DNA of 64,000 bases. It comes from Candidatus Marinacidobacterales bacterium. Lineage in GTDB: Bacteria; Acidobacteriota; Vicinamibacteria; Marinacidobacterales; SMYC01. Positions 1 to 64,000 of this stretch are shown here, one piece after another. The DNA lies in assembly GCA_965224085.1 (NCBI GenBank), contig CBDCYI010000011.1, forward strand, positions 1,543,639 through 1,607,638, read 5' to 3'. A program made the position numbers and the translations under genes. Every line of letters starts with the position of its first letter. Position 1 is the first letter of the stretch. The notes beneath the pieces are model-generated. The model was not told where the DNA came from. It saw nothing but the letters and a program-made list of their open reading frames with translations, and did no database searches.

Positions 1-160
1 GCACCCCCCACGCGAAAAAACCAGCGCGCTACCTCCTGTCCTGCGCCGATCTCGGCGATCGTGCCGTATCTGTTCGGTTCCATGTTCAGGCTGAACGCCT
101 TCTGATGGGTATCCAGCTTGTCTTTTCTTGTGGGTCGTCCAGATGCTCCAGGCTCCATGA
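1..160 (-). CDS. possible 3'-truncated... actually 5'-internal partial ORF running off window start (unknown product)
   Basis: Open frame on minus strand continues to position 1 (ends ...MEPNRYGTIAEIGAGQEVARWFFRVGG). ATG candidates at 83 and ~150. No recognisable family; same frame as kinase stop. Confidence 0.2.
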
Positions 161-305
161 CGCGAAACTTATCATGCCAGGCGGCATCTGCTGGAACGCC
201 GGGCGCTGGCTGGTGGCCCGAAATAGAGCTCAGCAGGCTAACCGTCGTGGACGCTCCGATTGCCGCGTTGTAGCCCTTGCGTAGAGACGACCGGAGCAAG
301 GCACT

Positions 306-2063
306 TCACGGCTCTGGATACACGTTCTTCCAGTCCTCCTTCATGTCAACCACCGTCCAGCCGCGGTCCGACGCCTCATCCAGTCCCTTGTCCAGTTGTC
401 CGACGGGGGACGTGCGATCGTAGGCCCACTCACGCTCCGCGTCTGTGTGGTGGACGTAGAGCACGAGCCTGGCACCGTGGCCGGCCGCGGTCCACTGCAG
501 CATCTGCAGGTCGCCGTCGGAGTTGCCGAAGGCGGCGATCGGCCGGCGCCCGATGTGTGAGTTGATGCCGACCGGCTTTCCTTCCTTGTCGTCGACGAAG
601 TTCAGCTCCGGCAGCCTCACGAGAACCGGCCGGCCGTCGCGAATCTCGAATTTCGTCTTGATGCTCGACCCCACCACCTGCTCGGGAGGAATCCCGTAGA
701 CGCGCTCGGTCCAAGGTCGCATGAACTCGATACCGCCACCGGAGACGATGTACGTTTTGAAGCCGTTGGCGCGAAGGTAGTCGAGCAACTCGAGCATCGG
801 CTGAAAGATCATCTCGGAGAAGAGCCGTCTCGTTGTCGGATGCCTCGCTGTCGAGATCCAGTCCGTGACGATTGTCTTGAACTCTTCAGTCGTCATCCCG
901 GCATGGGTGGTCATGACGAGCTCGGCTAGCCCATGCCTGCCGAGCTCCGCCAGAGCCTCCATGTCTCCTTCGAGCACCGTCCTGTAGGGCTGTTCCGTCT
1001 TCCACTCCGGTGGCCCGCGGGGACTTTCGCCGCTCACAGCTGCTTTTTCAGGCTCAGCGGGCTCTAGAGCTCCATCCTCGGAGCTCGCCACCGCGTCGGC
1101 ATCGCCCTTCGTTTTCCTGGTCAATTTTTCTAGAGCTTCGACGAGCTCGGCACCAGACCCAAAGCGCTTGTCGCGTTCTTTCTCGAGCGCGTGGTGGAGA
1201 ATCGGCTTGAGCTCCATCGGCAGCCCGAGGCTCTGCCAGTTCAGGGGGAAAACGGGCTCGTCGTTGATGATGCTCAACAAGATGCCTGTGAGGCTCGGAC
1301 TGCGGAACGGTTTTTCGCCGGCGACGAGCTCGAAGAGAATGCAACCGAGGGAAAACAGGTCGGATCGAGCGTCCACATCCTCGCCTTTGGCCTGCTCCGG
1401 CGACATATAGTCGGGAGCCCCGAGAACGCCGCCGGCCATCGTCAAGTTCGTCGAGAGCTCCGATTTTGCAATCCCGAAATCGGCGACCCATACATTCAAG
1501 GAGGAGGACACCAAGATGTTCGACGGTTTGACGTCACGATGTACGACGTTGCGCTCGTGCGCATAATCCAGAGCGCTCCCGAGCTGCGTCATGATCTGGA
1601 TAGCGGTTGAAAGCGGAACCCGACCTTCCGATTCACTGAGCGACTCGAGTGTGCGTCCTTCGATGAACTCCATGATGATGAAGCCGCGATCTGGAGTGGC
1701 GACAATATCGTGGATGGTGACGATGTTGGGGTGCTGGAGCCGAGCGACGATGCGCGCCTCTCGCACGAATCGCTCGCGGACCTCGTCCGGGGTCCGGTCT
1801 GCACCGGGCGTGTCGAGCCGAACGCATTTGATCGCGACCGGGCGTTCGAGAATCGTATCGAGCGCTTTGTAGACGGCGCCAATGGTGCCCGTCGAAAGAC
1901 GCTCCACGATGTGATAGCGACCTCCAGGAATCTGGTCCTTGGCGTCCACACCATTCACGTCCGATGACGACGCCTGGCCTTTCGGCGCATGGGGGGTATC
2001 TGATGGATCGGCCATGCCCAATGCACAGGCAAGAACTGTGCCGAACTGCACAGCAAAGCTCAT
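306..2063 (-). CDS. Ser/Thr protein kinase fused to C-terminal HAD-like hydrolase domain
   Basis: 585 aa. N-terminal Hanks kinase motifs (GxGxxG-like, VAIK, HRDVKPSNIL, DFGIAK, SPE). C-terminal ~200 aa resembles a HAD-superfamily hydrolase (GNSDGD motif), but no DxDGT motif I was found. Confidence 0.8.
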   Translation of the reverse strand: MSFAVQFGTVLACALGMADPSDTPHAPKGQASSSDVNGVDAKDQIPGGRYHIVERLSTGTIGAVYKALDTILERPVAIKCVRLDTPGADRTPDEVRERFVREARIVARLQHPNIVTIHDIVATPDRGFIIMEFIEGRTLESLSESEGRVPLSTAIQIMTQLGSALDYAHERNVVHRDVKPSNILVSSSLNVWVADFGIAKSELSTNLTMAGGVLGAPDYMSPEQAKGEDVDARSDLFSLGCILFELVAGEKPFRSPSLTGILLSIINDEPVFPLNWQSLGLPMELKPILHHALEKERDKRFGSGAELVEALEKLTRKTKGDADAVASSEDGALEPAEPEKAAVSGESPRGPPEWKTEQPYRTVLEGDMEALAELGRHGLAELVMTTHAGMTTEEFKTIVTDWISTARHPTTRRLFSEMIFQPMLELLDYLRANGFKTYIVSGGGIEFMRPWTERVYGIPPEQVVGSSIKTKFEIRDGRPVLVRLPELNFVDDKEGKPVGINSHIGRRPIAAFGNSDGDLQMLQWTAAGHGARLVLYVHHTDAEREWAYDRTSPVGQLDKGLDEASDRGWTVVDMKEDWKNVYPEP

Positions 2064-2272
2064 CGACAGAGGGCTTTTGGATTCAGCTGGTTGCGCGAGC
2101 TAGAGCAAAGAAAGCGCGCAAAATCGATGGGAAAAACGTCTTACAGGATGGTGAAATCCCTACGTCCGGTGTTGACTGGCAACCGACTTACCAACAGGAT
2201 GCATCGACGTACCAGACGGGATGCATCGACGCACCAAAATGTGAAGTTGTTCTCGCGCGCGCCCTTATTTGG

Positions 2273-3328
2273 CTAGTTTTCGAGCTCCGAGTCGATAATG
2301 CTCTGGAAGGCCTCGAAGGGCTGAGCACCCGACAAAAATCGGCCGTTGATGAAGAATGCCGGCGTTGCGTCCACACCAAGAGCACCACCCTGCTCATAGT
2401 CGGCCAGAACGGTCTCGCGAAACTCTCCAGAGTCGAAGCACTGGTTGAACGCCTGTTCGTCGAGCCCGAGTTCGGACGCAAATTGCTTCAGGTTGTCCTT
2501 TCCGAGTGCTCGTTGATTCTCGAAAATCTTGTCGTGGTACTCCCAGAACTGCCCTTGTGCGTGCGCGCAAAGAGCAGCTTCCGCGGCGGGCTGCGCCTGC
2601 GGATGATTGGGAAGGGGGAAATCACGATAGACGAGACGAACCTTGTCGCCGTACGTGCTTTCAATCTGCTTAAGGGCCGGACCGACCCGCGCGCAGTACG
2701 GTCATTGAAAGTCGGAATATTCGACGATCGTCACCTCCGCGTCCACCGAGCCCCTGATGCGTTCGTTCGATGCCACCGTGACGGGCACGCGAGGCGGCGA
2801 CAACGTGACACGCACGCTCGCCTCATCGCGAAGCGTATCGATGTAGCTCTCTCGGACGATGCCCTCATTCCGATTCTCCATGAATTCACGAATCTGCGGG
2901 CCGACCTGCGCGAGCGTCTGACCCCGGAGGCGTGACTCGTTCTGCTCGTAAAAGGCCTCGATGTCCTCGTCGGTCACCGGAGTCACCTGCGACGTGATTT
3001 CCTGCTCGACGAGCTCATCCACTGTGATACTGCGCGCTTCGGCTTCACGGGCCAAGAGCGCGTCCGCAAGGAGTTCTCCGAGCGCGGCACGACGGGCATC
3101 GTATAGGTCCTGGAAAATCTTGAGGTTCGTTGCCAGGACCTTTTGATCCAGCTCGAACATCGTGATCTCGCGATCGCCGATCTGAGCGACTATGCTGTCG
3201 ACGCTCCCACCCGAGGCTTTAACGACTTCGGCGTGGGTCTGCGACTGCGACGCCGTGCCGCAGGCGACGGATAGAAGCAAAGCGCCGGCCAGGACCATTG
3301 TACTCAGACGGCAGAGTTTGACTCGCAT
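2273..3328 (-). CDS. DsbA-family thiol:disulfide oxidoreductase with in-frame TGA at first Cys of CxxC (candidate selenoprotein, U-P-Y-C) or nonsense pseudogene
   Basis: ORF 2702..3328 carries a signal peptide and ends ...TIVEYSDFQ then TGA (2702-2704). The same frame continues PYCARVGPALKQIESTYGDKVRLVYRDFPLPNHP...FFINGRFLSGAQP...ELEN to the stop at 2273-2275. EYSDFQ-C-P-Y-C is the canonical DsbA active site. Total 351 codons, in frame. Confidence 0.6.
2656..2692 (-). promoter_or_regulatory. candidate bacterial SECIS-like hairpin downstream of the in-frame UGA
   Basis: mRNA reads UGA CCG UAC UGC GCG C GGGUC GGUCC GGCCC UUAAGCAG. There is a 5-bp GC-rich apical stem (one G-U pair) with a GGUCC loop containing GGU, and outer CUGC/GCAG pairing. 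The apical loop sits about 22-26 nt after the UGA. Confidence 0.35.
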
Positions 3329-3380
3329 AAACGGGACTCTCCTTTTGATCCACCCAGGTTAGCACAATGTAAACGTCGCC

Positions 3381-3414
3381 GCCCAGCCGCCCCCGCCCAG
3401 CCGCCCCCGCCCAC
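3381..3414. repeat. 14-nt direct repeat x2.4 (gcccagccgccccc) in divergent intergenic region
   Basis: Exact tandem copies at 3381-3394 and 3395-3408 plus a partial copy, between the DsbA-like gene start and the downstream secreted-protein gene start. Confidence 0.6.
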
Positions 3415-3441
3415 AAACTTGCTACAATCACACTAAGCGTT

Positions 3442-3854
3442 ATGTCGAGTGCAAGAATTATCGTCGCGCTCATCCTCGCGGCGTTGCCGGTCGCGGCTAG
3501 CCCGGCTGTCTTCGGAGAAAAACCCAAGCTCGTGCTCAAAGCGCCGAGGCTCCAGATGCTCAAACCCGGGCTGGCAGCGCAAGGGTTCGGCAAACGCGTC
3601 GACGTCCGAGCTCGTCTCGAAGGTGATCCTGACGATCCCGAGACCTACTATTGTCTTGACGAGATTTGGGATTGGGGTGACGGCACGGAGTCCGTGAGCG
3701 AGCCCGATTGCGACCCCTTTGAAGAGGGCACGGACCTCAAAATGAACTTCATGGATACCCATTATTTCGGCCCGGCCGGTGGGTCATCACTCTGGCGCTC
3801 ATGGAGGACGACGATGTCGTCCTCGAGGGACGTCTCGAGATCCGCATCTTTTAG
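3442..3854 (+). CDS. small secreted protein (signal peptide), apparent frameshift near 3785
   Basis: Begins MSSARIIVALILAALPVAASPA. After ...HYFGPAGG the protein-like reading continues in the +1 frame (VITLALMEDDDVVLEGRLEIRIF*). The shift is at a G-run (ggtggg). Confidence 0.4.
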
Positions 3855-4005
3855 CTCCAGGTGCTGCTGGTGACAAGCACGTCGGTACGGCGTTCGCTTC
3901 AGGCCTGGCCGAGCCGGTTTTAAACCTTTCCCGGAAAAGCCTCGTCATATCCGAATCAAGAGCGTGGCGGATGGGCCGCCATGTGGATGGCCGTCGGGAG
4001 GCTAA

Positions 4006-4619
4006 TTGAGTAATCTGAGCTCGGTGGCCAGCTTCGACAAGAGCAAACCGGCCCCGTTGGCGCGGCTGGACGCCCAGGAGAGGCGCGCCGAAGACGAGCG
4101 CCTCGTGGCGCGACTGCGGGCGGGAGATGGCGAGGCCTCGAGGCGCTCTATCGGCGTCACAGCTCGGGTGTCTTTGGCCTGGCGCTCAGAATGCTTCAAA
4201 ACCGCGCCGATGCCGAGGATCTGCTGCAGGAGATCTTTTTGCAGGCCTACGACAAAATCGACAAGTTCGAAGGCCGCTCCGCCTTCGGCACTTGGCTCTA
4301 TCGACTCGGCGTCAATCGCTGCCTCGACCATCTCCGGAGCCGTAGCGCCAAAGAACAGTCTCGAACGGAGCCCTTGGGCCCGACACTCCCCGGCCGAGCC
4401 GGAAGCGGCACCCGGAAGCTAGAGCTCGAACGCGCGATCGGGGAGCTTCCTCCCTCGAGCCGCGCCGCTTTCCTGCTCCACGACGTCGAGGGCTATGAAC
4501 ACAAAGAAGTGGGCGAGATCCTCGGAATCGCTGTGGGAACGTCGAAGTCCCTCGTCCATCGCGCGCGTATGAAACTACGGACACGTTTGTATCCAAGCGC
4601 CGCGGGAGAAACATCATGA
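4006..4619 (+). CDS. ECF (sigma-24 type) RNA polymerase sigma factor, interrupted by 1-nt frameshift near 4138
   Basis: Frame A gives ...RLVARLRAGDGEA. Frame B gives EALYRRHSSGVFGLALRMLQNRADAEDLLQEIFLQAY ... region 4 (ELPPSSRAAFLLHDVEGYEHKEVGEILGIAVGTSKSLVHRAR). One missing T in gag-gcc-t(t)c-gag would restore a single ORF of about 204 aa. Confidence 0.7.
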
Positions 4620-5572
4620 CAGAAGATGCATTCACCGAGCAGCTGAGCGATTACATCGACAGAGAGCACGGGCTGGGAGAGCGGGAAGCTCTCGAAAGTC
4701 ATCTCGAGCAGTGCACGGATTGTCGGACTGTGCTCGGGCAGCTACGTGCCGTACGCCGAGACGCGAAGACGCTCACGCGCCATGCCCCCGCCGAGCAGGT
4801 GTGGGTCGCCATTGCAGAATCTATCCGTACCGGCGAGCGCACCCGGTCGCGAAGGTCTTATTTTCACACCGGGCTCGCCGCGGCCGCCGCCGTCGTTGTC
4901 GGCGTGAGCCTCTTGGTCGCGCTTCGTCCGTCGAACGAGATTCGGATGGCCGACTTAGCGAACGACGATCCGGCTGCGCTCGCGAACTTGGTGACGGACG
5001 AGCTCCGAGCCGCGGAGATTCATTATGAAAACGCGATCAAGGGGCTCGAACAAATCATCGAGCACAACGAAGGCACGCTCCCGAACGAGCTGAACGGAAC
5101 GATGAACGAGAGTCTCGACGTCATCGAGCAGGCCATCACGGAGAGCCGTGAAGCCATGGCGACGGAGCCGGGGAGCTCGGCCGCCCAAGAAAGCCTTCTC
5201 GAAGCTTTCCGGCGTAAAGTCGATCTTCTTCAGAATACCATTCTGCTCATCAACGAAGTTCGCAAGGGCGAGGGTCAAAACGCCCTCGACTTGATAGACG
5301 AAATCTGTGGATCGGACGACCCATCGGATGAAACGAGTGCCAGACAAGAAAGACATGCCAGACAAGAAAGACATGAAAAAGATACGATTCACAACCACGT
5401 TACTGATTGGCGCCGTTCTGACGGCAGGCATGAGCGTCGCGCAGGACCGCGAAGAGCGGATCTCGCAGACGTTCGATATCGGCCCCAATGGAGAGTTTTC
5501 TCTTTCCAACATCTCCGGAGACATCCGTGTTTCTGGAACTTCCGGGAATCAAGTGACGATCGAGGCGGTTAA
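4616..5572 (+). CDS. anti-sigma factor (zinc-finger type, single TM, periplasmic domain)
   Basis: Start overlaps the sigma stop (ATGA). N-terminal HLEQCTDCR putative zinc-finger, TM segment LAAAAAVVVGVSLLVAL, then a helical periplasmic domain. The 3' end is uncertain; the ORF overlaps the next gene by about 200 nt. Confidence 0.6.
   Translation: MTEDAFTEQLSDYIDREHGLGEREALESHLEQCTDCRTVLGQLRAVRRDAKTLTRHAPAEQVWVAIAESIRTGERTRSRRSYFHTGLAAAAAVVVGVSLLVALRPSNEIRMADLANDDPAALANLVTDELRAAEIHYENAIKGLEQIIEHNEGTLPNELNGTMNESLDVIEQAITESREAMATEPGSSAAQESLLEAFRRKVDLLQNTILLINEVRKGEGQNALDLIDEICGSDDPSDETSARQERHARQERHEKDTIHNHVTDWRRSDGRHERRAGPRRADLADVRYRPQWRVFSFQHLRRHPCFWNFRESSDDRGG
5339..5374 (+). repeat. exact 18-nt tandem duplication (gccagacaagaaagacat x2) spanning candidate start codons of the DUF4097 gene
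   Basis: Unit at 5339-5356 repeats exactly at 5357-5374. It encodes (PDKKDM)x2 in the DUF4097 frame and (ARQERH)x2 in the anti-sigma frame. Confidence 0.85.
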
Positions 5573-6044
5573 ACGTCTTCATGGGCGCGGCGATCGTGAT
5601 CTTCTCAACAGCGTCGAGGTAGACATTTCCCACCAAGGCGATCGCATACGTGTCGAGACGCGTTACCCGCGCAATGAACGGCGCGGTGACGACGACCACC
5701 GGCATGGCCATGGCGGTGTCTCCGTCGACTATCGCGTCACCTTGCCCGTTGGGACAGAAGTCGAGATAGGCTCAGTCTCGGGCGATGTGATGCTCGAGGG
5801 AGTCGATGGCGAGACGAGCGTGACCTCCGTGAGCGGTGAGGTCGAAGTGAGCGACGTCGCGAACCTCGTGCAAGCGAAGTCGGTCTCCGGAGAAGTGGAC
5901 GTTCGTAACGCTCGTTCCGACGACGATGTCGATATCGCGAGCGTCAGCGGAGACGTCACGATCAACTCTATCGAGGCCGAAGAGCTCTCGATCTCGAGTG
6001 TCAGCGGTGACGTCCGCATCCACCTGGGCCACGTCCGAACGTGA
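5376..6044 (+). CDS. DUF4097-family putative adhesin / cell-envelope stress protein (LiaG-like)
   Basis: Signal peptide MKKIRFTTTLLIGAVLTAGMSVAQ. Repeated S-V-S-G-D/E-V beta-strand motifs are typical of DUF4097. It lies downstream of the sigma/anti-sigma pair. Upstream ATGs at 5307, 5355 and 5373 are alternative starts. Confidence 0.65.
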   Translation, partial: KKIRFTTTLLIGAVLTAGMSVAQDREERISQTFDIGPNGEFSLSNISGDIRVSGTSGNQVTIEAVKRLHGRGDRDLLNSVEVDISHQGDRIRVETRYPRNERRGDDDHRHGHGGVSVDYRVTLPVGTEVEIGSVSGDVMLEGVDGETSVTSVSGEVEVSDVANLVQAKSVSGEVDVRNARSDDDVDIASVSGDVTINSIEAEELSISSVSGDVRIHLGHVRT

Positions 6045-7515
6045 GCACGGGCTCCATCGTGTGTCCTCCGGTCGCCCAAACGACGAATGTGTGCGGAGAA
6101 AGGCGACGGCCAAGAAGACAGGCCGGGTTGCTGTCTTGGTCACCATAGAAGTGACGGAAATCCTCGAATGTGTGCGGAGAAAGGCGACGGCCAAGAAGAC
6201 AGGCCGGGTTGCTGTCTTGGTCACCATAGAAGTGACGGAAATCCTCGATCCAAGCGTTTCCGTCGGCGTCGCGGACGAGAGCTTCTTTCGCTTCCTGGAT
6301 CGTCATCTCGAATCCGGTGTGGGTTCGTACCGCCTCGACGAGGCTCTCGGGAGAGCCCTTCGCCTTGTCGAGAATGTAGTTGTAGGATGCGGATTGACGG
6401 CCGAGCGCCACCAGTTGCTCCCAAGCGGGATATCGATGGTGGGGCGCATAGCCGAGACCGCTCGGAAGCTCCCATCCCGAAGGGCGGCCGCCGAAGTCGC
6501 CATAGCTGAACGAGAACCCACCGGTGCCGTGATCCGCCGTCACCATGACGAGCGTGTCCGGATGCCGCGCCTGGAAATCGAGCACGGCCCCGAGCGCTTC
6601 ATCGAAGTCGATAATCTCGTGGAGCATCGTCCCGGCGTCGTTGTCGTGCCCGCCATAGTCGATGCGACCTCCTTCCACCATCAGAAAAAAGCCACCCTCC
6701 GCGCGTGAAAGCACGTCGAGCGCGGCCGACGCCATTTCCTTCAAGCTCGGCACCGACTCGAGCCCCATCGCTCGCGTATCCACCACGTAGGGCAGATGCG
6801 ACGCGGCAAAAAGGCCGAGCAGCTTATCCGCTTTTGGCGACGCTTCCGCGAGCCCCATGCGATCCGAGACGACGACATAACCCTTCGTCTTCGCTTCGGC
6901 GATGCGGTTCACGTCGTCCTGTCGATTCGAGCCACCGTCTACTTCTTCGACGATACCCGGCAGAAAATCCGAAACGGGCCGACCCGAGGGCACGAGCGCC
7001 CGAGCACCTCCTCCCAATAACACGTCGACGTCGTACCCGGTCAGCACGTCGTCCAGAATCGCGGGTTCGGGGTTGTAGCGCGACACTTGGTGTGCCGCGA
7101 AGGCCGCGGGGGTCGCGTGGGAGAGACGCATGTTAGAGACGAGCCCCGTCGCAAGACTACGTTTCTTGGACGCCTCCAGAATCGTCTCGACGACGTAGCC
7201 ATCGGAGCTCAAGCTTAACGTCTCGTTTCGGGCCTTCCGCCCCGTGGCCAGCTGCGAAGCCGCGGCGGCTGAATCGGTGACCGTGCTGCGATAAGGGGTT
7301 GGCATCGAATAGCCGGTGTTGCCGTCATTCATCACAACCTCGAGGTACAGTTTTCGGCCCTCCACCATGTTGGCGTATTGGAGGCCGAACGCGGTTTGAG
7401 CCGCACCGAGTCCGTCGCCGATGAGCAGGACCACGTTCTTTGCGCGAGGGGCCTCTCGCGCGCCCATCGGGACACTCGAGAGCAATATCGTCAGAACGAG
7501 CAAGAGCGAGCGCAT
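6001..7515 (-). CDS. alkaline phosphatase (PhoA family), secreted
   Basis: 504 aa with a signal peptide. Motifs GDGLG, DSAAAASQLATG, VTADHGTGG and C-terminal GGHT. Carries an in-frame 27-aa tandem duplication near the C-terminus. Confidence 0.85.
   Translation of the reverse strand: MRSLLLVLTILLSSVPMGAREAPRAKNVVLLIGDGLGAAQTAFGLQYANMVEGRKLYLEVVMNDGNTGYSMPTPYRSTVTDSAAAASQLATGRKARNETLSLSSDGYVVETILEASKKRSLATGLVSNMRLSHATPAAFAAHQVSRYNPEPAILDDVLTGYDVDVLLGGGARALVPSGRPVSDFLPGIVEEVDGGSNRQDDVNRIAEAKTKGYVVVSDRMGLAEASPKADKLLGLFAASHLPYVVDTRAMGLESVPSLKEMASAALDVLSRAEGGFFLMVEGGRIDYGGHDNDAGTMLHEIIDFDEALGAVLDFQARHPDTLVMVTADHGTGGFSFSYGDFGGRPSGWELPSGLGYAPHHRYPAWEQLVALGRQSASYNYILDKAKGSPESLVEAVRTHTGFEMTIQEAKEALVRDADGNAWIEDFRHFYGDQDSNPACLLGRRLSPHTFEDFRHFYGDQDSNPACLLGRRLSPHTFVVWATGGHTMEPVLTFGRGPGGCGRHR
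6085..6246. repeat. exact 81-nt tandem duplication inside phoA
   Basis: 6085-6165 is identical to 6166-6246. It encodes EDFRHFYGDQDSNPACLLGRRLSPHTF twice, in frame. Confidence 0.9.
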
Positions 7516-7595
7516 GATCGGTAAAAGCTCCTTCCCAAAAAGGGCCAGGTGACATCCATGGCGCGAGACATTCTATACAAGGCGCTGTTGAGCCA

Positions 7596-8276
7596 ATGCG
7601 ACGTTTCGATATTTTCGAGCCCCTTCCCGGAATCTGGTGCGTCCAGCATCGCCCGAGCAAGAGCACCGCCTACATTATCAAAACGTTCCCTGGCGCCGTT
7701 CTCATCGATACCGGGCCCGACGCATCCGCCGCCTCAGTGATGATGGAGCTTCAGGGCGCCCGCGTCGGGCTATCCTCCGTCCGGCTCTTAGCACTCACCC
7801 ACTGGCATTTCGACCAATCCGCAGGGGCGGCCGCGCTAAACAAGCGCTCGGGAACACGCGTGCGCTACGCGGAGGCGGAGGCTCTTTTTCTGACCGGTCA
7901 GCGCGAGGCGAGGTTCTGGGCACGCCAAAGGCACCCGAAGGTCTCGCCGATCACAGCCGACGGCTTCGTTATAGACGGTGAGACGCTCGAAGGCGGCCTC
8001 GAAGCCATCGCCACTCCCGGACATACCGACGGACACGTTGCCTACTACTTGGAGACACGAGGCATTCTCTTCGCGGGCGACGCCTTCACCGTGACGCACA
8101 AGGGCGAAGTAGAGGTCGACGACGAAGCGCGCGCGTCCGCGGCCCGCTGCCTCGAGCGACCTATCGAAGTTCTCTTGCCCCCCTATGGCCGCCCCGTCAC
8201 TAACCGTCGTGCCATCAACGCTCTGCGAGAACGACTGAGAAAGTTAAGTTCGGGCCCTACGCATCGAACGCGTTGA
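7596..8276 (+). CDS. MBL-fold metallo-hydrolase
   Basis: THWHFDQSAG (HxHxDH-type) motif, plus PGHTDGH and downstream His/Asp ligands. Confidence 0.8.
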   Translation: MRRFDIFEPLPGIWCVQHRPSKSTAYIIKTFPGAVLIDTGPDASAASVMMELQGARVGLSSVRLLALTHWHFDQSAGAAALNKRSGTRVRYAEAEALFLTGQREARFWARQRHPKVSPITADGFVIDGETLEGGLEAIATPGHTDGHVAYYLETRGILFAGDAFTVTHKGEVEVDDEARASAARCLERPIEVLLPPYGRPVTNRRAINALRERLRKLSSGPTHRTR

Positions 8277-9294
8277 TTCTGTCGATGAACTGTCGCAGGC
8301 GGCCGAAATCGTGCCGGTTGAAATCGAGCTCGAGGCGTGCGAGCCCGTGGAGATGAGTCCCGAGCTCTTGGCGAAGAGGCTGACTTCGCGTGATCTCGCC
8401 TGAACGGAGCACATCCTGAAAGCCGTCATTCAGGGTCGTGATCTCGTCGTCCGTGAGGTCGCGCTCGAGCCGAAACACGAGCTTGTCGCCGACATAGCGG
8501 GACGAGTGGTAGACGCGATAAAAGAGCATGACCTCGTCGACCGCTTCCTTTGGGTTTTTCACGATACGAAAAAGAGACAGGTCTTGCTGAGAGATGAGAC
8601 CGTGACCCAGCATACGCTGCTCGATGAACCGGCCCAGGTCTCTGAAATAGCCGGTCTCCGGGCTTTCGACCATCACGACCGGCAAAGGCGTCTGCTTGCC
8701 GGTCTGGAGCAGAGTCAGGACCTCGAAGCACTCGTCGAGGGTCCCGAACCCACCCGGAAACAGGACGACGGCACGGGATTCTTTTAACAAAAAGAGCTTC
8801 CGGGTGAAGAAGTAGCGGAAGCTCATGAGCTTCTTTTGGTCGCCGCGAATGGTCTCGTTCGCAGACTGTTCGAACGGGAGCTTGATATTGACACCGATGC
8901 TCAAACTTCGCCCGGCGCCTTCGTGAGCGGCGCCCATGATGCCGCTTCCCGCGCCGGTGACGACCATCCAGCCCGCCTCGGCCATGAGTCTGCCGAACTC
9001 GACCGCCCGCTCGTGATCGCCGTGCTCCGGCAGTGTGCGCGCCGACCCGAATACCGTCACTTTGCGGGCCCGGCGAAACGGCGTGAACATTTTGAAGGCC
9101 CGGCGCATCTCCTTGAGCGCCGCGTTCGCAATCTTCAGGTCAACGTACTTCGCGCAGTCGATGCCGAGCCGAAGAGCGGTCGTTGCCATTTCATAAACGG
9201 AACGCCGTTCCGCATCCGTGCAGCATTGGTTGACGAGTGCCCTGAGCTTGCCGTCGAGCTCAGGGTCCCCCGTGGAGTATCGTGATTCGCGCAT
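8257..9294 (-). CDS. ppnN: LOG-family nucleotide 5'-monophosphate nucleosidase (PpnN/YgdH-like, TIGR00730 core with N- and C-terminal extension domains)
   Basis: VTVFGSART...GGGxGxMGAAHEGA...VLFPGGFGTLDE LOG core. The start is taken at MRESRYS (ATG 9292-9294); the longer 419-aa ORF start is probably spurious. Confidence 0.75.
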   Translation of the reverse strand: MRESRYSTGDPELDGKLRALVNQCCTDAERRSVYEMATTALRLGIDCAKYVDLKIANAALKEMRRAFKMFTPFRRARKVTVFGSARTLPEHGDHERAVEFGRLMAEAGWMVVTGAGSGIMGAAHEGAGRSLSIGVNIKLPFEQSANETIRGDQKKLMSFRYFFTRKLFLLKESRAVVLFPGGFGTLDECFEVLTLLQTGKQTPLPVVMVESPETGYFRDLGRFIEQRMLGHGLISQQDLSLFRIVKNPKEAVDEVMLFYRVYHSSRYVGDKLVFRLERDLTDDEITTLNDGFQDVLRSGEITRSQPLRQELGTHLHGLARLELDFNRHDFGRLRQFIDRINAFDA

Positions 9295-9400
9295 TGGTCC
9301 GCTTTCTACTTTCGACGATCTGCTGGAACGTTCTATACCTAACTTAGCAAATCGCGGTGGTCTCGGTCCTGTATCATGTCCATAGGGAAAGATCGTCAAC

Positions 9401-10228
9401 GTGGCAGAGAAGTGGGCGAGGAGTAAAAAGGACGTCGGCATAAGTGGTTCTTCCGTTCGTGCCTCGCTCCGCGGCGCGTATCTGACCATTGCGGGCACTC
9501 TCGCGAGAGAGCCCAAAGGAGACTTTCTCCACTGCCTCTATCTGCACGGCGTTTACGACGATCAAGTCGAGAACTTCAGGTCCGTGCTCGACGCGCTACT
9601 CGATATCGGCCGCTTCATCGGGACTAGCGAAGTCTTCGACATCCTCGAAGATCGCGCCAAGCTGAACGGTCGCCTATTCCACTTGTCTTTCGACGATGGA
9701 TTCGACAACAACTATCGCAACGCTTTCCCGTCATTGTCGGAACGCGGCATTCATGCCGCGTTCTTCGTTCCCTCGACTCTCGTCGGCGCATCCAACGCTT
9801 TCGTCTTGGAACATTGGTGGGCGCCCGAGCAATCGCCGACCCGCTTCATGACGTGGAGTCAAGTTCGGGAGCTCTCGGATTGCGGTCACGAGATCGGAAG
9901 CCACACGCGCACGCATAAAAGACTGCGCTCCGAAGAACAACGTCCAGACCAGCTCCGCGATCAGATACGCGGATCGAAGCAGGAAATCGAAGACCAACTC
10001 GGCTCCGCGTGTCGATACATCGCATGGCCGTTCGGAACCGCGCGGGATATCGACGACGCGGCGCATAGAGAGATCATAGCGGCGGGCTATGACGGCAGCT
10101 TCAGCGCCGTTCGCGGATCGGCGTCACCGGAAACGTCCCGCTACTCGGTCCCGAGGCACCATTTTGAGGCCGATTGGAGCTGGCCGCACGTGCGTTATTT
10201 CGCGCTCGGAAATGGCGCCACAAGCTGA
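9401..10228 (+). CDS. polysaccharide deacetylase family protein (NodB homology domain)
   Basis: HLSFDDGF (TFDDG motif), HTRTH, WPFG motifs. Confidence 0.8.
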   Translation: MAEKWARSKKDVGISGSSVRASLRGAYLTIAGTLAREPKGDFLHCLYLHGVYDDQVENFRSVLDALLDIGRFIGTSEVFDILEDRAKLNGRLFHLSFDDGFDNNYRNAFPSLSERGIHAAFFVPSTLVGASNAFVLEHWWAPEQSPTRFMTWSQVRELSDCGHEIGSHTRTHKRLRSEEQRPDQLRDQIRGSKQEIEDQLGSACRYIAWPFGTARDIDDAAHREIIAAGYDGSFSAVRGSASPETSRYSVPRHHFEADWSWPHVRYFALGNGATS

Positions 10229-10995
10229 TGCGCATCGTCATCATCACCGCATTGCGCCACGGCACGGCCAGTCGTTGCCTTCCTTCGCTCGCAGCGCATC
10301 GCGAGATCGATGTCGCGCTGGTTATTCGTACCGAGCGGCAATACCGCACGCGGGGACGAAAGCTGCGGCGCGACGTCAAGAAGATCCTGCGCATCGGCCC
10401 CATCGGCGCTCTCATGGGACGCCACTTGCGTTCGTGGTACGAGGGTCCGAAAACGGAGGATCTCGAGGCTTTGGCGCGCCGTGAAGGCGTGCGTTACGAG
10501 CAAACGCCACTTGCGAACGGAGATGAAACGGTCGAGCTCATGCGATCGGCCGACGCCGATCTCGGGCTATCCCTCGGAAACGGGTATTTGTTCCCAAAGG
10601 TCTTTCGCGTCCCGAAGCTCGGCACGGTCAACGTCCACGGGGAGGTTCTACCGGAATTTCGCGGAGGCTCGAGCGTCATCTGGCCGATCTACGAAGGCGT
10701 CCGGGAAACAGGGCTTACCGTCCATCGCATGGACGAGAGGATCGACACAGGCGAGATTCTCCATCGGGAGCGCTTCCCCATCGCTTTCAAGGACAGTCTG
10801 CGCGAAACGGTGGAGCACAACGCGGCCGAGATCTCGCGACGTATTCCGGGAGCGCTCGTCCACGTGATCACGCACTTCGACGAGCTCGTCGCGAAACAAG
10901 TACCCCAAGGCATCGGACGCAACTATACTACCCCCACATTCCGCCAATATCGCCGCATGGTACGCCAACACGACCGACTTTCCTCTGGCCTCTAA
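10228..10995 (+). CDS. formyltransferase family protein (Fmt/ArnA N-domain-like)
   Basis: NVHGEVLPEFRGGSSVIWPIYEGVRETGLTVHRMDERIDTGEIL matches formyl_trans_N. Its start overlaps the previous stop (TGATG). Confidence 0.75.
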   Translation: MRIVIITALRHGTASRCLPSLAAHREIDVALVIRTERQYRTRGRKLRRDVKKILRIGPIGALMGRHLRSWYEGPKTEDLEALARREGVRYEQTPLANGDETVELMRSADADLGLSLGNGYLFPKVFRVPKLGTVNVHGEVLPEFRGGSSVIWPIYEGVRETGLTVHRMDERIDTGEILHRERFPIAFKDSLRETVEHNAAEISRRIPGALVHVITHFDELVAKQVPQGIGRNYTTPTFRQYRRMVRQHDRLSSGL

Positions 10996-11172
10996 CTAGT
11001 TCCTGTCCAGAAACACCATAACTTGTGGTGTACGAGAGGCCTATCGAAGATGTGGGTATTATACGTTTTCAGTCGGCACCTCGTAGGCTCGGAAGCGAAT
11101 GAAAATCTTGGACGAAACGAGAGGCGAATCGTCAGCAATCCATGGCTATAAACGCAGTAAGAGCAATCATTA

Positions 11173-12654
11173 TTATCGTAATAGGTGCCTTGCCATTACC
11201 AACAGGTTGCAGGTGATGATGGAACTCCATACGTAGGATTTGAAAGAAGGCAATGAGCGCCATGTGCATCGGTCGAGACCAAAGACTCGTTTCAAGAACG
11301 AAATGACGCCTTCGATTCCGCAGCGAAATCGCCGTAGGCGTTGATAGACCCAGGAACTCTTGACCATATCGGTCACCGCGAAGTGAGCCTTGGTAAAGGC
11401 AACATCTTCAACTCCCTTGCCTTTGATGGCTTCCAAGTTTGCCTTTGAAGAAAACGCGCCATCGTAGGCAACCTGGCGCGGGGCCCGTTCGTAGAGTTCG
11501 ACTTGACGGTCGATCATGGTTTCCGCGAGAGTTGAATCGGACGGATTCCCATCCAAGATCACGCAATCCAAAATCATCGAGGACGAGCCACCAGTCAAAC
11601 ACACCTTGTGACCGTAGAGAGTCTCGCGCCGGTCTTTGCGAATAATGTCGGTGTGTTCTTCGAAGATCGAAACGACCTTTTCCTCCGCAGGCACACGCTC
11701 TTCATCAATCACTCTACGCCGAGTTTGGTTGATGACTTTTTCGGTGAGGACGAGAAAGTGCTTAAAATCCGCGGCGATCTTCTCCGCACTCGCTCGCTTC
11801 ACCGGCTCGGTCAAGCCGGACTCGTCCAACTGGTCTGCAACGCGTTGAGCGGAGCGATAGGTTTCTTCCGACACCTTCAGTAGATCTCGATAGACGCGAC
11901 GCCTTTGTTCCTTATCCTTCGCGTTTAGAACTCCCAGTCGACGTCTCTTCGCTCGACGCGTTCGATTGCCGAAGACCACTACTGTACCCAGCAGTTCGCG
12001 AGTTCGGCACATGAGGCGAGTGAGAACTCGGACGCAGTCATAAAGAAGCTCGGAGTCCGTAGGAGAATGAATATTCGACTCCACTACCGTGCAGTCCACT
12101 CGTACTTTTCTTCCTTTTTCGATCGCGGTCTTCTCGGCAACACTCACCAACTCTCGGTTGATTTTCTCCAGCGTTTCGAACTTCACGGCTTTGATGTTTG
12201 CTGCTAGGGTCGACTTCGACGGGCTCGGCTCTATGATGCCGAGCTGGCAAAACGTCCGATAGCTTCGAGAGTCTGCCATCGATTTTCTCCAGCGTTTCGA
12301 ACTTCACGGCTTTGATGTTTGCTGCTAGGGTCGTGACGGGCTCGGCTCTATGATGCCGAGCTGGCAAAACGTCCGATAGCTTCGAGAGTCTGCCAAGTGA
12401 AACGCCAGCTCCCGATAGGTGAACTGATTCAGCTGCTTGACCAACAACGCCCGGAGAACCTGCTCCGCGCTCATTCCCCCACGACCAACATCGCTCCCTG
12501 CCGATGGGGTGACCGACCTCAGGTCTTGCAGTACCAGCTCATTGAGCTTAGGATGGGCATCGAGCAGCGATGATATCGTTTCGAGCTCGCGTGCGTGCTC
12601 CAGCTCCAGCCAGGGCTCGCGAAGGCTTGGTTGTGGGTTGATCGTTTTTCGCAT
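11173..12654 (-). pseudogene. IS5-family DDE transposase ORF interrupted by ~118-nt internal tandem duplication
   Basis: The two ORF pieces share the duplicated peptide ADSRSYRTFCQLGIIEPSPS...TLAANIKAVKFETLEKI. Removing one repeat unit would reconstitute a single ORF of about 455 aa. Confidence 0.6.
12161..12395. repeat. imperfect tandem duplication (~120 + ~115 nt) inside transposase gene
   Basis: Unit gattttctccagcgtttcgaacttcacggctttgatgtttgctgctagggtcg...gagagtctgcca occurs twice. The copies differ by a 4-nt indel (acttcgac vs tgac) and the length is not a multiple of 3. Confidence 0.85.
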
Positions 12655-12861
12655 TTAGGGCTGGTCTCCTTTGGAGTTAAGTCGTTTAGAATCTGCGTTT
12701 TTGTCGACTCGATACTAAACGACACTCCCTCAGAAGGCTAGCCCTAAATTTGCGATTACCCCTTTTTTCTCAACCTCTTACACCTGTCAGGACGGGTACT
12801 AACTAACCAGCCAGAATCGTGGATTCCGTTCATGTTCTAGAGATCTATCTGAAGCGCCGCT

Positions 12862-14223
12862 TCAAAACCAGATAAAGCGCGCGAGGAACAAAGCGGCGAT
12901 CAAATGCGCCGCCCAGTGGAGCTCGCGAGCGCGCCCGCTCATCAGATAGAGCACGGATGTCGAGATGAATCCGAAGGCGATCCCCTCCGTGATGCTCGTC
13001 GTGAGGGGCATCATGATTACCGTCAAAAAGGCCGGAATGGCTTGGTGAGGCTCGCTCCACGCGATGTCGCCGACGGAGGCCATCATGAAGACGCCGACGA
13101 GAATCAATGCAGGTGCAAGCGTGGGGTACAGAGTGACACCGTCCCCCGCATCGACGCCTCCACCCACCACGCGCAGCAAGGGATAGAGGAACACCGAAAT
13201 CGTAAGAAGAAATGCCGTCGCCACCGAAGCGAGCCCAGTGCGGCCGCCGGCGTGAACGCCCGCGGCGCTTTCGACGTAGCTCGTCACGGTGGAAGTCCCG
13301 GCGAGACCGCCGACGACCGAGCCTGCCGCGTCCGCAAGAAAAGCTTCACGAGCTCGAGGAAGCTGGCCGGCTACGCTCAGCCGGGCGCGCTCGCTCACAC
13401 CAATGAGCGTGCCCACGGTGTCGAACAGATCGACGAAAAAGATTACGAAGACGACCGCGAAAACATCCTGTTGCTGGAAGAGGCCCTTGAAGTCCGCTGC
13501 GAAGAGTCCAGCCGTGAGCGAATCCGGAAGCCCCAAAACCCCTTGAAAATCGGCGAGCCCGGTGATCATGGCCACGATCGTCGACGCCAAGACACTGATG
13601 ACGATCGCCGCATTGATGCGAAGCACCGTCAAAATAGAAGTCACGGTGACACCGAAAAGGGTGAGGAGCGCCGCTGGACTTCCGAGATCGCCGAGGCCGA
13701 TATGGATGACGGGCGCCGCGGTTACGATCCCGCCCCATCTCAGGCCAACGATCGCTATCAAGAGACCAATCCCCACCGCCATGCTCTTTTTTAAGTGGTC
13801 CGGAATGCTCTCGATGAGTCGCGCACGAAGTTTCCAGAAGGAAGCAAGCACAAACAGACCGCCGGCGAAGACGACTGCCGCGAGGGCCTGTTCCCACCCG
13901 TAGCCGTACCCGCCTGCTGCCACGGGCCCGCATATCGTGAAGGCAAAAAAGAAGTTCTGCCCCATCCCTGGTGCGAGAGCCACGGGATAGTTGGCGTGGA
14001 CGGCCATCCAGAGAGTCGCAAAAGCCGAAGCAAAGCAAGTCGCGGCGAGTACGGCCCCTTGATCCATGCCCGTGAGGCTCAAGATGGCCGGGTTGACGAG
14101 CAGGATGTAGCTCATGGCCATGTACGTGGTAAGGCCGGCCAAAAGCTCGGTGCGCACCGAGCTTCCGCGCTCCTGAATCTCGAAGGTCCTTTGCAGCCAA
14201 GGGATTAGGGTTGTTTCCGTCAT
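12862..14223 (-). CDS. NCS2-family purine permease (AzgA/PbuG-like adenine/guanine/hypoxanthine transporter)
   Basis: Multi-TM protein. TTYMAMSYILLVNPAIL motif is typical of the AzgA family. Start taken at MTETTLIPW. Confidence 0.75.
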   Translation of the reverse strand: MTETTLIPWLQRTFEIQERGSSVRTELLAGLTTYMAMSYILLVNPAILSLTGMDQGAVLAATCFASAFATLWMAVHANYPVALAPGMGQNFFFAFTICGPVAAGGYGYGWEQALAAVVFAGGLFVLASFWKLRARLIESIPDHLKKSMAVGIGLLIAIVGLRWGGIVTAAPVIHIGLGDLGSPAALLTLFGVTVTSILTVLRINAAIVISVLASTIVAMITGLADFQGVLGLPDSLTAGLFAADFKGLFQQQDVFAVVFVIFFVDLFDTVGTLIGVSERARLSVAGQLPRAREAFLADAAGSVVGGLAGTSTVTSYVESAAGVHAGGRTGLASVATAFLLTISVFLYPLLRVVGGGVDAGDGVTLYPTLAPALILVGVFMMASVGDIAWSEPHQAIPAFLTVIMMPLTTSITEGIAFGFISTSVLYLMSGRARELHWAAHLIAALFLARFIWF

Positions 14224-14278
14224 TGTGCTAAAATGTTTGCTTCGGCAACGGGGCGACATACCCTGAGGAGGAACGGCA

Positions 14279-14548
14279 TTGGCTCAAAGTCTTTCGGCGA
14301 TCAAGCGAGTGCGGCAAAACGAGAAAAGCCGCGTCCGCAACCGCTCTCACCGTACCCGTCTACGCACACAAATCAAGAAACTGCGGGAAGCCATCGAGGC
14401 CAAGCAGGCAGACGAGGCAAAGAAGTTACTGCCCGGCACGATGTCTCTCGTGGATGTCATGATCAAAAAAGGCGTCATTCACGAAAACGCAGGCAACCGC
14501 TACAAATCCCGTCTCACCCGCCAGTTCTCAGCCCTCGCTCGGAGCTGA
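14279..14548 (+). CDS. rpsT: 30S ribosomal protein S20, UUG start
   Basis: (M)AQSLSAIKRVRQNEKSRVRNRSHRTRLRTQIKK... GGAGG lies 7 nt upstream of TTG at 14279. Confidence 0.85.
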   Translation: MAQSLSAIKRVRQNEKSRVRNRSHRTRLRTQIKKLREAIEAKQADEAKKLLPGTMSLVDVMIKKGVIHENAGNRYKSRLTRQFSALARS

Positions 14549-15557
14549 CCCTCCGCCCGCCTCCCGCGCAAAGCGAGATCGCAAGACTCTCCAGAAAGAG
14601 CCGCGCCGGAAGGCCACTCGACTTGAGCACCCGATCCGCGTCAGCGAGCGATCGCAACGCTCTTTCGAGCATCGTGCGGTCGAAGCGCCGCGCCGCCTCC
14701 GCGATTCCTTTTGCGGCGAAAGGTGGCACTCCGAGAACTTTCGCGAGGCTGTCCCCACGACGTGGCGAGCTTTGAAACTCCTTGGCCATCCGGAGCTGCC
14801 CCACTAGACGGTCCACGAGCGCCAAGATCCTGAGCGGCGGCTCCCCTTCTTCGAGCAACCGACCCAGCTGCCGAAGCGCGTTTTTGGAATCCCCCGCCGC
14901 CAGTGCGTCAAGAAAGCGAAAGATGCTTTGCGCTTTGCCGCGCCCGAGCACGGTCGCGATCGTCTCCAGATCGAGCTTTTCCTCTCCGGCATAGAGCGAG
15001 AGCTTTTCGAGCTCGTTCAAAAGGTGTCTCAAATCTCCACCGGACTCGGAGACGAGGTAGCTCACGGCGTCGTGTCCTAGGCGAAGCTTGCGCTCTCTCG
15101 CCTGCTCGCTCACCCAGTCTAAAAGTTCTGCGGTCTTCGGCGTGGCGCAGGCGATGATCGACGCTTTCTGTTCGACCTCTTTCCACGCCTTACGTCGTTT
15201 ATCCGGGGATTTCGAAAGCTCGAGCAGCAGAATCGTCTGGGGGGACGGGTCGTCGAGATAAGCGCGCAGCTCTTCCGATTTCTCGAGGAGCTTCTGCGCG
15301 CGCTTGACGATCACAAGCCGCTGGCCGCCGAGCATGGGCAGCAAGTTAGCCGACATCACCACATGGGCACCGTCGGTCGCCTCACCGTCGAAACGGTCGA
15401 GGTTGAATGGCGTCTCCGCCTCCCCGAGAACGTGACGCTTTATCTCGGCAACAGCAAGCTCGCGAAGGAGGTCTTGCTCGCCCACGACGACGTAGACGGG
15501 CAGAAGCTTCCCTTGATCGAGGTGCTCGGCTAGCCGGTAGTATGAGAGCTTCATCAT
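14514..15557 (-). CDS. holA: DNA polymerase III subunit delta
   Basis: 347 aa with a HolA-like N-terminus (LPVYVVVGEQDLL). Sits in the conserved leuS-lptE-holA arrangement. Confidence 0.8.
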   Translation of the reverse strand: MMKLSYYRLAEHLDQGKLLPVYVVVGEQDLLRELAVAEIKRHVLGEAETPFNLDRFDGEATDGAHVVMSANLLPMLGGQRLVIVKRAQKLLEKSEELRAYLDDPSPQTILLLELSKSPDKRRKAWKEVEQKASIIACATPKTAELLDWVSEQARERKLRLGHDAVSYLVSESGGDLRHLLNELEKLSLYAGEEKLDLETIATVLGRGKAQSIFRFLDALAAGDSKNALRQLGRLLEEGEPPLRILALVDRLVGQLRMAKEFQSSPRRGDSLAKVLGVPPFAAKGIAEAARRFDRTMLERALRSLADADRVLKSSGLPARLFLESLAISLCAGGGRRVSSERGLRTGG

Positions 15558-15710
15558 CTCTTGCTCAGTGCGCGCTCTCTCTTTCCCTCGCCCAGAGCGC
15601 GCTTGTCGCCTCGCTCTTCGCTCGGCTTACTGCTGTCGGCCCATTCGGGCCGGGCTCGCTCCGCTCGCAGCAGTGTGAAGATGACTTTTCAGCATCCTGC
15701 TAGACTGCGC

Positions 15711-16247
15711 TCAGAACGCCTCGAGAATGCTGCTCACGAGCGATTTCGCGAACTCCTCGGACAGGCGCTGCATCGTCAAGCCTTCTTGGTCGAAGAAGTC
15801 TTCTTCGTCCTCTCCGATTTCATAGTCATCCCGAAACTGGAAGCCGCTGCTCTGCCAGATAACATTGTCGGCAACGAGATCCTTGAACTCGACTTGGGCG
15901 CGGATGACGACCGTATAAGTCGCCGCCTGGCTCGAAGAAATATCCTCGTTTCCGCCTTCGAGCACCGAGGGCGCCGAGTTGAAGGACACGATGATACCGT
16001 TCATCACTGCATCCGCTCCGGCGACCTCCGGTTGGATTTTGTAGCGTCCACGAGCGTTGAACTCTTCGACGACCTTCAACGTGACGATCTCTTCGATGGA
16101 GATTTGATCGCTCCGGTTCTCGAATGTGGGGATCGCCACCAAGGCGATATAGTCGGGAAGGAAATTCCCCTTTCCCGCCAGGCTATAGCCGCAACCGCTC
16201 ATCGTGATCAAAAGAGCGTTCAATATCGCCATCCGAAACGCTCTCAT
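15711..16247 (-). CDS. lptE: LPS-assembly lipoprotein LptE
   Basis: Lipoprotein signal ending in CGYSLAG, about 178 aa, located between leuS and holA. Confidence 0.75.
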   Translation of the reverse strand: MRAFRMAILNALLITMSGCGYSLAGKGNFLPDYIALVAIPTFENRSDQISIEEIVTLKVVEEFNARGRYKIQPEVAGADAVMNGIIVSFNSAPSVLEGGNEDISSSQAATYTVVIRAQVEFKDLVADNVIWQSSGFQFRDDYEIGEDEEDFFDQEGLTMQRLSEEFAKSLVSSILEAF

Positions 16248-16251
16248 ATCA

Positions 16252-18771
16252 TCACTCCTGTGTTAACTCGGCGGCACGAGGCACGACGACAACGTTAACG
16301 AGACGATTCGGCACGATGACCACTCGTTTGACTTCCATCCCGTTCACAAGCCCTTGGATCTTTTCGTCCTCGAGAGCGAGCCGCCTGACCTCGTCTTCTT
16401 CATGATTGGCGGAAAGCGTCAGCCGGCTGCGCACTTTGCCGTTGACTTGGACGACGAGCGTGATGGTCTCCTCGGCGGCGACGTCTCGATCATAGACCGG
16501 CCAGGTCGCCGACATGAGGCCTTTTCGGTTTCCGAGGATCTGCCATATCTCTTCCGCCACATGGGGCGCAAAGGGGTTCAAGAGAAGAATCACGGTCTCT
16601 GTCGCTTCGCGGATCACTTTCCAGCTGTCCGAGCGATGGGGGTGCGGCTCGATCGACTTGTAGAGCTGGTTCACGAGCTCCATGATCGCCGCAATGGCGG
16701 TATTCAAGTGAAGCCGCTCTTCGATGTCGCGCGTCACCCGCATGATGGTCTGGTGCGTTTTGCGGCGAAGAGCCATCTCGCGCTCGTTCCACTCTTCGTT
16801 TCCTTCTATCGGCGACGCCGAGCTCAGCGCGTCTTTCTCGTTCTCGACGAAACGCCACACCCTTTGGAGAAATCGTGAGGGTCCCTCCAGGCGCTGATCG
16901 GTCCAGTTGACTTCTTTTTCCGGAGGCGCCTCGAAGAGCATATAGAGCCTCACCGCGTCGGCCCCGTATTTGTCGATGAACGTGTTCGGGTCGACGACGT
17001 TGCCTTTGTTCTTCGACATCTTCGCGCCGTCTTTGATAACCATGCCTTGTGAGAGTTGGGTCACGACCGGCTCGTCGATCTCGACCAGGTCGAGGTCGCG
17101 CATCATCTTCGTCCAGAAACGGCAATAAATTAGGTGCAGGATCGCGTGCTCGATGCCTCCGATATAGAGATCGATGGGAAACCAATAGGCCACGGCTTCG
17201 GGGTGGAACGGCATGTCTTCGTTCTTCGGATCGACATAGCGATAAAAGTACCACGACGAGTCCACGAAAGTATCCATCGTGTCAGTCTCACGCCGCGCTA
17301 CACCGCCACATTCGGGACAGCTCGTGTTCACGAAATCTTCGTTCTCGGCGAGGGCCGATCCCCCCTTGCCCGTGATCTTGACGTCGCGCGGGAGCACAAT
17401 CGGGAGATCGGCTTCCGGAACCGGCACCACGCCGCAATGACTGCAATAGATCATTGGAATCGGAGTCCCCCAGTAGCGTTGGCGGGAGATACCCCAATCA
17501 CGAATTTTGTACCTGATGGCCGCTTTGCCGAAGCCGGTTTTTTCCGCATGCGTCGTCATCGCCGTGATGGCTTCTTCGGAAGGCAGTCCGGTGAACTCGC
17601 CCGAGTCCACGACGGTTCCGTAATCTGAGAAGGCCGTCTCGAAAGCGTCGGTGTCGACCTCGTCACCTGCACGGGGCTCACGTGGCGCCGATTGGATTAC
17701 GGGACGGATCATCAGCCCGTACTTCTTCGCAAAAGCGAAATCGCGTTCATCATGTGCTGGCACCGCCATGACCGCACCGGTGCCGTAGTCCATTAGCACG
17801 TAATCCGCGACCCAGATTGGGACTGCCTCGCCGTTGAACGGATTGACGGCGTCGTGCCCGGTGGCCACGCCAGTCTTCTCTCGGTCTTCGGCCAAGCGGG
17901 TTTCTTTATCCTCGGACTTGGCTTTCTCGACGTAACTCGAGACTTCTGGATTCGTGGCGGCGAATCGCCCCGCTAGAGGATGCTCGGGTGCCAGCACGAC
18001 GAAGGTCGCGCCATAGATGGTGTCCACGCGTGTCGTAAAGACCCGGATAGGCTCCGAGCCATCCGGAGGCGCGAAGTTGATCTCGGCCCCTTCGGAGCGA
18101 CCGATCCAGTTTTTCTGGAGTGCGAGCACCTTGCCCGGCCAGCGATCCATGGACTCCATCGCGGTCAGAAGCTCGTCGGCGTAGACGGTGATCTTCAAGA
18201 ACCACTGCTCGAGCTCTTTTTGTACGACTTCAGCGTCGCAGCGCCAGCATCGCCCATCGATGACCTGCTCGTTCGCGAGAACGGTCTTATCGACTGGACA
18301 CCAGTTCACCGACGCCATCTTCCGATAGGCCAAGCCCTTCTTCCACATCTGGATGAAGAACCACTGATTGAAGCGGTAGTACTGAGGATCACAGGTTGCA
18401 AACTCACGCGACCAAGCGTATGAAAAACCCATCCGCTTCAGCTGGGTCGTCATGAGCTCGATATTTCTGAGCGTCCACTCCTCGGGATGTTTCTCGTTTT
18501 TGAGAGCCGCGTTCTCCGCGGGGAGCCCGAGCGCGTCCCAACCGATGGGGTGCAGCACATTGAACCCGCGCATCCGCTTGAACCGCGCGACCGCATCTCC
18601 AATCGAATAGTTGCGCACATGCCCCATGTGGATGTTCCCCGAAGGATAGGGGAGCATCTCCAAAACATAATACTTGGGGCGCTTCGGGTCCTCGCTAACC
18701 TCGAAAACCTTACTATCGAGCCACTTTGTCTGCCATTTCCGCTCGATACCCTCGAAATCGTAAGTCGTCAT
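16252..18771 (-). CDS. leuS: leucine--tRNA ligase
   Basis: 839 aa with HMGH and KMSKS class I motifs and a LeuRS editing domain. Confidence 0.95.
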   Translation of the reverse strand: MTTYDFEGIERKWQTKWLDSKVFEVSEDPKRPKYYVLEMLPYPSGNIHMGHVRNYSIGDAVARFKRMRGFNVLHPIGWDALGLPAENAALKNEKHPEEWTLRNIELMTTQLKRMGFSYAWSREFATCDPQYYRFNQWFFIQMWKKGLAYRKMASVNWCPVDKTVLANEQVIDGRCWRCDAEVVQKELEQWFLKITVYADELLTAMESMDRWPGKVLALQKNWIGRSEGAEINFAPPDGSEPIRVFTTRVDTIYGATFVVLAPEHPLAGRFAATNPEVSSYVEKAKSEDKETRLAEDREKTGVATGHDAVNPFNGEAVPIWVADYVLMDYGTGAVMAVPAHDERDFAFAKKYGLMIRPVIQSAPREPRAGDEVDTDAFETAFSDYGTVVDSGEFTGLPSEEAITAMTTHAEKTGFGKAAIRYKIRDWGISRQRYWGTPIPMIYCSHCGVVPVPEADLPIVLPRDVKITGKGGSALAENEDFVNTSCPECGGVARRETDTMDTFVDSSWYFYRYVDPKNEDMPFHPEAVAYWFPIDLYIGGIEHAILHLIYCRFWTKMMRDLDLVEIDEPVVTQLSQGMVIKDGAKMSKNKGNVVDPNTFIDKYGADAVRLYMLFEAPPEKEVNWTDQRLEGPSRFLQRVWRFVENEKDALSSASPIEGNEEWNEREMALRRKTHQTIMRVTRDIEERLHLNTAIAAIMELVNQLYKSIEPHPHRSDSWKVIREATETVILLLNPFAPHVAEEIWQILGNRKGLMSATWPVYDRDVAAEETITLVVQVNGKVRSRLTLSANHEEDEVRRLALEDEKIQGLVNGMEVKRVVIVPNRLVNVVVVPRAAELTQE

Positions 18772-19478
18772 CCTCTCCTCAAGAGCGATCTCAAACCCTG
18801 AATGTACAAACGACGCTCATGTTAGCACAGCGTCAACCTGCCTCTCTAAGCCGCGCCAAAAGCGTGGCGCAATCAGGCGAGCCTGCCCGCCGAAGCGCTG
18901 GCGATGGCAGGTGTCCTCCCTGAAGGACTCATTCCGCCGTGAAACGTCTCAGTTGGGAGACATCCGAGAACGCCCGCTCGACGCATCCCAACCTTATCTC
19001 CCAATAATGCTTACCCTTATACGCACCCAAAAGATTGGCATCCGTCCTGCTAGAACAAGTCGTAGATCGAGGCTCGGGCCCAGACTTCATCGCTGGCGCA
19101 TTCTTACCGGGGTCCGGGTCCTCGGTGAAGTCATCAAAGCGGACGGAGGTACTCGTGGGTTCTAGGACGATCGGCGAACAGCGTCCATCTCTAGCACCAT
19201 CGAGTGAAAACCAAAGTCTCCTCCGAGCTGAGAACGAGCTTTCAGTGAAGGTCGCGCTCGGAGTTTCCGACACACTTGCCTGCATCACGCCGAGAACGAT
19301 TCTCTGGCAAGATTCGGCAGGCGTGAGGAAACGCCGGCCCGACGAGGATGGGGCGATAGAATCATCGATGGCATCGGAGTCGGGCTTTCTAGCTTTGGCT
19401 TAGGCGGCGGCGAGTGTAGCCAAGGTGTTGGAACGCTTGCCCGATGGCACCGAGAGATCTCTGGCCCACGAAGGGAAG

Positions 19479-19511
19479 GGCGGTGGCCTTCGGGCCATCG
19501 CCTTTCTACTT
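19479..19511 (+). terminator. intrinsic-terminator-like hairpin (10-bp stem, UUCG loop, followed by UUUCUACUU); may act bidirectionally
   Basis: GGCGGUGGCC-UUCG-GGCCAUCGCC then UUUCUACUUCG on the plus strand. The complement lies directly after the TPR gene stop on the minus strand but lacks a U-tract. Confidence 0.45.
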
Positions 19512-19516
19512 CGTCA

Positions 19517-20668
19517 TCACGCTCCCTCCAAGCTCTCGATCGCATCGCGGATCACTTGAGCCTGCTGGTCGTCCATTGGAAGCTCTAGCGTTTGCTTGAG
19601 TACCGCGACCGCTTCATCCGGCCGCTCGAGCCGCTCGAGAAGCGCTGCAAGGTTCAAGAAAGCAGGAAGAGAGCTGGGGCTATTGCGGATGGCCGCCCGA
19701 TAGGCGCTCTCGGCACCCGCATCGTCCTCGAGAGCTTCCGAGACCACCGCGAGCGAGAACGACGCGCCTTCGAAATCCGGGTCGCGCTCGAGAAGCTCCA
19801 GGAGAGCCCCGCGCGCTCCGCTGTGATCCTCCGAGCTATGAAGAGCAATCGCGAGGTTGAAGGCCGCACCGTCATGCGGCTCGTCCCGTTCGACGAGCGG
19901 ACGCAGAAGCGTAATCGCCTCGACAACGCGCCGTTCGGCCAACCTCACGGCCCCCAAATTGAATGCGGCGTCCTCGTCCGACGGCCGCTGTTCGTAGGCC
20001 TGCTCGAACGCCGTAGCGGCCTCTGCTAGGTCGCCGAGACGGTACGAAAGGCCACCGAGTGCTAGCAGAATCTCGAAATTGTCGTGCGTGCCATGCGACG
20101 CGTGGCGCAAGTTCTCCCGCGCGAGCTCCGCCTCGCCGATTTTCTCGAGCCACTCCGCAAGCGCCAGGTTGGCTGCCAGGTGATCGCGATCGATCTCGAG
20201 AACGGTCCCGAAATGCTTCGCGGCCGCTTCCTCGTCACCCTCCTCCTTGACGATCAAGCCCATCACATAGTGCGCATCCACGAGCGCTTCGTCGCGCTCG
20301 AGCGCATTTTCGATACGCAGGCGGGCGGTCTCGAAGTTCCCCATCCGGAGGTAGGCGACGGCGGCCTGAACGAGCACTGTTGGCTCCTTGACGCGCGTCT
20401 CTCGCCGCAAACCCATCATACCGAGAGTCGATTCGAGCTCGCGCGCCGCTTCCTTCGGGCGCTCGACTTTGAGGTAAGCAAGCGCAAGGTGATAGCGATA
20501 GTCGGGAACGTCGCGGTCGAGCGCGGCGGCCTGGGAAAGAAGCTCGACCGCCTGGTCGTAATCGCCGGCGTTGTAACGTTCGACGCCCTCCGCGTAGAGC
20601 TCACCCGCACGATCTTCTTGTACGCCGCTCAGCGCGAGAGCGAACAAGAGGAAGAGGCTCAAGGACAT
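19517..20668 (-). CDS. tetratricopeptide-repeat protein, secreted
   Basis: Signal peptide followed by multiple TPR units (AxxYxxxGxYxxA patterns). Confidence 0.75.
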   Translation of the reverse strand: MSLSLFLLFALALSGVQEDRAGELYAEGVERYNAGDYDQAVELLSQAAALDRDVPDYRYHLALAYLKVERPKEAARELESTLGMMGLRRETRVKEPTVLVQAAVAYLRMGNFETARLRIENALERDEALVDAHYVMGLIVKEEGDEEAAAKHFGTVLEIDRDHLAANLALAEWLEKIGEAELARENLRHASHGTHDNFEILLALGGLSYRLGDLAEAATAFEQAYEQRPSDEDAAFNLGAVRLAERRVVEAITLLRPLVERDEPHDGAAFNLAIALHSSEDHSGARGALLELLERDPDFEGASFSLAVVSEALEDDAGAESAYRAAIRNSPSSLPAFLNLAALLERLERPDEAVAVLKQTLELPMDDQQAQVIRDAIESLEGA

Positions 20669-20728
20669 GTTTTCAATATAGCGTGAACCAGCATTCAGGA
20701 TTCAGGTTCCAGGATGACATCGCGCCGT

Positions 20729-21817
20729 TCACGGTCTCCTTTGGGGTTTATGGGGTTTGATGGGGTCTAATTTGGTTAGGACTTTGCGAACCATTGACGA
20801 AGCAGGTAGGTTGAGAAGTTGTTTGGGGGTTACCCACCTTTTCTTGCGGCACCCTGTTCGGGGACGGTTCGCGAGCTTGGCGGCATAGGCACGGAGGTCG
20901 ATGCGGCGGTTCATGATGCTGTGCTTCACTTTGGCGAGCTCTTGACCCGGTGTCAGGTCCAGTCCATATTTTTCCTGAGCCTCACGGGCGAGGGCGGCGC
21001 GCGGGTCTTCTCCGTCGCGGCATTCCGCTTCCGGGAGCTCCCACATGTTTTTCATGAGCTCCACGCCCTCTCGTCGATAGACCAGTAACTTTCCTTTCTC
21101 CTCGATAACGGCGGCGGCGAGCGTCACGCGGACGCTTTTTGGGAGGGGCGGAAGCTCGGGTAGCGTTTGCTCGAGTCCCAGACGCTTTGCGGCGCACGCG
21201 TCGCGCAATGGACAGGTGAGACAGCGTGGATTTCTCGGCGTGCAAACAAGAGCGCCGAGCTCCATCAGAGCTTGATTGAATTCCGAGATCGAGTGCTCGG
21301 GTAGGATCTCCGTCGCGAGCTCCCACAAGTTCCGCTTGCTCTCCCCTTTTCTCGGATTCCCTCGCACTTCGAACACACGCGACAAAACGCGCGCCGCGTT
21401 CCCGTCCAGAATCGGCGCCCGCACACCGAAAGCGATAGAAACGATGGCGCCCGCCGTATAGCGACCCACACCTGGCAGCCGCAGCCAGCCGGCCACGTCT
21501 TCCGGAAAGCGACCGTCGAGCTCGAAGGCGATCGTCTTCGCGGCGGCGTGGAACGCGCGCGCTCTTCGGTAATAGCCCAGTCCCGACCACAGGGCGAGAA
21601 CTTCCTGCTCGGTTGCGTTCGCGACCGCGTCGACGTCGGGCAAATGCTCGATGAAACGTTCAAAATAGGGGATCACCGTTTGTACCTGGGTCTGCTGGAG
21701 CATCGACTCCGAGAGCCAAACCCGGTACGGATCCAGATGGTCACGCCACGGAAGCCTCCGCTGGTGGCGTCCATACCAGCGCAAGAGTCCCAAAAAACGC
21801 GCCCGAACCGCTTTCAC
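20729..21817 (-). CDS. mutY: A/G-specific adenine DNA glycosylase
   Basis: LPWR...WLSESMLQQTQVQTVIPYFERF, HhH-GPD, 4Fe-4S Cys cluster (CLTCPLRDAC), and a C-terminal NUDIX-like domain. Confidence 0.9.
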   Translation of the reverse strand: MKAVRARFLGLLRWYGRHQRRLPWRDHLDPYRVWLSESMLQQTQVQTVIPYFERFIEHLPDVDAVANATEQEVLALWSGLGYYRRARAFHAAAKTIAFELDGRFPEDVAGWLRLPGVGRYTAGAIVSIAFGVRAPILDGNAARVLSRVFEVRGNPRKGESKRNLWELATEILPEHSISEFNQALMELGALVCTPRNPRCLTCPLRDACAAKRLGLEQTLPELPPLPKSVRVTLAAAVIEEKGKLLVYRREGVELMKNMWELPEAECRDGEDPRAALAREAQEKYGLDLTPGQELAKVKHSIMNRRIDLRAYAAKLANRPRTGCRKKRWVTPKQLLNLPASSMVRKVLTKLDPIKPHKPQRRP

Positions 21818-21883
21818 GGGCGCATGGTATCAGGATCAGCGTTTGCATTCGGTTCCGGGCCGGAGCTATTCTGGGGCACGATC

Positions 21884-22813
21884 ATGAGTCAGATGCAGCT
21901 GGGCGAGCGCTATGTGGACCTTGGAGTCAAGGCCATCGACCAGGATGATCTCAAAAAGGCGCTCCGCCACCTGAATCGCGCGCTATCCCTGAACCCTCAA
22001 TCCTACCTCGCGTACTACAACCGGGGCGTCGTCTACGATCTGCTGGGGCGCCTGGAAGACGCTTTAGCCGACTATGAGCGGGCTCTGGGGGTCCAACCGA
22101 ACCATCTAGCATCGCTCCATAATCGGGCAGTGATCCTTCGCGAATTGGGCCAGCCCGACGCCGCCATCAAGGGCTTCGACGAGGTCCTGCGCTTCGAGCC
22201 GGACGGCAGCGACGTGCTCTACAATCGCGGGGCCGCCCTCGCGGATTTGAAGCGCTGGCCGGAGGCCGTGCGCGATTTCGACCGCGCCATCGCCGCGGCT
22301 CCCGACAAGATCGATGCCCGTATCGCCAAAGGCAATGCCTGTCTGGAGCTTAGCAAGATTGATGAAGCGATCGCCGTCGGCGACGACTTGATCGCGATGG
22401 AATCGGGCTCGGTCGAAGGGCACGTGCTCAAAGGTCTCGCGCGTTTCGACGCGGGGGAACAAGAGCTTGCGATCGGCGAGTTCACCGAAGCGCTCGAGAC
22501 GACGCCCGATGACCACGGCGCTCTTCTTCAACGCGGCATCGTCTTTCTCCACCTCGGCCGCAACGAAAAAGCTATCGAGGACCTCAAACACGCGCTGAAG
22601 AATCATCCGGATTGCGACGAAGCTTTCTACCACCTCGCGATTGCTTACGCGCAGCTCGGCCAGCCGGATGCCGCGATTGATGCCCTGCAAACGGCCATCG
22701 ATATCGACCCGCCGCGGCGCGCCGAAGCTCAAAAAGCTGCGGAGTTCGAGCCGCTACGGGCGGAGCCCCGGTTCAAAGCGGTGGTCGCGGGCAAGCGTGG
22801 GCGACGCAGTTGA
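21884..22813 (+). CDS. tetratricopeptide-repeat protein
   Basis: Nine or more TPR repeats. Start taken at MSQMQLGERY; the longer ORF start overlaps mutY antisense. Confidence 0.7.
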   Translation: MSQMQLGERYVDLGVKAIDQDDLKKALRHLNRALSLNPQSYLAYYNRGVVYDLLGRLEDALADYERALGVQPNHLASLHNRAVILRELGQPDAAIKGFDEVLRFEPDGSDVLYNRGAALADLKRWPEAVRDFDRAIAAAPDKIDARIAKGNACLELSKIDEAIAVGDDLIAMESGSVEGHVLKGLARFDAGEQELAIGEFTEALETTPDDHGALLQRGIVFLHLGRNEKAIEDLKHALKNHPDCDEAFYHLAIAYAQLGQPDAAIDALQTAIDIDPPRRAEAQKAAEFEPLRAEPRFKAVVAGKRGRRS

Positions 22814-22830
22814 GCTCACAACGGACCGAA

Positions 22831-23838
22831 CTACCCCGCTAGTAGTTGTTTGGCTAGGCGCTGGTAGTATTTTATGGCGTTTTGAGCTTCCTTCTTGCCT
22901 ATTTTCTCGGCGTTGGTGTGGGCGTCGTGGATCGAGCCTGGGCCTAGCAGAAGTGGTTTTCCTAGGTTGGTTAGGGCGGGGATGTCGGTTCCGAATGACA
23001 CGGGGGCGAGCTCGAAGCCCTCAACGGTTTTGCACGTTACGGCGTCGGAGCTTGCGATCACCTTGTAGGTTAGCTTGGGGTGTTTCGTCAGGATCTTGTC
23101 TAGTTTTTCCTTGACGTCGTTCACGTTGCCTACGACTCGGATGAATACTTCGGATTCGGCCTCGGGGGCGAATACGTTGGCGGCCAGGCCGCCTTTGATC
23201 GTACCGATGTTGGTCGTGGCTGCGCCCATCAGGTCGCTCTTGCCCCAGTCTTCGGCGCGTATGTCGGTAAGCGCGTCGAGCAAATAGGCGATGGCGGATT
23301 CTCCCAGCTGCGGGTAGGCGGAGTGGGCGGCTTTGCCACTCGCCGTAAGAAGGAACTTGAAGCCACCCTTATGGCCGCTCGCCATACGGTTCTCGGTGGG
23401 CTCGCCGACCACGACGTGCTCGCTCGTCCAATCGCCCTCGTTGGCGGCCAAGGCGCCGGCGCTATCGACTTCTTCGCCGACGACGAAAAGCATTCCAATC
23501 TCCCGGTGGCCCTCGTCGCGGAGAGCCACCGTGGCGAGCACCATGCAAGCAAGGATCCCCTTGGCGTCGCAGGAACCACGGCCATAGATGTACTCGTCGT
23601 CCTCGGAGCTCTCGTAGAACGGGGGTACGGTATCGATGTGCGTGTTGAAGATGAGCCGCGGGACCGCGCCATCGTTGACCGCATAGACGTTGAAGCGGTC
23701 CGCACCGACCTCATGTAGACGCACCGAGAAGCTGCGACTCGTTAGATCCTTTTCCAGAAAACGTGCGACGTCGCCTTCATCGCCCGAGACAGACGGTATG
23801 TCGACGAGACGCCTGATATATGCATTGAGCTCGCTCAT
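22831..23838 (-). CDS. M20-family metallopeptidase/deacylase (ArgE/DapE-like)
   Basis: HIDTVP, GRGSCDAKG, VVGEE and a dimerisation domain. Confidence 0.8.
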   Translation of the reverse strand: MSELNAYIRRLVDIPSVSGDEGDVARFLEKDLTSRSFSVRLHEVGADRFNVYAVNDGAVPRLIFNTHIDTVPPFYESSEDDEYIYGRGSCDAKGILACMVLATVALRDEGHREIGMLFVVGEEVDSAGALAANEGDWTSEHVVVGEPTENRMASGHKGGFKFLLTASGKAAHSAYPQLGESAIAYLLDALTDIRAEDWGKSDLMGAATTNIGTIKGGLAANVFAPEAESEVFIRVVGNVNDVKEKLDKILTKHPKLTYKVIASSDAVTCKTVEGFELAPVSFGTDIPALTNLGKPLLLGPGSIHDAHTNAEKIGKKEAQNAIKYYQRLAKQLLAG

Positions 23839-24191
23839 TTTCGCTTCTTTTTGGCCTTTGATGCGAGCATGATGCTCCGTCCCTCCGGATCGGTAGTTGT
23901 GACGACGCGGTCACCCCACGGCATTTCCACGGGCGGCCCGGCAAATGCCGCGCCTTTCGCGATGAGCTGAGCATAGGCGTAGTCGACATCCTTGACCTCG
24001 AAATACAAAGTCGGCTCGCGAGGCTGCGGTGGCTCACCCAGCATATCTGGATGCGGGGGCATGAAACCCATCGTGGAGTGGGGTGACGTCCTCACGAGAA
24101 GATAGTTCAAGCCTTCTTCATCACTCGTCTCCGTCGAAAGCTCCAGAATCCCGTCGTAAAACTTCCGGAGCTGGTCGACTTTATAGGTCAT
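23835..24191 (-). CDS. VOC (glyoxalase/bleomycin-resistance) family protein
   Basis: 118 aa, VOC-like fold with a basic KKKRK tail. The stop overlaps the next gene start by 4 nt. Confidence 0.6.
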   Translation of the reverse strand: MTYKVDQLRKFYDGILELSTETSDEEGLNYLLVRTSPHSTMGFMPPHPDMLGEPPQPREPTLYFEVKDVDYAYAQLIAKGAAFAGPPVEMPWGDRVVTTTDPEGRSIMLASKAKKKRK

Positions 24192-24360
24192 GAAATCGAT
24201 ATGCTGCGACGCGATCGCAAGTCCACTGGCTCGCGGTCGTTTCGTTGTTTTCTTGGCCGTTGTTTTTTGCAGCTTTTTTCAGCGCCGGCTTGGCTTTTTT
24301 CTTCGTCTTCTTGGCCACGGTCTTTTTGGCGGCCGTCTTCTTTTGGGCCTTTTTAACCAT
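24181..24360 (-). CDS. small Lys/Ala-rich basic protein (histone H1-like / Hc1-like), 58 aa
   Basis: Manual translation gives MVKKAQKKTAAKKTVAKKTKKKAKPALKKAAKNNGQENNETTASQWTCDRVAAYRFHDL*. The ATG lies 10 nt after the HDAC stop, with GGAAG about 7 nt upstream. It was absent from the ORF track because it is under 60 aa. Confidence 0.55.
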   Translation of the reverse strand: MVKKAQKKTAAKKTVAKKTKKKAKPALKKAAKNNGQENNETTASQWTCDRVAAYRFHDL

Positions 24361-24370
24361 GGTTCACTTC

Positions 24371-25408
24371 CTAGCTCTCACGGAGACTCGACCAATAGGC
24401 TCCGTGCGCCTGGCGCACCTCACTAACGAGCTCCTGGGCCGCCTTTCCGAAATCCGCAGCCTCCGGCGTCTGCTCGCCGGTCATGACCGCGAGCGTAGAG
24501 ACGATAGACTTCTCGAGCGCGTGTAGGTCATAACCACCTTCGAGCGCGAACACGACCTTCCCCTCACAGGTGCTCCTCGCGAGCCGTAGAATCTCTTGCG
24601 TGATGCCGGCATAGCCATCGCGTGTGAGATTCATGCCGCCGAGCGGGTCGTCTCGATGTGCGTCGAAGCCCGCCGAGACGAGGACGAGCTCGGGCGCAAA
24701 CTCGAGTCCGACGGGAACCACGACATCGCGAAAGACTCGCAGAAATTCCGGATCTCCCATCCCGGGTGGCATCGGTACGTTGAGCGTGAATCCCTCGCCT
24801 TCCTCTTTGCCGATCTCGGTCAAGTCGCCCGTGCCGGGATAGTGCCCCGACTGGTGGGTCGACACAAAGAGGACTTCGGGTGATGTATAAAACACTTTTT
24901 GCGTCCCGTTTCCGTGGTGGACGTCGAAATCCAGGATCAAGATCCTCTTGACCTGATATCGTTTCTGCGCGTATTGGGCTGCGATGGCAACGTTGTTGAA
25001 AACGCAAAAGCCCATGGATTTGTCCGGCTTCGCGTGATGTCCGGGCGGCCGAGGAAAGGCGAAAGCGTTCGTGACCTTCCCGTCCATGACCGCCTCGGTC
25101 GCCGTCAATACAGAGCCCGCAGCGAGGTGTGCCACATCTGCCGTGTCCGGAGATGTGACCGTATCCGAGTCCAAATGGGTCCGTTTCTGTCCCGCGGATT
25201 CGAGGACCTCTTCATATAAGCGGTCCCAATGCACGAGCAGTATTTCTTCCCGCTCCGCGATACGCAGCGGGAGTGCTTTGATTTTCTCTGCCAGCGAGGG
25301 ATCGCGAAGAGCACGGGCGACCGCATCGACACGAGCTACCGAGTCGGGGTGGCCTCTTCCACTATCGTGCTTCTTGAAATCTTCGGTGAAAATGACGCCT
25401 GTCCTCAT
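24371..25408 (-). CDS. histone-deacetylase-family (class II HDAC / acetoin-utilisation AcuC / acetylpolyamine amidohydrolase-like) enzyme
   Basis: PPGHHA, DFDVHHGNGTQ and GGYD motifs of the HDAC/arginase-fold deacetylase family. Confidence 0.85.
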   Translation of the reverse strand: MRTGVIFTEDFKKHDSGRGHPDSVARVDAVARALRDPSLAEKIKALPLRIAEREEILLVHWDRLYEEVLESAGQKRTHLDSDTVTSPDTADVAHLAAGSVLTATEAVMDGKVTNAFAFPRPPGHHAKPDKSMGFCVFNNVAIAAQYAQKRYQVKRILILDFDVHHGNGTQKVFYTSPEVLFVSTHQSGHYPGTGDLTEIGKEEGEGFTLNVPMPPGMGDPEFLRVFRDVVVPVGLEFAPELVLVSAGFDAHRDDPLGGMNLTRDGYAGITQEILRLARSTCEGKVVFALEGGYDLHALEKSIVSTLAVMTGEQTPEAADFGKAAQELVSEVRQAHGAYWSSLRES

Positions 25409-25501
25409 CCTCTCACCTCTTGACGGTCTTTGCAGCCTTTACGCGCGCATTTGACCGCATGCGTGTTCCGAGCTCGATAGTGGTGACGACAGTGCTTCAA
25501 T

Positions 25502-26743
25502 TTATGCTAGGTGGTGCTTGAGCAACAGTGCTCCGTTGGTTCCCCCGAATCCGAACGAGTTCGAAAGAGCGTATTCGAACGAAAGTTTCCGAGCCTCGTT
25601 CGGAACGTAATCCAAGCTGCATTCGGGGTCCGGATTCTCATAGTTCGTCGTCGGGGGCACTATTTGTTTTTTCAAAGCGAGGGCGGTAATCCCGGCTTCG
25701 AGCCCCCCGGCACCTCCGAGGAGATGGCCCGTCATGGACTTCGTGGAGCTTATAGCTAACTGCTTCGCGTGGTCGCCGAACACGGCGCGGATCGCCAGGG
25801 TCTCTGTACGGTCGTTATAGACGGTGGACGTGCCATGCGCGTTGACATATCCGACATCGGTCAGCGCGATTCCCGCATCGGCGATCGCGTTCCGCATGAC
25901 GCGCTGCGCGCCATCCCCGCTTTCCGACGGTGTGGTCATGTGATAAGCGTCGGAGCTCATGCCATAACCCACGAGCTCCGCATGGATGTCCGCGCCACGC
26001 GCCTTCGCACCTTCGAGCTCCTCGAGTACGAGGACGCCGGCACCTTCACCGACAACAAAGCCGTCGCGATCTTTGTCGAACGGGCGTGAAGCTCGCTCGG
26101 GATCGTCGTTGCGGACCGAGAGCGCTTTCATGGCCGCAAAGCCCCCGATACCCATCGGCGTAATCGCAGCCTCGGACCCGCCAGCGATCATCGCATCCGC
26201 GTCGCCACGCTGAATGATCTTCATCGCGTCGCCGATAGCGTGGGCGCTGGCCGAGCAGGCGGTCGCGGTAGCCGAGTTGGGCCCTTTGGCCCCGAAGCGG
26301 ATCGAGACTTGGCCCGCCGCGAGATTGATGATGGTTGCCGGGATGAAGAAAGGTGAAATGCGACGGGGGCCTCCATTCAAGAGGGCGGTGTGCTCTCGCT
26401 CGATGGTACCGAAGCCGCCAATACCGGACGCGATGAAAACACCCACGCGCGCGGCATTATCTTCCTCTATCAAGAAGCCCGAATCTTCCACGGCGATCTC
26501 GGATGCCGCCAACGCATATTGGATGAAGGCGTCCATCTTCTTGACGTCTTTTTTCGGGATGAAACGAAGAGGATCGAAATCCTTGAGCTCACCCGCAATG
26601 CGCACGCTGAAATCGGACGCGTCGAAATGCGTAACCGGCCCGATACCCGACCTGCCGGCCAACAAACCTTCCCACGTCTCCTTCGTGCCGAGCCCAAGCG
26701 CCGAAACGAGCCCGATACCCGTAATGGCTACTCTACGATTCAA
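25502..26743 (-). CDS. fabF: beta-ketoacyl-ACP synthase II
   Basis: 413 aa with Cys-His-His catalytic triad context (ATACSAS, HGTST). Confidence 0.95.
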   Translation of the reverse strand: MNRRVAITGIGLVSALGLGTKETWEGLLAGRSGIGPVTHFDASDFSVRIAGELKDFDPLRFIPKKDVKKMDAFIQYALAASEIAVEDSGFLIEEDNAARVGVFIASGIGGFGTIEREHTALLNGGPRRISPFFIPATIINLAAGQVSIRFGAKGPNSATATACSASAHAIGDAMKIIQRGDADAMIAGGSEAAITPMGIGGFAAMKALSVRNDDPERASRPFDKDRDGFVVGEGAGVLVLEELEGAKARGADIHAELVGYGMSSDAYHMTTPSESGDGAQRVMRNAIADAGIALTDVGYVNAHGTSTVYNDRTETLAIRAVFGDHAKQLAISSTKSMTGHLLGGAGGLEAGITALALKKQIVPPTTNYENPDPECSLDYVPNEARKLSFEYALSNSFGFGGTNGALLLKHHLA

Positions 26744-26803
26744 AAGCCCTCCGCCGCCCAGCGACTACTAAGTGCTGACCACTAACACCGAAGCCAAGCA
26801 AAA

Positions 26804-27040
26804 TCACTTACCGTGCTCGGTAATATAAGAGATCGCCTCCCTGACACGGGTGATCTTCTCCGCATCTTCATCGGGAATCTCGACGCCAAACTCTTCCTCG
26901 AGCGCCATGACGAGCTCCATTTGGTCGAGAGAATCAGCGCCGAGGTCATCGACGAACGAAGCGTCTTCCGTAACCTGATCCTCGCTGACGCCGAGCTGCT
27001 CGATGATAATGCCTTTTACTTTATCTGGAATCTTACTCAT
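26804..27040 (-). CDS. acpP: acyl carrier protein
   Basis: [18 protein letters not shown]...LGADSLD (phosphopantetheine Ser). Confidence 0.95.
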
Positions 27041-27051
27041 GGAATCCCTCC

Positions 27052-27786
27052 TCACATGTATAAACCGCCATTGACTTGCAAAACTTGTCCTGTAACGTAA
27101 CTCGCGCCTTCGGACGCAAGGTACAACACCGCGGCCGCCACATCCGACGGTTGGCCGATGCGCTTCATCGGGATCGCCTCGTGGAGCGCCTCAGTCGCCC
27201 CTTGCGCAAGCTCCCGCGTCATATCGGTCTCGATATAACCAGGGGCAATCGCATTCACCGTAACGTTACGAGAAGCGACTTCACGGGCGAGCGCTTTGGT
27301 AAAACCCAAAATCGCGGCCTTAGACGCCGCATAATTGACCTGTCCCGCATTCCCCATCAGGCCGACAACAGAGCTCATGTTGATGACGCGCCCGGAGCGC
27401 TGGCGAATCATAGGCCGGAGAACTGCCTGGCTGCAATAGTAGAGCGCGTTGACGTTCGTCGCCATAACCGTGTTCCACTCTTCCGGCTTCATCCGCATGA
27501 GCAAGTTGTCTCGCGTGATACCGGCATTGTTGACGAGAATGTCGATACGTTCATGCTTGTCGAGAACCGATTTGATCACACGGTCGACGGCCTCCCGGTC
27601 GGAGACGTCCATCGCGAGACCTTGGGAGCCGGAGCCAAGCTGTTCGGCAGTCTTCCGCGCGCGATCTTCGCTACGCCCGGTGAGGACAACCCGCACACCC
27701 CGCTTTGCTAAAGCAGCGGCAATCGCGCGTCCGATGCCGCGGGAGCCTCCGGTGACGAGAGCGAGCTTTGCATCCCATTCAGACAA
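27052..27786 (-). CDS. fabG: 3-oxoacyl-ACP reductase
   Basis: SDR with [12 protein letters not shown] and YAASKAA motifs. Confidence 0.95.
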
Positions 27787-28723
27787 CGCTCGCCTCCGTC
27801 AAACGTTTCACGCCGTCGGACGAGCTCACCGTGAGCGTCTCTACATTCTTGACGATCTTCCTCACGAGCCCGGAAAGAACTTTAGAAGGCCCGACTTCCA
27901 CAAATCGCTCAACACCTGCGGTGGCCATGGCCCCGACGATGGCCTCCCAGCGAACGGGTGAGGCCACTTGTCGCTCGAGTGCGTCACGCGCCGCCGCCCC
28001 AGAGGTGATGGCCTCTGCATCGACATTCGTGAAAAGGGGCACATCGAAATCTCGGAACGCTGTGCTCCCTAAATCCTTGGCGAGCTCGACCGCGGCAGGC
28101 TTCATGAGCGTGCAATGAAACGGCGCGCTCACCGCAAGCCGCAGAGCCCTGCGCGCGCCGCGCTCTTTGGCGAGCGCGCAAGCACGATCGACGGCCTCTC
28201 GGTGTCCCGCAATGACGACTTGCCGCCCGCCATTCAAATTGGCGGGCTCGAGCACTTGCCCCTCACGGGCGTCGCGGCAAAGAGCTTCGACGTCATCGAC
28301 AGAAAGTCCCAGAATGGCCGCCATCGCACCGACGCCGACGGGCACTGCGTCTTGCATATATCGCCCACGCTTTCTCACGAGCGTGACCGCGTCCGAGAAG
28401 CTCAACCCGCCCGCGGCCACAAGGGCCGAATATTCACCGACACTGTGTCCTGCCACATAATCCGGCTTGATACCGGCGCCGCGCAGAACTTCCCAAAGGG
28501 CGATACTCGTAGTCAAGATCGCGGGCTGCGTATTTTCGGTAAGTTTGAGCTCCTCGTCCGGGCCTTCGAAACAGAGCTTCTTGATCGAAAACCCGAGCGC
28601 TTTGTCGGCTGTCTCGAAAACCCGACGGGCGCGGTCGTAGCTCTCGAACGCGTCTTTCCCCATTCCCGTCTCTTGCGAGCCCTGTCCGGGAAAGAGGAGC
28701 GCAATCTTACCTTCTCCACTCAT
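27779..28723 (-). CDS. fabD: malonyl-CoA:ACP transacylase
   Basis: GQGSQ and GHSVGE motifs. Confidence 0.95.
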   Translation of the reverse strand: MSGEGKIALLFPGQGSQETGMGKDAFESYDRARRVFETADKALGFSIKKLCFEGPDEELKLTENTQPAILTTSIALWEVLRGAGIKPDYVAGHSVGEYSALVAAGGLSFSDAVTLVRKRGRYMQDAVPVGVGAMAAILGLSVDDVEALCRDAREGQVLEPANLNGGRQVVIAGHREAVDRACALAKERGARRALRLAVSAPFHCTLMKPAAVELAKDLGSTAFRDFDVPLFTNVDAEAITSGAAARDALERQVASPVRWEAIVGAMATAGVERFVEVGPSKVLSGLVRKIVKNVETLTVSSSDGVKRLTEASVV

Positions 28724-28916
28724 CGAAGCATGCCTTCCCTTGTTCCATCGCCCGCTCGGGTCACGTGGATTCGACCGAGAGAAACACGCAGGATGTGCCC
28801 CCGCGCTAGCAGCCGAACCCGCTAATGCTACCGTGAATTCCTGGCCTTGGCCTTGTGCAGCGAGCGAAGTCGAACGTAGCCTTCGGCGCCGGCGGACACG
28901 CTCTGCGGTTCGAGCA

Positions 28917-29099
28917 CTAGCGCTCTTTGACTTCCATCACTTGGGCACCCTTGTAGTACCCACAATTTGGACACACTCGGTGTGGATGTTTGGCTTGGTG
29001 GCAATGCGGACACTCGGAGAGCGGCTTGTGAACGAGCGCATTATGTGCCCGGCGTTTACCTCGCCGGCTCTTCGAATGTCTACTCTTGGGATTGGCCAT
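28917..29099 (-). CDS. rpmF: 50S ribosomal protein L32
   Basis: MANPKSRHSKSRRGKRRAH...CPNCG. Confidence 0.95.
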   Translation of the reverse strand: MANPKSRHSKSRRGKRRAHNALVHKPLSECPHCHQAKHPHRVCPNCGYYKGAQVMEVKER

Positions 29100-29147
29100 T
29101 TTCGAATAATCTCCTTTGCCGGCCTTGGCGTCCTTGTCGGGCCGAGC

Positions 29148-29684
29148 TCACGGGTCGATCAGGCCGTTCAACGCCTGCCGTCTCGGGTCGGTATCGTCTT
29201 GAACGCAACTGCAGCTAGCCGCGTTGCGATTGACCCCGCAGTCGGGACACAAGCCCTCGCAATCAATCTTGCAGAGTGGCTTCATCGGAAGTGCGAGAAC
29301 GATCTGCTCCCAAGCCATATGCGACAGATCGAGCTGGTCGTCACGATAGAAGGCCACTAAAAGCTCGTCTTCGCCCAAACCTCGGTCGTCCTCTCCTGCC
29401 CGAGCGACGTTTTTGGATTGAGGCAAATAGTGAAGGTCCAAATTCTCGCGAAGCTCTGTTTCGAACGGTATGAGACACCGACCACAAGCGAGCTCGACAT
29501 CCGCAGCAAGGCGACCCGTCAGTCGAAACGCTCGCTTGTCATCATCCGTGCTCGAGATGCGACCGATGACCCGAGCGGGCTCCGCGAGCCGAAACTCAAG
29601 CCTTCGCGTGCCCTCGTCCGCGAGACTTACCGCGTGATCGATGGCCTGACCCTCCACGGGCACCTTTCGCAAATCGACTAACAC
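29148..29684 (-). CDS. yceD: YceD/DUF177 protein (23S rRNA accumulation protein)
   Basis: CGRC...CPDCG pattern upstream of rpmF, in the conserved yceD-rpmF arrangement. plsX and fabH are absent from this locus. Confidence 0.85.
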   Translation of the reverse strand: MLVDLRKVPVEGQAIDHAVSLADEGTRRLEFRLAEPARVIGRISSTDDDKRAFRLTGRLAADVELACGRCLIPFETELRENLDLHYLPQSKNVARAGEDDRGLGEDELLVAFYRDDQLDLSHMAWEQIVLALPMKPLCKIDCEGLCPDCGVNRNAASCSCVQDDTDPRRQALNGLIDP

Positions 29685-29730
29685 GTTGAGTCTCTTACGT
29701 TAAGCGGTGAATTATAGCACGCGAGCTTAC

Positions 29731-29758
29731 CTCGTCAATAAAGGTGAATAAAAAGCAA
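29731..29758 (-). promoter_or_regulatory. near-consensus sigma-70 promoter for yceD-rpmF(-fab) operon
   Basis: Minus strand reads TTGACG-16 nt-TATAAT with an AT-rich UP-like tract upstream, about 45 nt before the yceD start. Confidence 0.5.
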
Positions 29759-29786
29759 ATAAAAACAACCATTGTGACGAAGAGAT

Positions 29787-30050
29787 TTACTCTTTTTGCT
29801 CGGTTTGCTCGGCAACGCGTTCGAGATTCATGTAGTTGCCGAATTGGCGGTTTCCACTGATCGTGGAGATGGCATGCTTGAAAAGCATCTGGTCGACGCC
29901 GCCACTTTCCAAAATGATGGCAAAGCGGTCGAAGTTCTTGATTCGCCCCGTCAGCTTGGCCCCGTTTACCAGATAAATGGTCAGGTTGATCCGCTCTCTT
30001 CGTACGTGGTTCAGGAAGCTGTCTTGAACGTTAGGGGCCTGTTTCTGCAT
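29787..30050 (-). CDS. hfq: RNA chaperone Hfq
   Basis: MQKQAPNVQDSFLNHVRRERINLTIYLVNGAKLTGRIKNFDRFAIIL (Sm1/Sm2 motifs), downstream of miaA. Confidence 0.9.
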   Translation of the reverse strand: MQKQAPNVQDSFLNHVRRERINLTIYLVNGAKLTGRIKNFDRFAIILESGGVDQMLFKHAISTISGNRQFGNYMNLERVAEQTEQKE

Positions 30051-31017
30051 GAACTGTCTCCACATTCCGGCCGGGCCGGCCGAGGCCGAGCTCCTGCCCA
30101 AGATATTGCAGCACCGCATCCTGAACGGGAGCATCGTCGCCGCTGCCGCGAAACCATTCGACGCCCTGTTCTCGACGGAACCACGTCATCTGCCGTTTCG
30201 CATATTGCATCGTCGCAAGAGTAATGGCCGCAAGCATTCGATCCTCGTCGAGCCTGCCCGCGAGATAGTCGATCGTCTCGCGATAGCCGATGGCTTTGAA
30301 CGCCGGAAGGTTCTCGCCATGCTCACGACAGAGTCCACGCACTTCATCGACGAAACCCCTTGCAAACATTTTTTTGACTCGCCTTCCGATTCTTTTTTCG
30401 AGCTCCTCGCGGCTCAGCGTCAGGCCGACTAGTATAACTTGGAAGTCCGATAACGGGCTTCGGCGCGCTCCCATCAACTCGCTCATCGGCTGACCACTTT
30501 CTATTTGCACCTCGAGGGCTCGGATGATCCGAACGCGATCGTTCGGATGGATCCGCTTAGCAGAGGCACGATCCCATTGCCCTAGAATACGATGCAATCG
30601 TTTCGAACCTCGACGCTCGGCGATCCTGGTGAGACGCTCACGAATCTCCGGCGAGCGCCCGGGGCCTTCGAAAAGCCCCCGACGTAGCGCGCGCAGATAA
30701 AGTCCCGATCCGCCAACCACAACCGGCAGTTTCTTTCTTCTTGCGATGTCTTCGATGACCGGCACCGCTAGAGTGATGTAATCCGCCGCCGAGAATTCTT
30801 GGTCGGGCGGCATCTGGTCGACAAGATGATGAGCGATACCTCCTCGCTCATCCGGCGGAACCTTTGCGGTACCGATGTGAAGCTGTTCGTATATCTGAAG
30901 CGCGTCGCAACCGACGATTTCACCTTCGAGCTCACGAGCAACTCGGATCCCGAGATCGCTCTTACCCGACCCGGTCGGCCCGACAACAGCTACCAAGCGC
31001 TTCATTGAAAACGCCAA
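30031..31017 (-). CDS. miaA: tRNA dimethylallyltransferase
   Basis: GPTGSGKS P-loop. The likely start is MKRLVAVVG (31005). Confidence 0.9.
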   Translation of the reverse strand: MAFSMKRLVAVVGPTGSGKSDLGIRVARELEGEIVGCDALQIYEQLHIGTAKVPPDERGGIAHHLVDQMPPDQEFSAADYITLAVPVIEDIARRKKLPVVVGGSGLYLRALRRGLFEGPGRSPEIRERLTRIAERRGSKRLHRILGQWDRASAKRIHPNDRVRIIRALEVQIESGQPMSELMGARRSPLSDFQVILVGLTLSREELEKRIGRRVKKMFARGFVDEVRGLCREHGENLPAFKAIGYRETIDYLAGRLDEDRMLAAITLATMQYAKRQMTWFRREQGVEWFRGSGDDAPVQDAVLQYLGQELGLGRPGRNVETVHAETGP

Positions 31018-31101
31018 CGTACGAACAGCGTTACCAGGATGAAACTGCCCAGCACCACCGCTCCCACAAGCTGTGCGCGCGTGAGCCCCATGAAAGAGGA
31101 T

Positions 31102-32265
31102 CTATCCGGCAGCCTCGTTCTGCATCTCACGAAACAGCTGGATGAGCTGGCTCTCGTGGGATGCGCCGAGCGTTCGCTTCACCGCAAGCAGCTCCGAGTA
31201 AAGCAGCTCGTTCAACGCCGAGATCAAGCGGTCGTGGCGTTCTCCCTCCGGAAGACGCTCGAGGTTTTGCTCGAGCTGTGCGGGATCGAGGGCTCCGCCC
31301 TGCCGCAAGCGAACCCGGTCGAAAAGAGAGCCCGGACGCTCTTTGAGCTCTTTCAAGTATTTCTCGAGGATGATCTCGGCAATCGGGCCGACCTCCTCCG
31401 ACATATGTCGGAAAAGCCGACGAAACATTTCGTTGTAGAGCTCGACGACGGACGTGTAATCCTGACTGTCATCGAGTGTTTTCTGCAAAGTTGCTTGCGT
31501 CGGTCCATGCGATTTCAATACTCCGATGGCGAGAAAAGAATGAAGAACCTTTCGTGTCTCGGCCTCACCAATCTCGCTTTCTTGACAGATGTCGGAGATC
31601 GCACGCTCGCCGTCGGCAAGCTCGATGACGTGACGCTCGTGCGGGTCGAGTTCGACAGGTGGCTCCTTGTTCTCTCGATGGAGCACCGAATCCATGGACA
31701 GAAAGTGCTCTCGAATGGCACCGGTGCCGTCGGAGCGCCGGATGCCTTCCACGACGAGCTTTTCGACGTCGAGGTCGAAGGTGATTTTTTCCTTTCGGGG
31801 TTGTTCGTCTTCATCGAAATGAAAATAGCCATCTTCCCAGTTGAAGATGCTCCAGACGATCTCCTTCACTTGCTGCTCGATCGCCCACCAGAGATCTTTT
31901 GGCGACAAGACGCCGCTTTCTACGAGAGCTTTCCCGAGACGCTGCCCGCCTCGGATCATCTGCGAGAGGCGCAGATACTCATCCGCAGAAATCTTTCCGC
32001 CCCGCAGCAAAACTTCGCCCAGCCTGTCTTGGGTGAGGCTCGAAGCAGCAAAGACGAGCTTGCCGTCGAGGAAGTAGATGGATTTCCGCACGCCGGCATT
32101 CACGAGGGAGACGACCCCGGTGCGCTTCGCGTCCTTCAGAATAGAGAGCACCGTTGGGAGCCCGACATCGGAAAGTCGGCCCCGTAGCGTGCCACGCTCC
32201 GCGGTACTGTCGGCACTCCTTGCGTTGGACGAGCTCATAAGCGTCAGGAAGACTGGGTAGAACAC
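31102..32265 (-). CDS. DUF4388 domain protein
   Basis: N-terminal GTLRGRLSDVGLPTVLSILKDAKRTGVVSL...IYFLDGKLVFA is typical of DUF4388. The remainder is helical. Confidence 0.6.
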   Translation of the reverse strand: MFYPVFLTLMSSSNARSADSTAERGTLRGRLSDVGLPTVLSILKDAKRTGVVSLVNAGVRKSIYFLDGKLVFAASSLTQDRLGEVLLRGGKISADEYLRLSQMIRGGQRLGKALVESGVLSPKDLWWAIEQQVKEIVWSIFNWEDGYFHFDEDEQPRKEKITFDLDVEKLVVEGIRRSDGTGAIREHFLSMDSVLHRENKEPPVELDPHERHVIELADGERAISDICQESEIGEAETRKVLHSFLAIGVLKSHGPTQATLQKTLDDSQDYTSVVELYNEMFRRLFRHMSEEVGPIAEIILEKYLKELKERPGSLFDRVRLRQGGALDPAQLEQNLERLPEGERHDRLISALNELLYSELLAVKRTLGASHESQLIQLFREMQNEAAG

Positions 32266-32268
32266 ATG

Positions 32269-34590
32269 CTAAGGGGTGCTTTGACCCTTGTCAACATCAG
32301 CGGAAGGCGAATTCTCGCCAGTGCGCGCGATGCGTGTGCCGGGATAGTAATGGCTCAGGATCTGCCGGTAGCTGTAGCCGGCCGATGCCATGCCGTAAGC
32401 CCCAACTTGGCACATCCCGACCCCATGCCCCCACCCGCGGCCGGTGAAGACCCAGCTCTCGGCGCCGCTTTCTTTCGAACGCTGGGCGTCGAGAAAAAAC
32501 AAGTTCTCGCGAATGCCCAGGGTTCGCCGAACCGCAAGCCCCTCGACAACCGCCGAGCCTGCAGTCCCGATAATCTCGAGCTCGACGATACGGCCCGAGC
32601 GCCCATAGCGCTTCGGGCGCAGCTCCTGAACCGTTCCGACTCGGTGGCGCATATTCACGTCGCGCGATAGGTCTTCCTTGGTTTTGCGAACCACCCAGTG
32701 AGAAAAGCGCGAGCTCCGGTCGAAGCTCGCCCCGCCCGACAGCACAACGAGCACGTCGATACCAGAATCGTCCAAGTGAAACAAGACTTGGTCACCGGCG
32801 AGCAGCGAGACACGCTCCATGTAGTACACGGTCTCGCCCGATTGACGGTACAAATAGCGCTGGCGTGCGAGAGCGGTCGCAACAACGTTGTCCTCTTCGC
32901 CGAGCCCGTCATCAGTTAAACGAATGCGGGCGCCGTCGACGCTCTCTATCGTTCCTCGGCGAAGGGGCGTCTCTCCGATCTGACTGACGAGCCGATAGAG
33001 CGTTCCCAATATCGTGGCATGTGAGAGCGGGGTCCCACGTGCGATACCCTGTGCGCCCGGACGGATGAGGTCGCGCTGTATTGCGTAAGCCAAATGTCGA
33101 CGTTCGGGATTCGAGAGGCCCGCATCCATGGCGAGTCTCGAGGCGTCTAGCTCCGAGATCAAGAACGGTAGGCGCCGCTCCCAACATAACCCGCCGGCGA
33201 GAAGCTCCGAAAGCGCGACCACGTCGAAAGGACCTGCTTCGCGGGCTCCGAAGCACGGCGACTGCCCGATATGAGAGATGGCGCGCTCGACCCATAGACG
33301 CACGCTTGCCGCCGTCGCCGGTCCCTCGTTCTTTGCCGGGGCGATACCTAAACGCTCGAGCATGGCGGCTTCGAGCGATAGCGGTCTTGGATTGGACGAG
33401 CTCATGACAGCGAGGCGCGATTCGAGAAAACAGGCGCGACTCACCAGATAGGGCTCGGGGTTTACGAATACGTTCTCAGCGTTCTCCGTCCGGCCACCAC
33501 AGGTCGACGTGTAGAGCGCATCGACGAGCGCCCCGTTATACGTCAATACCTCTCCCGAAGTCTCGAGGACAGCCTCGCTCGCCATCGGTTGTTCTGCCGC
33601 AACACCTTGATAGACCTGGCAGGCGGGCGTCGCGCAGATGTCGTAACCTTCGGCGGCGAATTGCCCGCGCCGTTTCTGAACGTAGGTACGAGCGGCAAGG
33701 GCCTGAGCCTTGATGGCTTCTTTTTCCGGAAACACCGCGGGCGAGAGCTCGGCGGGTACAACCCCTTTGAGATAGTCCTCGAGGTTCACGACGTTCACGA
33801 CCGTGAAGAGATTCGAGGCATTTACGAAAACTTCCAAGTAGCCGCGATACGGACGGCCGTCGACTTCGACGAAAGCGTTCGTGGATGCCGGCACGGCGTA
33901 AAGCGTGAGCCCGCTCGTCTCGATCGCGGGCTGTCCCGAAGTCCGCAGCACGACTGCTCGAGGACGCGCGACCCGCGACGGCTCACGCGTGACAGCGACC
34001 CCTTCGAAGCCGAGCGCCGTGAGCTCAGCCGCGCGGGCGCGCGCAGCACTCTCGGTGGTGAACCCACCAACCCGCACCGCGAAACGCCCACTTCCCGGCT
34101 CGCGCCGCAAGACGATCTCGTCATCCAGCTCTTCACGCGTGCTCGCCTGTAGCGCCAACGCAACCTCCTGGGTCGGGAACGAACCGAGCTGCAGCCGAAA
34201 CACCGCTCCTTCGAGGACGCTCGAGCGCGCGGGCTCGATGAGAACGTCTTGCGTCTCGATGAGCCGTCTCGAGCCGCTGACACGGAAAGGACGAGAAGAC
34301 GTGAGCCTCAAAGCCTCGGTGCGGGCCGAAAGACCGACGCGGATTCTCGGAGCGGGCGCGAGCCGGTCCATCTCCGAGGGTGTGAGCGGTGCCGCGGTCG
34401 GGGGGGGCGGCAACGTGCGCACGGAGTCCGGAGCCCCCCGCGCCGGTGATGGCGGGGGCGGGGGGAACGCCTTTGAAGGCTGCCCCGCCAGTGGAGGAGA
34501 CGGCGGAACATTCGGAGGGTGTGGGGGGACGTCCTTTCCCCCACAGGCCAAAGCCAGCGCGATCAGGAAAAAAGGTATGCTCTTAGCCAA
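32269..34590 (-). CDS. SpoIID/LytB-domain protein with N-terminal Pro-rich region, secreted
   Basis: Signal peptide, then a long linker, then a SpoIID-like domain (YLKGVVPAE...ALKAQALAARTY...TSTCGGRTEN...GWGHGVGMCQVGA). Confidence 0.75.
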   Translation of the reverse strand: MAKSIPFFLIALALACGGKDVPPHPPNVPPSPPLAGQPSKAFPPPPPSPARGAPDSVRTLPPPPTAAPLTPSEMDRLAPAPRIRVGLSARTEALRLTSSRPFRVSGSRRLIETQDVLIEPARSSVLEGAVFRLQLGSFPTQEVALALQASTREELDDEIVLRREPGSGRFAVRVGGFTTESAARARAAELTALGFEGVAVTREPSRVARPRAVVLRTSGQPAIETSGLTLYAVPASTNAFVEVDGRPYRGYLEVFVNASNLFTVVNVVNLEDYLKGVVPAELSPAVFPEKEAIKAQALAARTYVQKRRGQFAAEGYDICATPACQVYQGVAAEQPMASEAVLETSGEVLTYNGALVDALYTSTCGGRTENAENVFVNPEPYLVSRACFLESRLAVMSSSNPRPLSLEAAMLERLGIAPAKNEGPATAASVRLWVERAISHIGQSPCFGAREAGPFDVVALSELLAGGLCWERRLPFLISELDASRLAMDAGLSNPERRHLAYAIQRDLIRPGAQGIARGTPLSHATILGTLYRLVSQIGETPLRRGTIESVDGARIRLTDDGLGEEDNVVATALARQRYLYRQSGETVYYMERVSLLAGDQVLFHLDDSGIDVLVVLSGGASFDRSSRFSHWVVRKTKEDLSRDVNMRHRVGTVQELRPKRYGRSGRIVELEIIGTAGSAVVEGLAVRRTLGIRENLFFLDAQRSKESGAESWVFTGRGWGHGVGMCQVGAYGMASAGYSYRQILSHYYPGTRIARTGENSPSADVDKGQSTP

Positions 34591-35914
34591 AGATGTCGTA
34601 AGGGCGCTCGTTGTACCAGAAAACGATTACGATATCGAAGGTCTCGTCGGGGTAGTCCGCGGGTAGCGGCATCAAATCAGCGCCTCGAATTGCGCCAACA
34701 GCGATATTGTCGAAACCAACCACTCCAGACGGAACGAGCGTCTGGTAAGAGAGGACCGCCCCGTCCCGGGCGACCTTGAAGCCCACCGCGACATGCCCCG
34801 CGTAGATGTTCGCCGCCCAGGGCATACCGGCCCGCCAAATTCTGCCGACTTCGCTCAACATACGGCGGATCCAAGGCACGAAATTCGCGCCTTTGTCGTT
34901 GTAGTACATCGTGTTGTTGGTGTTGACAACGAGTCCGCCTTCCGGGTTGTGAAACTGGGCGCCCGCGAGAAAACGGCGGATGTCCGTGAAGTCACCGTTC
35001 TCGCCACCTTCACCGACTGGATTTCGCGTCGGCGCGGGCTGCGGCGGGCGCATCTGCCGCCGCCTGCGGGCTTCTGCTTCCGCTTGCTTCCGAGCTTGCT
35101 CTTCGAGATCCGGTGGATAGAAAAGGAAGTCGCCGGGCAATTCCGGATCGACGCCGCCGTCGGCGACCTCGGATCCCAACTCTTCCTCCAGGAGTCCGTC
35201 ACCGTCTAGCTCGTCCTCGCCGGATTCGGCGAGCTCCGCCACTTCGGGAGGCGCCTCCTCTTCGGGAGTGCCTTCCGTTCCAGGATCCTCGACCTCCTCT
35301 TTTGTGTAGAACTCTTCCGTATTGCCGGACGAGAACGGCAAGTCGTTCATGATCTCGGGGCGCGTTTCCGGCGCCAGCATCGCTTTCGGGATCAAAAGGC
35401 GATTATCCGCCACTTGCGGCGGCGGCTCTGGCGGGGGCTGCGCCTCCGGGACAACCGGAACTGGAACGGCAGCGACAGGAGGTGCAACTTGTTCAGGCTG
35501 GGGCTCTTCCATGAAGAGCACGAGAGGCTCCTTTTTGTCGATCTCAGCGACCCTTTCTTTCTGGTCGATCGGCAAGTCGAAGAACTCGTTCAAATTGGGC
35601 TCGAGCAACATGAACACGAGCAGCACAACGTGCAAGACCGCAGAGACGCCGAAACCGGATCGCGGATCGCTCGCGAGCGGATCGCGGTCCTCGCCGCCGC
35701 GCTCGAGAAACTCGGCGGCGTCGTCAGGGTTGTCTAGCCATTGCGAGAAGAAGAAGTCCTCGGAGCCATCCTGGGAAATGAGGTTCTCGAAGCCGCTCGC
35801 GGTTTGGCGGAATGGATGGGGCTCGTGCGGCGCGGGCTGCTTAGGAAGGAAGGGCTGGCCCCGGCGGGTCATTCCCCGCCTCATTCCAGAACCTCGTTGC
35901 ACGCGCACTCCCAA
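34583..35914 (-). CDS. TonB-family protein (single TM, Pro/Glu-rich spacer, TonB_C-like domain)
   Basis: TM helix VLHVVLLVFMLL, PEP-rich region, and a C-terminal GHVAVGFKVARDGAV...SGVVGFDNIAVGAIR TonB_C-like fold. Confidence 0.6.
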   Translation of the reverse strand: MGVRVQRGSGMRRGMTRRGQPFLPKQPAPHEPHPFRQTASGFENLISQDGSEDFFFSQWLDNPDDAAEFLERGGEDRDPLASDPRSGFGVSAVLHVVLLVFMLLEPNLNEFFDLPIDQKERVAEIDKKEPLVLFMEEPQPEQVAPPVAAVPVPVVPEAQPPPEPPPQVADNRLLIPKAMLAPETRPEIMNDLPFSSGNTEEFYTKEEVEDPGTEGTPEEEAPPEVAELAESGEDELDGDGLLEEELGSEVADGGVDPELPGDFLFYPPDLEEQARKQAEAEARRRRQMRPPQPAPTRNPVGEGGENGDFTDIRRFLAGAQFHNPEGGLVVNTNNTMYYNDKGANFVPWIRRMLSEVGRIWRAGMPWAANIYAGHVAVGFKVARDGAVLSYQTLVPSGVVGFDNIAVGAIRGADLMPLPADYPDETFDIVIVFWYNERPYDIFG

Positions 35915-36008
35915 TCGCCAACTGCCAACTGATTGAAGGGAAACGACCTACCGGATTATAACCATCGCCGATCGGCTGAGCAAGAAGACCGACACAATCT
36001 TTACATCC

Positions 36009-36986
36009 TTAACGATTGGAGTCCTTTATCGCCCCGAGCGACTCCATCGACTCCATCGACTCCATCGACTCAATGATGCGTAGGGCAAGCTCCAACGCGC
36101 GTGTGCCATCCGCGCCGGTCACTCGGGGACTTCGACCCTCGGTCACCGATTCGAGAAAGTCTTCAAGTTCTCGTTTGAGCGGCTCTTCGTTGACGAGGGT
36201 CAGCTCTTTTCTCTCGATGTCGGGCTGCTCGCCAACGCCTTGGAAGATTCGGTAGCGGATAGCCTCTTGACTTTGGTAGTCGAGCGAAACGTAGCAATCG
36301 CGCTCGAAAACCCGAAGCTTTCGCACCTTTTCCTGCGAGACCCGGCTTGCAGTGATGTTGGCGACCGCCCCCCCTTGGAAGCGAAGACGTGCGTTGGCGA
36401 TATCTACGCGCGGTGTCAGCACTGGGACACCGACGGCTTCGAGAGATACGACTTCCCTCCCCACGAGCGACATGACGACGTCGAGATCATGGATCATCAA
36501 GTCCAGCACGACGTCGATGTCGAGACTGCGCGGGCTGAAGGAGGCGAGACGGTGAACCTCGATGAAGCGCGGATCCTTCCGCTGGCTCAACAAGGCCTCG
36601 ACCGCCGGGTTGTGACGCTCGGTGTGCCCCACAGCGAGGCACAGACCTCTATCCGCAGCCGCTTTCGTCATGCGCTCGGCCTGTGCTCGGGACGAGGCAA
36701 TCGGTTTTTCTACGAGCACGTGGATCCCGGCTTCGAGAAGCTCGAGCGTCACCGCCTCGTGATCGACCGTCGGGACCGCCACGCTCGCGGCGGAAACGTC
36801 CTTCACGAACTCCCGGAAATGGGTGACACCGCGAACCCCGTAGCTTGCCGCGACCCTCTGAGCGCGCTCGAGATCAGAATCGGCAACACCCACGAGCTCG
36901 GCACCGTCGAGCTCGGAGAAGACACGCGCGTGACGCGAGCCGAGCTGCCCGACCCCCACTACGGCCACTTTGAGCCGCTCGGTCAA
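36009..36986 (-). CDS. Gfo/Idh/MocA-family NAD(P)-dependent oxidoreductase (GnnA-like position in lipid A cluster)
   Basis: KVAVVGVGQLGSRHA Rossmann motif, EKP motif. C-terminal (SME)x3 repeat. Confidence 0.75.
   Translation of the reverse strand: MTERLKVAVVGVGQLGSRHARVFSELDGAELVGVADSDLERAQRVAASYGVRGVTHFREFVKDVSAASVAVPTVDHEAVTLELLEAGIHVLVEKPIASSRAQAERMTKAAADRGLCLAVGHTERHNPAVEALLSQRKDPRFIEVHRLASFSPRSLDIDVVLDLMIHDLDVVMSLVGREVVSLEAVGVPVLTPRVDIANARLRFQGGAVANITASRVSQEKVRKLRVFERDCYVSLDYQSQEAIRYRIFQGVGEQPDIERKELTLVNEEPLKRELEDFLESVTEGRSPRVTGADGTRALELALRIIESMESMESMESLGAIKDSNR
36040..36075. repeat. 9-nt tandem repeat x4 (gactccatc) at 3' end of oxidoreductase gene
   Basis: gactccatc appears three times followed by gactcaatg. 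It encodes ESMESMESMESL on the minus strand. Confidence 0.85.
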
Positions 36987-37790
36987 CTAGATCCCCACCA
37001 CGGTGATCGCGCGCTCGTCCGCGTTTCTCAGAAGCGCTTCGCGCTCGAGAAGAAGCACGCGCCCGGTCTCGAGCCCGAGTGCAGTCGCTCCCGACGCCGT
37101 CATCGAGTCGATCGTCGTTGGTCCGATGACGGGGACGTCGAAGCGCATATCCTGTTGGGGCCGAGCCACTTTGACGACCGTGAGCGGTCCTTCGACAACA
37201 TCACCCGCACGGAGGACGGCGGCATCGGTACCTTCCATGGCCTCCGCCGCCACCACGGTCTTGTTTTTGACAATGACTGTCTGCCCGATATCGAGCTCCG
37301 CGAGGCCGCGAGCCATCTCGACCCCGAAAACAAAATCCAAGCGCTCGCGCTTGTTCGGACCCCGCTTGGTCATCGGCCCCTTCGTCATCAGATGCGAGCG
37401 CAGCAGCAGCGTCGAATCGACAAGCTCAACCCCTTCCTCTCCGAGCACCTCCGCAAGGGTCTTCAACATCTCGTCGGTACTTCGTGACGAGAGCCTCGAG
37501 AGGACTTTGAGCGTGAGGCGATCCGGTCGCAGGATGTGAAAGGCGCTGACATGGCGGACGCGGCCCGCCATGATCGCTCGCGATACACCCGCATCGCCAA
37601 AAATCCGCACGCATTTCGAGAGCTGTCCGATACCGATCGTATGAAATGGCCCTGCGGCTTTTTTGGCGAGCTCGGGATCCGCCTCGCCTTCGATCGCGAG
37701 CGTCACGACTTCGATCCCGTGGCGCGCGGCTTCATCGAGCACTATGAAGGGAAACGCCCCTTCCCCGGCAATCAAGCCAATGGTCGAGGG
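36987..37790 (-). CDS. lpxI: UDP-2,3-diacylglucosamine pyrophosphatase LpxI (DUF1009)
   Basis: IGLIAGEGAFP at the N-terminus and RFDVPVIG near the C-terminus are hallmarks of LpxI. Start is approximate (probable non-ATG start); the longer ORF overlaps lpxA. Confidence 0.7.
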   Translation of the reverse strand, partial: PSTIGLIAGEGAFPFIVLDEAARHGIEVVTLAIEGEADPELAKKAAGPFHTIGIGQLSKCVRIFGDAGVSRAIMAGRVRHVSAFHILRPDRLTLKVLSRLSSRSTDEMLKTLAEVLGEEGVELVDSTLLLRSHLMTKGPMTKRGPNKRERLDFVFGVEMARGLAELDIGQTVIVKNKTVVAAEAMEGTDAAVLRAGDVVEGPLTVVKVARPQQDMRFDVPVIGPTTIDSMTASGATALGLETGRVLLLEREALLRNADERAITVVGI

Positions 37791-37827
37791 AAGTGAGCTC
37801 GGCTCGGACACGCGTTTAGAGAAATCC

Positions 37828-38679
37828 TCAGTCCGCGTCCGAGTCCTCACGGCCGCGCTTGACGATAACGCCTCGCTCGGAGCCACGCACGAAATCGATG
37901 ATCGCGCGCACATCGGGGCTCACGTCGCACGCATCGGGATCATCACGCCCGTCAATATCATCAGGCCCATCAAGCTTGTCGAGCGCCTGAGAGACGTTGA
38001 GGCTCGATTGCTGGAGCGTGCGGAAAGCGGAGCGGATCTTTTCGATGCGGTCGCGGCCGAATTCCCGTCGCTCGAGACCGACTGTGTTGGCCCCATAGAG
38101 TCGCGCACGATTGCCGACGGTTTTCGAAAACGGCAAGACATCTTTGGTGACGACCGAATAGCCTCCTACGAAAGCGTAGGTGCCCACGCGGCAGAACTGA
38201 TGGACGCCGGAAAAAGCGCTCACCGTCGCGTGATCCTCCACGGTCACATGGCCGCCCAGGGTAGCCGCATTGCCGAAGATGGTGCCGCTGCCGATCTGGC
38301 AATCATGCGCCACATGGGTGTAGGCCATGAATAGATTTTTGTCGCCGATGACCGTGCGACTGCCACCGAGAGCGGTACCGCGATGAATCGTGACGAACTC
38401 GCGAAAAACGTTCTCGTTGCCGATCTCGAGAGTCGAGACCTCGCCTTCGAACTTCAGGTCCTGGGGCTCGAGACCAATCGAGGCAAACGGGAAAACGCGA
38501 CACCGCTCGCCAATCTTCGTATAACCGTCGATGACGACATTCGAGTCGATGACGGTGTCCCGTTCGATCTCGACGTGCTCACCAATGACGGTATAGGGCC
38601 CGACGCGAACGCCCTCGGCGAGCCGCGCTCTATCGTGCACGACAGCCGTCGGGTGACACTCCACAGCAGCGGTGCTCAT
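37828..38679 (-). CDS. lpxA: acyl-ACP--UDP-N-acetylglucosamine O-acyltransferase
   Basis: Left-handed beta-helix hexapeptide repeats, about 283 aa, adjacent to fabZ. Confidence 0.9.
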   Translation of the reverse strand: MSTAAVECHPTAVVHDRARLAEGVRVGPYTVIGEHVEIERDTVIDSNVVIDGYTKIGERCRVFPFASIGLEPQDLKFEGEVSTLEIGNENVFREFVTIHRGTALGGSRTVIGDKNLFMAYTHVAHDCQIGSGTIFGNAATLGGHVTVEDHATVSAFSGVHQFCRVGTYAFVGGYSVVTKDVLPFSKTVGNRARLYGANTVGLERREFGRDRIEKIRSAFRTLQQSSLNVSQALDKLDGPDDIDGRDDPDACDVSPDVRAIIDFVRGSERGVIVKRGREDSDAD

Positions 38680-39116
38680 CCCGCGTCCACACCCGTCAGC
38701 ACCAGCTCGGCTTCGGCCGCTAGCTGTTGTTCGACCTCGACGCGAGCCGCGAGCTTACGGAAATTGCCGCGCGCTTTCGCGACCGTCACATGGATCTCGA
38801 GCCGATCCCCCGGAACGACCGGCCGTCGGAACTTGGCGTGATCGATGCTCACAAGATAAAACGCTTTTCCTCGAGCGCTTCCGTCTGCCGGCAACACCAT
38901 CAGCCCCCCCGCCTGCGCCATAGCCTCGAGGATCAAAACCCCGGGCATGACGGGCAAGTTGGGAAAGTGCCCCGCAAAGAATTCTTCGTTGATGGTGACG
39001 TTCTTTCGGGCGTGGATACGCTCGTCGGGTACGAGCTCGACGATCCTATCTAGCATCAGGAGCGGATAGCGATGCGGCAGCCGCTCCATGATCCACTGGA
39101 TGTCCATCTCGGGCAT
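38676..39116 (-). CDS. fabZ: 3-hydroxyacyl-ACP dehydratase
   Basis: LPHRYPLLMLDRI...GHFP...PGVLILEAMAQ. Start taken at MPEMDIQW. Confidence 0.9.
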   Translation of the reverse strand: MPEMDIQWIMERLPHRYPLLMLDRIVELVPDERIHARKNVTINEEFFAGHFPNLPVMPGVLILEAMAQAGGLMVLPADGSARGKAFYLVSIDHAKFRRPVVPGDRLEIHVTVAKARGNFRKLAARVEVEQQLAAEAELVLTGVDAG

Positions 39117-39139
39117 CAGGGATTCGTTGTCCGGCGGTC

Positions 39140-39739
39140 TTACTGTGGATTTGCCGGCGGGACGCCTTGTTCGCCGGGCGGGGCCATCATCTCGTCGAGC
39201 TTCTTCACGATCAACGGGCTGATGTCGAGCGTCGGATCCAAGACGAAGGTCAGACCCGGCGTAACACGGAAGATGAGACCGATCCCATTTTCTTGTGCAA
39301 CTTGCTCGACGACCGGCGCAACCTTTTCCTGGAACTTTGCTTCGCCATCCTGCCGCTTTGCTTCGAAATCTGCTTGAGCATCCTCGACCCACCGCTGGGC
39401 GTCGGTGCGCTTGCGCTCGATGTCCCGCTGGAGCCGCACTTTGGCGTCCTGCGACAAAATTTCGGAGTTCAGCTTGGTCTGCAAGTCAACGATCTCCTGC
39501 TGCAGCCGCTGGGTCTCGGTCGCGATCTTTTCGTTCTCGCCTCGGAGCGAGTCGAAAAGCGCTCTGCCTGCGGTGGATTCCGCCGCGATCCGGTCGATGT
39601 CGATGACTGCGATCTTGGTCGCGCCCGAGAGACCCTGAATCGGCGCCCCAGAAGCCTCCTGCGCAAGGGCGCCCGCATGCGCCACCGCAACGAACGCCAT
39701 CGCCAAAGTGGCGATGCTAGCTACTCTCGATAAATTCAT
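39140..39739 (-). CDS. skp: periplasmic chaperone OmpH/Skp
   Basis: Signal peptide plus a coiled-coil Skp fold, downstream of bamA. Confidence 0.8.
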   Translation of the reverse strand: MNLSRVASIATLAMAFVAVAHAGALAQEASGAPIQGLSGATKIAVIDIDRIAAESTAGRALFDSLRGENEKIATETQRLQQEIVDLQTKLNSEILSQDAKVRLQRDIERKRTDAQRWVEDAQADFEAKRQDGEAKFQEKVAPVVEQVAQENGIGLIFRVTPGLTFVLDPTLDISPLIVKKLDEMMAPPGEQGVPPANPQ

Positions 39740-39792
39740 GATTGCAGTTACTCCTATAAGTTCTTGTTGGGATCCGAGCTCCTCTTGACGTT

Positions 39793-42210
39793 CTAGAACG
39801 TCGTTCCTATACCGAACCGAAAAGCGGTGGCCGGCTGGAAAGCATCGCGATGGGGATTATAAGCCCAAATCAGGCGGAACGGAACGTTCAGGACCGGCAC
39901 GAAGAACCGCATTTCCGCCCCCGTCGACGTCCTCAAGTCTTCGAACATGGAAAAACTCCACGACGTGTTCTCGGCATAGGCCTGCCCGGCATCGAAGAAC
40001 AGAACCAAACGCAGCGGACCAGCGAGTGGGATGTAATATTCCGCGTTCAACAAGATCATCTTGTTTCCGCCGATGAAGCGACCGAGAGGGTCGCGGGGGC
40101 CGACCGTGCGAATGTCGTAGCCGCGAATTTGATTCTCACCACCGAGGAAGAAGCGCTCGAAGAACGGAATGCCCGTTTGCTGGACGTCGAGAATGAGGTC
40201 TCCGGCCTCTTCGTCGAGCTCTCCTTCGACGACGCGCCCTTCGGCGGTCCCTTTGAGCCAGGAGACCATCGCGCGAAATCCGAGATTGGTCGTACGAGTC
40301 AGAGGGAGGTACCAGATGCCTTCGAAAGTCGGTTTGTAGTAGTTGACCGTGCCCCCGAGAACGCCACCGGCAACTCCGAAGCTAGCAGTGTAGCGCTTGC
40401 CCCGGAACGGAAAGAGCGGGTTGTCAGTCGTATTGTGGATGAAAGATGGCGTCACCTTGCTCGAGATAAAGTTGCCTTGGATGCCGAGAAAACGCGGATC
40501 GAGGAAGGCGGAGTTTATGAACAAATCGTTGATGGTCAGGACTAGATCCGGATCGGGCTCCGCGGTCTTGATCACCGAGTAGTTGTAGTTCAAGAAAAGG
40601 CGCGAGAAGCGTTTGATCGGGATACCCCAAACGAGCCCGGCGCCCGTGTCGTGACGCGTGAACTGCGGAAGACGTAGCGTCCGCTTGAAGACGTCGAAGC
40701 CGAGTGTTATCGGCTTGTCCATGAAGTAGGGGTCGGTGATCGCGATCTGAAAGTTTCGAGTACGGCTTCCCGTTTGGAGCGAGAACGAGGCCGTTTCTCC
40801 ACGGCCGAGAAAGTTCGTCGTCGAAAAAGCGAGGTTGATGAACGCACCTTCGAGCCCGGATACTCCACCGCCGAAAGTAAACTGGTTGCGATTCTGCTCG
40901 GCGAGCCTGAGGGTGATATCGAGCTTGTTATCCTCGCCTTCCACCGGCAAGATCTCGGGCTCTTCGATGGGCTGAAAGTAGCCGAGCTGGTTGATGCGCT
41001 GAATCGACATCTTGAGCAGCTCCATATTCATGACGTCTTGCTCGTTCAGCCACATCTCGCGACGGATGACTTTGTCGCGCGTCGTCGTATTGCCTTTGAA
41101 GTCGATCTGATTGACGAAATATTGCTTGTCTTCGTTGAGATTGATCGTCACGTCGACGAGGTCCGTCTCCGGAACAGGCTGCTTTATGGGGAAGCCGGTA
41201 AACTGGATGTAGCCGCGAGCGCCGTAGAGCTCACGCAGCTTCTCGAGCCCCTTGGTAATCTTGGATTCGTCGTAAACCTCTCCTGGCAAAAGCTTGAAGT
41301 AGCTCTTGATGAACTCCTCGGGCATGAGCTCCGAGCCCTCGACGGACACGTTCCCGACCCGATATTGCTTGCCTTCGACAACGGGAACTTTGAGACTCAG
41401 CCAGCGGCGCGGTTTCTTCCAAAAGAGAAAGCGAGAGCTCCCGTCTTCGTACTCCATCTCGGGAGGCCCAAAGGACACGTCCACGAAGCCGCTATTGAGA
41501 TAGATTTCCCGCACGAGCTCGATATCGGCCGCGTATTGCTCTTCCGTATACGTACTGCCACCCATGAGAGCGCCCAGCGCGTGGCTCTCTTTGGTCTTCT
41601 TCATCCCCCAGCGAAGCCGCCAGTCGTCGAAATACTCGGCACCGTCGAACTGGATTTGCTTGATCCGAATCTTCTGCTCGTCTTTGATGTCGAAAACGAT
41701 TTTGACACCGCCTGACTCGAGCGCATCGACACGGGTCGACACCGAGCCGTCGGTCCGACCTTTATCGATGAGCATCGCCCGGATGATGTTCTCCGCTTTG
41801 ACGACTTTGGCCGGATCGTAGAACGACTCGATCGGGATCTCGACGCCTTCTTCTTCGAGCTGCTCTGTAATGTCGCTGGCGTCGATCTCTTTCGAGCCAA
41901 CAAAGTCGAGAGCTTGGACCCTAGGACGCTCGGCGACGACATAAGTGACGACTTTGCCGCGCTCGCCATCGGTCACTTCGAGAGTCAAGTCGTCGAGAAA
42001 GCCCGTACCCCACAAACGGCGGAAATCGTCGAGAGCGTGCCCACGGTCATAGGGGTCGCCGATTTTCTGGGTCAAGTGAAACAAATAGGTCTCTGAGTCG
42101 ACAATGCCATTACCCTGAATCTCTATCCGCTCGATATTGTTCTCCTGAGCGAGGACTAGGGAAGGGAGCAATATCGACAAGAGAACGCTGATGAAACGCC
42201 GGTTGGGCAT
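39793..42210 (-). CDS. bamA: outer membrane protein assembly factor BamA
   Basis: 805 aa with POTRA repeats, an Omp85 beta-barrel and a C-terminal F. Confidence 0.9.
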   Translation of the reverse strand: MPNRRFISVLLSILLPSLVLAQENNIERIEIQGNGIVDSETYLFHLTQKIGDPYDRGHALDDFRRLWGTGFLDDLTLEVTDGERGKVVTYVVAERPRVQALDFVGSKEIDASDITEQLEEEGVEIPIESFYDPAKVVKAENIIRAMLIDKGRTDGSVSTRVDALESGGVKIVFDIKDEQKIRIKQIQFDGAEYFDDWRLRWGMKKTKESHALGALMGGSTYTEEQYAADIELVREIYLNSGFVDVSFGPPEMEYEDGSSRFLFWKKPRRWLSLKVPVVEGKQYRVGNVSVEGSELMPEEFIKSYFKLLPGEVYDESKITKGLEKLRELYGARGYIQFTGFPIKQPVPETDLVDVTINLNEDKQYFVNQIDFKGNTTTRDKVIRREMWLNEQDVMNMELLKMSIQRINQLGYFQPIEEPEILPVEGEDNKLDITLRLAEQNRNQFTFGGGVSGLEGAFINLAFSTTNFLGRGETASFSLQTGSRTRNFQIAITDPYFMDKPITLGFDVFKRTLRLPQFTRHDTGAGLVWGIPIKRFSRLFLNYNYSVIKTAEPDPDLVLTINDLFINSAFLDPRFLGIQGNFISSKVTPSFIHNTTDNPLFPFRGKRYTASFGVAGGVLGGTVNYYKPTFEGIWYLPLTRTTNLGFRAMVSWLKGTAEGRVVEGELDEEAGDLILDVQQTGIPFFERFFLGGENQIRGYDIRTVGPRDPLGRFIGGNKMILLNAEYYIPLAGPLRLVLFFDAGQAYAENTSWSFSMFEDLRTSTGAEMRFFVPVLNVPFRLIWAYNPHRDAFQPATAFRFGIGTTF

Positions 42211-42234
42211 CGCTGATTCCCTTATTCCAAATTT

Positions 42235-44676
<2,442 letters not shown>

Positions 44677-44810
44677 CCAACGTGGTGTTTCGTCATTATA
44701 TCACACGCGTATAAATCGTTGCGACAGTTGAGGTTCAAGCTTTTGGATGCATGCGGCATCCCTTGGAGCATAGCACTTTCGATGCCTCGTAACCAGTGAA
44801 CGACAGCTGT

Positions 44811-45479
44811 TCACATCCGCAACGTGCCATTTTCCATAAAGAACGTTCGATCGCACACGAAAGCCACGGCTTCGGAGTGAGTCACGATAACCGAGGTTAG
44901 ATCGCGTTTTTCATGAAGATGGCGAAATAGGGACACGAGCCCTTCGCTGTTGCCTGTGTCGAGGTTCCCTGTGGGCTCGTCGGCAAGCACGAGGCTCGGC
45001 TCGGTGACGAGTGCCCGCGCCACGGCCACCCTTTGCTGCTCCCCGCCGGAGAGCTGAGACGGCCGGTGCGAGCCACGCTCCGAGAGGCCTAGCTCCGCGA
45101 GGAGCCTCTCGGCTCGCCGCAAGGCCTCGGCCCGCTCCATCCGGCCGATCATGAGCGGCATCGCAACGTTTTCCGCGGCCGTGAATTCTGGCAACAAGTG
45201 ATGGAACTGAAAGACGAAGCCGATCGTCTCGTTGCGGAGCCGCGTACGCGCGTCCTCGTTGAGTTCGAAGAGCGACTTATCGCCGATATGTACCGTTCCC
45301 GAGTCGGGAACGTCGAGGCTGCCGAGAACGTGCATGAGCGTGCTCTTCCCGACCCCGGAGGCCCCGACAATCGCAACCATCTCCCCCTTCTCGATAGAGA
45401 GATCCACACCGCGCAGCACGTCCACACGCCTACCATTCGAAGCAAAAGCCTTGGTGAGGTTATGTGCTTCTAAAAACAT
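44811..45479 (-). CDS. lolD: lipoprotein-releasing system ATP-binding protein
   Basis: ABC ATPase with GASGVGKST and LSGGEQQR motifs, adjacent to the LolC/E permease. Confidence 0.8.
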   Translation of the reverse strand: MFLEAHNLTKAFASNGRRVDVLRGVDLSIEKGEMVAIVGASGVGKSTLMHVLGSLDVPDSGTVHIGDKSLFELNEDARTRLRNETIGFVFQFHHLLPEFTAAENVAMPLMIGRMERAEALRRAERLLAELGLSERGSHRPSQLSGGEQQRVAVARALVTEPSLVLADEPTGNLDTGNSEGLVSLFRHLHEKRDLTSVIVTHSEAVAFVCDRTFFMENGTLRM

Positions 45480-45551
45480 GCGTCAGCTTCCGGTAGCAGC
45501 GCTGAACTCACAGTGGTAGCAGGCAGCAAAAACAACGATTCACAGAAAAAA

Positions 45552-46841
45552 TCATTCGAATCTCAAAGCTTCCGTAATAACCAATTGAGCGGCCCTTCGC
45601 GCGGGGTAGAGTGTCGCAGCGAAACACATCAGAGGGGCCGCGATGACCACCAGCATGAAATCCGCGGGGAGCAGCTTGAACGGCACCCACGCCACCTGGT
45701 AGACGTCCTCGGGGATCGAGATCACGCGATAGTGATCGAGCACCCAGGAGATCGTAACGCCCAGCGCCGCTCCCACGGCGGTTCCCGCCACACCGATGAT
45801 GGCGCCCTGCAACATGAAGATGCGCATGATGCTCTTGGCGCTCGCCCCCATCGATCGAAGAATGGCGATGTCCCGTGTCTTGTTCATGACGATCATGATC
45901 TGGCTCGCGATGATATTGAGAGCGGCCACACCCACGATGAAGCCGATGAAGATCGTCGTCACCACCTTCTCGACCCAGAAGGCGGAAAAAAGACTACGGT
46001 TCGTTTCCTTCCAGTTCATCGAGCCGTACTCGCCACCAATCGCTCTCATAACGTCCAACTCGACGCGCCCGACGTCGAAGATATCCAAAACTTTCGTCTC
46101 GACATACATCGCCTCATCCCCGACACCGAGAAGCCGCTGCGCGTCGGGAAGATGCAGAAGCGCCCACGAGTTGTCGAAGTTATAGAGCCCGAGCTGGAAA
46201 ATACCCACGACGCGAAAGCTTCGCGTGCGCGGCAGCATGCCGAACGGGCTTAGATGGCCTTCGGGCGACGTGACTTTCATGATATCCCCGATGAAGACGC
46301 CGAGCGTCATCGCAAGCTCTTCCCCGACGATGATAGGCGGCGGCTCGTTCGCAAGCTCCTCACCCGAAACATTTCCCTCAGACTTTTCGGGCTCGGACAG
46401 GCGCATCAGCTCTCCGACCAACATTTTCTGCCCGAACTCGGTGACGGTGGCTTCGAGCTCCGGCTCGATGCCCTTGAGCGTCACGAGCCCGGAGCCGGTC
46501 GCGCTCGAGACGAGCGCTTTGCCGTACAACACGGGGGCAGCCCCCACGACGGCATCGATACCGCCGAGCTTCGCCATAACGTCCCGATAATCCGCGAAGG
46601 CTTCCCCTCCACCTTTGTAGATGCTCAGATGGGAGGCGGCTCCGAGGATGCGTGAGCGCAGCTCGCCTTGCATCCCCGTCAAGATCGCGAGTGCGATGAG
46701 CAGGATCATGACACCCACAACGACGCCTAGAGTGGAGATGGTCGAGATCACTGCAATGAAGAGCTGACGTCGTTGCGCGAAGAGGTAGCGCAGCGCGATC
46801 CTCAGCTCGAAAGGCATGTTATTCCTCGCCCTCGCGCGCAT
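45552..46841 (-). CDS. lipoprotein-releasing system permease LolC/E family (FtsX-like)
   Basis: MacB-like periplasmic domain plus an FtsX C-terminal 4-TM region. Confidence 0.8.
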   Translation of the reverse strand: MRARARNNMPFELRIALRYLFAQRRQLFIAVISTISTLGVVVGVMILLIALAILTGMQGELRSRILGAASHLSIYKGGGEAFADYRDVMAKLGGIDAVVGAAPVLYGKALVSSATGSGLVTLKGIEPELEATVTEFGQKMLVGELMRLSEPEKSEGNVSGEELANEPPPIIVGEELAMTLGVFIGDIMKVTSPEGHLSPFGMLPRTRSFRVVGIFQLGLYNFDNSWALLHLPDAQRLLGVGDEAMYVETKVLDIFDVGRVELDVMRAIGGEYGSMNWKETNRSLFSAFWVEKVVTTIFIGFIVGVAALNIIASQIMIVMNKTRDIAILRSMGASAKSIMRIFMLQGAIIGVAGTAVGAALGVTISWVLDHYRVISIPEDVYQVAWVPFKLLPADFMLVVIAAPLMCFAATLYPARRAAQLVITEALRFE

Positions 46842-48354
46842 CCGCTGCAGCGGAGCGCCCGCTCTCAGGCCTCAGGTGCGGGAACAAGATGACGTCGCGG
46901 ATGGAGTGCGAGTCCGTGAACAGCATGACGAGCCGATCGATACCGAGTCCCTCGCCTCCGGTGGGCGGGAGGCCGTGCATCAAAGCCCGCACATAATCCT
47001 CGTCCATATCGTGCGCTTCCGCGTCACCGCGGGCGCGCTCTTCGAGCTGCGCCTCGAAGCGGGCTCTCTGATCGTCGGGATCGTTGAGCTCGCTGAAGCC
47101 GTTCGCAACCTCCATTCCAGCGATGAACAGCTCGAACCGCTCGACGAACACCGGATCGTCGCGCTTCTTCTTGGAGAAAGGAGAGACATCTACCGGATAG
47201 TCTGTTACGAAAGTCGGCTGTACGAGTGACGCCTCGATGAGATGATCAAAGAGCACGCTCAGGAGCTTTCCCCACGGGGCGCCCTCGTCTAGGCCGAGCT
47301 CGAGCTTGCGGCCAAGCTCGACGAGCACTTCGCGCTCCCGCAACTCCTCCGGCCCGATTTCGAGGTCGTGTATGCGGAGCGCTTCGACGACGCCGTCGAG
47401 CATCGCGAGGCGCCGGTACGGCGGTGTCAGATCGATCTCGACCTCTCCGTAGCGAAGCGGCTTTCCGTCGTGGACGTTTTTCTGGAGCTCGGCCAGAAGC
47501 TCTTCTGTGAGCGCCATCATACTCTCGACATCACTATAGGCTTCATAGAACTCGAGCATGGTGAATTCGGGGTTGTGGCGCGTCGAGATTCCCTCATTGC
47601 GGAAATTGCGATTGATCTCGTAGACCTTTTCGAGCCCGCCCACGGTCAGTCGCTTGAGATAGAGCTCGGGGGCGATGCGCATATAGAGCTCGATCCCGAG
47701 AGTGTTGTGAAACGTTTTGAACGGCCGCGCGGTGGCACCACCGGCGATGGGCTGAAGCATCGGAGTCTCGACTTCAATATATCCGTGTGCGTCGAAGAAA
47801 TCTCGGATCCGGGCGACAACGCGGCTGCGGGTGACAAAAATGGCGCGGGAATCTTCGTTCGCAATGAGGTCCAGATAGCGTTGGCGGTAGCGGATCTCCA
47901 CATCGGCCAGGCCATGCCATTTTTCGGGGAGCGGCTTGAGAGCTTTGGCGAGAAATGTGAGTTTTTCGACTCTGAGCGTGAGCTCGCCTGTTTTAGTCCG
48001 AAACAAAGGTCCCTGGACACCGATGAAATCTCCAATGTCGAGCTTCTTGTAAATGGCGAAACCCGGATCCTCGACCGTGTCCTTGCGTACGTAGATTTGG
48101 AGCTTGCCTGCACCGTCGCTCAATCGCAGAAATCCTGCTTTCCCGAATTTGTTCAGGGCCACGATGCGCCCGGCCGTTCGGACCTGAACCGGATCTTTAT
48201 CGAGCTCCTCCTCGCTCTTCGTATCGAACGTGGTGAACGCCTCCGAAACAGTATGCGTCCGGTCGAAGCGAGTCGGATAGACGTTCACTCCGAGCTCTCC
48301 GAGCTCCTGTCTCTTCGTGCGCCTTTCCTTTTCGATACGGTCTTCGACACCCAC
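46819..48354 (-). CDS. lysS: lysine--tRNA ligase (class II)
   Basis: OB-fold anticodon-binding domain plus a class II core (motifs 1-3). GTG start is 1 nt after the nusB stop; the longer Arg-rich N-terminal extension of the ORF is rejected. Confidence 0.9.
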   Translation of the reverse strand: MGVEDRIEKERRTKRQELGELGVNVYPTRFDRTHTVSEAFTTFDTKSEEELDKDPVQVRTAGRIVALNKFGKAGFLRLSDGAGKLQIYVRKDTVEDPGFAIYKKLDIGDFIGVQGPLFRTKTGELTLRVEKLTFLAKALKPLPEKWHGLADVEIRYRQRYLDLIANEDSRAIFVTRSRVVARIRDFFDAHGYIEVETPMLQPIAGGATARPFKTFHNTLGIELYMRIAPELYLKRLTVGGLEKVYEINRNFRNEGISTRHNPEFTMLEFYEAYSDVESMMALTEELLAELQKNVHDGKPLRYGEVEIDLTPPYRRLAMLDGVVEALRIHDLEIGPEELREREVLVELGRKLELGLDEGAPWGKLLSVLFDHLIEASLVQPTFVTDYPVDVSPFSKKKRDDPVFVERFELFIAGMEVANGFSELNDPDDQRARFEAQLEERARGDAEAHDMDEDYVRALMHGLPPTGGEGLGIDRLVMLFTDSHSIRDVILFPHLRPESGRSAAADAREGEE

Positions 48355-48773
48355 TATCTGCTCTCCGATGTCGCTTCGATATTGGCACAAACGGCGTCGA
48401 GCACGCCGTTCACGAAACTGACCGCGTCGGGCGCGGAGAAGCGCTTCGTGATCTCGAGCGCCTCGTTGATGACGACCCTTTTGGGGGTCTCGGTATCGAG
48501 AAACTCGTAGACCGCAATTCTCAGAATGTTGCGATCGACGGCCGCCATCCGAGAAAGCCTCCAGCGGTCGGACTGCGCGGTGATGAGCGCATCGATCTCT
48601 TCTACGCGGCGGATCGTTTCTTCCGCGAGCGAGCGACCGAAATCCCGCGCCTCTTGGCTCGGATTTCGGATCTCGTCCATCGACCAAACGACCTCTCCGA
48701 CGGACGCACGGGTGACATCCCATTGGTAAAGCATTTGAACTGCGAACTCACGCCCTTTCCTGCGCACCCCCAT
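48354..48773 (-). CDS. nusB: transcription antitermination factor NusB
   Basis: REFAVQMLYQWD... Confidence 0.9.
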   Translation of the reverse strand: MGVRRKGREFAVQMLYQWDVTRASVGEVVWSMDEIRNPSQEARDFGRSLAEETIRRVEEIDALITAQSDRWRLSRMAAVDRNILRIAVYEFLDTETPKRVVINEALEITKRFSAPDAVSFVNGVLDAVCANIEATSESR

Positions 48774-48798
48774 GCTCAGCCTCTGACTTTCGACACTT

Positions 48799-49281
48799 TC
48801 ATTCGTCTTCCAACTTCTCGAACAAAAAAGCCATCTCGACTGCGGCGAGCGCGGCGTCGTAGCCCCTGTTGTTCTTGTTTTCGCTTCCTTGGCGAGCGCG
48901 CTCGACCGCCTGCTCCATCGTGTCTGTGGTCAAGACGGCGTTCGTCATCGGAACGTTCGTAGCAAGCGACGCTTGGCAAATCCCGGAAGTCGCCGTCTTG
49001 CTGAGGTAATGCCAATGCGGGGTGTCGCCCTTGACGATCGCACCGAGACAGATGACCGCGGCGAAACGGCCGGTCTCCGCGAGGCGTTTCGCCGCGAGCG
49101 GGATCTCGAACGCTCCCGGGACGCGCACCACTTCTACGTCGGCCTCGCCGACGCGGGCGCGACGGAGCGCTTCGAGCGCACCTTCAAGGAGCTTGTCTGT
49201 CACCATATTGTTGAACCGACCGAGGACGATTCCGAATCGCAGCCCAACACCTACCGGCTTGCCTTCCCAGATCTTCGTCAC
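48799..49281 (-). CDS. ribH: 6,7-dimethyl-8-ribityllumazine synthase
   Basis: FGIVLGRFN...VPGAFEIP...GAIVKGDTPH. The start is uncertain: GTG at 49281 or ATG at 49335. Confidence 0.85.
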   Translation of the reverse strand: MTKIWEGKPVGVGLRFGIVLGRFNNMVTDKLLEGALEALRRARVGEADVEVVRVPGAFEIPLAAKRLAETGRFAAVICLGAIVKGDTPHWHYLSKTATSGICQASLATNVPMTNAVLTTDTMEQAVERARQGSENKNNRGYDAALAAVEMAFLFEKLEDE

Positions 49282-49297
49282 GTCGTGTCGTTCTCGC

Positions 49298-50080
49298 TCA
49301 CCTACCGGTGAATTTCGGGGGACGCTTCTCGACAAACGCCTTCATACCTTCGCGCCAGTCATCGCTTCCGGCGAGTACACCGAAGAGCGTCGCTTCGAGC
49401 TCGAGCCCTGTCTCGAGATCGGCGTCGAGTCCTCGGTTCACCGCGAGAATGACGCTCCGCAGAGCGCCCGGCGCATTCTTGATGATTTTCCGCGCAAGGT
49501 CGTCGGCAGCCGTCGCGAGCTCGTTGTTCGGTACCACACGGTTCACGAGGCCGATGCGATAGGCCTCCGCGGCGTCGACAGGCTGGGCGCTCAAGATCAT
49601 CTCGAGCGCCCGTCCGCTCCCCACGAGGCGTGCGAGGCGTTGGGTCCCGCCATAACCCGGAATCGCGCCGAGGCCGACCTCGGGCAAGCCGAGCTTGGCG
49701 GTGTCCGATGCCAGGCGTATGTGGCAAGCGAGCGCGAGCTCGAGTCCACCCCCGAGCGCGAACCCGTTCACCGCGGCAAGGACCGGCTTTCCGAGCGTCT
49801 CCAGCTTGCGAAAGATTGCCTGATCGCGTCGTGCGGCAAGGTGGCCTCCCTCGGCCGATAGCTCTCGAAGCTCCTTGATGTCCGCACCTGCAACGAAAGC
49901 TTTCTCGCCGGCGCCGGTGACGATAAGAGCGCGTATGTCCGTGGCGGCGTCCACGCTCTCGAGCGCGGTCTCGAGCTCAGAAAGCGTCGCCTCATTGAGC
50001 GCGTTGAGCTTGTCGGGCCGCTTCACGGTGAGCGTCGCGATGCCGTCGCGATCCGTCAGCATGAGATTTTCGAAATTCAT
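49298..50080 (-). CDS. enoyl-CoA hydratase/isomerase family protein
   Basis: Crotonase fold (FVAGADIKE). Confidence 0.85.
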   Translation of the reverse strand: MNFENLMLTDRDGIATLTVKRPDKLNALNEATLSELETALESVDAATDIRALIVTGAGEKAFVAGADIKELRELSAEGGHLAARRDQAIFRKLETLGKPVLAAVNGFALGGGLELALACHIRLASDTAKLGLPEVGLGAIPGYGGTQRLARLVGSGRALEMILSAQPVDAAEAYRIGLVNRVVPNNELATAADDLARKIIKNAPGALRSVILAVNRGLDADLETGLELEATLFGVLAGSDDWREGMKAFVEKRPPKFTGR

Positions 50081-50577
50081 TGCGACTTCTCAGTGATCCT
50101 GGTCGAGCGTTTCTCGTGAGATTCCTCGTATATGATATTCCCTCGAGACTCTATTTGGCGCACTCGCACGCTCCAAAACGTCGAGAGCGTCCGTCCTGCC
50201 AAGAACGCTCCCAGCGCATCAAACGAGACATCATAGGCATCCCCGACGCGCGCCGGTACGAACGATTGATGCCACTCGTCACACGCACCATATAGCACTG
50301 CGACCGCCACGCCGCCCCAAAGCTTCGCGCCCGAAACAGGCTCGGCAAGGCCGTGCCCGAACGCGCGTATCGCAAGGATCGCCATCACGAAATACGCGCC
50401 GCCATGGAGGACAACATCCGGAACCGCCGAGACACCTTCGGGCCTCGGCCGGGAGGAGACCCAAAACACAAGTCCCATGTACAGAAGTAGCGGAGCCCAG
50501 CAGCGCGCGAAAGAAGCAATCACGAAGGAAAAGGGTACATCAACCAGCCTATGATGAAGGCTGAGCCAACGAAACAA
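50077..50577 (-). CDS. VanZ-family membrane protein
   Basis: 4 TM segments and a DEWHQ motif. Confidence 0.7.
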   Translation of the reverse strand: MFRWLSLHHRLVDVPFSFVIASFARCWAPLLLYMGLVFWVSSRPRPEGVSAVPDVVLHGGAYFVMAILAIRAFGHGLAEPVSGAKLWGGVAVAVLYGACDEWHQSFVPARVGDAYDVSFDALGAFLAGRTLSTFWSVRVRQIESRGNIIYEESHEKRSTRITEKSQ

Positions 50578-50701
50578 GCAAACGCGAACAAGCCAAATTT
50601 GACTTGCTCTTTCGGTTCTTCGCGCATGAGGAGAGCAAATCCTGTCGAGACGAGAACGGCGAAGATGCTCAAAATCAGGAAGTGGCTCGTCATTCGGTTA
50701 G

Positions 50702-51097
50702 TCAGTCCTTCCTCCCGACCAAGATGTCATAGACGTCGAGCACGATGAGCATGTTCAAAAGCCCCGCCACGATGCAAAAAGTGTAGCCGTACTCGTAAGT
50801 GACGGAGGTCACGGCCCCCGCCCCGAATCCCATCATTTTGATAATAAAATACGGAAGCCCAACACCCATCTCCGCGAGACCGGCAAGCAGTGTGAGCAAT
50901 GCCCCCGTATCGAGCTCGAAGAGCTCGCCTTGGAGCTGAATGCCAAGGGCAAACAAAGCGACAACGACGACAAAGAAAATAATGCCGCGGTTGCGCTTGC
51001 CGATCATGAAATGCCCGAGCCCAGGCACGAGCCACCCAGAAAGGCACGCAGGGATGGCCGCAAACGAAAACTCTGCTGAAACGTCCTTAGCCGGCAT
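50702..51097 (-). CDS. small integral membrane protein, unknown function
   Basis: Four predicted TM helices. Confidence 0.5.
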   Translation of the reverse strand: MPAKDVSAEFSFAAIPACLSGWLVPGLGHFMIGKRNRGIIFFVVVVALFALGIQLQGELFELDTGALLTLLAGLAEMGVGLPYFIIKMMGFGAGAVTSVTYEYGYTFCIVAGLLNMLIVLDVYDILVGRKD

Positions 51098-51208
51098 GAA
51101 CGTTCATTTTAGTACAAACGCTCACTCCAAAGGGAGAGCTTCAAGAGATCGATATCAAAAAAGCGTAACAGTAGACCGATCCTTGAAGCTTAGGCCCCTA
51201 AAAGGTTC

Positions 51209-51829
51209 TTACGGGGTCCCGTAGAGCCGGTCTCCGAAGTCACCCAGCCCAGGGACGATATATTTGCGCTCGTCGAGGCCGCGGTCGACCGCCGCGGTGT
51301 AGATATCGACCTCGGGGCAGTCCTGGGACAGCCGGTCGATCCCTTCGGGAGCGGCAACGATACACAAAAGACGAACGTTCGTCGCAGCGTGCTCCTTCAA
51401 CAAAGACACCGCGGCGCTGGCCGAGCCACCGGTGGCCAACATGGGGTCGAGCAGAAAAACGAAACGGCCAGAAAGATCCGGAAGCTTTCGATAATATTGA
51501 CGCGCAACCGCCGTCGATTCGTCTCTCTCGAGCCCGACATAGCCGACCGATGCGGAGGGAAAGACCAACAGCATGACTTCGAGCATGCCCATTCCCGCAC
51601 GCAAAACGGGCACGAGCACGACGCTTGCATCCAGCTTTTGGACATCGGTCTCCTCGAGCGGCGTGCGGACACGCTCCGTACGACCCCGTAGATCGCGCGA
51701 CGCGTCATAGGCGAGAAGCGTCGTCACCCGACTCGCGAGCGGGCGAAAACGCTCCGGCGGTGTCGAGGCATCTCGAAGTTCCGAGCGCACGTCATCGATC
51801 AAGGGATGCTTCACATGATGAAGCGCCAC
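51209..51829 (-). CDS. upp: uracil phosphoribosyltransferase
   Basis: LVPVLRAGMGM and LLDPMLATGGSA motifs. Confidence 0.9.
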   Translation of the reverse strand: MALHHVKHPLIDDVRSELRDASTPPERFRPLASRVTTLLAYDASRDLRGRTERVRTPLEETDVQKLDASVVLVPVLRAGMGMLEVMLLVFPSASVGYVGLERDESTAVARQYYRKLPDLSGRFVFLLDPMLATGGSASAAVSLLKEHAATNVRLLCIVAAPEGIDRLSQDCPEVDIYTAAVDRGLDERKYIVPGLGDFGDRLYGTP

Positions 51830-51877
51830 TTCGGACTCCTTTCAACAGAAAGCTGTTATTATCCTATCCTTTCGGCG

Positions 51878-53197
51878 ATGAGAGCGGTTGATCTACTCCA
51901 CAAAAAAAGACACGGGCTCGCACTCGAGCCCGAGGAGATTCGCTTTCTCGTCGATGGCTTCATCGCAGATGCGATCCCGAGCTACCAAATCTCTGCTTTT
52001 CTCATGGCGGTGAGCATCCAAGGGATGAACGAGCGCGAGACGCGCGCGCTCACGGAAACGATGCTCGCGAGCGGCGCCGTGCTCGATCTCTCGGACATTC
52101 CGGGACCCAAAATCGACAAACACAGCACCGGCGGCGTCGGGGACAAGACGTCGCTCATAGTCGCCCCGCTCGCCGCAGCGGCGGGGCTGCGCGTGCCGAT
52201 GATCTCCGGCCGCGGCCTCGGGCATTCGGGCGGAACGCTGGACAAGCTCGAGGCCATTCCGGGCTTCGAGATCCGAATCGACGAGAAGCGTTTTCGCGAG
52301 CTCGTCGCCTCTGTCGGATGCGCGCTCATTGGTCAGACCGATGGCATCGCTCCCGCCGACCGCAAGCTCTACGCGTTGCGGGACGTGACCGCCACGATCG
52401 ACAGTTTGCCGCTGATTACCGGCAGCATCCTCTCGAAAAAGCTCGCCGAAGGGATTTCCGGGCTCGTTCTCGACGTGAAGTTCGGAAGCGGCGCGTTCAT
52501 GAAAACTGTCGAAGAAGCGAACGCCCTCGCGAAACTTCTGCTCAAAACCGCAGCTCACATGGGCAAGAGAGCCGTCGCCCTCCTCACCGACATGAGCCAA
52601 CCGCTCGGGAATTATGTCGGCAACGCACTCGAGGTAGAGGAGTCGATCGCCGTGCTCAAAGGCCACGGCGCCCGCGACTTGGCCGAGCTTTCGTTGACGC
52701 TCACAGCGCACATGCTGGTGCTCGGCGACTTGGCGCGGACGGTCGAAGACGGAGAGAAAAAAGCGTCGCAGGAGCTTCAGTCCGGGCGAGGCCTCGAGAA
52801 GCTTCGGCAGATCGTCCGAGCACAAGGGGGCGACGCTGCCGTGATCGACGAGCCCCGCCTCCTTCCACAAGCGAGCGCGAGACGCGTCCTACAGGTGGCA
52901 GCCGGGGGCCACGTTTCCGCGATCGAGACGGAAGCGCTCGGGCACGCGGCGATGCTCATTGGCGCTGGACGACGGACGGTGGACGATGTGATCGATCCGG
53001 CTGCGGGTCTCGTCATTCACAAGAAGCTCGGGGATAAAGTCACGAAAGGCGAGCCGCTCCTCACATTTCACTACAACGATGACACGAACCTCGAAGAGGC
53101 TGCCGAGCTGGTGGCGAACGCCTATCAAATCACCGATGCTCGAAACGCTCCGCGCGAGCTCGTGCACTCGGTTCTCACGACGGAAAGGAAGACTTGA
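51878..53197 (+). CDS. deoA: thymidine/pyrimidine-nucleoside phosphorylase
   Basis: KHSTGGVGDK, SGRGLGHSGGTLDKLE. Confidence 0.9.
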   Translation: MRAVDLLHKKRHGLALEPEEIRFLVDGFIADAIPSYQISAFLMAVSIQGMNERETRALTETMLASGAVLDLSDIPGPKIDKHSTGGVGDKTSLIVAPLAAAAGLRVPMISGRGLGHSGGTLDKLEAIPGFEIRIDEKRFRELVASVGCALIGQTDGIAPADRKLYALRDVTATIDSLPLITGSILSKKLAEGISGLVLDVKFGSGAFMKTVEEANALAKLLLKTAAHMGKRAVALLTDMSQPLGNYVGNALEVEESIAVLKGHGARDLAELSLTLTAHMLVLGDLARTVEDGEKKASQELQSGRGLEKLRQIVRAQGGDAAVIDEPRLLPQASARRVLQVAAGGHVSAIETEALGHAAMLIGAGRRTVDDVIDPAAGLVIHKKLGDKVTKGEPLLTFHYNDDTNLEEAAELVANAYQITDARNAPRELVHSVLTTERKT

Positions 53198-54399
53198 TGG
53201 AGCAATATATCGGCATCGTCGGGCTCGTCGTCCTTTTGGGGATAGCCTATCTCGCGTCACAGAATCGGAAAGCCATCGGCGGGCGCGTCATCGTCTGGGG
53301 CCTCGTTCTCCAATTTGCTTTCGCTTTGTTCGTGATAAAGGTTCCGGTCGGCGTGTCGATCCTTGCATGGGTGAGCGGCGTCGTGACTGAACTCATGAAC
53401 AAAGCTTCGGCCGGTGCGGCATTCGTGTTCGGAGAGGAGCTCGCTAAGAATCAAAGCCTCGGCTTCATCTTCGCGGTCAAAGCCCTCCCTATCATCATCT
53501 TTCTTTCTTCCCTATTCGCGGTCATGTATTACATCGGGCTGTTGCAGATCATCGTTCTGGCGATGGCCAAAGTGATGGCGCGCACGATGGGGACGAGCGG
53601 CGCGGAGTCGCTTGCGACCGCGGCCAACGTTTTCATGGGTCAGACCGAGGCCCCTCTCGTCATCGCGCCCTACATCGACAAGATGACCAATTCGGAGGTC
53701 GCCATGTTGATGGTCGGCGGGATGGCGACGATCTCGGGCGCCGTTTTGGGCGCGTATATCAGTTTCGGGGCCGAAGCACAATTCTTGTTGGCCGCGAGCA
53801 TCATGAACGCGCCCGCTGCCATCGTGATGGCGAAGATGCTCGTTCCGGAAATGGGTGAGCCCCTCACACGCGGCGAAGTCAAGCTCGAGCTCGAGCGAAA
53901 AGAAGTCAACATTATCGACGCCGCCGCGCGGGGCGCGAGCGCCGGAATGACGCTGTCTCTCAACATCGCAGCCATGTTGATAGCCTTCGTGTCGCTCATA
54001 GCACTCGTTAATTGGCCACTCCAATATTTCGATCTCTCGCTCGAGCAGATCTTTGCCAGGTTGTTCGCGCCTCTCGCTTACTTGATGGGCGTCCCTTGGG
54101 CGGAGTCGGGCACGGTCGGGAACCTGATCGGGCAGAAAGTGATCATCAACGAGTTCGTCGCCTATCAATCGCTGGGCGCGCTCAAGACCGCCGGTGCTAT
54201 CGGCGCGCGCGCAGAGCTCATCTCCACCTACGCTCTGTGCGGTTTCGCCAATATCGGCTCTATCGCGATCCAAATAGGCGGGATTGGCGGCCTTGCACCA
54301 GCACGCAAGCAAGACCTCGCCCGCCTCGGGCTTCGTGCGCTGCTCGGCGGGTCGCTCGCCACGTTCATGACCGCGACGATTGCTGGACTATTGAGTTGA
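53194..54399 (+). CDS. nupC: NupC/CNT-family concentrative nucleoside transporter
   Basis: Multi-TM CNT fold with GQTEAPL motif. Confidence 0.85.
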   Translation: MMEQYIGIVGLVVLLGIAYLASQNRKAIGGRVIVWGLVLQFAFALFVIKVPVGVSILAWVSGVVTELMNKASAGAAFVFGEELAKNQSLGFIFAVKALPIIIFLSSLFAVMYYIGLLQIIVLAMAKVMARTMGTSGAESLATAANVFMGQTEAPLVIAPYIDKMTNSEVAMLMVGGMATISGAVLGAYISFGAEAQFLLAASIMNAPAAIVMAKMLVPEMGEPLTRGEVKLELERKEVNIIDAAARGASAGMTLSLNIAAMLIAFVSLIALVNWPLQYFDLSLEQIFARLFAPLAYLMGVPWAESGTVGNLIGQKVIINEFVAYQSLGALKTAGAIGARAELISTYALCGFANIGSIAIQIGGIGGLAPARKQDLARLGLRALLGGSLATFMTATIAGLLS

Positions 54400-54421
54400 G
54401 TGTCGTTTTCCCCGTTTTCTA

Positions 54422-55261
54422 TTGTCAGGAAGTCCTGTGAATCTCGTTGAGAAAATTCAAGAGGCAGCCACCTATATCGGGTCGAAGACGAGGATTCGGG
54501 CCAAGGTTGGTATCGTGCTCGGGTCGGGGCTCGGCGCATTCGCCGATTCCTTGACGGAGGCGACCGAATTTCCCTACGAGGCTATCCCTCATTTCCCGAG
54601 CTCGAGCGTCGAAGGGCACAAAGGCAAGTTGATCGCGGGAAAGTTCGCGCACGTTCCGGTGCTCGTCATGGCCGGCCGCGTACATGCCTACGAAGGCTAT
54701 AGCGCTGCGGACGTCGTGTTCCCGGCTCGCGTCATGGTGACGAGCGGCGCACAGAACCTCGTCCTCACCAATGCCGCTGGCGCTGTCAATGCCGCTTTCA
54801 AGCCGGGCGATCTGATGGTCATCACCGATCAATTGAACTTGACCGGCTTGAACCCTCTCGTCGGCCCAGAGCTGCCCGAGCTCGGACATCGCTTCACCGA
54901 CGTTTCTTCCGCCTATCATCCCGCTCATATCGAGACGTGCAACAAAGCCGCGCGCCGAATCGGATTGACCTTGAGAAAAGGCGTCTATGCGGGGCTTCTC
55001 GGGCCGAGCTTCGAGACGCCAGCCGAGATTCGTATGCTCCGCACGATGGGAGCCGACGCCGTCGGGATGTCCACCGTGCTCGAGACGATCGCCGCGCATC
55101 AGATGCGTGCCCGCGTGCTCGGGATCTCCTGTATCACCAACATGGCAGCTGGAATCCTCCAGCAAAAGATCAACCATCAAGAGGTCAGGGAGGTAGGCGC
55201 TCGCGTTAGCTCCGTATTCCTCGAGCTCATCAGCTCACTCTTACCGGACCTAATGAAATGA
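54422..55261 (+). CDS. punA: purine nucleoside phosphorylase (PNP family 2, PunA-like)
   Basis: PunA/MTAP family pattern (GSGLG...HxGKL...AGRxHxYEG). Confidence 0.85.
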   Translation: MSGSPVNLVEKIQEAATYIGSKTRIRAKVGIVLGSGLGAFADSLTEATEFPYEAIPHFPSSSVEGHKGKLIAGKFAHVPVLVMAGRVHAYEGYSAADVVFPARVMVTSGAQNLVLTNAAGAVNAAFKPGDLMVITDQLNLTGLNPLVGPELPELGHRFTDVSSAYHPAHIETCNKAARRIGLTLRKGVYAGLLGPSFETPAEIRMLRTMGADAVGMSTVLETIAAHQMRARVLGISCITNMAAGILQQKINHQEVREVGARVSSVFLELISSLLPDLMK

Positions 55262-55653
55262 TTGACATTCCAAAAGACCTCGTCGAGCACGCCACGCGCG
55301 TCCGCGAGAATGCAGTGGCGGATTTCTCCAAGTTCAAAGTCGGCGCAGCACTTCGCAGCAACGGAGGCGACATCTTTACTGGCTGCAACGTCGAGAACGC
55401 TACCCTCGGACTGACCATATGCGCCGAGCGCGTGGCGCTCTTCAAAGCGCTCTCAGAAGGCGCCCGGGCCTTCACCGAGATCGTCGTCGTCACCGCCGCC
55501 GACAAACCGACGCCACCCTGCGGCGCCTGCCGGCAAATGCTGTGGGAGTTTTGTGGCGACATCCCCGTCTACATGGTGAGCACCAACGGAACGAACGACA
55601 CGATGAAGATGAGCGAGCTGTTTCCGAGAGCGTTCGATAAATCGGGCCTGTGA
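55258..55653 (+). CDS. cdd: cytidine deaminase
   Basis: CAERVA...PCGACRQ zinc ligands. Confidence 0.9.
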   Translation: MIDIPKDLVEHATRVRENAVADFSKFKVGAALRSNGGDIFTGCNVENATLGLTICAERVALFKALSEGARAFTEIVVVTAADKPTPPCGACRQMLWEFCGDIPVYMVSTNGTNDTMKMSELFPRAFDKSGL

Positions 55654-55718
55654 GGCTGTGACGGAAGTTGACGTCCGTGCTGCCGGCTACCCGTGCGTTT
55701 CGCCACGTCCCAGCTGAC

Positions 55719-56353
55719 TCAATCTCGTACGGCGACAAACGGTAGTTGACGGTAGCGTTGGTTGTCGTCTAGGCCGTAGCCGACGACGAGGCGATCGGGG
55801 ACTTCGAAGCCGACATAATCGACAGCAACGTCGAACTCGCGCCGGGACGGCTTCGATAGAAACGCGGCCACCTTTAATGTAGCCGGCTCGCGCGAACGGA
55901 GCATGTTGAGAAGATAGTTGAGCGTGAGCCCTGTATCCGCAATGTCCTCGACGACGATCACGTCGCGGCCCGCGAGCGACAAGTCCAGGTCCTTCGTCAG
56001 CTGAACCTCTCCGCTCGAAGTTTTGCCCTTCCCATAGGATGACACCGCGAGGAAGTCGAGCGTCACCGGCACTTCCATCGCTCGCGCGAGATCGGCGAGA
56101 AAAGTATAGCGCCTTTCAGCACGCAGATGAGATGGACCGTCTTCCCTTGATAGTCCGCGCTGATTTCTTTAGCCAGCTCGCGGACGCGCCTCGCGATTTG
56201 TTCTTCGCTGATCAGGACTTCCATTCTCTCTCTAGTGTCTAACTCGCTCACCGAGCGCGGGCGGCAGCTCGCGCGAAGTGTAAGGCGATTAGGGAAGTGT
56301 AAGGCAGGGACGTGTAGGGACAGGAGGGGATAAGGGGATCTCCGCCTCTCCAC
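55719..56353 (-). pseudogene. hpt: hypoxanthine phosphoribosyltransferase split by -1 frameshift in an A4/T4 homopolymer (about 56100-56103)
   Basis: The 5' piece gives EVLISEEQIARRVRELA...GKTVHLICVLKGA. The 3' piece gives (FLADLARA)MEVPVTLDFLAVSSYG...VVEDIADTGLTL...VGYGLD. Inserting one T on the sense strand restores a single Hpt ORF. Confidence 0.75.
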
Positions 56354-56416
56354 ACATCCCCACCGCTCGTTTTCTGATACATCGACGGGCGGTAGGTCTT
56401 CACCACTCTGAGCGGA

Positions 56417-57349
56417 TCAGCCTTGGGCGAACAACTCGAACGTCACGGTAATGACGCCGTAGGCTTCGATCGGCCGGCCCTCTTTGAGGGCGGGCTTCCA
56501 CCTCCAGAGTTTGGCATTATCTTTAGCAGCCTCGACGCAATACCGAAGGGATTTCAAGACCCGGACGACTTCGGTGGTCCCGTCGAGCTTCACGAGGACT
56601 TCGAGCAACACTTCCCCTCGCACCATCTTTTCGCGGGCAGCGGCCGGATAGTCGGGGCTCGGAGGCTTGAAAACAAGAGCGGGCTCGATATCCCACGCGC
56701 CCGGCGAGTAATCGCCGCCGCCGAAACCGCCTCCGCGCCCGGGGCCGACCGCCCAGCCTTCGCCGCTACCCACGCCCGTGCCTTCGCCGCCGCCGACACC
56801 GCCATCGGTGCCTGCGCTCGGTCGGTTGTCGAGGCCGCCGAAATCCCGCATGTCATCCAAAGACAATCCGGGGAACTCTTGCTCATCCGGCGAGAACACC
56901 CCAGCGAAAATGATATCCGTATCGGTAGGTAAATCCGGAACGTTCAAGTCGTCGAAACGGAGCTTTGGCGGCTTTCGGGGCGCCACTGGCGCGCGACGCG
57001 GCTCCGGCTCCACCTCGGGCTCCGGCGCCTCCGGCGGTGGTCTTGTGCGGATAAAGGCGGAAATCCGCTCCCCACCCGAGCCGCCACCACCGCCACCGCT
57101 CCCGCGCCCACTCCCGCCTGGCTCATAGAAGCGGACGAGCACCCCTCCCGCTTCCATCGGATCTTGGGACATCCAGCTAGCTATGGGCGGGAGAAGCATG
57201 AAGAGGAAGACGAGAACATGCACACCCCCGGCGGCCGAGAGAGATTTTGTGCGTTCGTCCCAACCGAGCTTTGGCGCACTCTCCTCGGAGAGGCGTTCCA
57301 TTCCGGAAAAGAACTCCGGACCTTGGCTCATGTCACCCATCCTGGCCAA
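56417..57349 (-). CDS. TonB-family energy transducer
   Basis: TM anchor, Pro/Gly-rich spacer and a C-terminal TonB_C domain. Confidence 0.7.
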   Translation of the reverse strand: MARMGDMSQGPEFFSGMERLSEESAPKLGWDERTKSLSAAGGVHVLVFLFMLLPPIASWMSQDPMEAGGVLVRFYEPGGSGRGSGGGGGGSGGERISAFIRTRPPPEAPEPEVEPEPRRAPVAPRKPPKLRFDDLNVPDLPTDTDIIFAGVFSPDEQEFPGLSLDDMRDFGGLDNRPSAGTDGGVGGGEGTGVGSGEGWAVGPGRGGGFGGGDYSPGAWDIEPALVFKPPSPDYPAAAREKMVRGEVLLEVLVKLDGTTEVVRVLKSLRYCVEAAKDNAKLWRWKPALKEGRPIEAYGVITVTFELFAQG

Positions 57350-57490
57350 ATGTTAGCACGGCGGCCAGGACGACGCCCGTCGCCGGCCATGAACTTGCGT
57401 CCTACGGGTCGGCCCCGACGGACCGCGGATTTCCGTCGCCGATTCAAGGGCTTGCAAGAAATCAAGGGGCGTCATAGATTAAGCCGAGTG

Positions 57491-58120
57491 GCCGACGACA
57501 AACGCCGCATCCTGACGGGCGAGGATGTCCAATCGATTCCTGAAGGAGGTATTCTCGACATCACGCCGGGCACGTTGCTCACCGACATCGCTCGTGAGTG
57601 GGTCGACCGGCGCAAGATCCGAATCGTCGAACGCATGCGCTCGGGCGACGACGCCATCGCCGCAGTGAAGCTCGCGATCGGCTCTGACCATGGCGGCTTC
57701 GAAATGAAAAGCGCCCTCAGGGAATACCTCGACGTGCTAAAAGCGAGTTATATCGACTATGGCACCCGTTCGAAAAGAGCGGTCGACTACCCGGACATCG
57801 CCCACGCCGTCGCTCTCTCCGTCGCCCTCGGACAGGCGAAGCAAGGGATCATCATCGACGGCGCCGGTATCGGCTCAGCCATCGTCGCTAACAAAGTCCC
57901 TGGCATTCGCGCAGCAGCGTGCTACGAGGAAGCGGGCGCTATGAACGCACGCGAGCACAACGACATCAACGTGCTCACGCTCGGCTCCAACCTGATGCTC
58001 CCCGAAAAGCTGCGGCCCATCGTGCGCATCTTCATGAGCGCCGAGCACCGCGAGCCCCGTCACAAGAACCGGGTGGCGAAGATCATGGCGGTCGAAAAGA
58101 AGTATTATCGACCCGTATGA
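57491..58120 (+). CDS. rpiB: ribose-5-phosphate isomerase B (RpiB/LacA/LacB family) with ~55-aa N-terminal extension
   Basis: [13 protein letters not shown]...[12 protein letters not shown]...[17 protein letters not shown]...EHNDINVL. The start is uncertain (GTG near 57491); upstream ORF extensions are Arg-rich antisense of tonB. Confidence 0.75.
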
Positions 58121-58950
58121 GCTGGGACCTGGAACGTCTCACAGACGCGGTGACCGAGGCTGTGCTCTTGGAGCTCGGCGCCGCCGATCGTCCATGCAGC
58201 TGCCATCATCTCGATCGCAGCCAGTGTCCCGACGTGATGCAGCCGCTCGTCGATCGCGGCGCGGAACGGTTTGGCCTAACGGCTTCCGCTCCTCATCGAA
58301 GCCTCGCCGCTCTCATCGACCACACGCTTCTCAAACCCGACGCCACCGAAGAGCAGATCCGAACGCTGTGCGCCGAAGCGGCCACGCATCGATTCGCGAC
58401 TGTATGTATTCAGCCAACCTGGGTGCGGCTCGCCGCCCAGCTTCTTCGCGGAACGAGCGTCGGCGTTTGCACCGTCTCCGGATTTCCGCTTGGCGCCAAT
58501 AGTCCGGACGTCAAAGCCTACGAGACCCGTCGCGCAATATTCGACGGCGCCAATGAAGTCGACATGGTGATCAATATCGGCGCACTCAAGTCGATAGACT
58601 ACCGCACCGTCGAAGACGACATCCGCGGAGTCGTCGAAGCGTGCCGAGAAGGATCCGCGCTGAGCAAGGTCATCATAGAGACGGCGCTTCTCACCGAAGA
58701 CGAGAAAGTCAAAGCATCCACGCTCGTGGCTGCGGCCGGCGCCGACTTCATCAAGACCTCGACCGGATTCGGGCCCGGAGGCGCAACCGTCGAAGACGTC
58801 GCGCTCATGCGGGACATCGTCGGCCAGAAAATGGGCGTCAAAGCCGCAGGTGGCGTCCGCGATCGCGCGACCGCAAAACAGATGGTGGATGCCGGAGCAA
58901 CCCGGATCGGCGCGAGTGCGGGGATCCGCATCATTCAGGCGAGCGACTAA
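58117..58950 (+). CDS. deoC: deoxyribose-phosphate aldolase with ~55-aa N-terminal extension
   Basis: DHTLLKP...FATVCIQP...GFPLG...KVIIE...[11 protein letters not shown]...VKAAGGV. The N-terminal extension contains CSCHH...C. Confidence 0.85.
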
Positions 58951-59578
58951 GAGCCCGACTCGCTTGCTCGTAGTCCTCTGGCGTATCGATATCGACGCAA
59001 ACTCCCGGATCCTCGACAGGTATCTCGAGTACTTCGTCGTGGTGGCGCGCGAGCAAAGACTTCCCGCCCTGATCGCCGACGAGGGTCAGAAACTCCTCGA
59101 CAAGCTCCGCGACAAAGAGCACAGGATGCCCCTGCTCGCCTCGATAGACCGGATGGGCGATGCGCGCACCGACTTCGTCGAAGGTGGCCGTGAGCGTGCG
59201 GATCGTCTCAGGCTTCACGAGCGGTTTGTCGGCGAGTGCTACGAGCACGATGCGCGTTTCTTCGGGCAAGCGCTCGAGCCCGCATCGGAGCGAGCTCGCG
59301 AGTCCGTCGTTGCTGCCAGGATTTATTACCACCTCGACGCGCTCATCATCTTTAAATAGTTTGAATGGTTTAAATGGCTTGAATGGTTTATGAGGCTCAC
59401 AAAGCTCGCTCGGAGACTCGCCAGGCGAAGCGACGACGACGAGAACACGATCAAGCTCGGCGGCCAACAAATTGCGGAGGCTCCTCGACAGCATCGTCTC
59501 GCCGCCGAAAGCGAGATCGAGCTTCGGACGCCCCATTCGGCGCGATGCGCCCGCCGCAAGAAGTACCGCGACGCGCAC
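58931..59578 (-). CDS. MobA-like NTP transferase, YgfJ/MocA-like molybdenum-hydroxylase accessory protein
   Basis: [16 protein letters not shown]-terminal motif. Lies directly downstream of yqeC. Confidence 0.7.
59351..59390. repeat. 9-nt tandem repeat x4 (ttgaatggt-like) inside ygfJ-like gene
   Basis: tttaaatag ttgaatggt ttaaatggc ttgaatggt. Encodes [14 protein letters not shown] on the minus strand. Confidence 0.8.
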
Positions 59579-59581
59579 CGG

Positions 59582-60367
59582 TCACTCCGCCTCGGGACGC
59601 ATTCGATAGAAACATTCGGTCGGCTTGATCGCTTCGCCGAAGACAACCTCTGAAACACCTTGCTGCAATAGGCGCTCTCCGATGCTTTCCGCAGCTTTCA
59701 GACGGTAGTCGACGGCCTTGTTCAACAGGACGGTGTGGCGGCTCCCCTTCGGGATCTTAGGAAGGTAGCCTTTGACGATCGTGGCTGCGATGACGGCGTC
59801 GGTGACGTCCATGCCCGGCGACGCTCCCGATAAGCTAGCCACGATCTCGAGTCTATGGACATGCTCCCCATCGAGCTTGTGGTCGAGAACGTCGAGGCCG
59901 ACGAGGATCGCGGTGAGCGTCGTTTCAGCCGGAATCACAGGTTCGTGGCTCGCCGGCGCTTTCAAGGAACGCCCACGAGCACCGTCGGCCTCGATGACAA
60001 CACAATCGGCAAGACTTCGGAGCGGGTCCAGCATCACGGGATCTACTCCAGCGAGCTTGTCGTCCCGTTTCCGATCCTGAATCACGATCACCGAGCCGTA
60101 GCGCCGAAGCCGCGCTTTGACCGTAGTGAGCCAATTGTCTTGCTCACCCACGACGACGAGCGGCGGCATCGTCGTCGCCGTCATAGGCATCTGCATATGG
60201 GTCGTCGACGTCGCGACGACGCTCAAGCCCTGGCGCCGGAGCTCCCCCGTGAGCGCGTAGAGCACGGTGGTCTTGCCGCCCGCGCCCACGAGGCTCACAA
60301 CGTCACCTTTGCCTATCGATAGCGCGTCGGCGAGCCCAAAACTCGAATCGATCGCGATTTTCGCCAT
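59582..60367 (-). CDS. yqeC: putative selenium-dependent hydroxylase accessory protein YqeC
   Basis: MAKIAIDSSFGLADALSIGKGDVVSLVGAGGKTTVLYAL... matches the YqeC family (P-loop GAGGKTT). The longer ORF N-terminus is rejected. Confidence 0.7.
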   Translation of the reverse strand: MAKIAIDSSFGLADALSIGKGDVVSLVGAGGKTTVLYALTGELRRQGLSVVATSTTHMQMPMTATTMPPLVVVGEQDNWLTTVKARLRRYGSVIVIQDRKRDDKLAGVDPVMLDPLRSLADCVVIEADGARGRSLKAPASHEPVIPAETTLTAILVGLDVLDHKLDGEHVHRLEIVASLSGASPGMDVTDAVIAATIVKGYLPKIPKGSRHTVLLNKAVDYRLKAAESIGERLLQQGVSEVVFGEAIKPTECFYRMRPEAE

Positions 60368-60412
60368 TCGTCGAGAGAGTACTATAGGATACACGGTGAG
60401 AGAACTGGAACG

Positions 60413-61117
60413 ATGCGCATTCCCGTCGCGATCCCCGTTGTCCTCATGAGCTTGGCCGCCGCGCACTGCGCCGGCCAAGAGGACTATGCGGAGGCGCGCC
60501 GAACCATGGTGCGCGAGCACCTGCAGGGGCGGGACATCTCCGACCCTCGAGTCCTCGAGGTCATGAGCCATGTGCCGCGACACGAGTTCGTGCCCGCCAT
60601 GTTGCGCTCGCAAGCCTATGCCGATCACGCCCTGCCAATAGCGGAAGGTCAAACGATCTCCCAACCCTACATCGTTGCGCTGATGACCCAGCTCGCCGAG
60701 ATCGAGGAGGACCATGCGGTTCTCGAGATCGGGACCGGCTCCGGCTATCAGTCAGCCGTCCTCGCCGAGATGGTCCGTGAGGTCCATACCATCGAGATCA
60801 TCCCCGAGCTCGCCGAAAGCGCCCAAGCGAAGCTCGCGGCTCTCGGTTACGAGAACGTGCATGGAAAAACCGGAGACGGTTATCTCGGGTGGGCGGAAAA
60901 GGCTCCCTACGACGCCATTCTCGTCACCGCGGCAGCCCCTGAAGTGCCGCCGCCTCTCATAGCACAGCTCGCCCCCGGCGGTATTCTTGTCATCCCCGTC
61001 GGCCCTCAATCGCAAGTTCAAAAACTCCTTCGGATCGAAAAAACGAATGACGGCACGACAACGACCGAAGAGATAATCCCAGTCGTCTTCGTACCCCTCG
61101 TCCGCGAGCGGCGATAA
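60413..61117 (+). CDS. pcm: protein-L-isoaspartate O-methyltransferase
   Basis: LEIGTGSGYQSA SAM motif. A possible N-terminal signal peptide is present. Confidence 0.9.
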   Translation: MRIPVAIPVVLMSLAAAHCAGQEDYAEARRTMVREHLQGRDISDPRVLEVMSHVPRHEFVPAMLRSQAYADHALPIAEGQTISQPYIVALMTQLAEIEEDHAVLEIGTGSGYQSAVLAEMVREVHTIEIIPELAESAQAKLAALGYENVHGKTGDGYLGWAEKAPYDAILVTAAAPEVPPPLIAQLAPGGILVIPVGPQSQVQKLLRIEKTNDGTTTTEEIIPVVFVPLVRERR

Positions 61118-61126
61118 CGAAGAAGG

Positions 61127-61411
61127 CTAGTCTTCGACGCTCACTTCACCCCAAAAGGCCACGTAGCCTTCGAAACGCTTGGCAGCGTCCTTGACCTCTG
61201 GATAGAACCACGCCGCATCTTTCCCCTCGGTGCCGTCGACGACGACGTTGTAATAACTGGCCTTCCCCTTCCAGGGGCAAACGGTATGCGTATCACTCGG
61301 CTGCAGATATTCCTGCTTTACTGAAGCCGGCGGAAAATAGTGGTTGCCTTCAACCACTTCGGTCTCCTGCGACTCAGCAATCACGGTTCCATGAAAAACC
61401 GCTTTTGACAT
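61127..61411 (-). CDS. DUF427 domain protein
   Basis: 94 aa, matches the DUF427 pattern. Confidence 0.6.
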   Translation of the reverse strand: MSKAVFHGTVIAESQETEVVEGNHYFPPASVKQEYLQPSDTHTVCPWKGKASYYNVVVDGTEGKDAAWFYPEVKDAAKRFEGYVAFWGEVSVED

Positions 61412-61480
61412 ATCGTGACTCCTTTTCTTGCTTCCGCTCTTTCCTATTGCTATTGTTACTTTTCTGACCTGCCATCCGCT

Positions 61481-62005
61481 ATGAAGAATCGCGTCCCGCT
61501 GGCCGTCGCACCCCTGCTCGGTTTGTTGGTTTCCTCATGTGGCGGAAGCGGTCCGTCAGGCCCGACCGCCCCAACCACTCCGCCCACGAGCACTCCCGTG
61601 CTCCCGGTATCGCCATTCGAGATTACAACCCTCATTACCGTGTACCAAAACGCCGCGAGCTTTGCCCAGTTCACCGAAGACACAACATCCGACGAGAACA
61701 TCGGAAAAGTCCTTCTCGGCGTCGACGAGCTCACCGCCGGGGGCACGCTTCTCGATAACGAGCTCTTGCGCTTCGATCTGCAACAAGCCATCAATAGGGC
61801 CAACGAGCAGTTCTCGGACGCGGACTTCGAAGCCGCGTTCGGTGAAACCAAGGAGAATCTGCGCCGCTTCTTCAACGACGCCGACAACGACGGCTGGTCC
61901 GTCGATGGCCGCCACGGAGAAGGACGTGACTGGCCCCATGACGCCGACGGCAACGACCCCGATGGCTGGCTAGCCCAAATGGCCATCACCGTAACTCGCC
62001 GATAA
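61481..62005 (+). CDS. lipoprotein, unknown function
   Basis: MKNRVPLAVAPLLGLLVSSCGG lipobox, then a Thr/Pro-rich linker. Confidence 0.55.
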   Translation: MKNRVPLAVAPLLGLLVSSCGGSGPSGPTAPTTPPTSTPVLPVSPFEITTLITVYQNAASFAQFTEDTTSDENIGKVLLGVDELTAGGTLLDNELLRFDLQQAINRANEQFSDADFEAAFGETKENLRRFFNDADNDGWSVDGRHGEGRDWPHDADGNDPDGWLAQMAITVTRR

Positions 62006-62042
62006 CTACCTTAGCTGATCCGCACCTATCCTGAATGCTGAT

Positions 62043-62897
62043 CTAGGAAACTCCGAGCTCCTCCAGCTTCTCGACGATCGACTCGAACCAAACTTGGGCC
62101 ATCGTCTCGTAGCCCAGATTGTTCGGGTGCACGCCGTCGGAGCCTACGCCACGGAAGCGTTTCGGCGCCGCGACTTCGTGGTCGGCGATCGGGACGTTCT
62201 TTCTTTTCCCTTCCTGGCGGATCACGTCGTTGAGACGCGTGATGTTCTCGACCGCGAAGACACGGAACCCGTCCGGGTTTACCGGCAGATAGGTTCCGAT
62301 GATGACGAACTTGCCTCGGAGGATACCGATCCGCATCATCTCGGCGAGATTGGAGCGCACGACGGGAAAACGGGCGACGTCGTTATTGACGTCAACGATG
62401 CCTTCCAAGATAAGAATCAAATCCGGCTCATGGCGCCTTATCATCGTATCGATACGGTCGAGGCCTTCTCTCGTGTTCTCGCCGCCAATGCCTTCATTGA
62501 CTAGCTCGAAACCGGTGCCGAAGCGCTCTTCGAGCAGCCGCCATAGCTTTGGGACATAGCCTTCGACGGTGGTGAGCACGGGCCGGATCCCGCCCGAGCC
62601 GCTATATTGCTGCGTCACGCCGAAAGTCACGCTGTCACCGAAGCAAAGAATTTTCTTGATGGGGAAGTTTTCGGGAAGGTCCATACGCCGGGCCGAATCG
62701 GCTAGTGCGACGGCGCTTTCGCCTGGGACTTCCACGTCCGGCGAGGCAGGTGAGCTATCTGTTCCGCAGCCAGCCGTGATGAGGATACCAAGAAGACATC
62801 CAGCTATCGTTACTCTCATTCTAAAATACGCTCCGAGCGTTCCTTTAAATGCCCGCGCTCTGGTGCGCGGCTTGTTCAAATTCGAAGAACCTATCAT
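62043..62897 (-). CDS. SGNH/GDSL-family hydrolase
   Basis: CFGDSVT (GDS block) and downstream blocks. Signal/TM at the N-terminus. Confidence 0.75.
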   Translation of the reverse strand: MIGSSNLNKPRTRARAFKGTLGAYFRMRVTIAGCLLGILITAGCGTDSSPASPDVEVPGESAVALADSARRMDLPENFPIKKILCFGDSVTFGVTQQYSGSGGIRPVLTTVEGYVPKLWRLLEERFGTGFELVNEGIGGENTREGLDRIDTMIRRHEPDLILILEGIVDVNNDVARFPVVRSNLAEMMRIGILRGKFVIIGTYLPVNPDGFRVFAVENITRLNDVIRQEGKRKNVPIADHEVAAPKRFRGVGSDGVHPNNLGYETMAQVWFESIVEKLEELGVS

Positions 62898-62954
62898 TGC
62901 TATACAGAATTATCCGGTTGACAATAACCGTGACGAGCTGGGTGTTTCCGAGCC

Positions 62955-64000
62955 TCATGTCCCGAAAACACCGCTCTCCCGGAGACGCCGAAGTGCCTCG
63001 TTGTCGATGCCAAGCCGCTCGCGCAACACGGACTCCGTGTGCTCGCCGAGTATGGGCGGCGGCGCGTGGTCGCGTTCGCCCGCCTCGGAGAGCTTGAGGG
63101 GGTTACCCGTCAAAAGTAGCTCTCCGAGTTTCGGATGTTGCACATGAAGCTTCATGTTCCGACTTTCTATCTGCGGATTCTCAAAAACCTCAGCGACGTT
63201 TTGTACACGGCCGACCGGGATGCCGGCTTCATCGAGGAGCGCGACCCAAGCCTCCGTACTCTTCGACGCGAAGATGGGCTCGAGCAACGCAGAAAGCTCG
63301 CGGTAGCGGGCGACACGGTCGGCATTGACTTCAAATTCGGGCACGTCGAGCTCCGGTCTTCCGACGACGGCGACGAAGCGTTTCCACAAACTGTCGTTAC
63401 CGACACCGACGATGACGTGACTATCGGCCGTGCGAAACGCCTCGTAGGGCGTCAGCGACGAATGCCGATTGCCGAGCCTGTTCGGAAGCTCGCCCGTCAT
63501 CAGAAAACCCTGCGCCTGATAGCATAGCGTCGAGAGCACGCTATCGAACAAAGACACGTCGATGCGCTCACCCGATCCTGTTTTCTCTCGACGATAGAGC
63601 GACGCCAAGATTCCCTCGCAGGCCATCATACCTGTCACGATATCGGCGAGCGAGGCGCCGACTTTCATCGGCATTCCGTCGGGCTCACCCGTGAGCGCCA
63701 TCCAGCCGCCTTCTCCCTGTATGACGGCGTCGTAGCCTGGCCGCTCACGAAGAGGTCCCGTCTGCCCATAGCCCGAGATCGAGCAATAGATGAGAGATGG
63801 AAGCTGCTCTTTGAGCGCCGCGTAGCCGAAACCGAGACGGTCCATCGTGCCCGGGCGAAAGTTCTCGATGAGAATGTCGGCAGTGTCCAGCAATCGAAGC
63901 AAAACGTCCTTGCCCCCGTCTTTTTTGAGATCAAGGCAGAGGCTTTTCTTGTTGCGGTTGACCGCGAGGAAATAGGAGCTCTCACCATCGAAGAAGGGCG
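62955..64000 (-). CDS. CoA-transferase family III (CaiB/BaiF) protein, N-terminus outside window
   Basis: ENFRPG...GYD motif. The frame stays open upstream of the listed ATG to the window end (PFFDGESSYFLAVNRNKKSLCLDLKKDGGKDVLLRLLDTADILIE). Confidence 0.85.
   Translation of the reverse strand, partial: PFFDGESSYFLAVNRNKKSLCLDLKKDGGKDVLLRLLDTADILIENFRPGTMDRLGFGYAALKEQLPSLIYCSISGYGQTGPLRERPGYDAVIQGEGGWMALTGEPDGMPMKVGASLADIVTGMMACEGILASLYRREKTGSGERIDVSLFDSVLSTLCYQAQGFLMTGELPNRLGNRHSSLTPYEAFRTADSHVIVGVGNDSLWKRFVAVVGRPELDVPEFEVNADRVARYRELSALLEPIFASKSTEAWVALLDEAGIPVGRVQNVAEVFENPQIESRNMKLHVQHPKLGELLLTGNPLKLSEAGERDHAPPPILGEHTESVLRERLGIDNEALRRLRESGVFGT

Follow-up and report, generated by a model that had tools for sequence, protein, structure and literature searches.

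Architecture of the locus

The window, by which we mean the whole 64-kb stretch of DNA analysed here, carries on its minus strand a reading frame of 351 codons that contains an in-frame TGA. The features of this gene are listed below.

3339..3344 (minus strand): Shine–Dalgarno-like AAGGAG, 10 nt 5′ of the ATG, read directly from the sequence
2273..3328 (minus strand): predicted selenoprotein gene, complete, 351 codons including the UGA, from ATG (3328..3326) to TAG (2275..2273)
3260..3328 (minus strand): signal peptide and lipobox (...LLLSVA-C23), predicted from the sequence, of a putative exported, lipid-anchored lipoprotein
2774..3214 (minus strand): N-terminal helical domain, weakly SurA_N-like, residues ~39–185
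2291..2767 (minus strand): DsbA-type thioredoxin-fold domain, residues 188–346, with the UGA inside it (PF13462, PF01323 and PDB sequence matches)
2702..2704 (minus strand): in-frame UGA, predicted Sec209, residue 1 of a U-P-Y-C redox motif (motif at 2693..2704)
2360..2365 (minus strand): Thr322-Pro323, the conserved cis-Pro loop of thioredoxin-fold oxidoreductases, 3′ of the UGA

The minus strand reads ...TIVEYSDFQ up to the TGA (2704..2702), continues with PYCARVGP... and stays in frame for 142 codons to the TAG, as described in the original prediction. Gene callers end the ORF at 208 aa, and the window gene and all seven of the related copies described below are annotated as truncated 208-aa ORFs or fragments.

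The A-C-G motif of the lipobox is kept in relatives and in Cys homologs. The N-terminal domain of the window protein matched PF13624 below threshold (E=0.0014); PF13624/PF13623 is recorded for many full-length homologs, and long helices occupy residues 53–165 in the structure model of one homolog, P0023.

The TGA aligns with the nucleophilic cysteine of a DsbA-type active site

With Cys substituted for the UGA, the window protein matched Pfam PF13462 (Thioredoxin_4) over residues 188–346 at 121.6 bits (cutoff 23.2; 5e-35) and PF01323 (DSBA) at 87.7 bits (cutoff 25.6; 1.1e-24), and both matches cross the stop. The TGA had been placed exactly at the first Cys of the DsbA CxxC motif, and the alignment confirms this: in 34 full-length homologs, all of which keep C209, P210 and C212, the residue aligned with U209 is the first, nucleophilic Cys of CP[FY]C. 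The same column is Cys in 114 Cys-form genes, and in homologs of 46–57% identity. Both the U209-P-Y-C212 motif and the T322-P323 pair, invariant in 35 sequences, are present, consistent with DsbA-family membership.

The fold was tested on P0023, a 56%-identical Cys homolog standing in for the window protein. Its model (pLDDT 88.9) has the DsbA fold, a thioredoxin fold with an inserted helical domain, in which CPFC (205–208) comes after strand 195–201 and opens helix 206–209. The best Foldseek matches of this model are DsbA, TsdA, BdbD and ScsC (E about 1e-11). By sequence, the solved structures closest to the window protein (E=4e-22 to 2e-9) are C. diphtheriae DsbA/TsdA (4PWP, 7UNN), B. subtilis BdbD (3EU3) and ScsC (4GXZ, 4XVW). 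They have in common with it the CPxC position at the start of helix α1 and the cis-Pro loop; unlike the window protein, all are Cys proteins and none has a SurA_N-like N-terminal domain. A scan of GTDB genome contigs with the window protein returned Cys forms only, at up to 47% identity over the full length and up to 55% for matches to the C-terminal domain only, its active-site pattern having been back-translated with a Cys codon, so that the scan is uninformative on Sec forms.

Conservation of the TGA and selection on the codons beyond it

An identical gene with the same TGA was found in three independent assemblies (L005, L006 and L007) from different samples (ERZ25067264, ERZ25072076 and Logan ERR13602196). 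The TGA is also present in four diverged relatives of 84–92% amino-acid identity (L001–L004); in all, seven other assemblies or relatives have it. In L001–L003 the frame remains open past the TGA through the full DsbA domain, with no stops or frameshifts, and the L004 contig stops just 3′ of the TGA. A sequencing or assembly error that turned TGC into TGA is conceivable as a general possibility, but its probability is negligible given the same base in independent assemblies and in diverged relatives.

The codons 3′ of the UGA, whose lack of conservation had been named as a refutation, proved to be conserved: dN/dS is 0.12–0.21, below that of the N-terminal part, at pairwise dS of up to 0.48. 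Neither the reading frame nor dN/dS shows a break at the UGA, and synonymous changes are absent between codon −13 and about codon +10. In addition, a metagenome scan for the pattern DFQ-TGA-P[FY]C matched at least 120 stretches; about 117 of those listed are DsbA-like genes with 140–330 further codons, and some of the matches share the full-length architecture of the window protein at 48–60% identity.

These data bear on the proposal that the gene is a pseudogene, namely a former DsbA-like gene that lost its function to a nonsense mutation (TGC/TGT to TGA) and is decaying downstream of it. One base change is enough to make TGA from a Cys codon, and automatic gene callers do end the ORF at residue 208. 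The purifying selection downstream of the UGA effectively refutes this proposal, to which we attach scarcely any probability: no stop or frameshift interrupts the 142 downstream codons in any of four lineages, lineages as far apart as the dS values given above have the TGA in common, and this codon is TGA in over 100 independent genes from metagenomes. An accidental nonsense mutation had been judged unlikely at the outset, and the retention of the TGA in relatives agrees with that judgement. On this comparative evidence (TGA in independent assemblies and diverged relatives, low downstream dN/dS, and Cys at the column in homologs), the TGA is not an error and the gene is not a pseudogene.

A SECIS-like stem-loop lies downstream of the UGA

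The original prediction also described a GC-rich hairpin with a GGU-containing loop 3′ of the UGA. The hairpin is present at 2696..2666, with its loop read here as GUC, and consists of the following elements, numbered with the U of the UGA as +1.

2666..2696 (minus strand): SECIS-like stem-loop, +9..+39, beginning 5 nt past the UGA
2696–2693 and 2669–2666 (minus strand): lower stem CUGC/GCAG, +9..+12 and +36..+39
Between the lower and upper stems (minus strand): 4×4 internal loop
2688–2683 and 2679–2674 (minus strand): upper stem GGGUCG/CGGCCC, +17..+22 and +26..+31, 6 bp, −7.6 kcal/mol
2682–2680 (minus strand): apical loop G23-U24-C25 (GUC)

The hairpin has the hallmarks of a bacterial SECIS element, namely a stem-loop just 3′ of the UGA whose apical loop is small and contains G, usually as GU. 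In the bSECISearch model, the apical loop lies roughly 16–37 nt from the UGA. Like the SECIS of E. coli fdhF, the window stem-loop starts a few nucleotides past the UGA, and its G23 and U24, in the numbering used above, occupy in the apical loop the positions of the essential G23 and U24 of fdhF. It differs from the fdhF element in its shorter upper stem (6 bp), in its loop of 3 nt (GUC), or of 5 nt (GGUCC) if G22-C26 opens, in having no evident bulged U, and in matching no Rfam model; SelB binding is proposed by analogy. The Rfam search, a covariance check suggested with the original prediction, did not find SECIS or any other relevant family at the gathering threshold in the whole window, and at E<=10 in 2500–2900 it gave two chance CRISPR-repeat matches only, both on the opposite strand.

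Comparison across the family distinguished UGA forms from Cys forms. In the 47 nt past the codon, the mean z-score was −1.59 for Sec forms against −0.08 for Cys forms (p=3e-19), with a GC content of 0.59 in both. Hairpins with dG <= −7.5 were found in 88 of 116 Sec forms and in 15 of 114 Cys forms; the loops of these hairpins contained G in 88/88 Sec forms against 11/15 Cys forms, and GU in 67/88 against 0/15. The loops containing G or GU in UGA forms fall at about +22 to +38, and the loop type predicted from the window sequence is family-wide among UGA forms.

The nucleotides of the window hairpin are invariant in the four diverged relatives. Within the 27-member 'RVGPxL' subtype to which it belongs, 87.7% of cells are paired, against 30–47% with the partners slid, and three base pairs show changes on both sides. 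Codon choice in this subtype is also restricted: Gly is GGU in 26 of the 27 members, and Arg is the rare AGG in 22. Folding of the window sequence by itself gave MFE z values of 0.06 (71 nt) and −0.64 (47 nt), while synonymous resampling gave P=0.015 for an equally stable hairpin with a GU loop and P=0.04 for MFE (overall range 0.015–0.09). The window hairpin is not energetically exceptional and is marginally significant alone; its support comes from conservation and from the family comparison. Part of the structure may not reflect SECIS function, because the nearest Cys homologs (L208 and L210) retain a very similar hairpin. That part could stem from the RVGPT peptide and codon bias, or the hairpin could be a remnant SECIS in L208 and L210.

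The hairpins also bear on whether the UGA is a genuine terminator, with a 208-aa SurA_N-like lipoprotein as the product and the downstream region translated separately or serving another role. A 208-aa fragment would hold the signal peptide and the helical domain, and termination is expected to compete with Sec insertion at the UGA. A separate C-terminal product, by contrast, would be made without a signal peptide and without residue 1 of the redox motif, and the thioredoxin fold would be split between strand β1 and helix α1. Simple termination fits poorly with the continuity of frame and dN/dS across the UGA and leaves the hairpins specific to UGA forms unexplained; we consider it very improbable.

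Selenium-related genes and the nature of the inserted residue

Two genes of the window had been taken as signs that the organism handles selenium.

59582–60715: YqeC gene (TIGR03172, 153.9 bits; cutoff 73)
58931–59578: MocA/YgfJ-like gene

Both genes are indeed in the window, but the use of YqeC as a marker of Sec decoding did not stand. According to the literature, SelD can be deduced from YqeC only in genomes that encode YqeB as well (PMC5029168); no YqeB gene turned up in the sequence searched. YqeC is a marker of the SelD-dependent Se-cofactor trait only together with YqeB, and is not a marker of Sec decoding. Genes for selA, selB, selD and tRNA-Sec were not found in the 64-kb window and its ~16 kb flanks (~80 kb of the 8.7-Mb contig), which were searched with Pfam and NCBIfam on 49 window ORF segments, with ARAGORN, with tblastn using approximate E. 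coli SelD and SelB sequences as queries, and by flank walks from L006 and L212. The similarity of its LeuRS places the organism in the Acidobacteriota, a phylum from which organisms that use Sec are known (PMC1794560, PMC12013277).

Elsewhere in the window UGA serves as a normal stop codon, and as the commonest one: of 59 long ORFs, 34 terminate with it. An alternative code in which UGA is Trp or Gly was ruled out by this usage and by the Cys of homologs at the column.

Read-through could in principle be selenium-free, with near-cognate insertion of Trp or Cys, or a suppressor tRNA, and with the hairpin as a generic stimulator of read-through. The search of ~80 kb without Sec machinery and the similar hairpin of the nearest Cys homologs are compatible with such a mechanism. 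We nevertheless consider it highly unlikely, given that the codon lies at the catalytic Cys position, which is functional with Cys or Sec only, and that the position and G/GU loop of the hairpin fit the bacterial SECIS pattern across ~116 genes. Furthermore, one relative adjoins tRNA-Sec (the metagenomic Sec-DsbA gene L136 lies directly 3′ of it), and UGA serves as the commonest ordinary stop in this genome.

Predicted product and mode of decoding

The in-frame TGA is real and almost certainly specifies selenocysteine, at the active site of a disulfide oxidoreductase of the DsbA type that is predicted to be exported. The analysis shows the alignment of the UGA with Cys, the retention of the UGA in relatives, the purifying selection 3′ of it, the family-wide hairpins of UGA forms and the DsbA fold of a close homolog. 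In our preferred reading, to which we assign a probability of about 0.9, the gene encodes a 351-residue exported lipoprotein with an N-terminal helical SurA_N-like domain and a C-terminal DsbA-type thioredoxin-fold domain, the redox motif being U-P-Y-C and the UGA being recoded as Sec via SelB and the stem-loop.

Under the Sec reading, the UGA at 2704..2702 would be recoded during translation, with the stem-loop at 2696..2666 (loop GUC, +23..+25) recruiting SelB-GTP-Sec-tRNA(Sec) to the ribosome on the model of E. coli fdhF. Under limitation of selenium or SelB, termination at the UGA would yield the 208-aa N-terminal fragment only. The mature protein, if exported and lipidated as predicted, would be a periplasmic thiol:disulfide (selenenylsulfide) oxidoreductase in which Sec209 would be the nucleophile that attacks and Cys212 would have the resolving role; its activity may be that of an oxidase, an isomerase or a reductase.

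Relationship to known selenoproteins and wider occurrence

DsbA-like and DsbG-like UxxC selenoproteins have been catalogued since 2005 (PMC1088965, PMC1794560, PMC5029168, PMC13188914), and the window gene is of this already known type. The finding leaves the current understanding of Sec decoding unchanged. The original prediction had called such proteins known but rare; the catalogues bear out the first description, whereas the ~117 examples among the matches listed from one metagenome scan contradict the second.

The best NCBIfam match of the window protein was NF041057 (E=2.2e-37, residues 190–347), the 'Rcas_1661 family thioredoxin-like (seleno)lipoprotein', listed as 'DsbG-like' (PMC13188914; Zhang & Gladyshev catalogue, PMC1088965, PMC1794560). 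The window protein resembles this family in being a predicted exported lipoprotein with a thioredoxin fold, in its UxxC/CxxC motif and in the coexistence of Sec and Cys forms. The window protein scored 128.9 bits against a curated cutoff of 190, matched by its C-terminal domain alone and has an extra ~180-aa N-terminal SurA_N-like domain; judged on these differences, it is a related subfamily and not a member of the NF041057 equivalog.

A second point of comparison is 'DsbA-like protein form 1' (PF01323, UxxC), first reported from the Sargasso Sea (9 sequences), then from Anaeromyxobacter, Desulfovibrio and Desulfotomaculum, and present in 41 of ~5200 genomes (PMC1088965, PMC1794560, PMC5029168). 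The shared features are a fold of the DSBA type, a UxxC motif that opens with Sec, a bacterial SECIS or SECIS-like hairpin just downstream and widespread Cys homologs. The original family belongs to COG2761 (FrnE-like), whereas the window protein fits PF13462 better and matches FrnE structures weakly and in part (E=7e-7); its domain architecture and its taxon (Acidobacteriota) are different as well.

More tentatively, we speculate that lipoproteins combining SurA_N-like and Sec-DsbA domains may make up a separate, as yet unnamed extracytoplasmic selenoprotein subfamily that occurs in Acidobacteriota of soil and sediment and in their neighbours, with repeated interconversion of Sec and Cys forms and remnant SECIS hairpins in the latter. 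The Thioredoxin_4 DFQ-U-P[FY]-C group as a whole, some of whose proteins have three Sec-DsbA domains, might then be much commoner than genome catalogues suggest, since gene callers truncate every member. Sec might tune an envelope disulfide oxidoreductase/isomerase fused to a chaperone-like domain. We consider this wider picture possible but doubtful.

The gene marks this acidobacterium, which is uncultured, known from metagenomes only and represented by an 8.7-Mb contig, as a probable selenocysteine user, and adds a predicted chaperone-fused, lipid-anchored architecture to the DsbA-/DsbG-like selenoproteins. For annotation, the ~117 similar metagenomic genes carry an in-frame TGA that ordinary gene callers would read as a stop, so that an exported redox enzyme is missing from the annotations of abundant soil and sediment bacteria. 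The set of ~116 naturally occurring SECIS variants from a single protein family, together with their matched Cys controls, constitutes a resource for modelling bacterial SECIS elements.

An in-frame TGA within a DsbA-like gene

The minus-strand ORF opens with an ATG at 3328..3326, preceded 10 nt upstream by AAGGAG, and reaches a TGA at 2704..2702 directly after ...AEVTIVEYSDFQ. Past the TGA this frame stays open for another 142 codons, starting PYCARVGPALKQIE..., up to a TAG at 2275..2273. Both the EYSDFQ-TGA reading and the 142 open codons were as the original prediction had described them. With Cys placed at the TGA, residues 188-346 matched the Pfam families PF13462 Thioredoxin_4 (5e-35) and PF01323 DSBA (1.1e-24); these matches run across the TGA, so the stop cuts the DsbA domain. 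UGA is an ordinary stop elsewhere in the host genome, and 34 of the 59 long ORFs of the window stop at TGA. The intergenic region that separates the DsbA-like gene from the divergent ORF 3442-3873 contains a G-rich direct repeat (two copies of GGGCGGGGGCGGCT, window 3380-3412).

Conservation and selection across the TGA

Protein searches returned full-length homologs of ~345-360 aa (46-57% identity) that have EYSDFQ-C-P[FY]-C at the TGA site, and four clusters of shorter proteins (205-208 aa, 84-92% identity) that stop exactly after ...EYSDFQ. TGA was present in the DNA of all four short clusters; in three of these relatives (L001-L003) the frame is open past the TGA through a complete DsbA domain, and the contig of the fourth (L004) runs out just 3' of it. 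A 35-sequence alignment showed no variation at C209 (the UGA position), P210, C212 or the two cis-Pro residues T322-P323, which bears out the proposal that the TGA falls on the first Cys of the CxxC motif. Three independent assemblies encode an identical protein with the same TGA: ENA ERZ25067264, ENA ERZ25072076 (8.7-Mb contig) and Logan ERR13602196.

The 142 codons 3' of the TGA showed a dN/dS of 0.12-0.21 (Nei-Gojobori, dS up to 0.48), lower than the 0.24-0.50 of the N-terminal part, indicating that the region is translated and functional. Conservation and selection 3' of the TGA, with the TGA shared by three assemblies and four relatives, exclude a sequencing error, and the same conservation and selection exclude a pseudogene. 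That UGA is an obligatory terminator, with the C-terminal product made separately, is extremely unlikely: such a product would have neither an export signal nor the nucleophile.

We consider that the TGA is real and the selenocysteine (Sec) reading supported, with a probability of roughly 0.9. We infer Sec insertion at UGA209, which would be SelB/SECIS-dependent. The product would be exported and lipid-anchored, joining a chaperone-like domain to a thiol:disulfide oxidoreductase whose redox centre is U-P-Y-C; it may act as an oxidase, an isomerase or a reductase. Under limiting selenium, termination at the UGA would yield a 208-aa fragment.

A conserved hairpin 3' of the TGA

The GC-rich hairpin expected 3' of the UGA was found at +9..+39, with GU in its apical loop.

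Hairpin of the window gene (U of UGA = +1)
Lower stem: CUGC +9..+12 (2696-2693) with GCAG +36..+39 (2669-2666), minus strand
Upper stem: GGGUCG +17..+22 with CGGCCC +26..+31, reached via a 4x4 internal loop
Apical loop: G23-U24-C25, 2682-2680, minus strand

The upper stem has a free energy of -7.6 kcal/mol, and the MFE z-score was 0.06 over 71 nt and -0.64 over 47 nt. When the sequence was resampled synonymously with the codon usage of the host genome, an equally stable hairpin arose in 8.7% of resamples, one with GU in the loop in 1.5%, and the observed MFE was reached in 4.1%. Taken alone, the window hairpin is weak. From -37 to +31, every nucleotide is the same in the four relatives, which vary at many synonymous sites elsewhere; judged from these sequences, conservation is a stronger signal than folding energy.

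The window hairpin belongs to an 'RVGPxL' subtype of 27 members, in whose alignment pairing holds for 87.7% of cells, versus 30-47% with the 3' partners slid. Two-sided changes occur at three pairs (e.g. AGG...CCU to AAG...CUU), and an A-to-G change in the window (Thr to Ala) makes a U-A pair U-G. The Gly codon is GGU in 26 of the 27 members (the window's genome prefers GGC) and the Arg codon is the rare AGG in 22, a codon choice that points to selection on the RNA. The contigs of the two nearest Cys homologs (L208 and L210, encoding P0023 and P0022) retain a GGUCGGUCCGACC hairpin, in which Gly is encoded by GGU, about 15-30 nt 3' of the TGC codon of CPFC. On the simplest reading this may be a remnant SECIS left by a Sec-to-Cys change, as described in other families (PMC1794560, Figure 4); the RVGPT peptide may also account for part of the structure.

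Putative Sec forms in metagenomes

The pattern GAYTTYCARTGACCNTWYTGY (D-F-Q-UGA-P-[FY]-C) matched at least 120 stretches of JGI metagenome contigs. All but three of the 120 matches listed were DsbA-like genes, with VEFSDFQ-type sequence 5' of the UGA and typically 140-330 more in-frame codons 3' of it. In all 116 distinct sequences among the matches listed, a perfectly paired hairpin (5 bp or longer) lay within 60 nt of the UGA. Its sequence varied by subfamily, examples being GAGGGUCG-GUC-CGACCCUC, UCUGUCA-GUU-UGAUAGA, UUGCUCC-CGUGAU-GGAGCAA and CUCGAGC-AGGU-GCUCGAG. These 116 Sec forms were compared with 114 Cys-form genes of GTDB genomes at equal GC (0.59).

Structure in the 47 nt 3' of the active-site codon
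Mean MFE: Sec forms -16.1 kcal/mol; Cys forms -10.9 kcal/mol
Mean z-score: Sec forms -1.59; Cys forms -0.08
Hairpins with dG <= -7.5: Sec forms 88/116; Cys forms 15/114
G in loop, among those hairpins: Sec forms 88/88; Cys forms 11/15
GU in loop, among those hairpins: Sec forms 67/88; Cys forms 0/15

The z-scores differed between the two forms (p=3e-19, Mann-Whitney), and the loop of the Sec forms started at +22 to +38 (10th-90th percentile). Selenium-independent read-through of the UGA, which we regard as very improbable, leaves these UGA-form-specific G/GU-loop hairpins unexplained.

In the metagenomic contig L136, which carries one of the Sec forms, a tRNA-Sec (anticodon TCA, 1143-1239, plus strand) sits between a thioredoxin-reductase-like ORF (87-1073) and, directly downstream, a Sec-containing DsbA-like gene with its UGA at 1656. 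The minus strand of the metagenomic contig L106 (JGI Ga0163179_10021610) has three UGAs in a single frame, at 1010, 1724 and 2345 in oriented coordinates (89 codons, UGA, 237 codons, UGA, 206 codons, UGA, 145 codons, TAG), each within DFQ-U-PFC and followed by its own hairpin. The product seems to be a multi-domain DsbA protein that carries three selenocysteines, a Sec counterpart of the ~600-aa multi-DsbA proteins of Myxococcota.

Protein architecture and known selenoproteins

The first 23 residues (MRVKLCRLSTMVLAGALLLSVA-C) resemble a lipoprotein signal peptide, and the A-C-G junction is kept in relatives and Cys homologs. A helical domain at residues ~39-185 has weak SurA_N similarity (PF13624, E=0.0014, below threshold); PF13624 and PF13623 are recorded in many homologs. 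The C-terminal domain is nearest in sequence to C. diphtheriae DsbA/TsdA, B. subtilis BdbD and ScsC. For the Cys homolog P0023 (56% identity), AlphaFold predicts a DsbA fold (pLDDT 88.9), with helix alpha1 starting at CPFC. The top NCBIfam match was NF041057, 'Rcas_1661 family thioredoxin-like (seleno)lipoprotein' (128.9 bits, short of the cutoff of 190), a family listed as a 'DsbG-like' selenoprotein in a 2026 review (PMC13188914). Resemblance to the FrnE-type 'form 1' DsbA-like selenoproteins is weak.

DsbA-like (UxxC) selenoproteins were described from the Sargasso Sea in 2005 (nine sequences) and later in Anaeromyxobacter, Desulfovibrio and Desulfotomaculum; they occur in 41 of ~5200 bacterial genomes, and DsbG-like and thiol:disulfide-interchange selenoproteins have also been catalogued (PMC1088965, PMC1794560, PMC5029168, PMC13188914). 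The window gene thus adds one more to a known selenoprotein type. Its particulars appear to be the SurA_N-like fusion, the predicted lipoprotein anchor and the acidobacterial host; these are no conceptual novelty. Together with the missed NF041057 cutoff and the weak likeness to form 1, they may mark a separate subfamily.

Host and selenium genes

The best GTDB relatives of the DsbA locus are Acidobacteriota, among which Sec users occur (PMC1794560, PMC12013277). The window LeuRS matches a protein of the 8.7-Mb contig at 100% identity, an 'Acidobacteria bacterium' protein at 89% and Vicinamibacteria proteins at 69%. No selA, selB, selD or tRNA-Sec was found in the ~80 kb read, too small a share of the 8.7-Mb genome for this absence to be informative.

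Selenium-associated genes in the window
59582-60715, minus strand: YqeC gene, 'selenium cofactor biosynthesis protein' (TIGR03172, 153.9 bits, cutoff 73)
58931-59578, minus strand: MocA/YgfJ-like cytidylyltransferase, 3 nt after YqeC (160 bits, below the cutoff of 186)

The yqeC and ygfJ-like genes cited in the original prediction are present. YqeC marks the SelD-dependent Se-cofactor trait only with YqeB (PMC5029168), and no YqeB was found in the window or 6 kb past its end. Nor were SelD or molybdenum hydroxylase genes found near YqeC, including those 6 kb.

In the alkaline-phosphatase ORF at 6001-7515 (minus strand), the last part is a 27-residue segment repeated exactly in tandem (two copies of EDFRHFYGDQDSNPACLLGRRLSPHTF); the gene is 504 aa in the window versus 474 and 477 aa called in two other assemblies, which may reflect a difference in assembly or between strains. 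A DDE_Tnp_1 transposase ORF at 11173-12279 (minus strand) has as its counterpart two DDE_Tnp_1 genes in the 8.7-Mb contig and a xanthine/uracil permease in L005, another assembly with the identical DsbA-like gene; insertion-sequence content varies among assemblies. The CoA-transferase III ORF at 62955-63902 (minus strand, 315 aa) was probably shortened by the start-codon rule or by a frame problem, because it matches the Pfam profile from position 78 only and is called at 403 aa in L212, a contig used to read a flank.

Follow-up and report, generated by a model that had tools for sequence, protein, structure and literature searches.

Tandem repeats in a 64-kb window of an uncultured marine acidobacterium probably reflect a mix of ordinary processes

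Repeats in the window

The window, meaning the whole 64-kb stretch of DNA analysed, belongs to an uncultured acidobacterium of marine origin with 'Candidatus Marinacidobacterales' MAGs among its relatives. Its own genome was not found among the GTDB species representatives or in JGI contigs. 'Marinacidobacterales' was mentioned in no paper found by a literature search. All six repeats listed in the original prediction were found in place by TRF and direct reading, and TRF confirmed head-to-tail short-unit arrays in the window. A perfect, G+C-rich 14-nt repeat of 2.5 copies (3379 to 3413) lies inside a 113-nt divergent intergenic spacer. The 18-nt repeat of 2.1 copies (5338 to 5375, plus strand) is perfect, as is an 81-nt duplication of two copies (6084 to 6248, minus strand) which is followed by three more matching bases (CGA). 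The longest duplication is located inside a transposase gene (12160 to 12395, minus strand; TRF). Two 9-nt arrays are encoded in frame on the minus strand, a perfect ESM repeat of 3.7 copies (ESMESMESM, 36039 to 36071) and an imperfect KPF repeat of 4.4 copies (59351 to 59390). TRF gave two solutions for the KPF array, 9 nt × 4.4 at 77% identity or 18 nt × 2.2 at 90%.

Most of the repeats had been described as in frame and perfect. This was accurate for the 81-nt, 18-nt and ESM repeats, while the 14-nt repeat is perfect and intergenic and the KPF repeat is degenerate. The duplication given as about 118 nt is present but measures 119 nt, has a 2-nt filler and a 4-nt change, and does not preserve the frame locally.

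A further array of 22 nt × 2.5, imperfect at 85%, was found by TRF at 2184 to 2237, in intergenic DNA between the end of a DsbA-like gene and the start of a Ser/Thr kinase gene. It was not among the six repeats listed originally. No match was obtained in an Rfam search of the window and no tRNA was found in a tRNA search of it.

Repeat density

Nine loci in the window had a TRF score of at least 50, compared to 0.41 ± 0.57 in 100 dinucleotide shuffles, so the repeats exceed chance. The density of 0.141 loci/kb was close to the 0.120/kb of related Marinacidobacterales-like DNA at the same threshold (15 loci in 125,459 nt; rate ratio 1.18, one-sided binomial p = 0.42). The predicted unusual density was thus not borne out, and the repeat density of the window is ordinary within this group of marine Acidobacteria. 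The ratio of window to relatives was 2.3 at a TRF score of at least 60 (p = 0.11) and 3.9 for perfect arrays (p = 0.10). The comparison covers only 125 kb, all of which except L029 and the short contigs L021 and L024 is from around one same gene, and a two- to fourfold excess of high-scoring or perfect arrays (p about 0.1) is therefore still compatible with it. Private perfect arrays were found in each relative, for example 14 nt × 4.3 in L011 and 16 nt × 3.6 in L029. Density was 0.02 loci/kb in 100 kb of E. coli K-12 and 0.33/kb in a high-GC actinobacterial locus.

Short repeats, their hosts and their relatives

The 14-nt, 18-nt, ESM and KPF repeats are absent or shorter in relatives at 88–90% identity and are lineage-specific. 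The spacer holding the 14-nt repeat is 22 nt longer than in the relative L001. The 18-nt repeat belongs to an in-frame insertion of 27 nt (PDKKDMPDK), which lies in the N-region ahead of a DUF4097 protein's signal peptide. It also lies within the read-through tail of an anti-sigma ORF, the stop of which was lost via a 10-nt deletion. The ESM repeat forms part of the C-terminal tail of a Gfo/Idh/MocA oxidoreductase, encoded in an lpx cluster, and this tail has 12 aa more than its counterpart in relatives. The KPF repeat falls in a MobA-like NTP transferase, within a loop that varies in length and exceeds that of relatives by 12 aa.

The same-species set consisted of ENA long contigs and Logan contigs (the latter being assemblies of two raw runs) at 99.7–100% identity. 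The 14-nt, 18-nt and 22-nt repeats were identical in L004 and L005. The ESM repeat was identical in Logan L007 and ENA L008/L016, and the KPF repeat in Logan L010 and ENA L009/L018. No copy-number variation was seen at these five arrays across the same-species assemblies compared (L004, L005, L007–L010, L016 and L018). As the four short repeats recur in ENA contigs and Logan assemblies, they are real and fixed, and neither artefacts nor hypervariable.

Over about 62.5 kb the window differed from an 8.7-Mb contig (ERZ25072076 ctg246125_29x_l) by about seven SNPs and by zero 1-nt or microsatellite indels. This is the opposite of a mismatch-repair-deficient signature. A 19-nt between-strain indel comprising the 12-nt direct repeat GCCTTACACTTC plus 7 nt was found at 56275 to 56293, in the intergenic region upstream of a frameshifted hpt. 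It was considered as a third private duplication and rejected, since its two units are diverged (14/19 identical), which makes a slippage deletion in other strains likelier than a new duplication in the window. The outgroup L029 lacks the entire segment and gives no polarity for this indel.

Decaying operon and truncated alkaline phosphatase gene

The operon bearing the 18-nt and 81-nt repeats is decaying. Its ECF sigma-factor gene (4006 to 4619, plus strand) has lost 1 nt at about 4138 and as a result is split between two frames. By tblastn, L001, L012 and L023 have the intact gene of 207 aa, and the split form occurs in the window and L005. The DUF4097 and alkaline phosphatase genes are convergent, and both have lost their 3' ends through a deletion of 437 nt (502 nt relative to L001). 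The breakpoints place four non-templated filler bases (ACCT) at the deletion junction (6022 to 6025), with no microhomology. The deletion is strain-polymorphic. It is present in the window and L004, two assemblies which validate the junction, and absent in L005, L001 and L012.

The alkaline phosphatase gene (6001 to 7515, minus strand) is truncated as a result and the last ~25 aa of PhoA are gone. The 81-nt duplication lies inside this gene, 60 nt from the deletion, and adds 27 aa in frame. These 27 aa are absent from eight homologues. The duplicated segment is single copy in L004, L005 and L006 and duplicated in the window assembly only. The duplication junction was not found in JGI contigs and the 504-aa product is not on record. 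The three matching bases beyond the 81-nt period are typical of slippage and would have a 1/64 chance of occurring in a blunt concatenation.

Insertion sequence and the 119-nt duplication

An insertion sequence (IS) with an IS5-like DDE transposase (Pfam DDE_Tnp_1 and DUF772) occupies 10996 to 12801 on the minus strand. It matches the L004 element at >99.8% identity, and the intact L004 copy scored 433.5 bits against NCBIfam ISNCY NF033593 (cut-off 325). Imperfect terminal inverted repeats were read directly at its ends (TAGTTCCTGTCC... and ...GGACGGGTACTA). At this site L005 and L001 lack the element and have an IS200-like remnant, and L004 has two intact copies in tandem, so that the copy number across strains is 0, 1 or 2. 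Transposase score, terminal inverted repeats and insertion polymorphism all place the element in the ISNCY family. In its transposase domains, its imperfect inverted repeats and its occurrence as absent, single or dimer by strain it resembles ISNCY/IS5-like (IS)2 dimers. Unlike these elements, the window copy has a transposase predicted to be inactivated by an internal duplication.

Copy 1 of this duplication spans 12160–12278 (119 nt), followed by the filler 'tc' (12279–12280) and copy 2 (12281–12395, 115 nt). Copy 2 carries the 4-nt delins at about 12334, and the net gain is 117 nt. The transposase is broken into ORFs of 109 aa and 368 aa, and the 368-aa fragment is not on record. Neither the duplication nor the 4-nt change is found in either L004 copy, and the duplication is private to the window assembly. 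Three positions separate the L004 copies, and the window agrees with copy A at one of them (11050) and with copy B at the other two (11164 and 11480). An origin of the window IS by a 1571-nt deletion within an L004-like dimer is allowed by the geometry, but the marker positions do not fit and it was not adopted.

Discussion

The six repeats are likely to be a mix from ordinary processes, with no special mutational regime involved. Slipped-strand tandem duplications and short in-frame repeats in prokaryotic genes have reportedly been reviewed (Mrazek et al. 2007, Treangen et al. 2009 and Zhou et al. 2014). The window repeats share with them direct head-to-tail copies, coding units in multiples of three, locations in loops, tails and intergenic sites, lineage specificity and short junction microhomology (2–3 nt). 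The 14-nt, 18-nt, ESM and KPF duplications would have arisen by replication slippage after the split from the relatives at about 88–90% identity. They are now fixed at a stable copy number, as the agreement between assemblies shows. In coding DNA only duplications in multiples of three would have survived. The short repeats probably persist because the places they occupy (a promoter spacer, the N-region of a signal peptide, a protein's C-terminal tail and a surface loop of variable length) tolerate extra sequence.

The original prediction had suggested an active slippage or duplication process, possibly a repair deficiency. Slippage stands, in a trivial sense only, as the probable origin of the short lineage-specific repeats, but density like that of relatives, constant copy number and the lack of 1-nt indels against the 8.7-Mb contig speak against an unusual or current process. 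A lineage with a raised slippage or duplication rate, caused for example by mismatch-repair or exonuclease deficiency, in which tandem duplications are frequent genome-wide, is very unlikely. The nominal two- to fourfold excess of high-scoring and perfect arrays and the several 1-nt frameshifts fixed in the species (ECF sigma gene, hpt) are in its favor. Against these, density at a TRF score of at least 50 is the same as in relatives, the short repeats do not vary between strains, and the window was chosen for having repeats, which is an ascertainment bias. Loss of mismatch repair chiefly increases indels in repeats of 1–4 nt rather than duplications of 14–120 nt, and there was no indication of repair deficiency in the 62.5 kb compared. 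It is still less credible that the 9-nt and 18-nt in-frame repeats are contingency loci for phase or antigenic variation, hypermutable under selection. Short-unit in-frame arrays within coding regions would suit such loci. However, copy numbers were invariant across all assemblies compared, the ESM and KPF hosts are cytoplasmic housekeeping-type enzymes rather than surface antigens, and the KPF array is degenerate already. With units in multiples of 3, and with an oxidoreductase tail, a transferase loop and a signal-peptide N-region as hosts, the arrays are not placed so that copy changes would switch or vary a surface or virulence gene. The window repeats differ from VNTR or contingency loci in lacking copy-number variability, and in no other respect from slipped-strand repeats.

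For the 81-nt and 119-nt duplications, which lie in already-dead DNA, the choice is between very recent mutation and assembly error. The suggestion of assembly artefacts fails for the four short repeats, which recur in ENA and Logan assemblies, but for this pair it is a live possibility. A slight lean is toward real, very recent and selectively neutral events. The 81-nt duplication would then be microhomology-mediated, and the 119-nt duplication would have a filler-bearing junction of the end-joining type, as at the validated 437-nt deletion nearby. Both lie in DNA that was previously non-functional and structurally unstable within the population. A false duplication made by an assembler at heterogeneous sites is almost as likely as a real event. 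It is quite possible, in other words, that the pair was created by metagenome assembly or polishing at places of structural difference between co-occurring strains, with the other four repeats real. No other same-species assembly contains either duplication, and neither predicted product is on record. Both are found in strain-variable or repeated sequence, the one 60 nt from a polymorphic deletion and the other in an IS. Breaks in Logan contigs at 6026 (the deletion junction) and at 11021 (26 nt inside the IS) show graph ambiguity there. The 119-nt junction is "dirty", with its filler and a delins 53 nt off, and low-coverage consensus ends might resemble it. Related ENA contigs are named in the ctgN_29x_l style, which we take to be that of a long-read assembler. 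False duplications, haplotyping errors and unsupported indels have been documented in the output of long-read metagenome assemblers, with such errors described for metaMDBG and metaFlye (bioRxiv 10.1101/2025.04.22.649783). The window pair is like those artefacts in being private to one assembly, at strain-heterogeneous sites and within a repeated IS. The published artefacts are mostly repeats >200 bp found by read clipping, unlike the 81 and 119 nt seen here, and one of the window duplications has junction microhomology.

Other evidence argues against a false duplication. The window is elsewhere base-perfect against independent assemblies, with zero 1-nt indels in 62.5 kb. The period of 81 nt differs from the full overlap of 84 nt, which is unexpected for simple overlap concatenation (p about 1/64). 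Concatenation over a k-mer overlap was rejected, as the 81-nt duplication has three further matches, the 119-nt duplication has filler and a delins, and no one k fits both. The filler-containing junction of the 437-nt deletion, validated in two assemblies, indicates that the organism does make such junctions. Two observations that run against a natural origin were also made. For natural divergence, a ratio of two private tandem duplications to only ~7 SNPs is high, and the two sites coincide exactly with strain heterogeneity of a kind that confuses assemblers.

Bacterial non-homologous end joining (Ku/LigD) gives junctions with filler nucleotides. The ACCT filler without microhomology at the 437-nt deletion and the two filler bases in the 119-nt duplication resemble these, and template switching can also give filler junctions. 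A rather unlikely reading is that both private duplications and the filler-bearing deletion are real, and that together they record an active end-joining or template-switch mutational process. Such a process would be reshaping dead DNA (pseudogenes and IS dimers) in this uncultured marine acidobacterium within a natural population, over the time in which a few SNPs per 60 kb accumulate. Should both duplications prove real, they would form with the deletion a small natural case of end-joining-type rearrangement in such an organism.

The biological weight of the repeats is small. A striking list of perfect repeats in one window may be no more than ordinary background in a genome that is rich in G+C and carries IS elements. 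The practical value lies in quality control, as the PhoA 27-aa insertion and the broken transposase are unfit for protein databases before read confirmation. A 634-aa ORF at 46819–48723 has the wrong gene start and is not on record. The SurA_N/DsbA region (2273–3328) was considered as a pseudogene and this was rejected, the region being a single frame in which an in-frame TGA is conserved at the cysteine of CxxC.

Tandem Repeat Content

Tandem repeats were detected using Tandem Repeats Finder (TRF) and direct reading. All six repeats of the original prediction were found in place by both. These were perfect arrays of 14 nt ×2.5 (3379-3413) and 18 nt ×2.1 (5338-5375), a perfect 81 nt ×2 duplication with three more matching bases (6084-6248), a repeat of about 117 nt ×2 with 96% identity (12160-12395) and two 9-nt in-frame arrays named by their encoded residues. 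The ESM array (36039-36071) was perfect at 9 nt ×3.7, and the KPF array (59351-59390) read as 9 nt ×4.4 at 77% or 18 nt ×2.2 at 90%. TRF added a 22 nt ×2.5 array (2184-2237), absent from the original list, and an 18 nt ×1.9 array (37939-37973) in an LpxA-like hexapeptide-repeat acyltransferase gene. The latter reflects the intrinsic six-residue periodicity of the protein and not a recent duplication. With overlaps merged the window contained nine loci of TRF score ≥50 compared to 0.41 ± 0.57 in 100 dinucleotide-preserving shuffles. The repeats are thus genuine and occur far more often than chance would give. Of the nine loci, five lie within the first 12.4 kb.

Comparison With Related Sequences

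The window has a G+C content of approximately 59%. No tRNA genes or Rfam matches were found in the 64 kb. Ordinary chromosomal genes were present, including leuS, lptE, holA, fab and lpx clusters, bamA, clpB, lysS and nucleoside salvage genes. The nearest GTDB species representatives were MAG chromosomes of "Candidatus Marinacidobacterales bacterium" (OZ240210.1; alkaline phosphatase PhoA 88% identical), and homologues further off carried Vicinamibacteria annotation. Independent assemblies of the same species were found through exact-protein look-ups and had nucleotide identities of 99.7-100%. They comprised an 8.7-Mb ENA contig (ERZ25072076 ctg246125_29x_l; loci L004, L008, L009, L016, L018, and L027, jointly spanning window positions 1-62578), a 27-kb ENA contig from a different assembly (L005), and Logan assemblies of raw runs ERR13602196 and ERR13605531 (L002, L003, L006, L007, L010, L017, L019, L020, and L028). 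Relatives L001 and L029 had nucleotide identities of about 90%. L011, L012, and L023 were ~86-93% identical to the window (PhoA 83-88% at the amino acid level), and L013 was more distant (PhoA 63%).

The original prediction of an unusual repeat density was not borne out. Per kb, the window had 0.141 loci of score ≥50 and relatives had 0.120 (125,459 nt; ratio 1.18, p = 0.42). The ratios were 2.3 (p = 0.11) for loci of score ≥60 and 3.9 (p = 0.10) for perfect arrays. With the two repeats private to the window's assembly left out, the three ratios dropped to 0.9, 1.6, and 2.9, respectively. Private perfect arrays were present in every relative, for example 14 nt ×4.3 in L011 and 16 nt ×3.6 in L029. 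At the same threshold Escherichia coli K-12 had 0.02 loci/kb (100 kb) and one high-GC actinobacterial locus had 0.33/kb. The repeat density is ordinary for this clade.

Short Arrays

The 14-nt, 18-nt, and 22-nt arrays were base-identical in L004 and L005. The ESM array was identical in Logan locus L007 and ENA loci L008 and L016, as was the KPF array in Logan locus L010 and ENA loci L009 and L018. Such recurrence in independent assemblies shows that they are not assembly artefacts, one of the two explanations first proposed, and that copy number is invariant among strains. Compared to L001 the window has 22 additional bases at the 14-nt site and a 27-nt in-frame insertion at the 18-nt site (MKRV-PDKKDMPDK-KDMKK), placed in the N-region before the signal peptide of a DUF4097 protein. 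Protein alignments showed ESM and KPF each to be a species-specific expansion of 12 amino acids. ESM extends a Gfo/Idh/MocA oxidoreductase at its C-terminal tail, and KPF lies in a MobA-like nucleotidyltransferase loop of variable length among relatives. The 14-nt, 18-nt, ESM, and KPF repeats are real, fixed and harmless. Their pattern fits the outcome expected of replication slippage under selection, with lengths divisible by three where a protein tolerates insertions and no such limit between genes.

Decaying Region and Private Duplications

The first 12.4 kb form an accessory region in decay. An ECF sigma-factor gene (4006-4619, plus strand) is frameshifted by a 1-nt deletion near 4138. The same lesion is present in L004 and L005, and L001, L012, and L023 carry an undamaged 207-aa version. 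A 10-nt deletion has abolished the stop codon of the downstream anti-sigma gene, whose frame now continues for 76 codons within the DUF4097 gene. The operon is wholly absent from L011 and L013.

Both phoA (6001-7515, minus strand) and the convergent DUF4097 gene have lost their 3′ ends to a deletion that measures 437 nt against L005 and 502 nt against L001, and PhoA in the window ends ~25 residues early. The junction (6021-6026) contains four non-templated filler bases (ACCT, 6022-6025) without microhomology and looks like the product of end joining. The window and L004 share the deletion and L005 does not (strains 99.7% identical), which makes it polymorphic within the species. One Logan contig begins exactly at the junction. 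The 81-nt duplication starts 60 nt away and adds 27 amino acids to PhoA. Its second copy was missing from eight homologues, and the unit occurs once in each of L004, L005, and L006.

The repeat predicted as about 118 nt ×2 at 12161 was present with a unit of 119 nt. Its copies (12160-12278 and 12281-12395) are separated by a 2-nt filler (tc), and copy 2 contains a 4-nt delins. The duplication breaks an IS transposase into ORFs of 109 and 368 aa. The element belongs to the ISNCY family (intact copy 433.5 bits, cut-off 325; Pfam DUF772 and DDE_Tnp_1). The window has one broken copy, L004 has two intact tandem copies, and L005 and L001 have none. L005 (13401-13696) and L001 (4401-4709) instead have a ~296-nt IS200-like (Y1) transposase gene remnant at this intergenic site (window 10996-12801). 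ISNCY elements took its place, making the site a repeated target of IS traffic. In the adjacent formyltransferase gene (10228-10995) a C to T SNP in the 8.7-Mb contig (window 10966, L004 13371) converts Gln247 to a stop, giving a product of 246 aa compared to 255 aa in the window.

Both duplications are private to the window's assembly and lie inside dead, unstable DNA. Neither the PhoA product nor the transposase fragment was on record in the protein look-up, and the window therefore derives from yet another assembly, distinct from those compared. Whether these two are real events or false duplications from assembly is about even, with real events slightly favored. In favor of an artefact, each was seen in one assembly only, both lie at sites where strains differ structurally, and two duplications are many for a sequence with only ~7 SNPs. 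Long-read metagenome assemblers are also documented to produce false duplications, errors of haplotyping and indels that lack support (bioRxiv 10.1101/2025.04.22.649783). Real events are supported by the rest of the window being base-perfect against independent assemblies, by both duplications lying in DNA free of selection, and by 3 nt of junction microhomology at the 81-nt duplication, which has a 1/64 chance under blunt concatenation. The filler-bearing 437-nt deletion junction was validated in two assemblies, and the organism therefore does form such junctions.

Mutational Process

Compared across ~62.5 kb, the 8.7-Mb contig showed about seven SNPs and no 1-nt indels against the window. 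Beyond these, the two differed by the 81-nt duplication, in IS structure and by a 19-nt indel (56275-56293) between two diverged units with a common 12-nt direct repeat. The indel would be explained more simply by slippage that removed sequence from the other strains. That small indels are absent and that the short arrays keep the same copy number both argue against a mismatch-repair-type mutator and contingency loci, leaving the suggested repair deficiency unsupported. Every phenomenon here is of a known kind, namely repeats from slippage, polymorphic IS elements, decaying pseudogenes and, possibly, assembly error.

Candidate Selenoprotein and Other Strain Differences

A SurA_N_3 and DsbA/thioredoxin-like gene (2273-3328, minus strand) forms one unbroken 351-codon frame with a single in-frame TGA (2702-2704), exactly at the first Cys of CxxC (VEYSDFQ-TGA-PYC). 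Gene callers divide it into 208 and 69 aa. The TGA is kept in L001, L005, L011, L012, L013, and L023. It is followed by a conserved hairpin (GGGUCGGUCCGGCCC core), with one pair-preserving G to A change in L013. The match to the NCBIfam "Rcas_1661 family thioredoxin-like (seleno)lipoprotein" was sub-threshold (128.9 bits, cut-off 190). The gene probably encodes a UxxC selenoprotein and is unlikely to be a pseudogene.

The hypoxanthine phosphoribosyltransferase gene hpt (about 55719-56220, minus strand) has a 1-nt deletion (TT to T) with a frameshift near 56109, common to the 8.7-Mb contig and one Logan contig. The gene is intact (168 aa) in outgroup L029, and hpt is a genuine species-level pseudogene. 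Between hpt and a tonB-like gene lies a species-specific segment of ~115-135 nt (about 56245-56375) holding degenerate CCTTACAC-type repeats and not present in L029. A Ser/Thr-kinase/HAD gene that forms a single ORF of 581-585 aa in both the window and L004 contains about 1.66 kb of additional sequence in L005 (1411-3071, compared to window 1010/1012), another strain-level structural difference.

Follow-up and report, generated by a model that had tools for sequence, protein, structure and literature searches.

The pair of adjacent genes yqeC and ygfJ, found beside a nucleoside catabolism cluster in this Candidatus Marinacidobacterales genome, raises the question of whether it marks a selenium-dependent molybdenum hydroxylase (SDMH), as an initial annotation of the 64-kb stretch of DNA analysed here (the window) had claimed, or serves molybdenum cofactor maturation more generally. 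The region 58931–60367 consists of exactly two minus-strand ORFs, as that annotation had delimited them: yqeC (59582–60367; 261 aa), encoding a P-loop NTPase of the YqeC family, and a mocA/ygfJ-like molybdenum cofactor cytidylyltransferase gene (58931–59578; 215 aa; GTG start). A spacer of 3 nt (59579–59581) lies between the yqeC stop codon (TGA, 59582–59584) and the mocA GTG (59576–59578), and the same spacing recurs in orthologous loci L003, L013, and L014 (yqeC at 10001–10786, mocA from 10790); so short a gap indicates a single two-gene operon. ORF coordinates further place the 3′ end of mocA in a 20-nt overlap with that of the convergent, plus-strand deoC (58931–58950), repeated in L003, L004, and L006. 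On the other side, a divergent intergenic region of 45 bp (60368–60412) separates yqeC from plus-strand pcm (60413–61117; Pfam PCMT), an orientation kept in 14 of 16 clade relatives; scanning this spacer for a sigma-70-like consensus, with a method not designed for Acidobacteria, gave no match. Both ORFs are intact, and their dN/dS values against four orthologs (0.11–0.24 for YqeC, 0.20–0.31 for the MocA-like protein) indicate purifying selection on both genes.

An HMM search with TIGR03172, the check that had been proposed for YqeC, returned 155.5 bits (cutoff 73.05) across profile positions 1–208 of 209; the protein also matches PF19842 (141.1 bits; cutoff 27.6) and shares 31% identity with E. 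coli YqeC (E = 1e-31). The P-loop GAGGKTT ascribed to it is present as V-GAGGKTT at residues 27–34. Read from the translation, the Walker A motif G28-A-G-G-K-T-T34 occupies 60266–60286 (minus strand), and its G28, A29, G30, G31, and K32 are invariant among 80 YqeC sequences from several phyla. Sequence conservation also marks a Walker B-like motif, E126-A-D-G-A-R131 (59975–59992, minus strand), in which E126, D128, and G129 are invariant in the same 80 sequences; the peptide EADGAR[GS]RS served, with one other YqeC family pattern, to scan the collection. Overall, the window protein keeps the consensus residue at 24/24 positions conserved in at least 90% of this multi-phylum set, including Walker A GAGGKT(T), TxTT, E-A-D-G, K136-x-P, E142-P143, R172, and N216.

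The AlphaFold2 model of YqeC (pLDDT 92.2, pTM 0.90) supports a P-loop NTPase fold of the SIMIBI class. Its top Foldseek matches are FtsY/Ffh, MeaB, and BchL (probability ~1.0, E ~1e-4, TM 0.35–0.45), and the nearest solved folds are SIMIBI GTPases, namely the SRP GTPases and MeaB, a cofactor-delivery GTPase. TM scores of only 0.35–0.45 imply that YqeC has no close solved relative, and a sequence search found no solved YqeC structure. Assignment as a GTPase from an NKxD-like motif was considered and dropped; N216 is conserved, but the surrounding residues read NKAVD here and INRFS in E. coli. The literature reports no biochemical activity for any YqeC, and NCBI names the TIGR03172 equivalog "selenium cofactor biosynthesis protein."

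The second protein was described in the initial annotation as a YgfJ/MocA-like NTP-transferase, which holds at the level of domain and best family: it matches the MobA-like NTP transferase domain PF12804 at 129.6 bits (cutoff 27), and its best NCBIfam match is TIGR03310 (MocA/YgfJ). The TIGR03310 score of 160.3 bits, however, falls under the equivalog cutoff of 186.45, as does that of the repeat-free ortholog L003 (172.2 bits), whereas E. coli MocA passes at 214. Scores against the related families are 106 bits for PucB (TIGR03202) and 32.6 bits for MobA (TIGR02665), and the solved-structure relatives (3d5n, 2we9, 2waw) are annotated as MocA/MobA-related. The N-terminal nucleotide-binding motif, L7-AAGASRRMG16 (59531–59560, minus strand), aligns with ITAAGLSSRMG of E. 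coli MocA, the two sharing AAGxSxRMG, which is kept in all orthologs. AAG as opposed to AGG at this position separates CTP enzymes from GTP enzymes. The motif also argues that the GTG start is correct, since a start at M15, as called in L002 (201 aa), would remove it.

The 9-nt (KPF)n microsatellite noticed earlier in this gene was recovered by Tandem Repeats Finder as an in-frame tandem repeat of about 4.4 copies at 59351–59390 on the minus strand (scores of 52 for the 9-nt and 66 for the 18-nt period), in a stretch of ~28% G+C within a region of 61% G+C. It sits in a loop of variable sequence, within a segment (residues 49–82) that has no aligned counterpart in the solved homolog 3d5n. At this position L013, L003, L014, and L015, the nearest orthologs, have a shorter, non-repetitive sequence, and the repeat is specific to this lineage; its DNA is identical in L002, a Logan contig from an independent short-read assembly. 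Variable copy number was considered as an explanation for the 201 versus 215 aa in L002 and rejected; DNA and ORF are identical, and the difference reflects the later start at Met15.

Phmmer searches with E. coli XdhA/B/C/D, YgfM, YqeB, SelD, SsnA, and YqeA found no match among all ORFs of the window, in agreement with the earlier statement that hydroxylase subunits, selD, and yqeB are absent from it; XdhC and carbamate kinase were likewise not found in these 64 kb. Three large window ORFs (773, 805, and 813 aa) examined as candidate hydroxylases proved to be a SpoIID/SPOR protein, BamA, and ClpB. The window carries no tRNA-Sec, or any tRNA, and yielded no Rfam match at gathering thresholds, to a Moco riboswitch or otherwise. 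YqeB (TIGR03309 domain), SelD, and hydroxylase subunits were found neither in the window nor in the adjoining 6 kb, nor in the ±10-kb flanks of 16/16 species-level relatives from Ca. Marinacidobacterales; where XdhC occurs together with YqeC in this clade, it has no TIGR03309 domain. Homologs of large, FAD, and Fe-S hydroxylase subunits are missing from the window and from all flanks examined in 26 Vicinamibacteria-like loci, and occur in 26/54 loci from other phyla. Querying a collection of 5.8 billion proteins with a Vicinamibacteria YqeB listed 120 matches, all at or above ~61% identity and none on multi-megabase Marinacidobacterales contigs, in a list saturated by closer matches. The matches listed for a Holophagaceae SelD (L079) were all at least 69% identical, the named ones being Holophagaceae (Holophaga, Geothrix, Mesoterricola) and one Spirochaetales, again in a saturated list and with none listed on the Marinacidobacterales contigs.

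Gene linkage was surveyed across 80 species-level YqeC loci (26 Vicinamibacteria-like and 54 from other phyla), a sample skewed towards the query's own relatives. In 54/80 loci, MocA is either fused to YqeC or no more than 300 bp away from it, as compared with 18/80 for a YqeB domain and 0/80 for SelD at this distance. A single YqeC::MocA polypeptide is encoded in 27 of the 80, and two of these fusions were verified by TIGR03172 and TIGR03310 matches on one ORF. At larger distances, a YqeB domain occurs within 10 kb of YqeC in 19/29 other-phyla loci with full flanks, so the family as a whole is genuinely associated with selenium.

Reading the Vicinamibacteria loci at the syntenic position defined by CoA-transferase ... 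yqeC ... deoC-rpiB gives a graded series. Distant Vicinamibacteria carry yqeC-xdhC-yqeB, with yqeB scoring 270–288 bits on TIGR03309 (cutoff 220); relatives at 58–61% identity carry yqeC-(mocA)-xdhC-carbamate kinase; those at 67–73% carry yqeC-mocA::xdhC fusions; and those at 78% or above, like the window, carry yqeC-mocA only, an arrangement stable in at least five species-level relatives. An SsnA-like aminohydrolase and carbamate kinase lie nearby in intermediate relatives. Because yqeC-xdhC-yqeB occupies the same syntenic position in distant Vicinamibacteria, the locus in the window looks like a reduced remnant. An ancestral connection to purines and selenium is favoured by the yqeB at the distant loci and by the SsnA-like and carbamate kinase genes in the intermediate ones.

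The neighbors on the deoC side were confirmed by Pfam as upp, deoA/pdp, nupC, punA, cdd, hpt, a TonB_C protein, rpiB, and deoC, a set that includes all seven nucleoside genes named in the initial annotation (deoC, rpiB, hpt, cdd, punA, nupC, and deoA); the nearby hpt gene contains an apparent frameshift at about position 56108. The pair had been described as back-to-back with this cluster, which is right in the tail-to-tail sense that the 3′ ends of mocA and deoC converge and overlap. The proposed tie to nucleoside catabolism is thus real as adjacency and weak as a link: convergent genes with overlapping 3′ ends are not co-transcribed, and the two gene sets come apart in distant relatives. Between mocA and deoC, L007 to L010 have XdhC (as a domain or a gene) together with a GerE-type response regulator and, in some cases, carbamate kinase and a histidine kinase; at 55–72% identity, the yqeC and deoC sets are kept apart by a response regulator, by a histidine kinase, or by other genes, and a two-component system separates the yqeC and nucleoside sets in more distant ones. 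Though deoC-rpiB adjoins the yqeC locus in 21/26 Vicinamibacteria-like loci (44–92% YqeC identity), this adjacency forms part of an extended stretch of conserved synteny from CoA-transferase to rpiB that includes a GDSL lipase and pcm, which fits plain synteny, and DeoC or RpiB near YqeC was found in 0/54 loci from other phyla. The placement of yqeC-mocA beside deoC/rpiB looks like inherited synteny, neither an operon nor a functional association.

We consider it probable, at roughly 60%, that yqeC-mocA is an MCD-cofactor maturation pair for hydroxylases encoded elsewhere, that its locus is a reduced remnant, and that its neighborhood with deoC-rpiB is inherited. The pair by itself does not indicate selenium use. 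Several findings weigh against this reading: the window YqeC passes the cutoff of an equivalog named for selenium cofactor biosynthesis, the MocA-like protein stays below that of TIGR03310, the fold similarity of YqeC to known NTPases is moderate (TM about 0.4), and its profile match to MobB is limited to the P-loop. The original phylogenetic profiling ranked YqeC first or second along with YqeB (PMC2276186), gut strains with the uric-acid cluster all have YqeB, YqeC, and SelD together (bioRxiv 10.1101/2025.04.24.650524), and YqeB domains are frequent near YqeC in other phyla; additionally, yqeB and selD could sit elsewhere in the genome, as they do in C. difficile. That last point would suit a working SDMH maturation system, in which YqeC and MocA, with YqeB and SelD encoded elsewhere, supply a xanthine or purine hydroxylase with an MCD cofactor that bears selenium. 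The genuine yqeB beside yqeC at the same syntenic locus in distant Vicinamibacteria suggests a lineage descended from carriers of the trait; YqeC in other phyla is often found beside a YqeB domain and hydroxylase subunits, and occasionally SelD (L056, L079, L083); and C. difficile is selenium-dependent although its yqeB and yqeC are unlinked (PMC11448449). The step from yqeC with a ygfJ-like gene to a marker of such hydroxylases is nevertheless not supported by the present analysis. In the original study, SelD was strictly tied to YqeB (TIGR03309); the literature signature of the selenium cofactor is YqeB and YqeC together, with SelD, and YqeC by itself is not such a signature (PMC5029168). 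In C. difficile, deletion of yqeB mimics deletion of selD, while deletion of yqeC has no purine phenotype (PMC11448449). YgfJ, now MocA, is a general CTP:molybdopterin cytidylyltransferase for MCD in the account that one review gives of Neumann 2009 (cited in PMC2997495). Together with the lack of YqeB, SelD, and hydroxylase genes around the window pair and its 16 clade relatives, the XdhC proteins without TIGR03309, and a window without tRNA-Sec, these observations leave a working selenium system doubtful here.

The pair might instead be dedicated to the nucleoside cluster, with purine bases released by PunA oxidized by an MCD-dependent xanthine dehydrogenase and yqeC-mocA co-regulated with deoC, rpiB, punA, cdd, nupC, and deoA in a single catabolic island. 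The frequent deoC-rpiB adjacency speaks for this, as do the SsnA-like aminohydrolase and carbamate kinase at the relatives' locus, two components that also occur in the purine-degrading ygeW-xdhD cluster of E. coli and in the 2,8-dioxopurine pathway (bioRxiv 10.1101/2025.04.24.650524), and the requirement of B. subtilis for PucA (XdhC-like) and PucB (MocA-like) during growth on hypoxanthine (PMC2997495). We nonetheless regard this dedication as unlikely given the convergent orientation, the genes intervening between both sets in relatives, the longer syntenic block, the confinement of the adjacency to Vicinamibacteria among the loci surveyed, and the absence of hydroxylase genes from all Vicinamibacteria flanks. 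That yqeC-mocA is a decaying, non-functional leftover of an ancestral cluster is very improbable: yqeB, xdhC, carbamate kinase, and the SsnA-like gene do appear progressively lost from the locus, a microsatellite has expanded within mocA, and hpt nearby appears frameshifted, but the purifying selection on two intact ORFs, the full retention of conserved YqeC positions, an in-frame repeat confined to a variable loop, and the stability of the arrangement among relatives all run counter to decay.

Under the preferred reading of an MCD-cofactor maturation pair, the MocA-like enzyme is predicted to add CMP from CTP to Mo-molybdopterin, and YqeC, as a putative SIMIBI-class P-loop NTPase, would be its dedicated partner. 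Nucleotide hydrolysis by YqeC may assist formation or hand-over of the cofactor, YqeC thereby doing for MocA what MobB does for MobA, and the finished MCD cofactor would serve xanthine-oxidase-family hydroxylases whose genes lie at other sites on the 8.7-Mb chromosome. The ancestral cluster in Vicinamibacteria, yqeC-(mocA)-xdhC-yqeB, probably lost yqeB and then the XdhC chaperone on the way to the present arrangement; the SsnA-like and carbamate kinase genes would also have been lost from the locus in this lineage.

Comparison with known systems places the pair among established maturation modules. E. coli yqeC (b2876) and mocA/ygfJ (b2877), in the ygeW-xdhD purine/uric-acid cluster, are adjacent genes of the same two families, and the two YqeC proteins have common Walker A, ExDG, K-x-P, and E-P motifs. 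However, the E. coli genes are divergent and lie among yqeB, yqeA, ssnA, ygfK, xdhD, and xdhABC, whereas the window genes are co-directional, and genes for hydroxylases, YqeB, SsnA, and carbamate kinase are all missing from the 64 kb around them. Selenium-cofactor loci such as Enterococcus faecalis EF_2563-EF_2570, Haloarcula pNG7236-7241, and Holophagaceae L079 include YqeC and usually MocA, but also hold YqeB (TIGR03309), SelD, and hydroxylase subunits nearby (PMC2276186 and L079), unlike the window and its clade relatives. XdhC-MocA modules, including B. subtilis pucA-pucB, Arthrobacter nicotinovorans pAO1 xdhC-mocA, and that of Oligotropha carboxidovorans, have no reported selenium requirement; they are stand-alone maturation genes not always tied to one hydroxylase operon (PMC2997495). 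Relatives of the window resemble them in carrying MocA::XdhC fusions or mocA-xdhC pairs directly 3′ of yqeC; the window pair differs in having lost the XdhC part, and YqeC goes unmentioned in the review's treatment of these modules (PMC2997495).

The MobA-MobB pair of MGD synthesis, in which MobB is a P-loop adaptor, likewise combines a MobA-fold nucleotidyltransferase with a small P-loop NTPase, and natural MobA::MobB fusions (NF011056) parallel the 27 YqeC::MocA fusions. The two systems differ in that MobA-MobB adds GMP and MocA adds CMP. E. coli mobB mutants are not known to show a clear phenotype. Their silence is paralleled by the C. difficile yqeC deletion (PMC11448449). The resemblance was kept as an analogy; YqeC was rejected as a MobB homolog, as hhalign against E. 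coli MobB aligned only 33 P-loop columns at a probability of 27.7%, and MobB was absent from the top 50 structural matches of the YqeC model. Tentatively, and with somewhat less than even confidence, we suggest that YqeC assists MocA as a general NTPase partner during synthesis or delivery of the MCD cofactor, as the MCD counterpart of MobB, and is not selenium-specific. The statistical link of YqeC to YqeB and SelD would then reflect nothing more than the selenium dependence of many MCD hydroxylases in anaerobes. The comparative evidence for such a role would be the purifying selection on yqeC-mocA after loss of yqeB and xdhC from the locus and the widespread YqeC::MocA fusions.

For this genome, the pair is an ordinary case of known cofactor-maturation genes, correctly recognized and of small importance, for which annotation as an MCD-cofactor maturation pair is suited, as distinct from proof of selenium use. 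For the family, YqeC is far more tightly tied to MocA than to YqeB or SelD across 80 species, and an entire order within Vicinamibacteria retains yqeC-mocA with no yqeB nearby. For metagenome surveys, these data warn against treating YqeC on its own as a sign of selenium use, and if YqeC is indeed a general partner of MocA, the product name given by NCBI, "selenium cofactor biosynthesis protein YqeC," would be misleading. The tie between YqeC and MocA offers a testable hypothesis for the function of YqeC, a protein whose knockout in C. difficile was puzzlingly silent.

The pair that the initial annotation had proposed at 58931–60367 consists of two minus-strand genes. The first, yqeC (59582–60367, minus strand), encodes a 261-aa protein with a P-loop (V-GAGGKTT) at residues 27–34; its score on NCBIfam TIGR03172 (155.5 bits, cutoff 73.05) bears out the YqeC assignment, and it also matches Pfam PF19842 (141.1 bits). 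The ATG at 60367 is backed by homolog lengths (257–265 aa in most full-length matches) and by the start called for this gene on the source contig; a longer ORF (377 aa, reaching 60715) overlaps the divergent pcm gene and was rejected. The second gene, mocA/ygfJ-like (58931–59578, minus strand), begins with a GTG at 59578, 3 nt past the yqeC TGA, and encodes a 215-aa MobA-like NTP transferase (PF12804, 129.6 bits). The proposed ygfJ-like identity holds insofar as the best NCBIfam match is MocA/YgfJ (TIGR03310), but the score of 160.3 bits falls under the curated cutoff of 186.45; the MobA model TIGR02665 returned 32.6 bits. The GTG start is correct: with it the protein has the N-terminal motif found in every ortholog, the counterpart of TAAGLSSRMG in the alignment with E. 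coli MocA. An alternative start at Met15, from a gene call on a short contig, would remove this motif. Pairwise dN/dS against four orthologs is 0.11–0.24 for yqeC and 0.20–0.31 for mocA. An alignment of 80 YqeC sequences spanning several phyla has 24 positions at 90% conservation or more, among them Walker A GAGGKTT, TxTT, E126-A-D-G, K136-x-P, E142-P143, R172, and N216, and the YqeC protein here keeps every one. Both genes are under purifying selection.

The 9-nt repeat reported in the ygfJ-like gene was recovered by Tandem Repeats Finder as 4.4 copies at 59351–59390, encoding an in-frame KPF tract that is strikingly A+T-rich (~28% G+C, vs. 61% in its surroundings) and identical in an independent short-read assembly. 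In the MocA ortholog alignment the tract lies between the second and third beta-strands, in a segment that varies in length among close relatives (…YEPFE--ADVK… in the orthologous locus L013, …LEPYEPLTYDE… in L003) and is missing from more distant relatives and from E. coli MocA; it also falls within residues 49–82, the part unaligned to the solved homolog 3d5n. We interpret the tract as a lineage-specific expansion by strand slippage, in a surface loop that tolerates it. The repeat costs little TIGR03310 score, as the repeat-free L003 ortholog reaches 172, likewise under the cutoff.

Pfam confirmed the named neighbors deoC, rpiB, hpt, cdd, punA, nupC, and deoA (pyrimidine-nucleoside phosphorylase); together with upp and a gene for a TonB_C protein, these occupy the mocA side, while pcm, a DUF427 gene, a hypothetical gene, a GDSL lipase, and a family III CoA-transferase lie on the yqeC side. 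Since mocA and deoC are convergent, with 3′ ends overlapping by 20 nt, and a 45-bp spacer separates yqeC from the divergent pcm, yqeC-mocA forms its own transcription unit outside the nucleoside operons. Searching all window ORFs with E. coli proteins (phmmer) found no molybdenum hydroxylase subunit, XdhC, YqeB, SelD, SsnA, or carbamate kinase in the 64 kb, in agreement with the initial annotation for the hydroxylase subunits, selD, and yqeB; Pfam likewise found no hydroxylase subunit among the large ORFs. The window lies on an 8.70-Mb metagenome-assembled contig (ENA ERZ25072076, ctg246125_29x_l), and the 6 kb past its right end carries PP2C, a PatA-type response regulator, mlaDEF, and uvrB, and no hydroxylase or selenium genes. 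No tRNA genes or Rfam matches at gathering thresholds occur in the whole 64 kb.

Several neighboring genes show features of their own. In the hpt region (55719–56353, minus strand), a frameshift near 56108 leaves a pair of overlapping ORFs of 96 and 119 aa; it is a 1-nt deletion (GGCGC-TAT vs. GGCGCTTAC) relative to the intact 168-aa L003 ortholog and reflects either an error in the long-read assembly or a genuine pseudogene. Long N-terminal extensions lacking Pfam matches occur in the rpiB ORF (57164–58120, plus strand; RpiB domain from residue 171 of 318 aa, called at 243 aa by gene callers) and the deoC ORF (57919–58950, plus strand; 277 aa as called, of which about the last 207 make up the DeoC domain). 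In three relatives at 90% YqeC identity, at least one inserted DDE transposase gene (DDE_Tnp_1_4) separates the DUF427 gene from pcm, a short way upstream of yqeC (L003, 7582–9117; L004, 5720–9039; L006, 7582–9117); the window has no such insertion.

A confident AlphaFold2 model of YqeC (47 homologs; pLDDT 92.2, pTM 0.90) was compared with the PDB using Foldseek, which returned SIMIBI-class NTPases: the SRP GTPases FtsY and Ffh, MeaB (a GTPase assisting B12 delivery to methylmalonyl-CoA mutase), and BchL/NifH-like ATPases. Match probabilities were ~1.0, yet TM-scores reached just 0.35–0.45. Sequence search found no solved YqeC structure, and profile comparison with E. coli MobB aligned the P-loop alone (probability 27.7%); these data indicate that YqeC is a distinct SIMIBI NTPase. 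Its likeness to MobB is one of function, in that an NTPase goes with a MobA-fold transferase as a partner or in a fusion, and homology is not demonstrable; our literature search found no paper comparing the two. At residues 215–219 (59711–59725, minus strand) YqeC carries an NK(A)xD-like motif (LNKAVD), which reads NKAD in several other phyla and INRFS in E. coli YqeC. NKxD-type sequences recall the G4 guanine-specificity motif of GTPases.

Loci extending ±10 kb around YqeC homologs were collected through exact-protein look-ups and a single scan across 185,579 species genomes (80 loci), and all ORFs were annotated by phmmer using the E. coli ygeW–xdhD cluster proteins, SelD, and window proteins as queries, with YqeB split into its XdhC-like (residues 1–252) and TIGR03309 (residues 271–526) halves. 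Within Vicinamibacteria these form a graded series at one syntenic position, with a CoA-transferase upstream and deoC-rpiB downstream. At 44%–48% YqeC identity, seven of ten loci carry yqeC-xdhC-yqeB, the yqeB genes scoring 270–288 bits on TIGR03309 (cutoff 220). Loci at 58%–61% have yqeC-(mocA)-xdhC-carbamate kinase; a few genes upstream of this lies an SsnA-like aminohydrolase, and a two-component system precedes deoC. Two loci at 55%–59% identity (L009, 3897–5216 and 11817–12752, and the L010 equivalents) place two extra genes around yqeC-xdhC, an SsnA-like aminohydrolase (NF005540, 411.8 bits vs. cutoff 444) and a carbamate kinase passing TIGR00746 (375.7 vs. 358.25), echoing E. coli ssnA and yqeA-yqeB-yqeC. 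At 67%–73%, yqeC is followed by mocA and then xdhC or directly by a MocA::XdhC single-polypeptide fusion (L007, 10837–12195; also L017, L018, and L020); the 452-aa L007 fusion contains PF12804, XdhC_CoxI, and XdhC_C, and the window MocA corresponds to its N-terminal half only. At 78% and above, up to the closest species-level genomes (MAG chromosomes labeled Candidatus Marinacidobacterales, an order within the class Vicinamibacteria of the Acidobacteriota; 92% YqeC identity; OZ240210.1), and in the window itself, only yqeC-mocA remains and mocA abuts deoC. Within ±10 kb of YqeC in the 16 species of the 58%–92% clade, the YqeB domain, hydroxylase large subunit, and SelD were each found in 0/16, MocA in 13, XdhC in 11, DeoC and RpiB in 15, and Pcm in 14; the XdhC proteins match generic models only (NF045664, TIGR02964) and have no TIGR03309 domain. 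By parsimony rather than from a rooted tree, we infer that the ancestral Vicinamibacteria locus was yqeC-xdhC-yqeB and that the window carries its most reduced descendant.

Across the 80 loci, MocA is the most constant partner of YqeC, within 300 bp or fused in 54 loci and within 10 kb in 58. Corresponding counts are 18 and 37 for the YqeB domain, 12 and 41 for XdhC, 5 and 26 for the hydroxylase large subunit, and 0 and 3 for SelD; as the sample is skewed to relatives of the query and to two peptide patterns, these numbers describe this sample and not family-wide frequencies. YqeC and MocA form one polypeptide in 27/54 loci from other phyla, mostly Anaerolineae and other Chloroflexota (L036, 9824–11344; L061, 9986–11329; and 25 further loci); two fusions were verified by TIGR03172 and TIGR03310-like matches on a single ORF. 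The fusions often adjoin a YqeB-domain gene and hydroxylase subunits. Of 29 other-phyla loci flanked on each side by 5 kb or more, MocA occurs without nearby YqeB in nine and YqeB without MocA in three.

The initial annotation took the pair as a marker of selenium-dependent molybdenum hydroxylases. The families were correctly named, but the selenium inference is not established, with no YqeB, SelD, or hydroxylase at the locus or in the 16-species flanks. Haft and Self tied SelD strictly to YqeB (TIGR03309), and in C. difficile a yqeB deletion reproduces the selD purine phenotype, while deletion of yqeC, which adjoins mocA, has no phenotype (PMC11448449). In gut bacteria that have the 2,8-dioxopurine pathway, YqeB, YqeC, and SelD occur together, and the enzymes associated with the pathway include SsnA and carbamate kinase (YqeA) (bioRxiv 10.1101/2025.04.24.650524). 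Distant relatives carry yqeB and intermediate ones have SsnA-like and carbamate kinase genes, so the ancestral locus was probably part of a selenium- and purine-related island, whose diagnostic selenium components have all been lost from the locus in the window lineage. Copies of yqeB and selD may persist elsewhere in the 8.7-Mb chromosome; when a large protein collection was searched for them, closer homologs filled the lists of matches. The suggested link to nucleoside catabolism is weak. Adjacency to deoC and rpiB is conserved across the class, but the two gene sets converge, regulators come between them in relatives, and the arrangement is part of a longer syntenic stretch; a functional tie is thus possible but unproven.

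The best-supported reading is that yqeC-mocA is a maturation operon for the molybdopterin cytosine dinucleotide (MCD) form of the molybdenum cofactor. Later work identified YgfJ as MocA, the CTP:molybdopterin cytidylyltransferase that serves all MCD enzymes (Neumann 2009, as cited in PMC2997495), and xdhC-mocA modules occur in, for example, Arthrobacter nicotinovorans and Oligotropha carboxidovorans (PMC2997495). MocA would make the cytosine dinucleotide of the cofactor, YqeC would act as its NTPase partner with a putative role in cofactor formation or hand-over, and the enzymes served by the operon would be xanthine-oxidase-family members encoded elsewhere. A further reading, supported by the patterns of fusion and retention, is that YqeC may partner MocA in general and not be a selenium factor.
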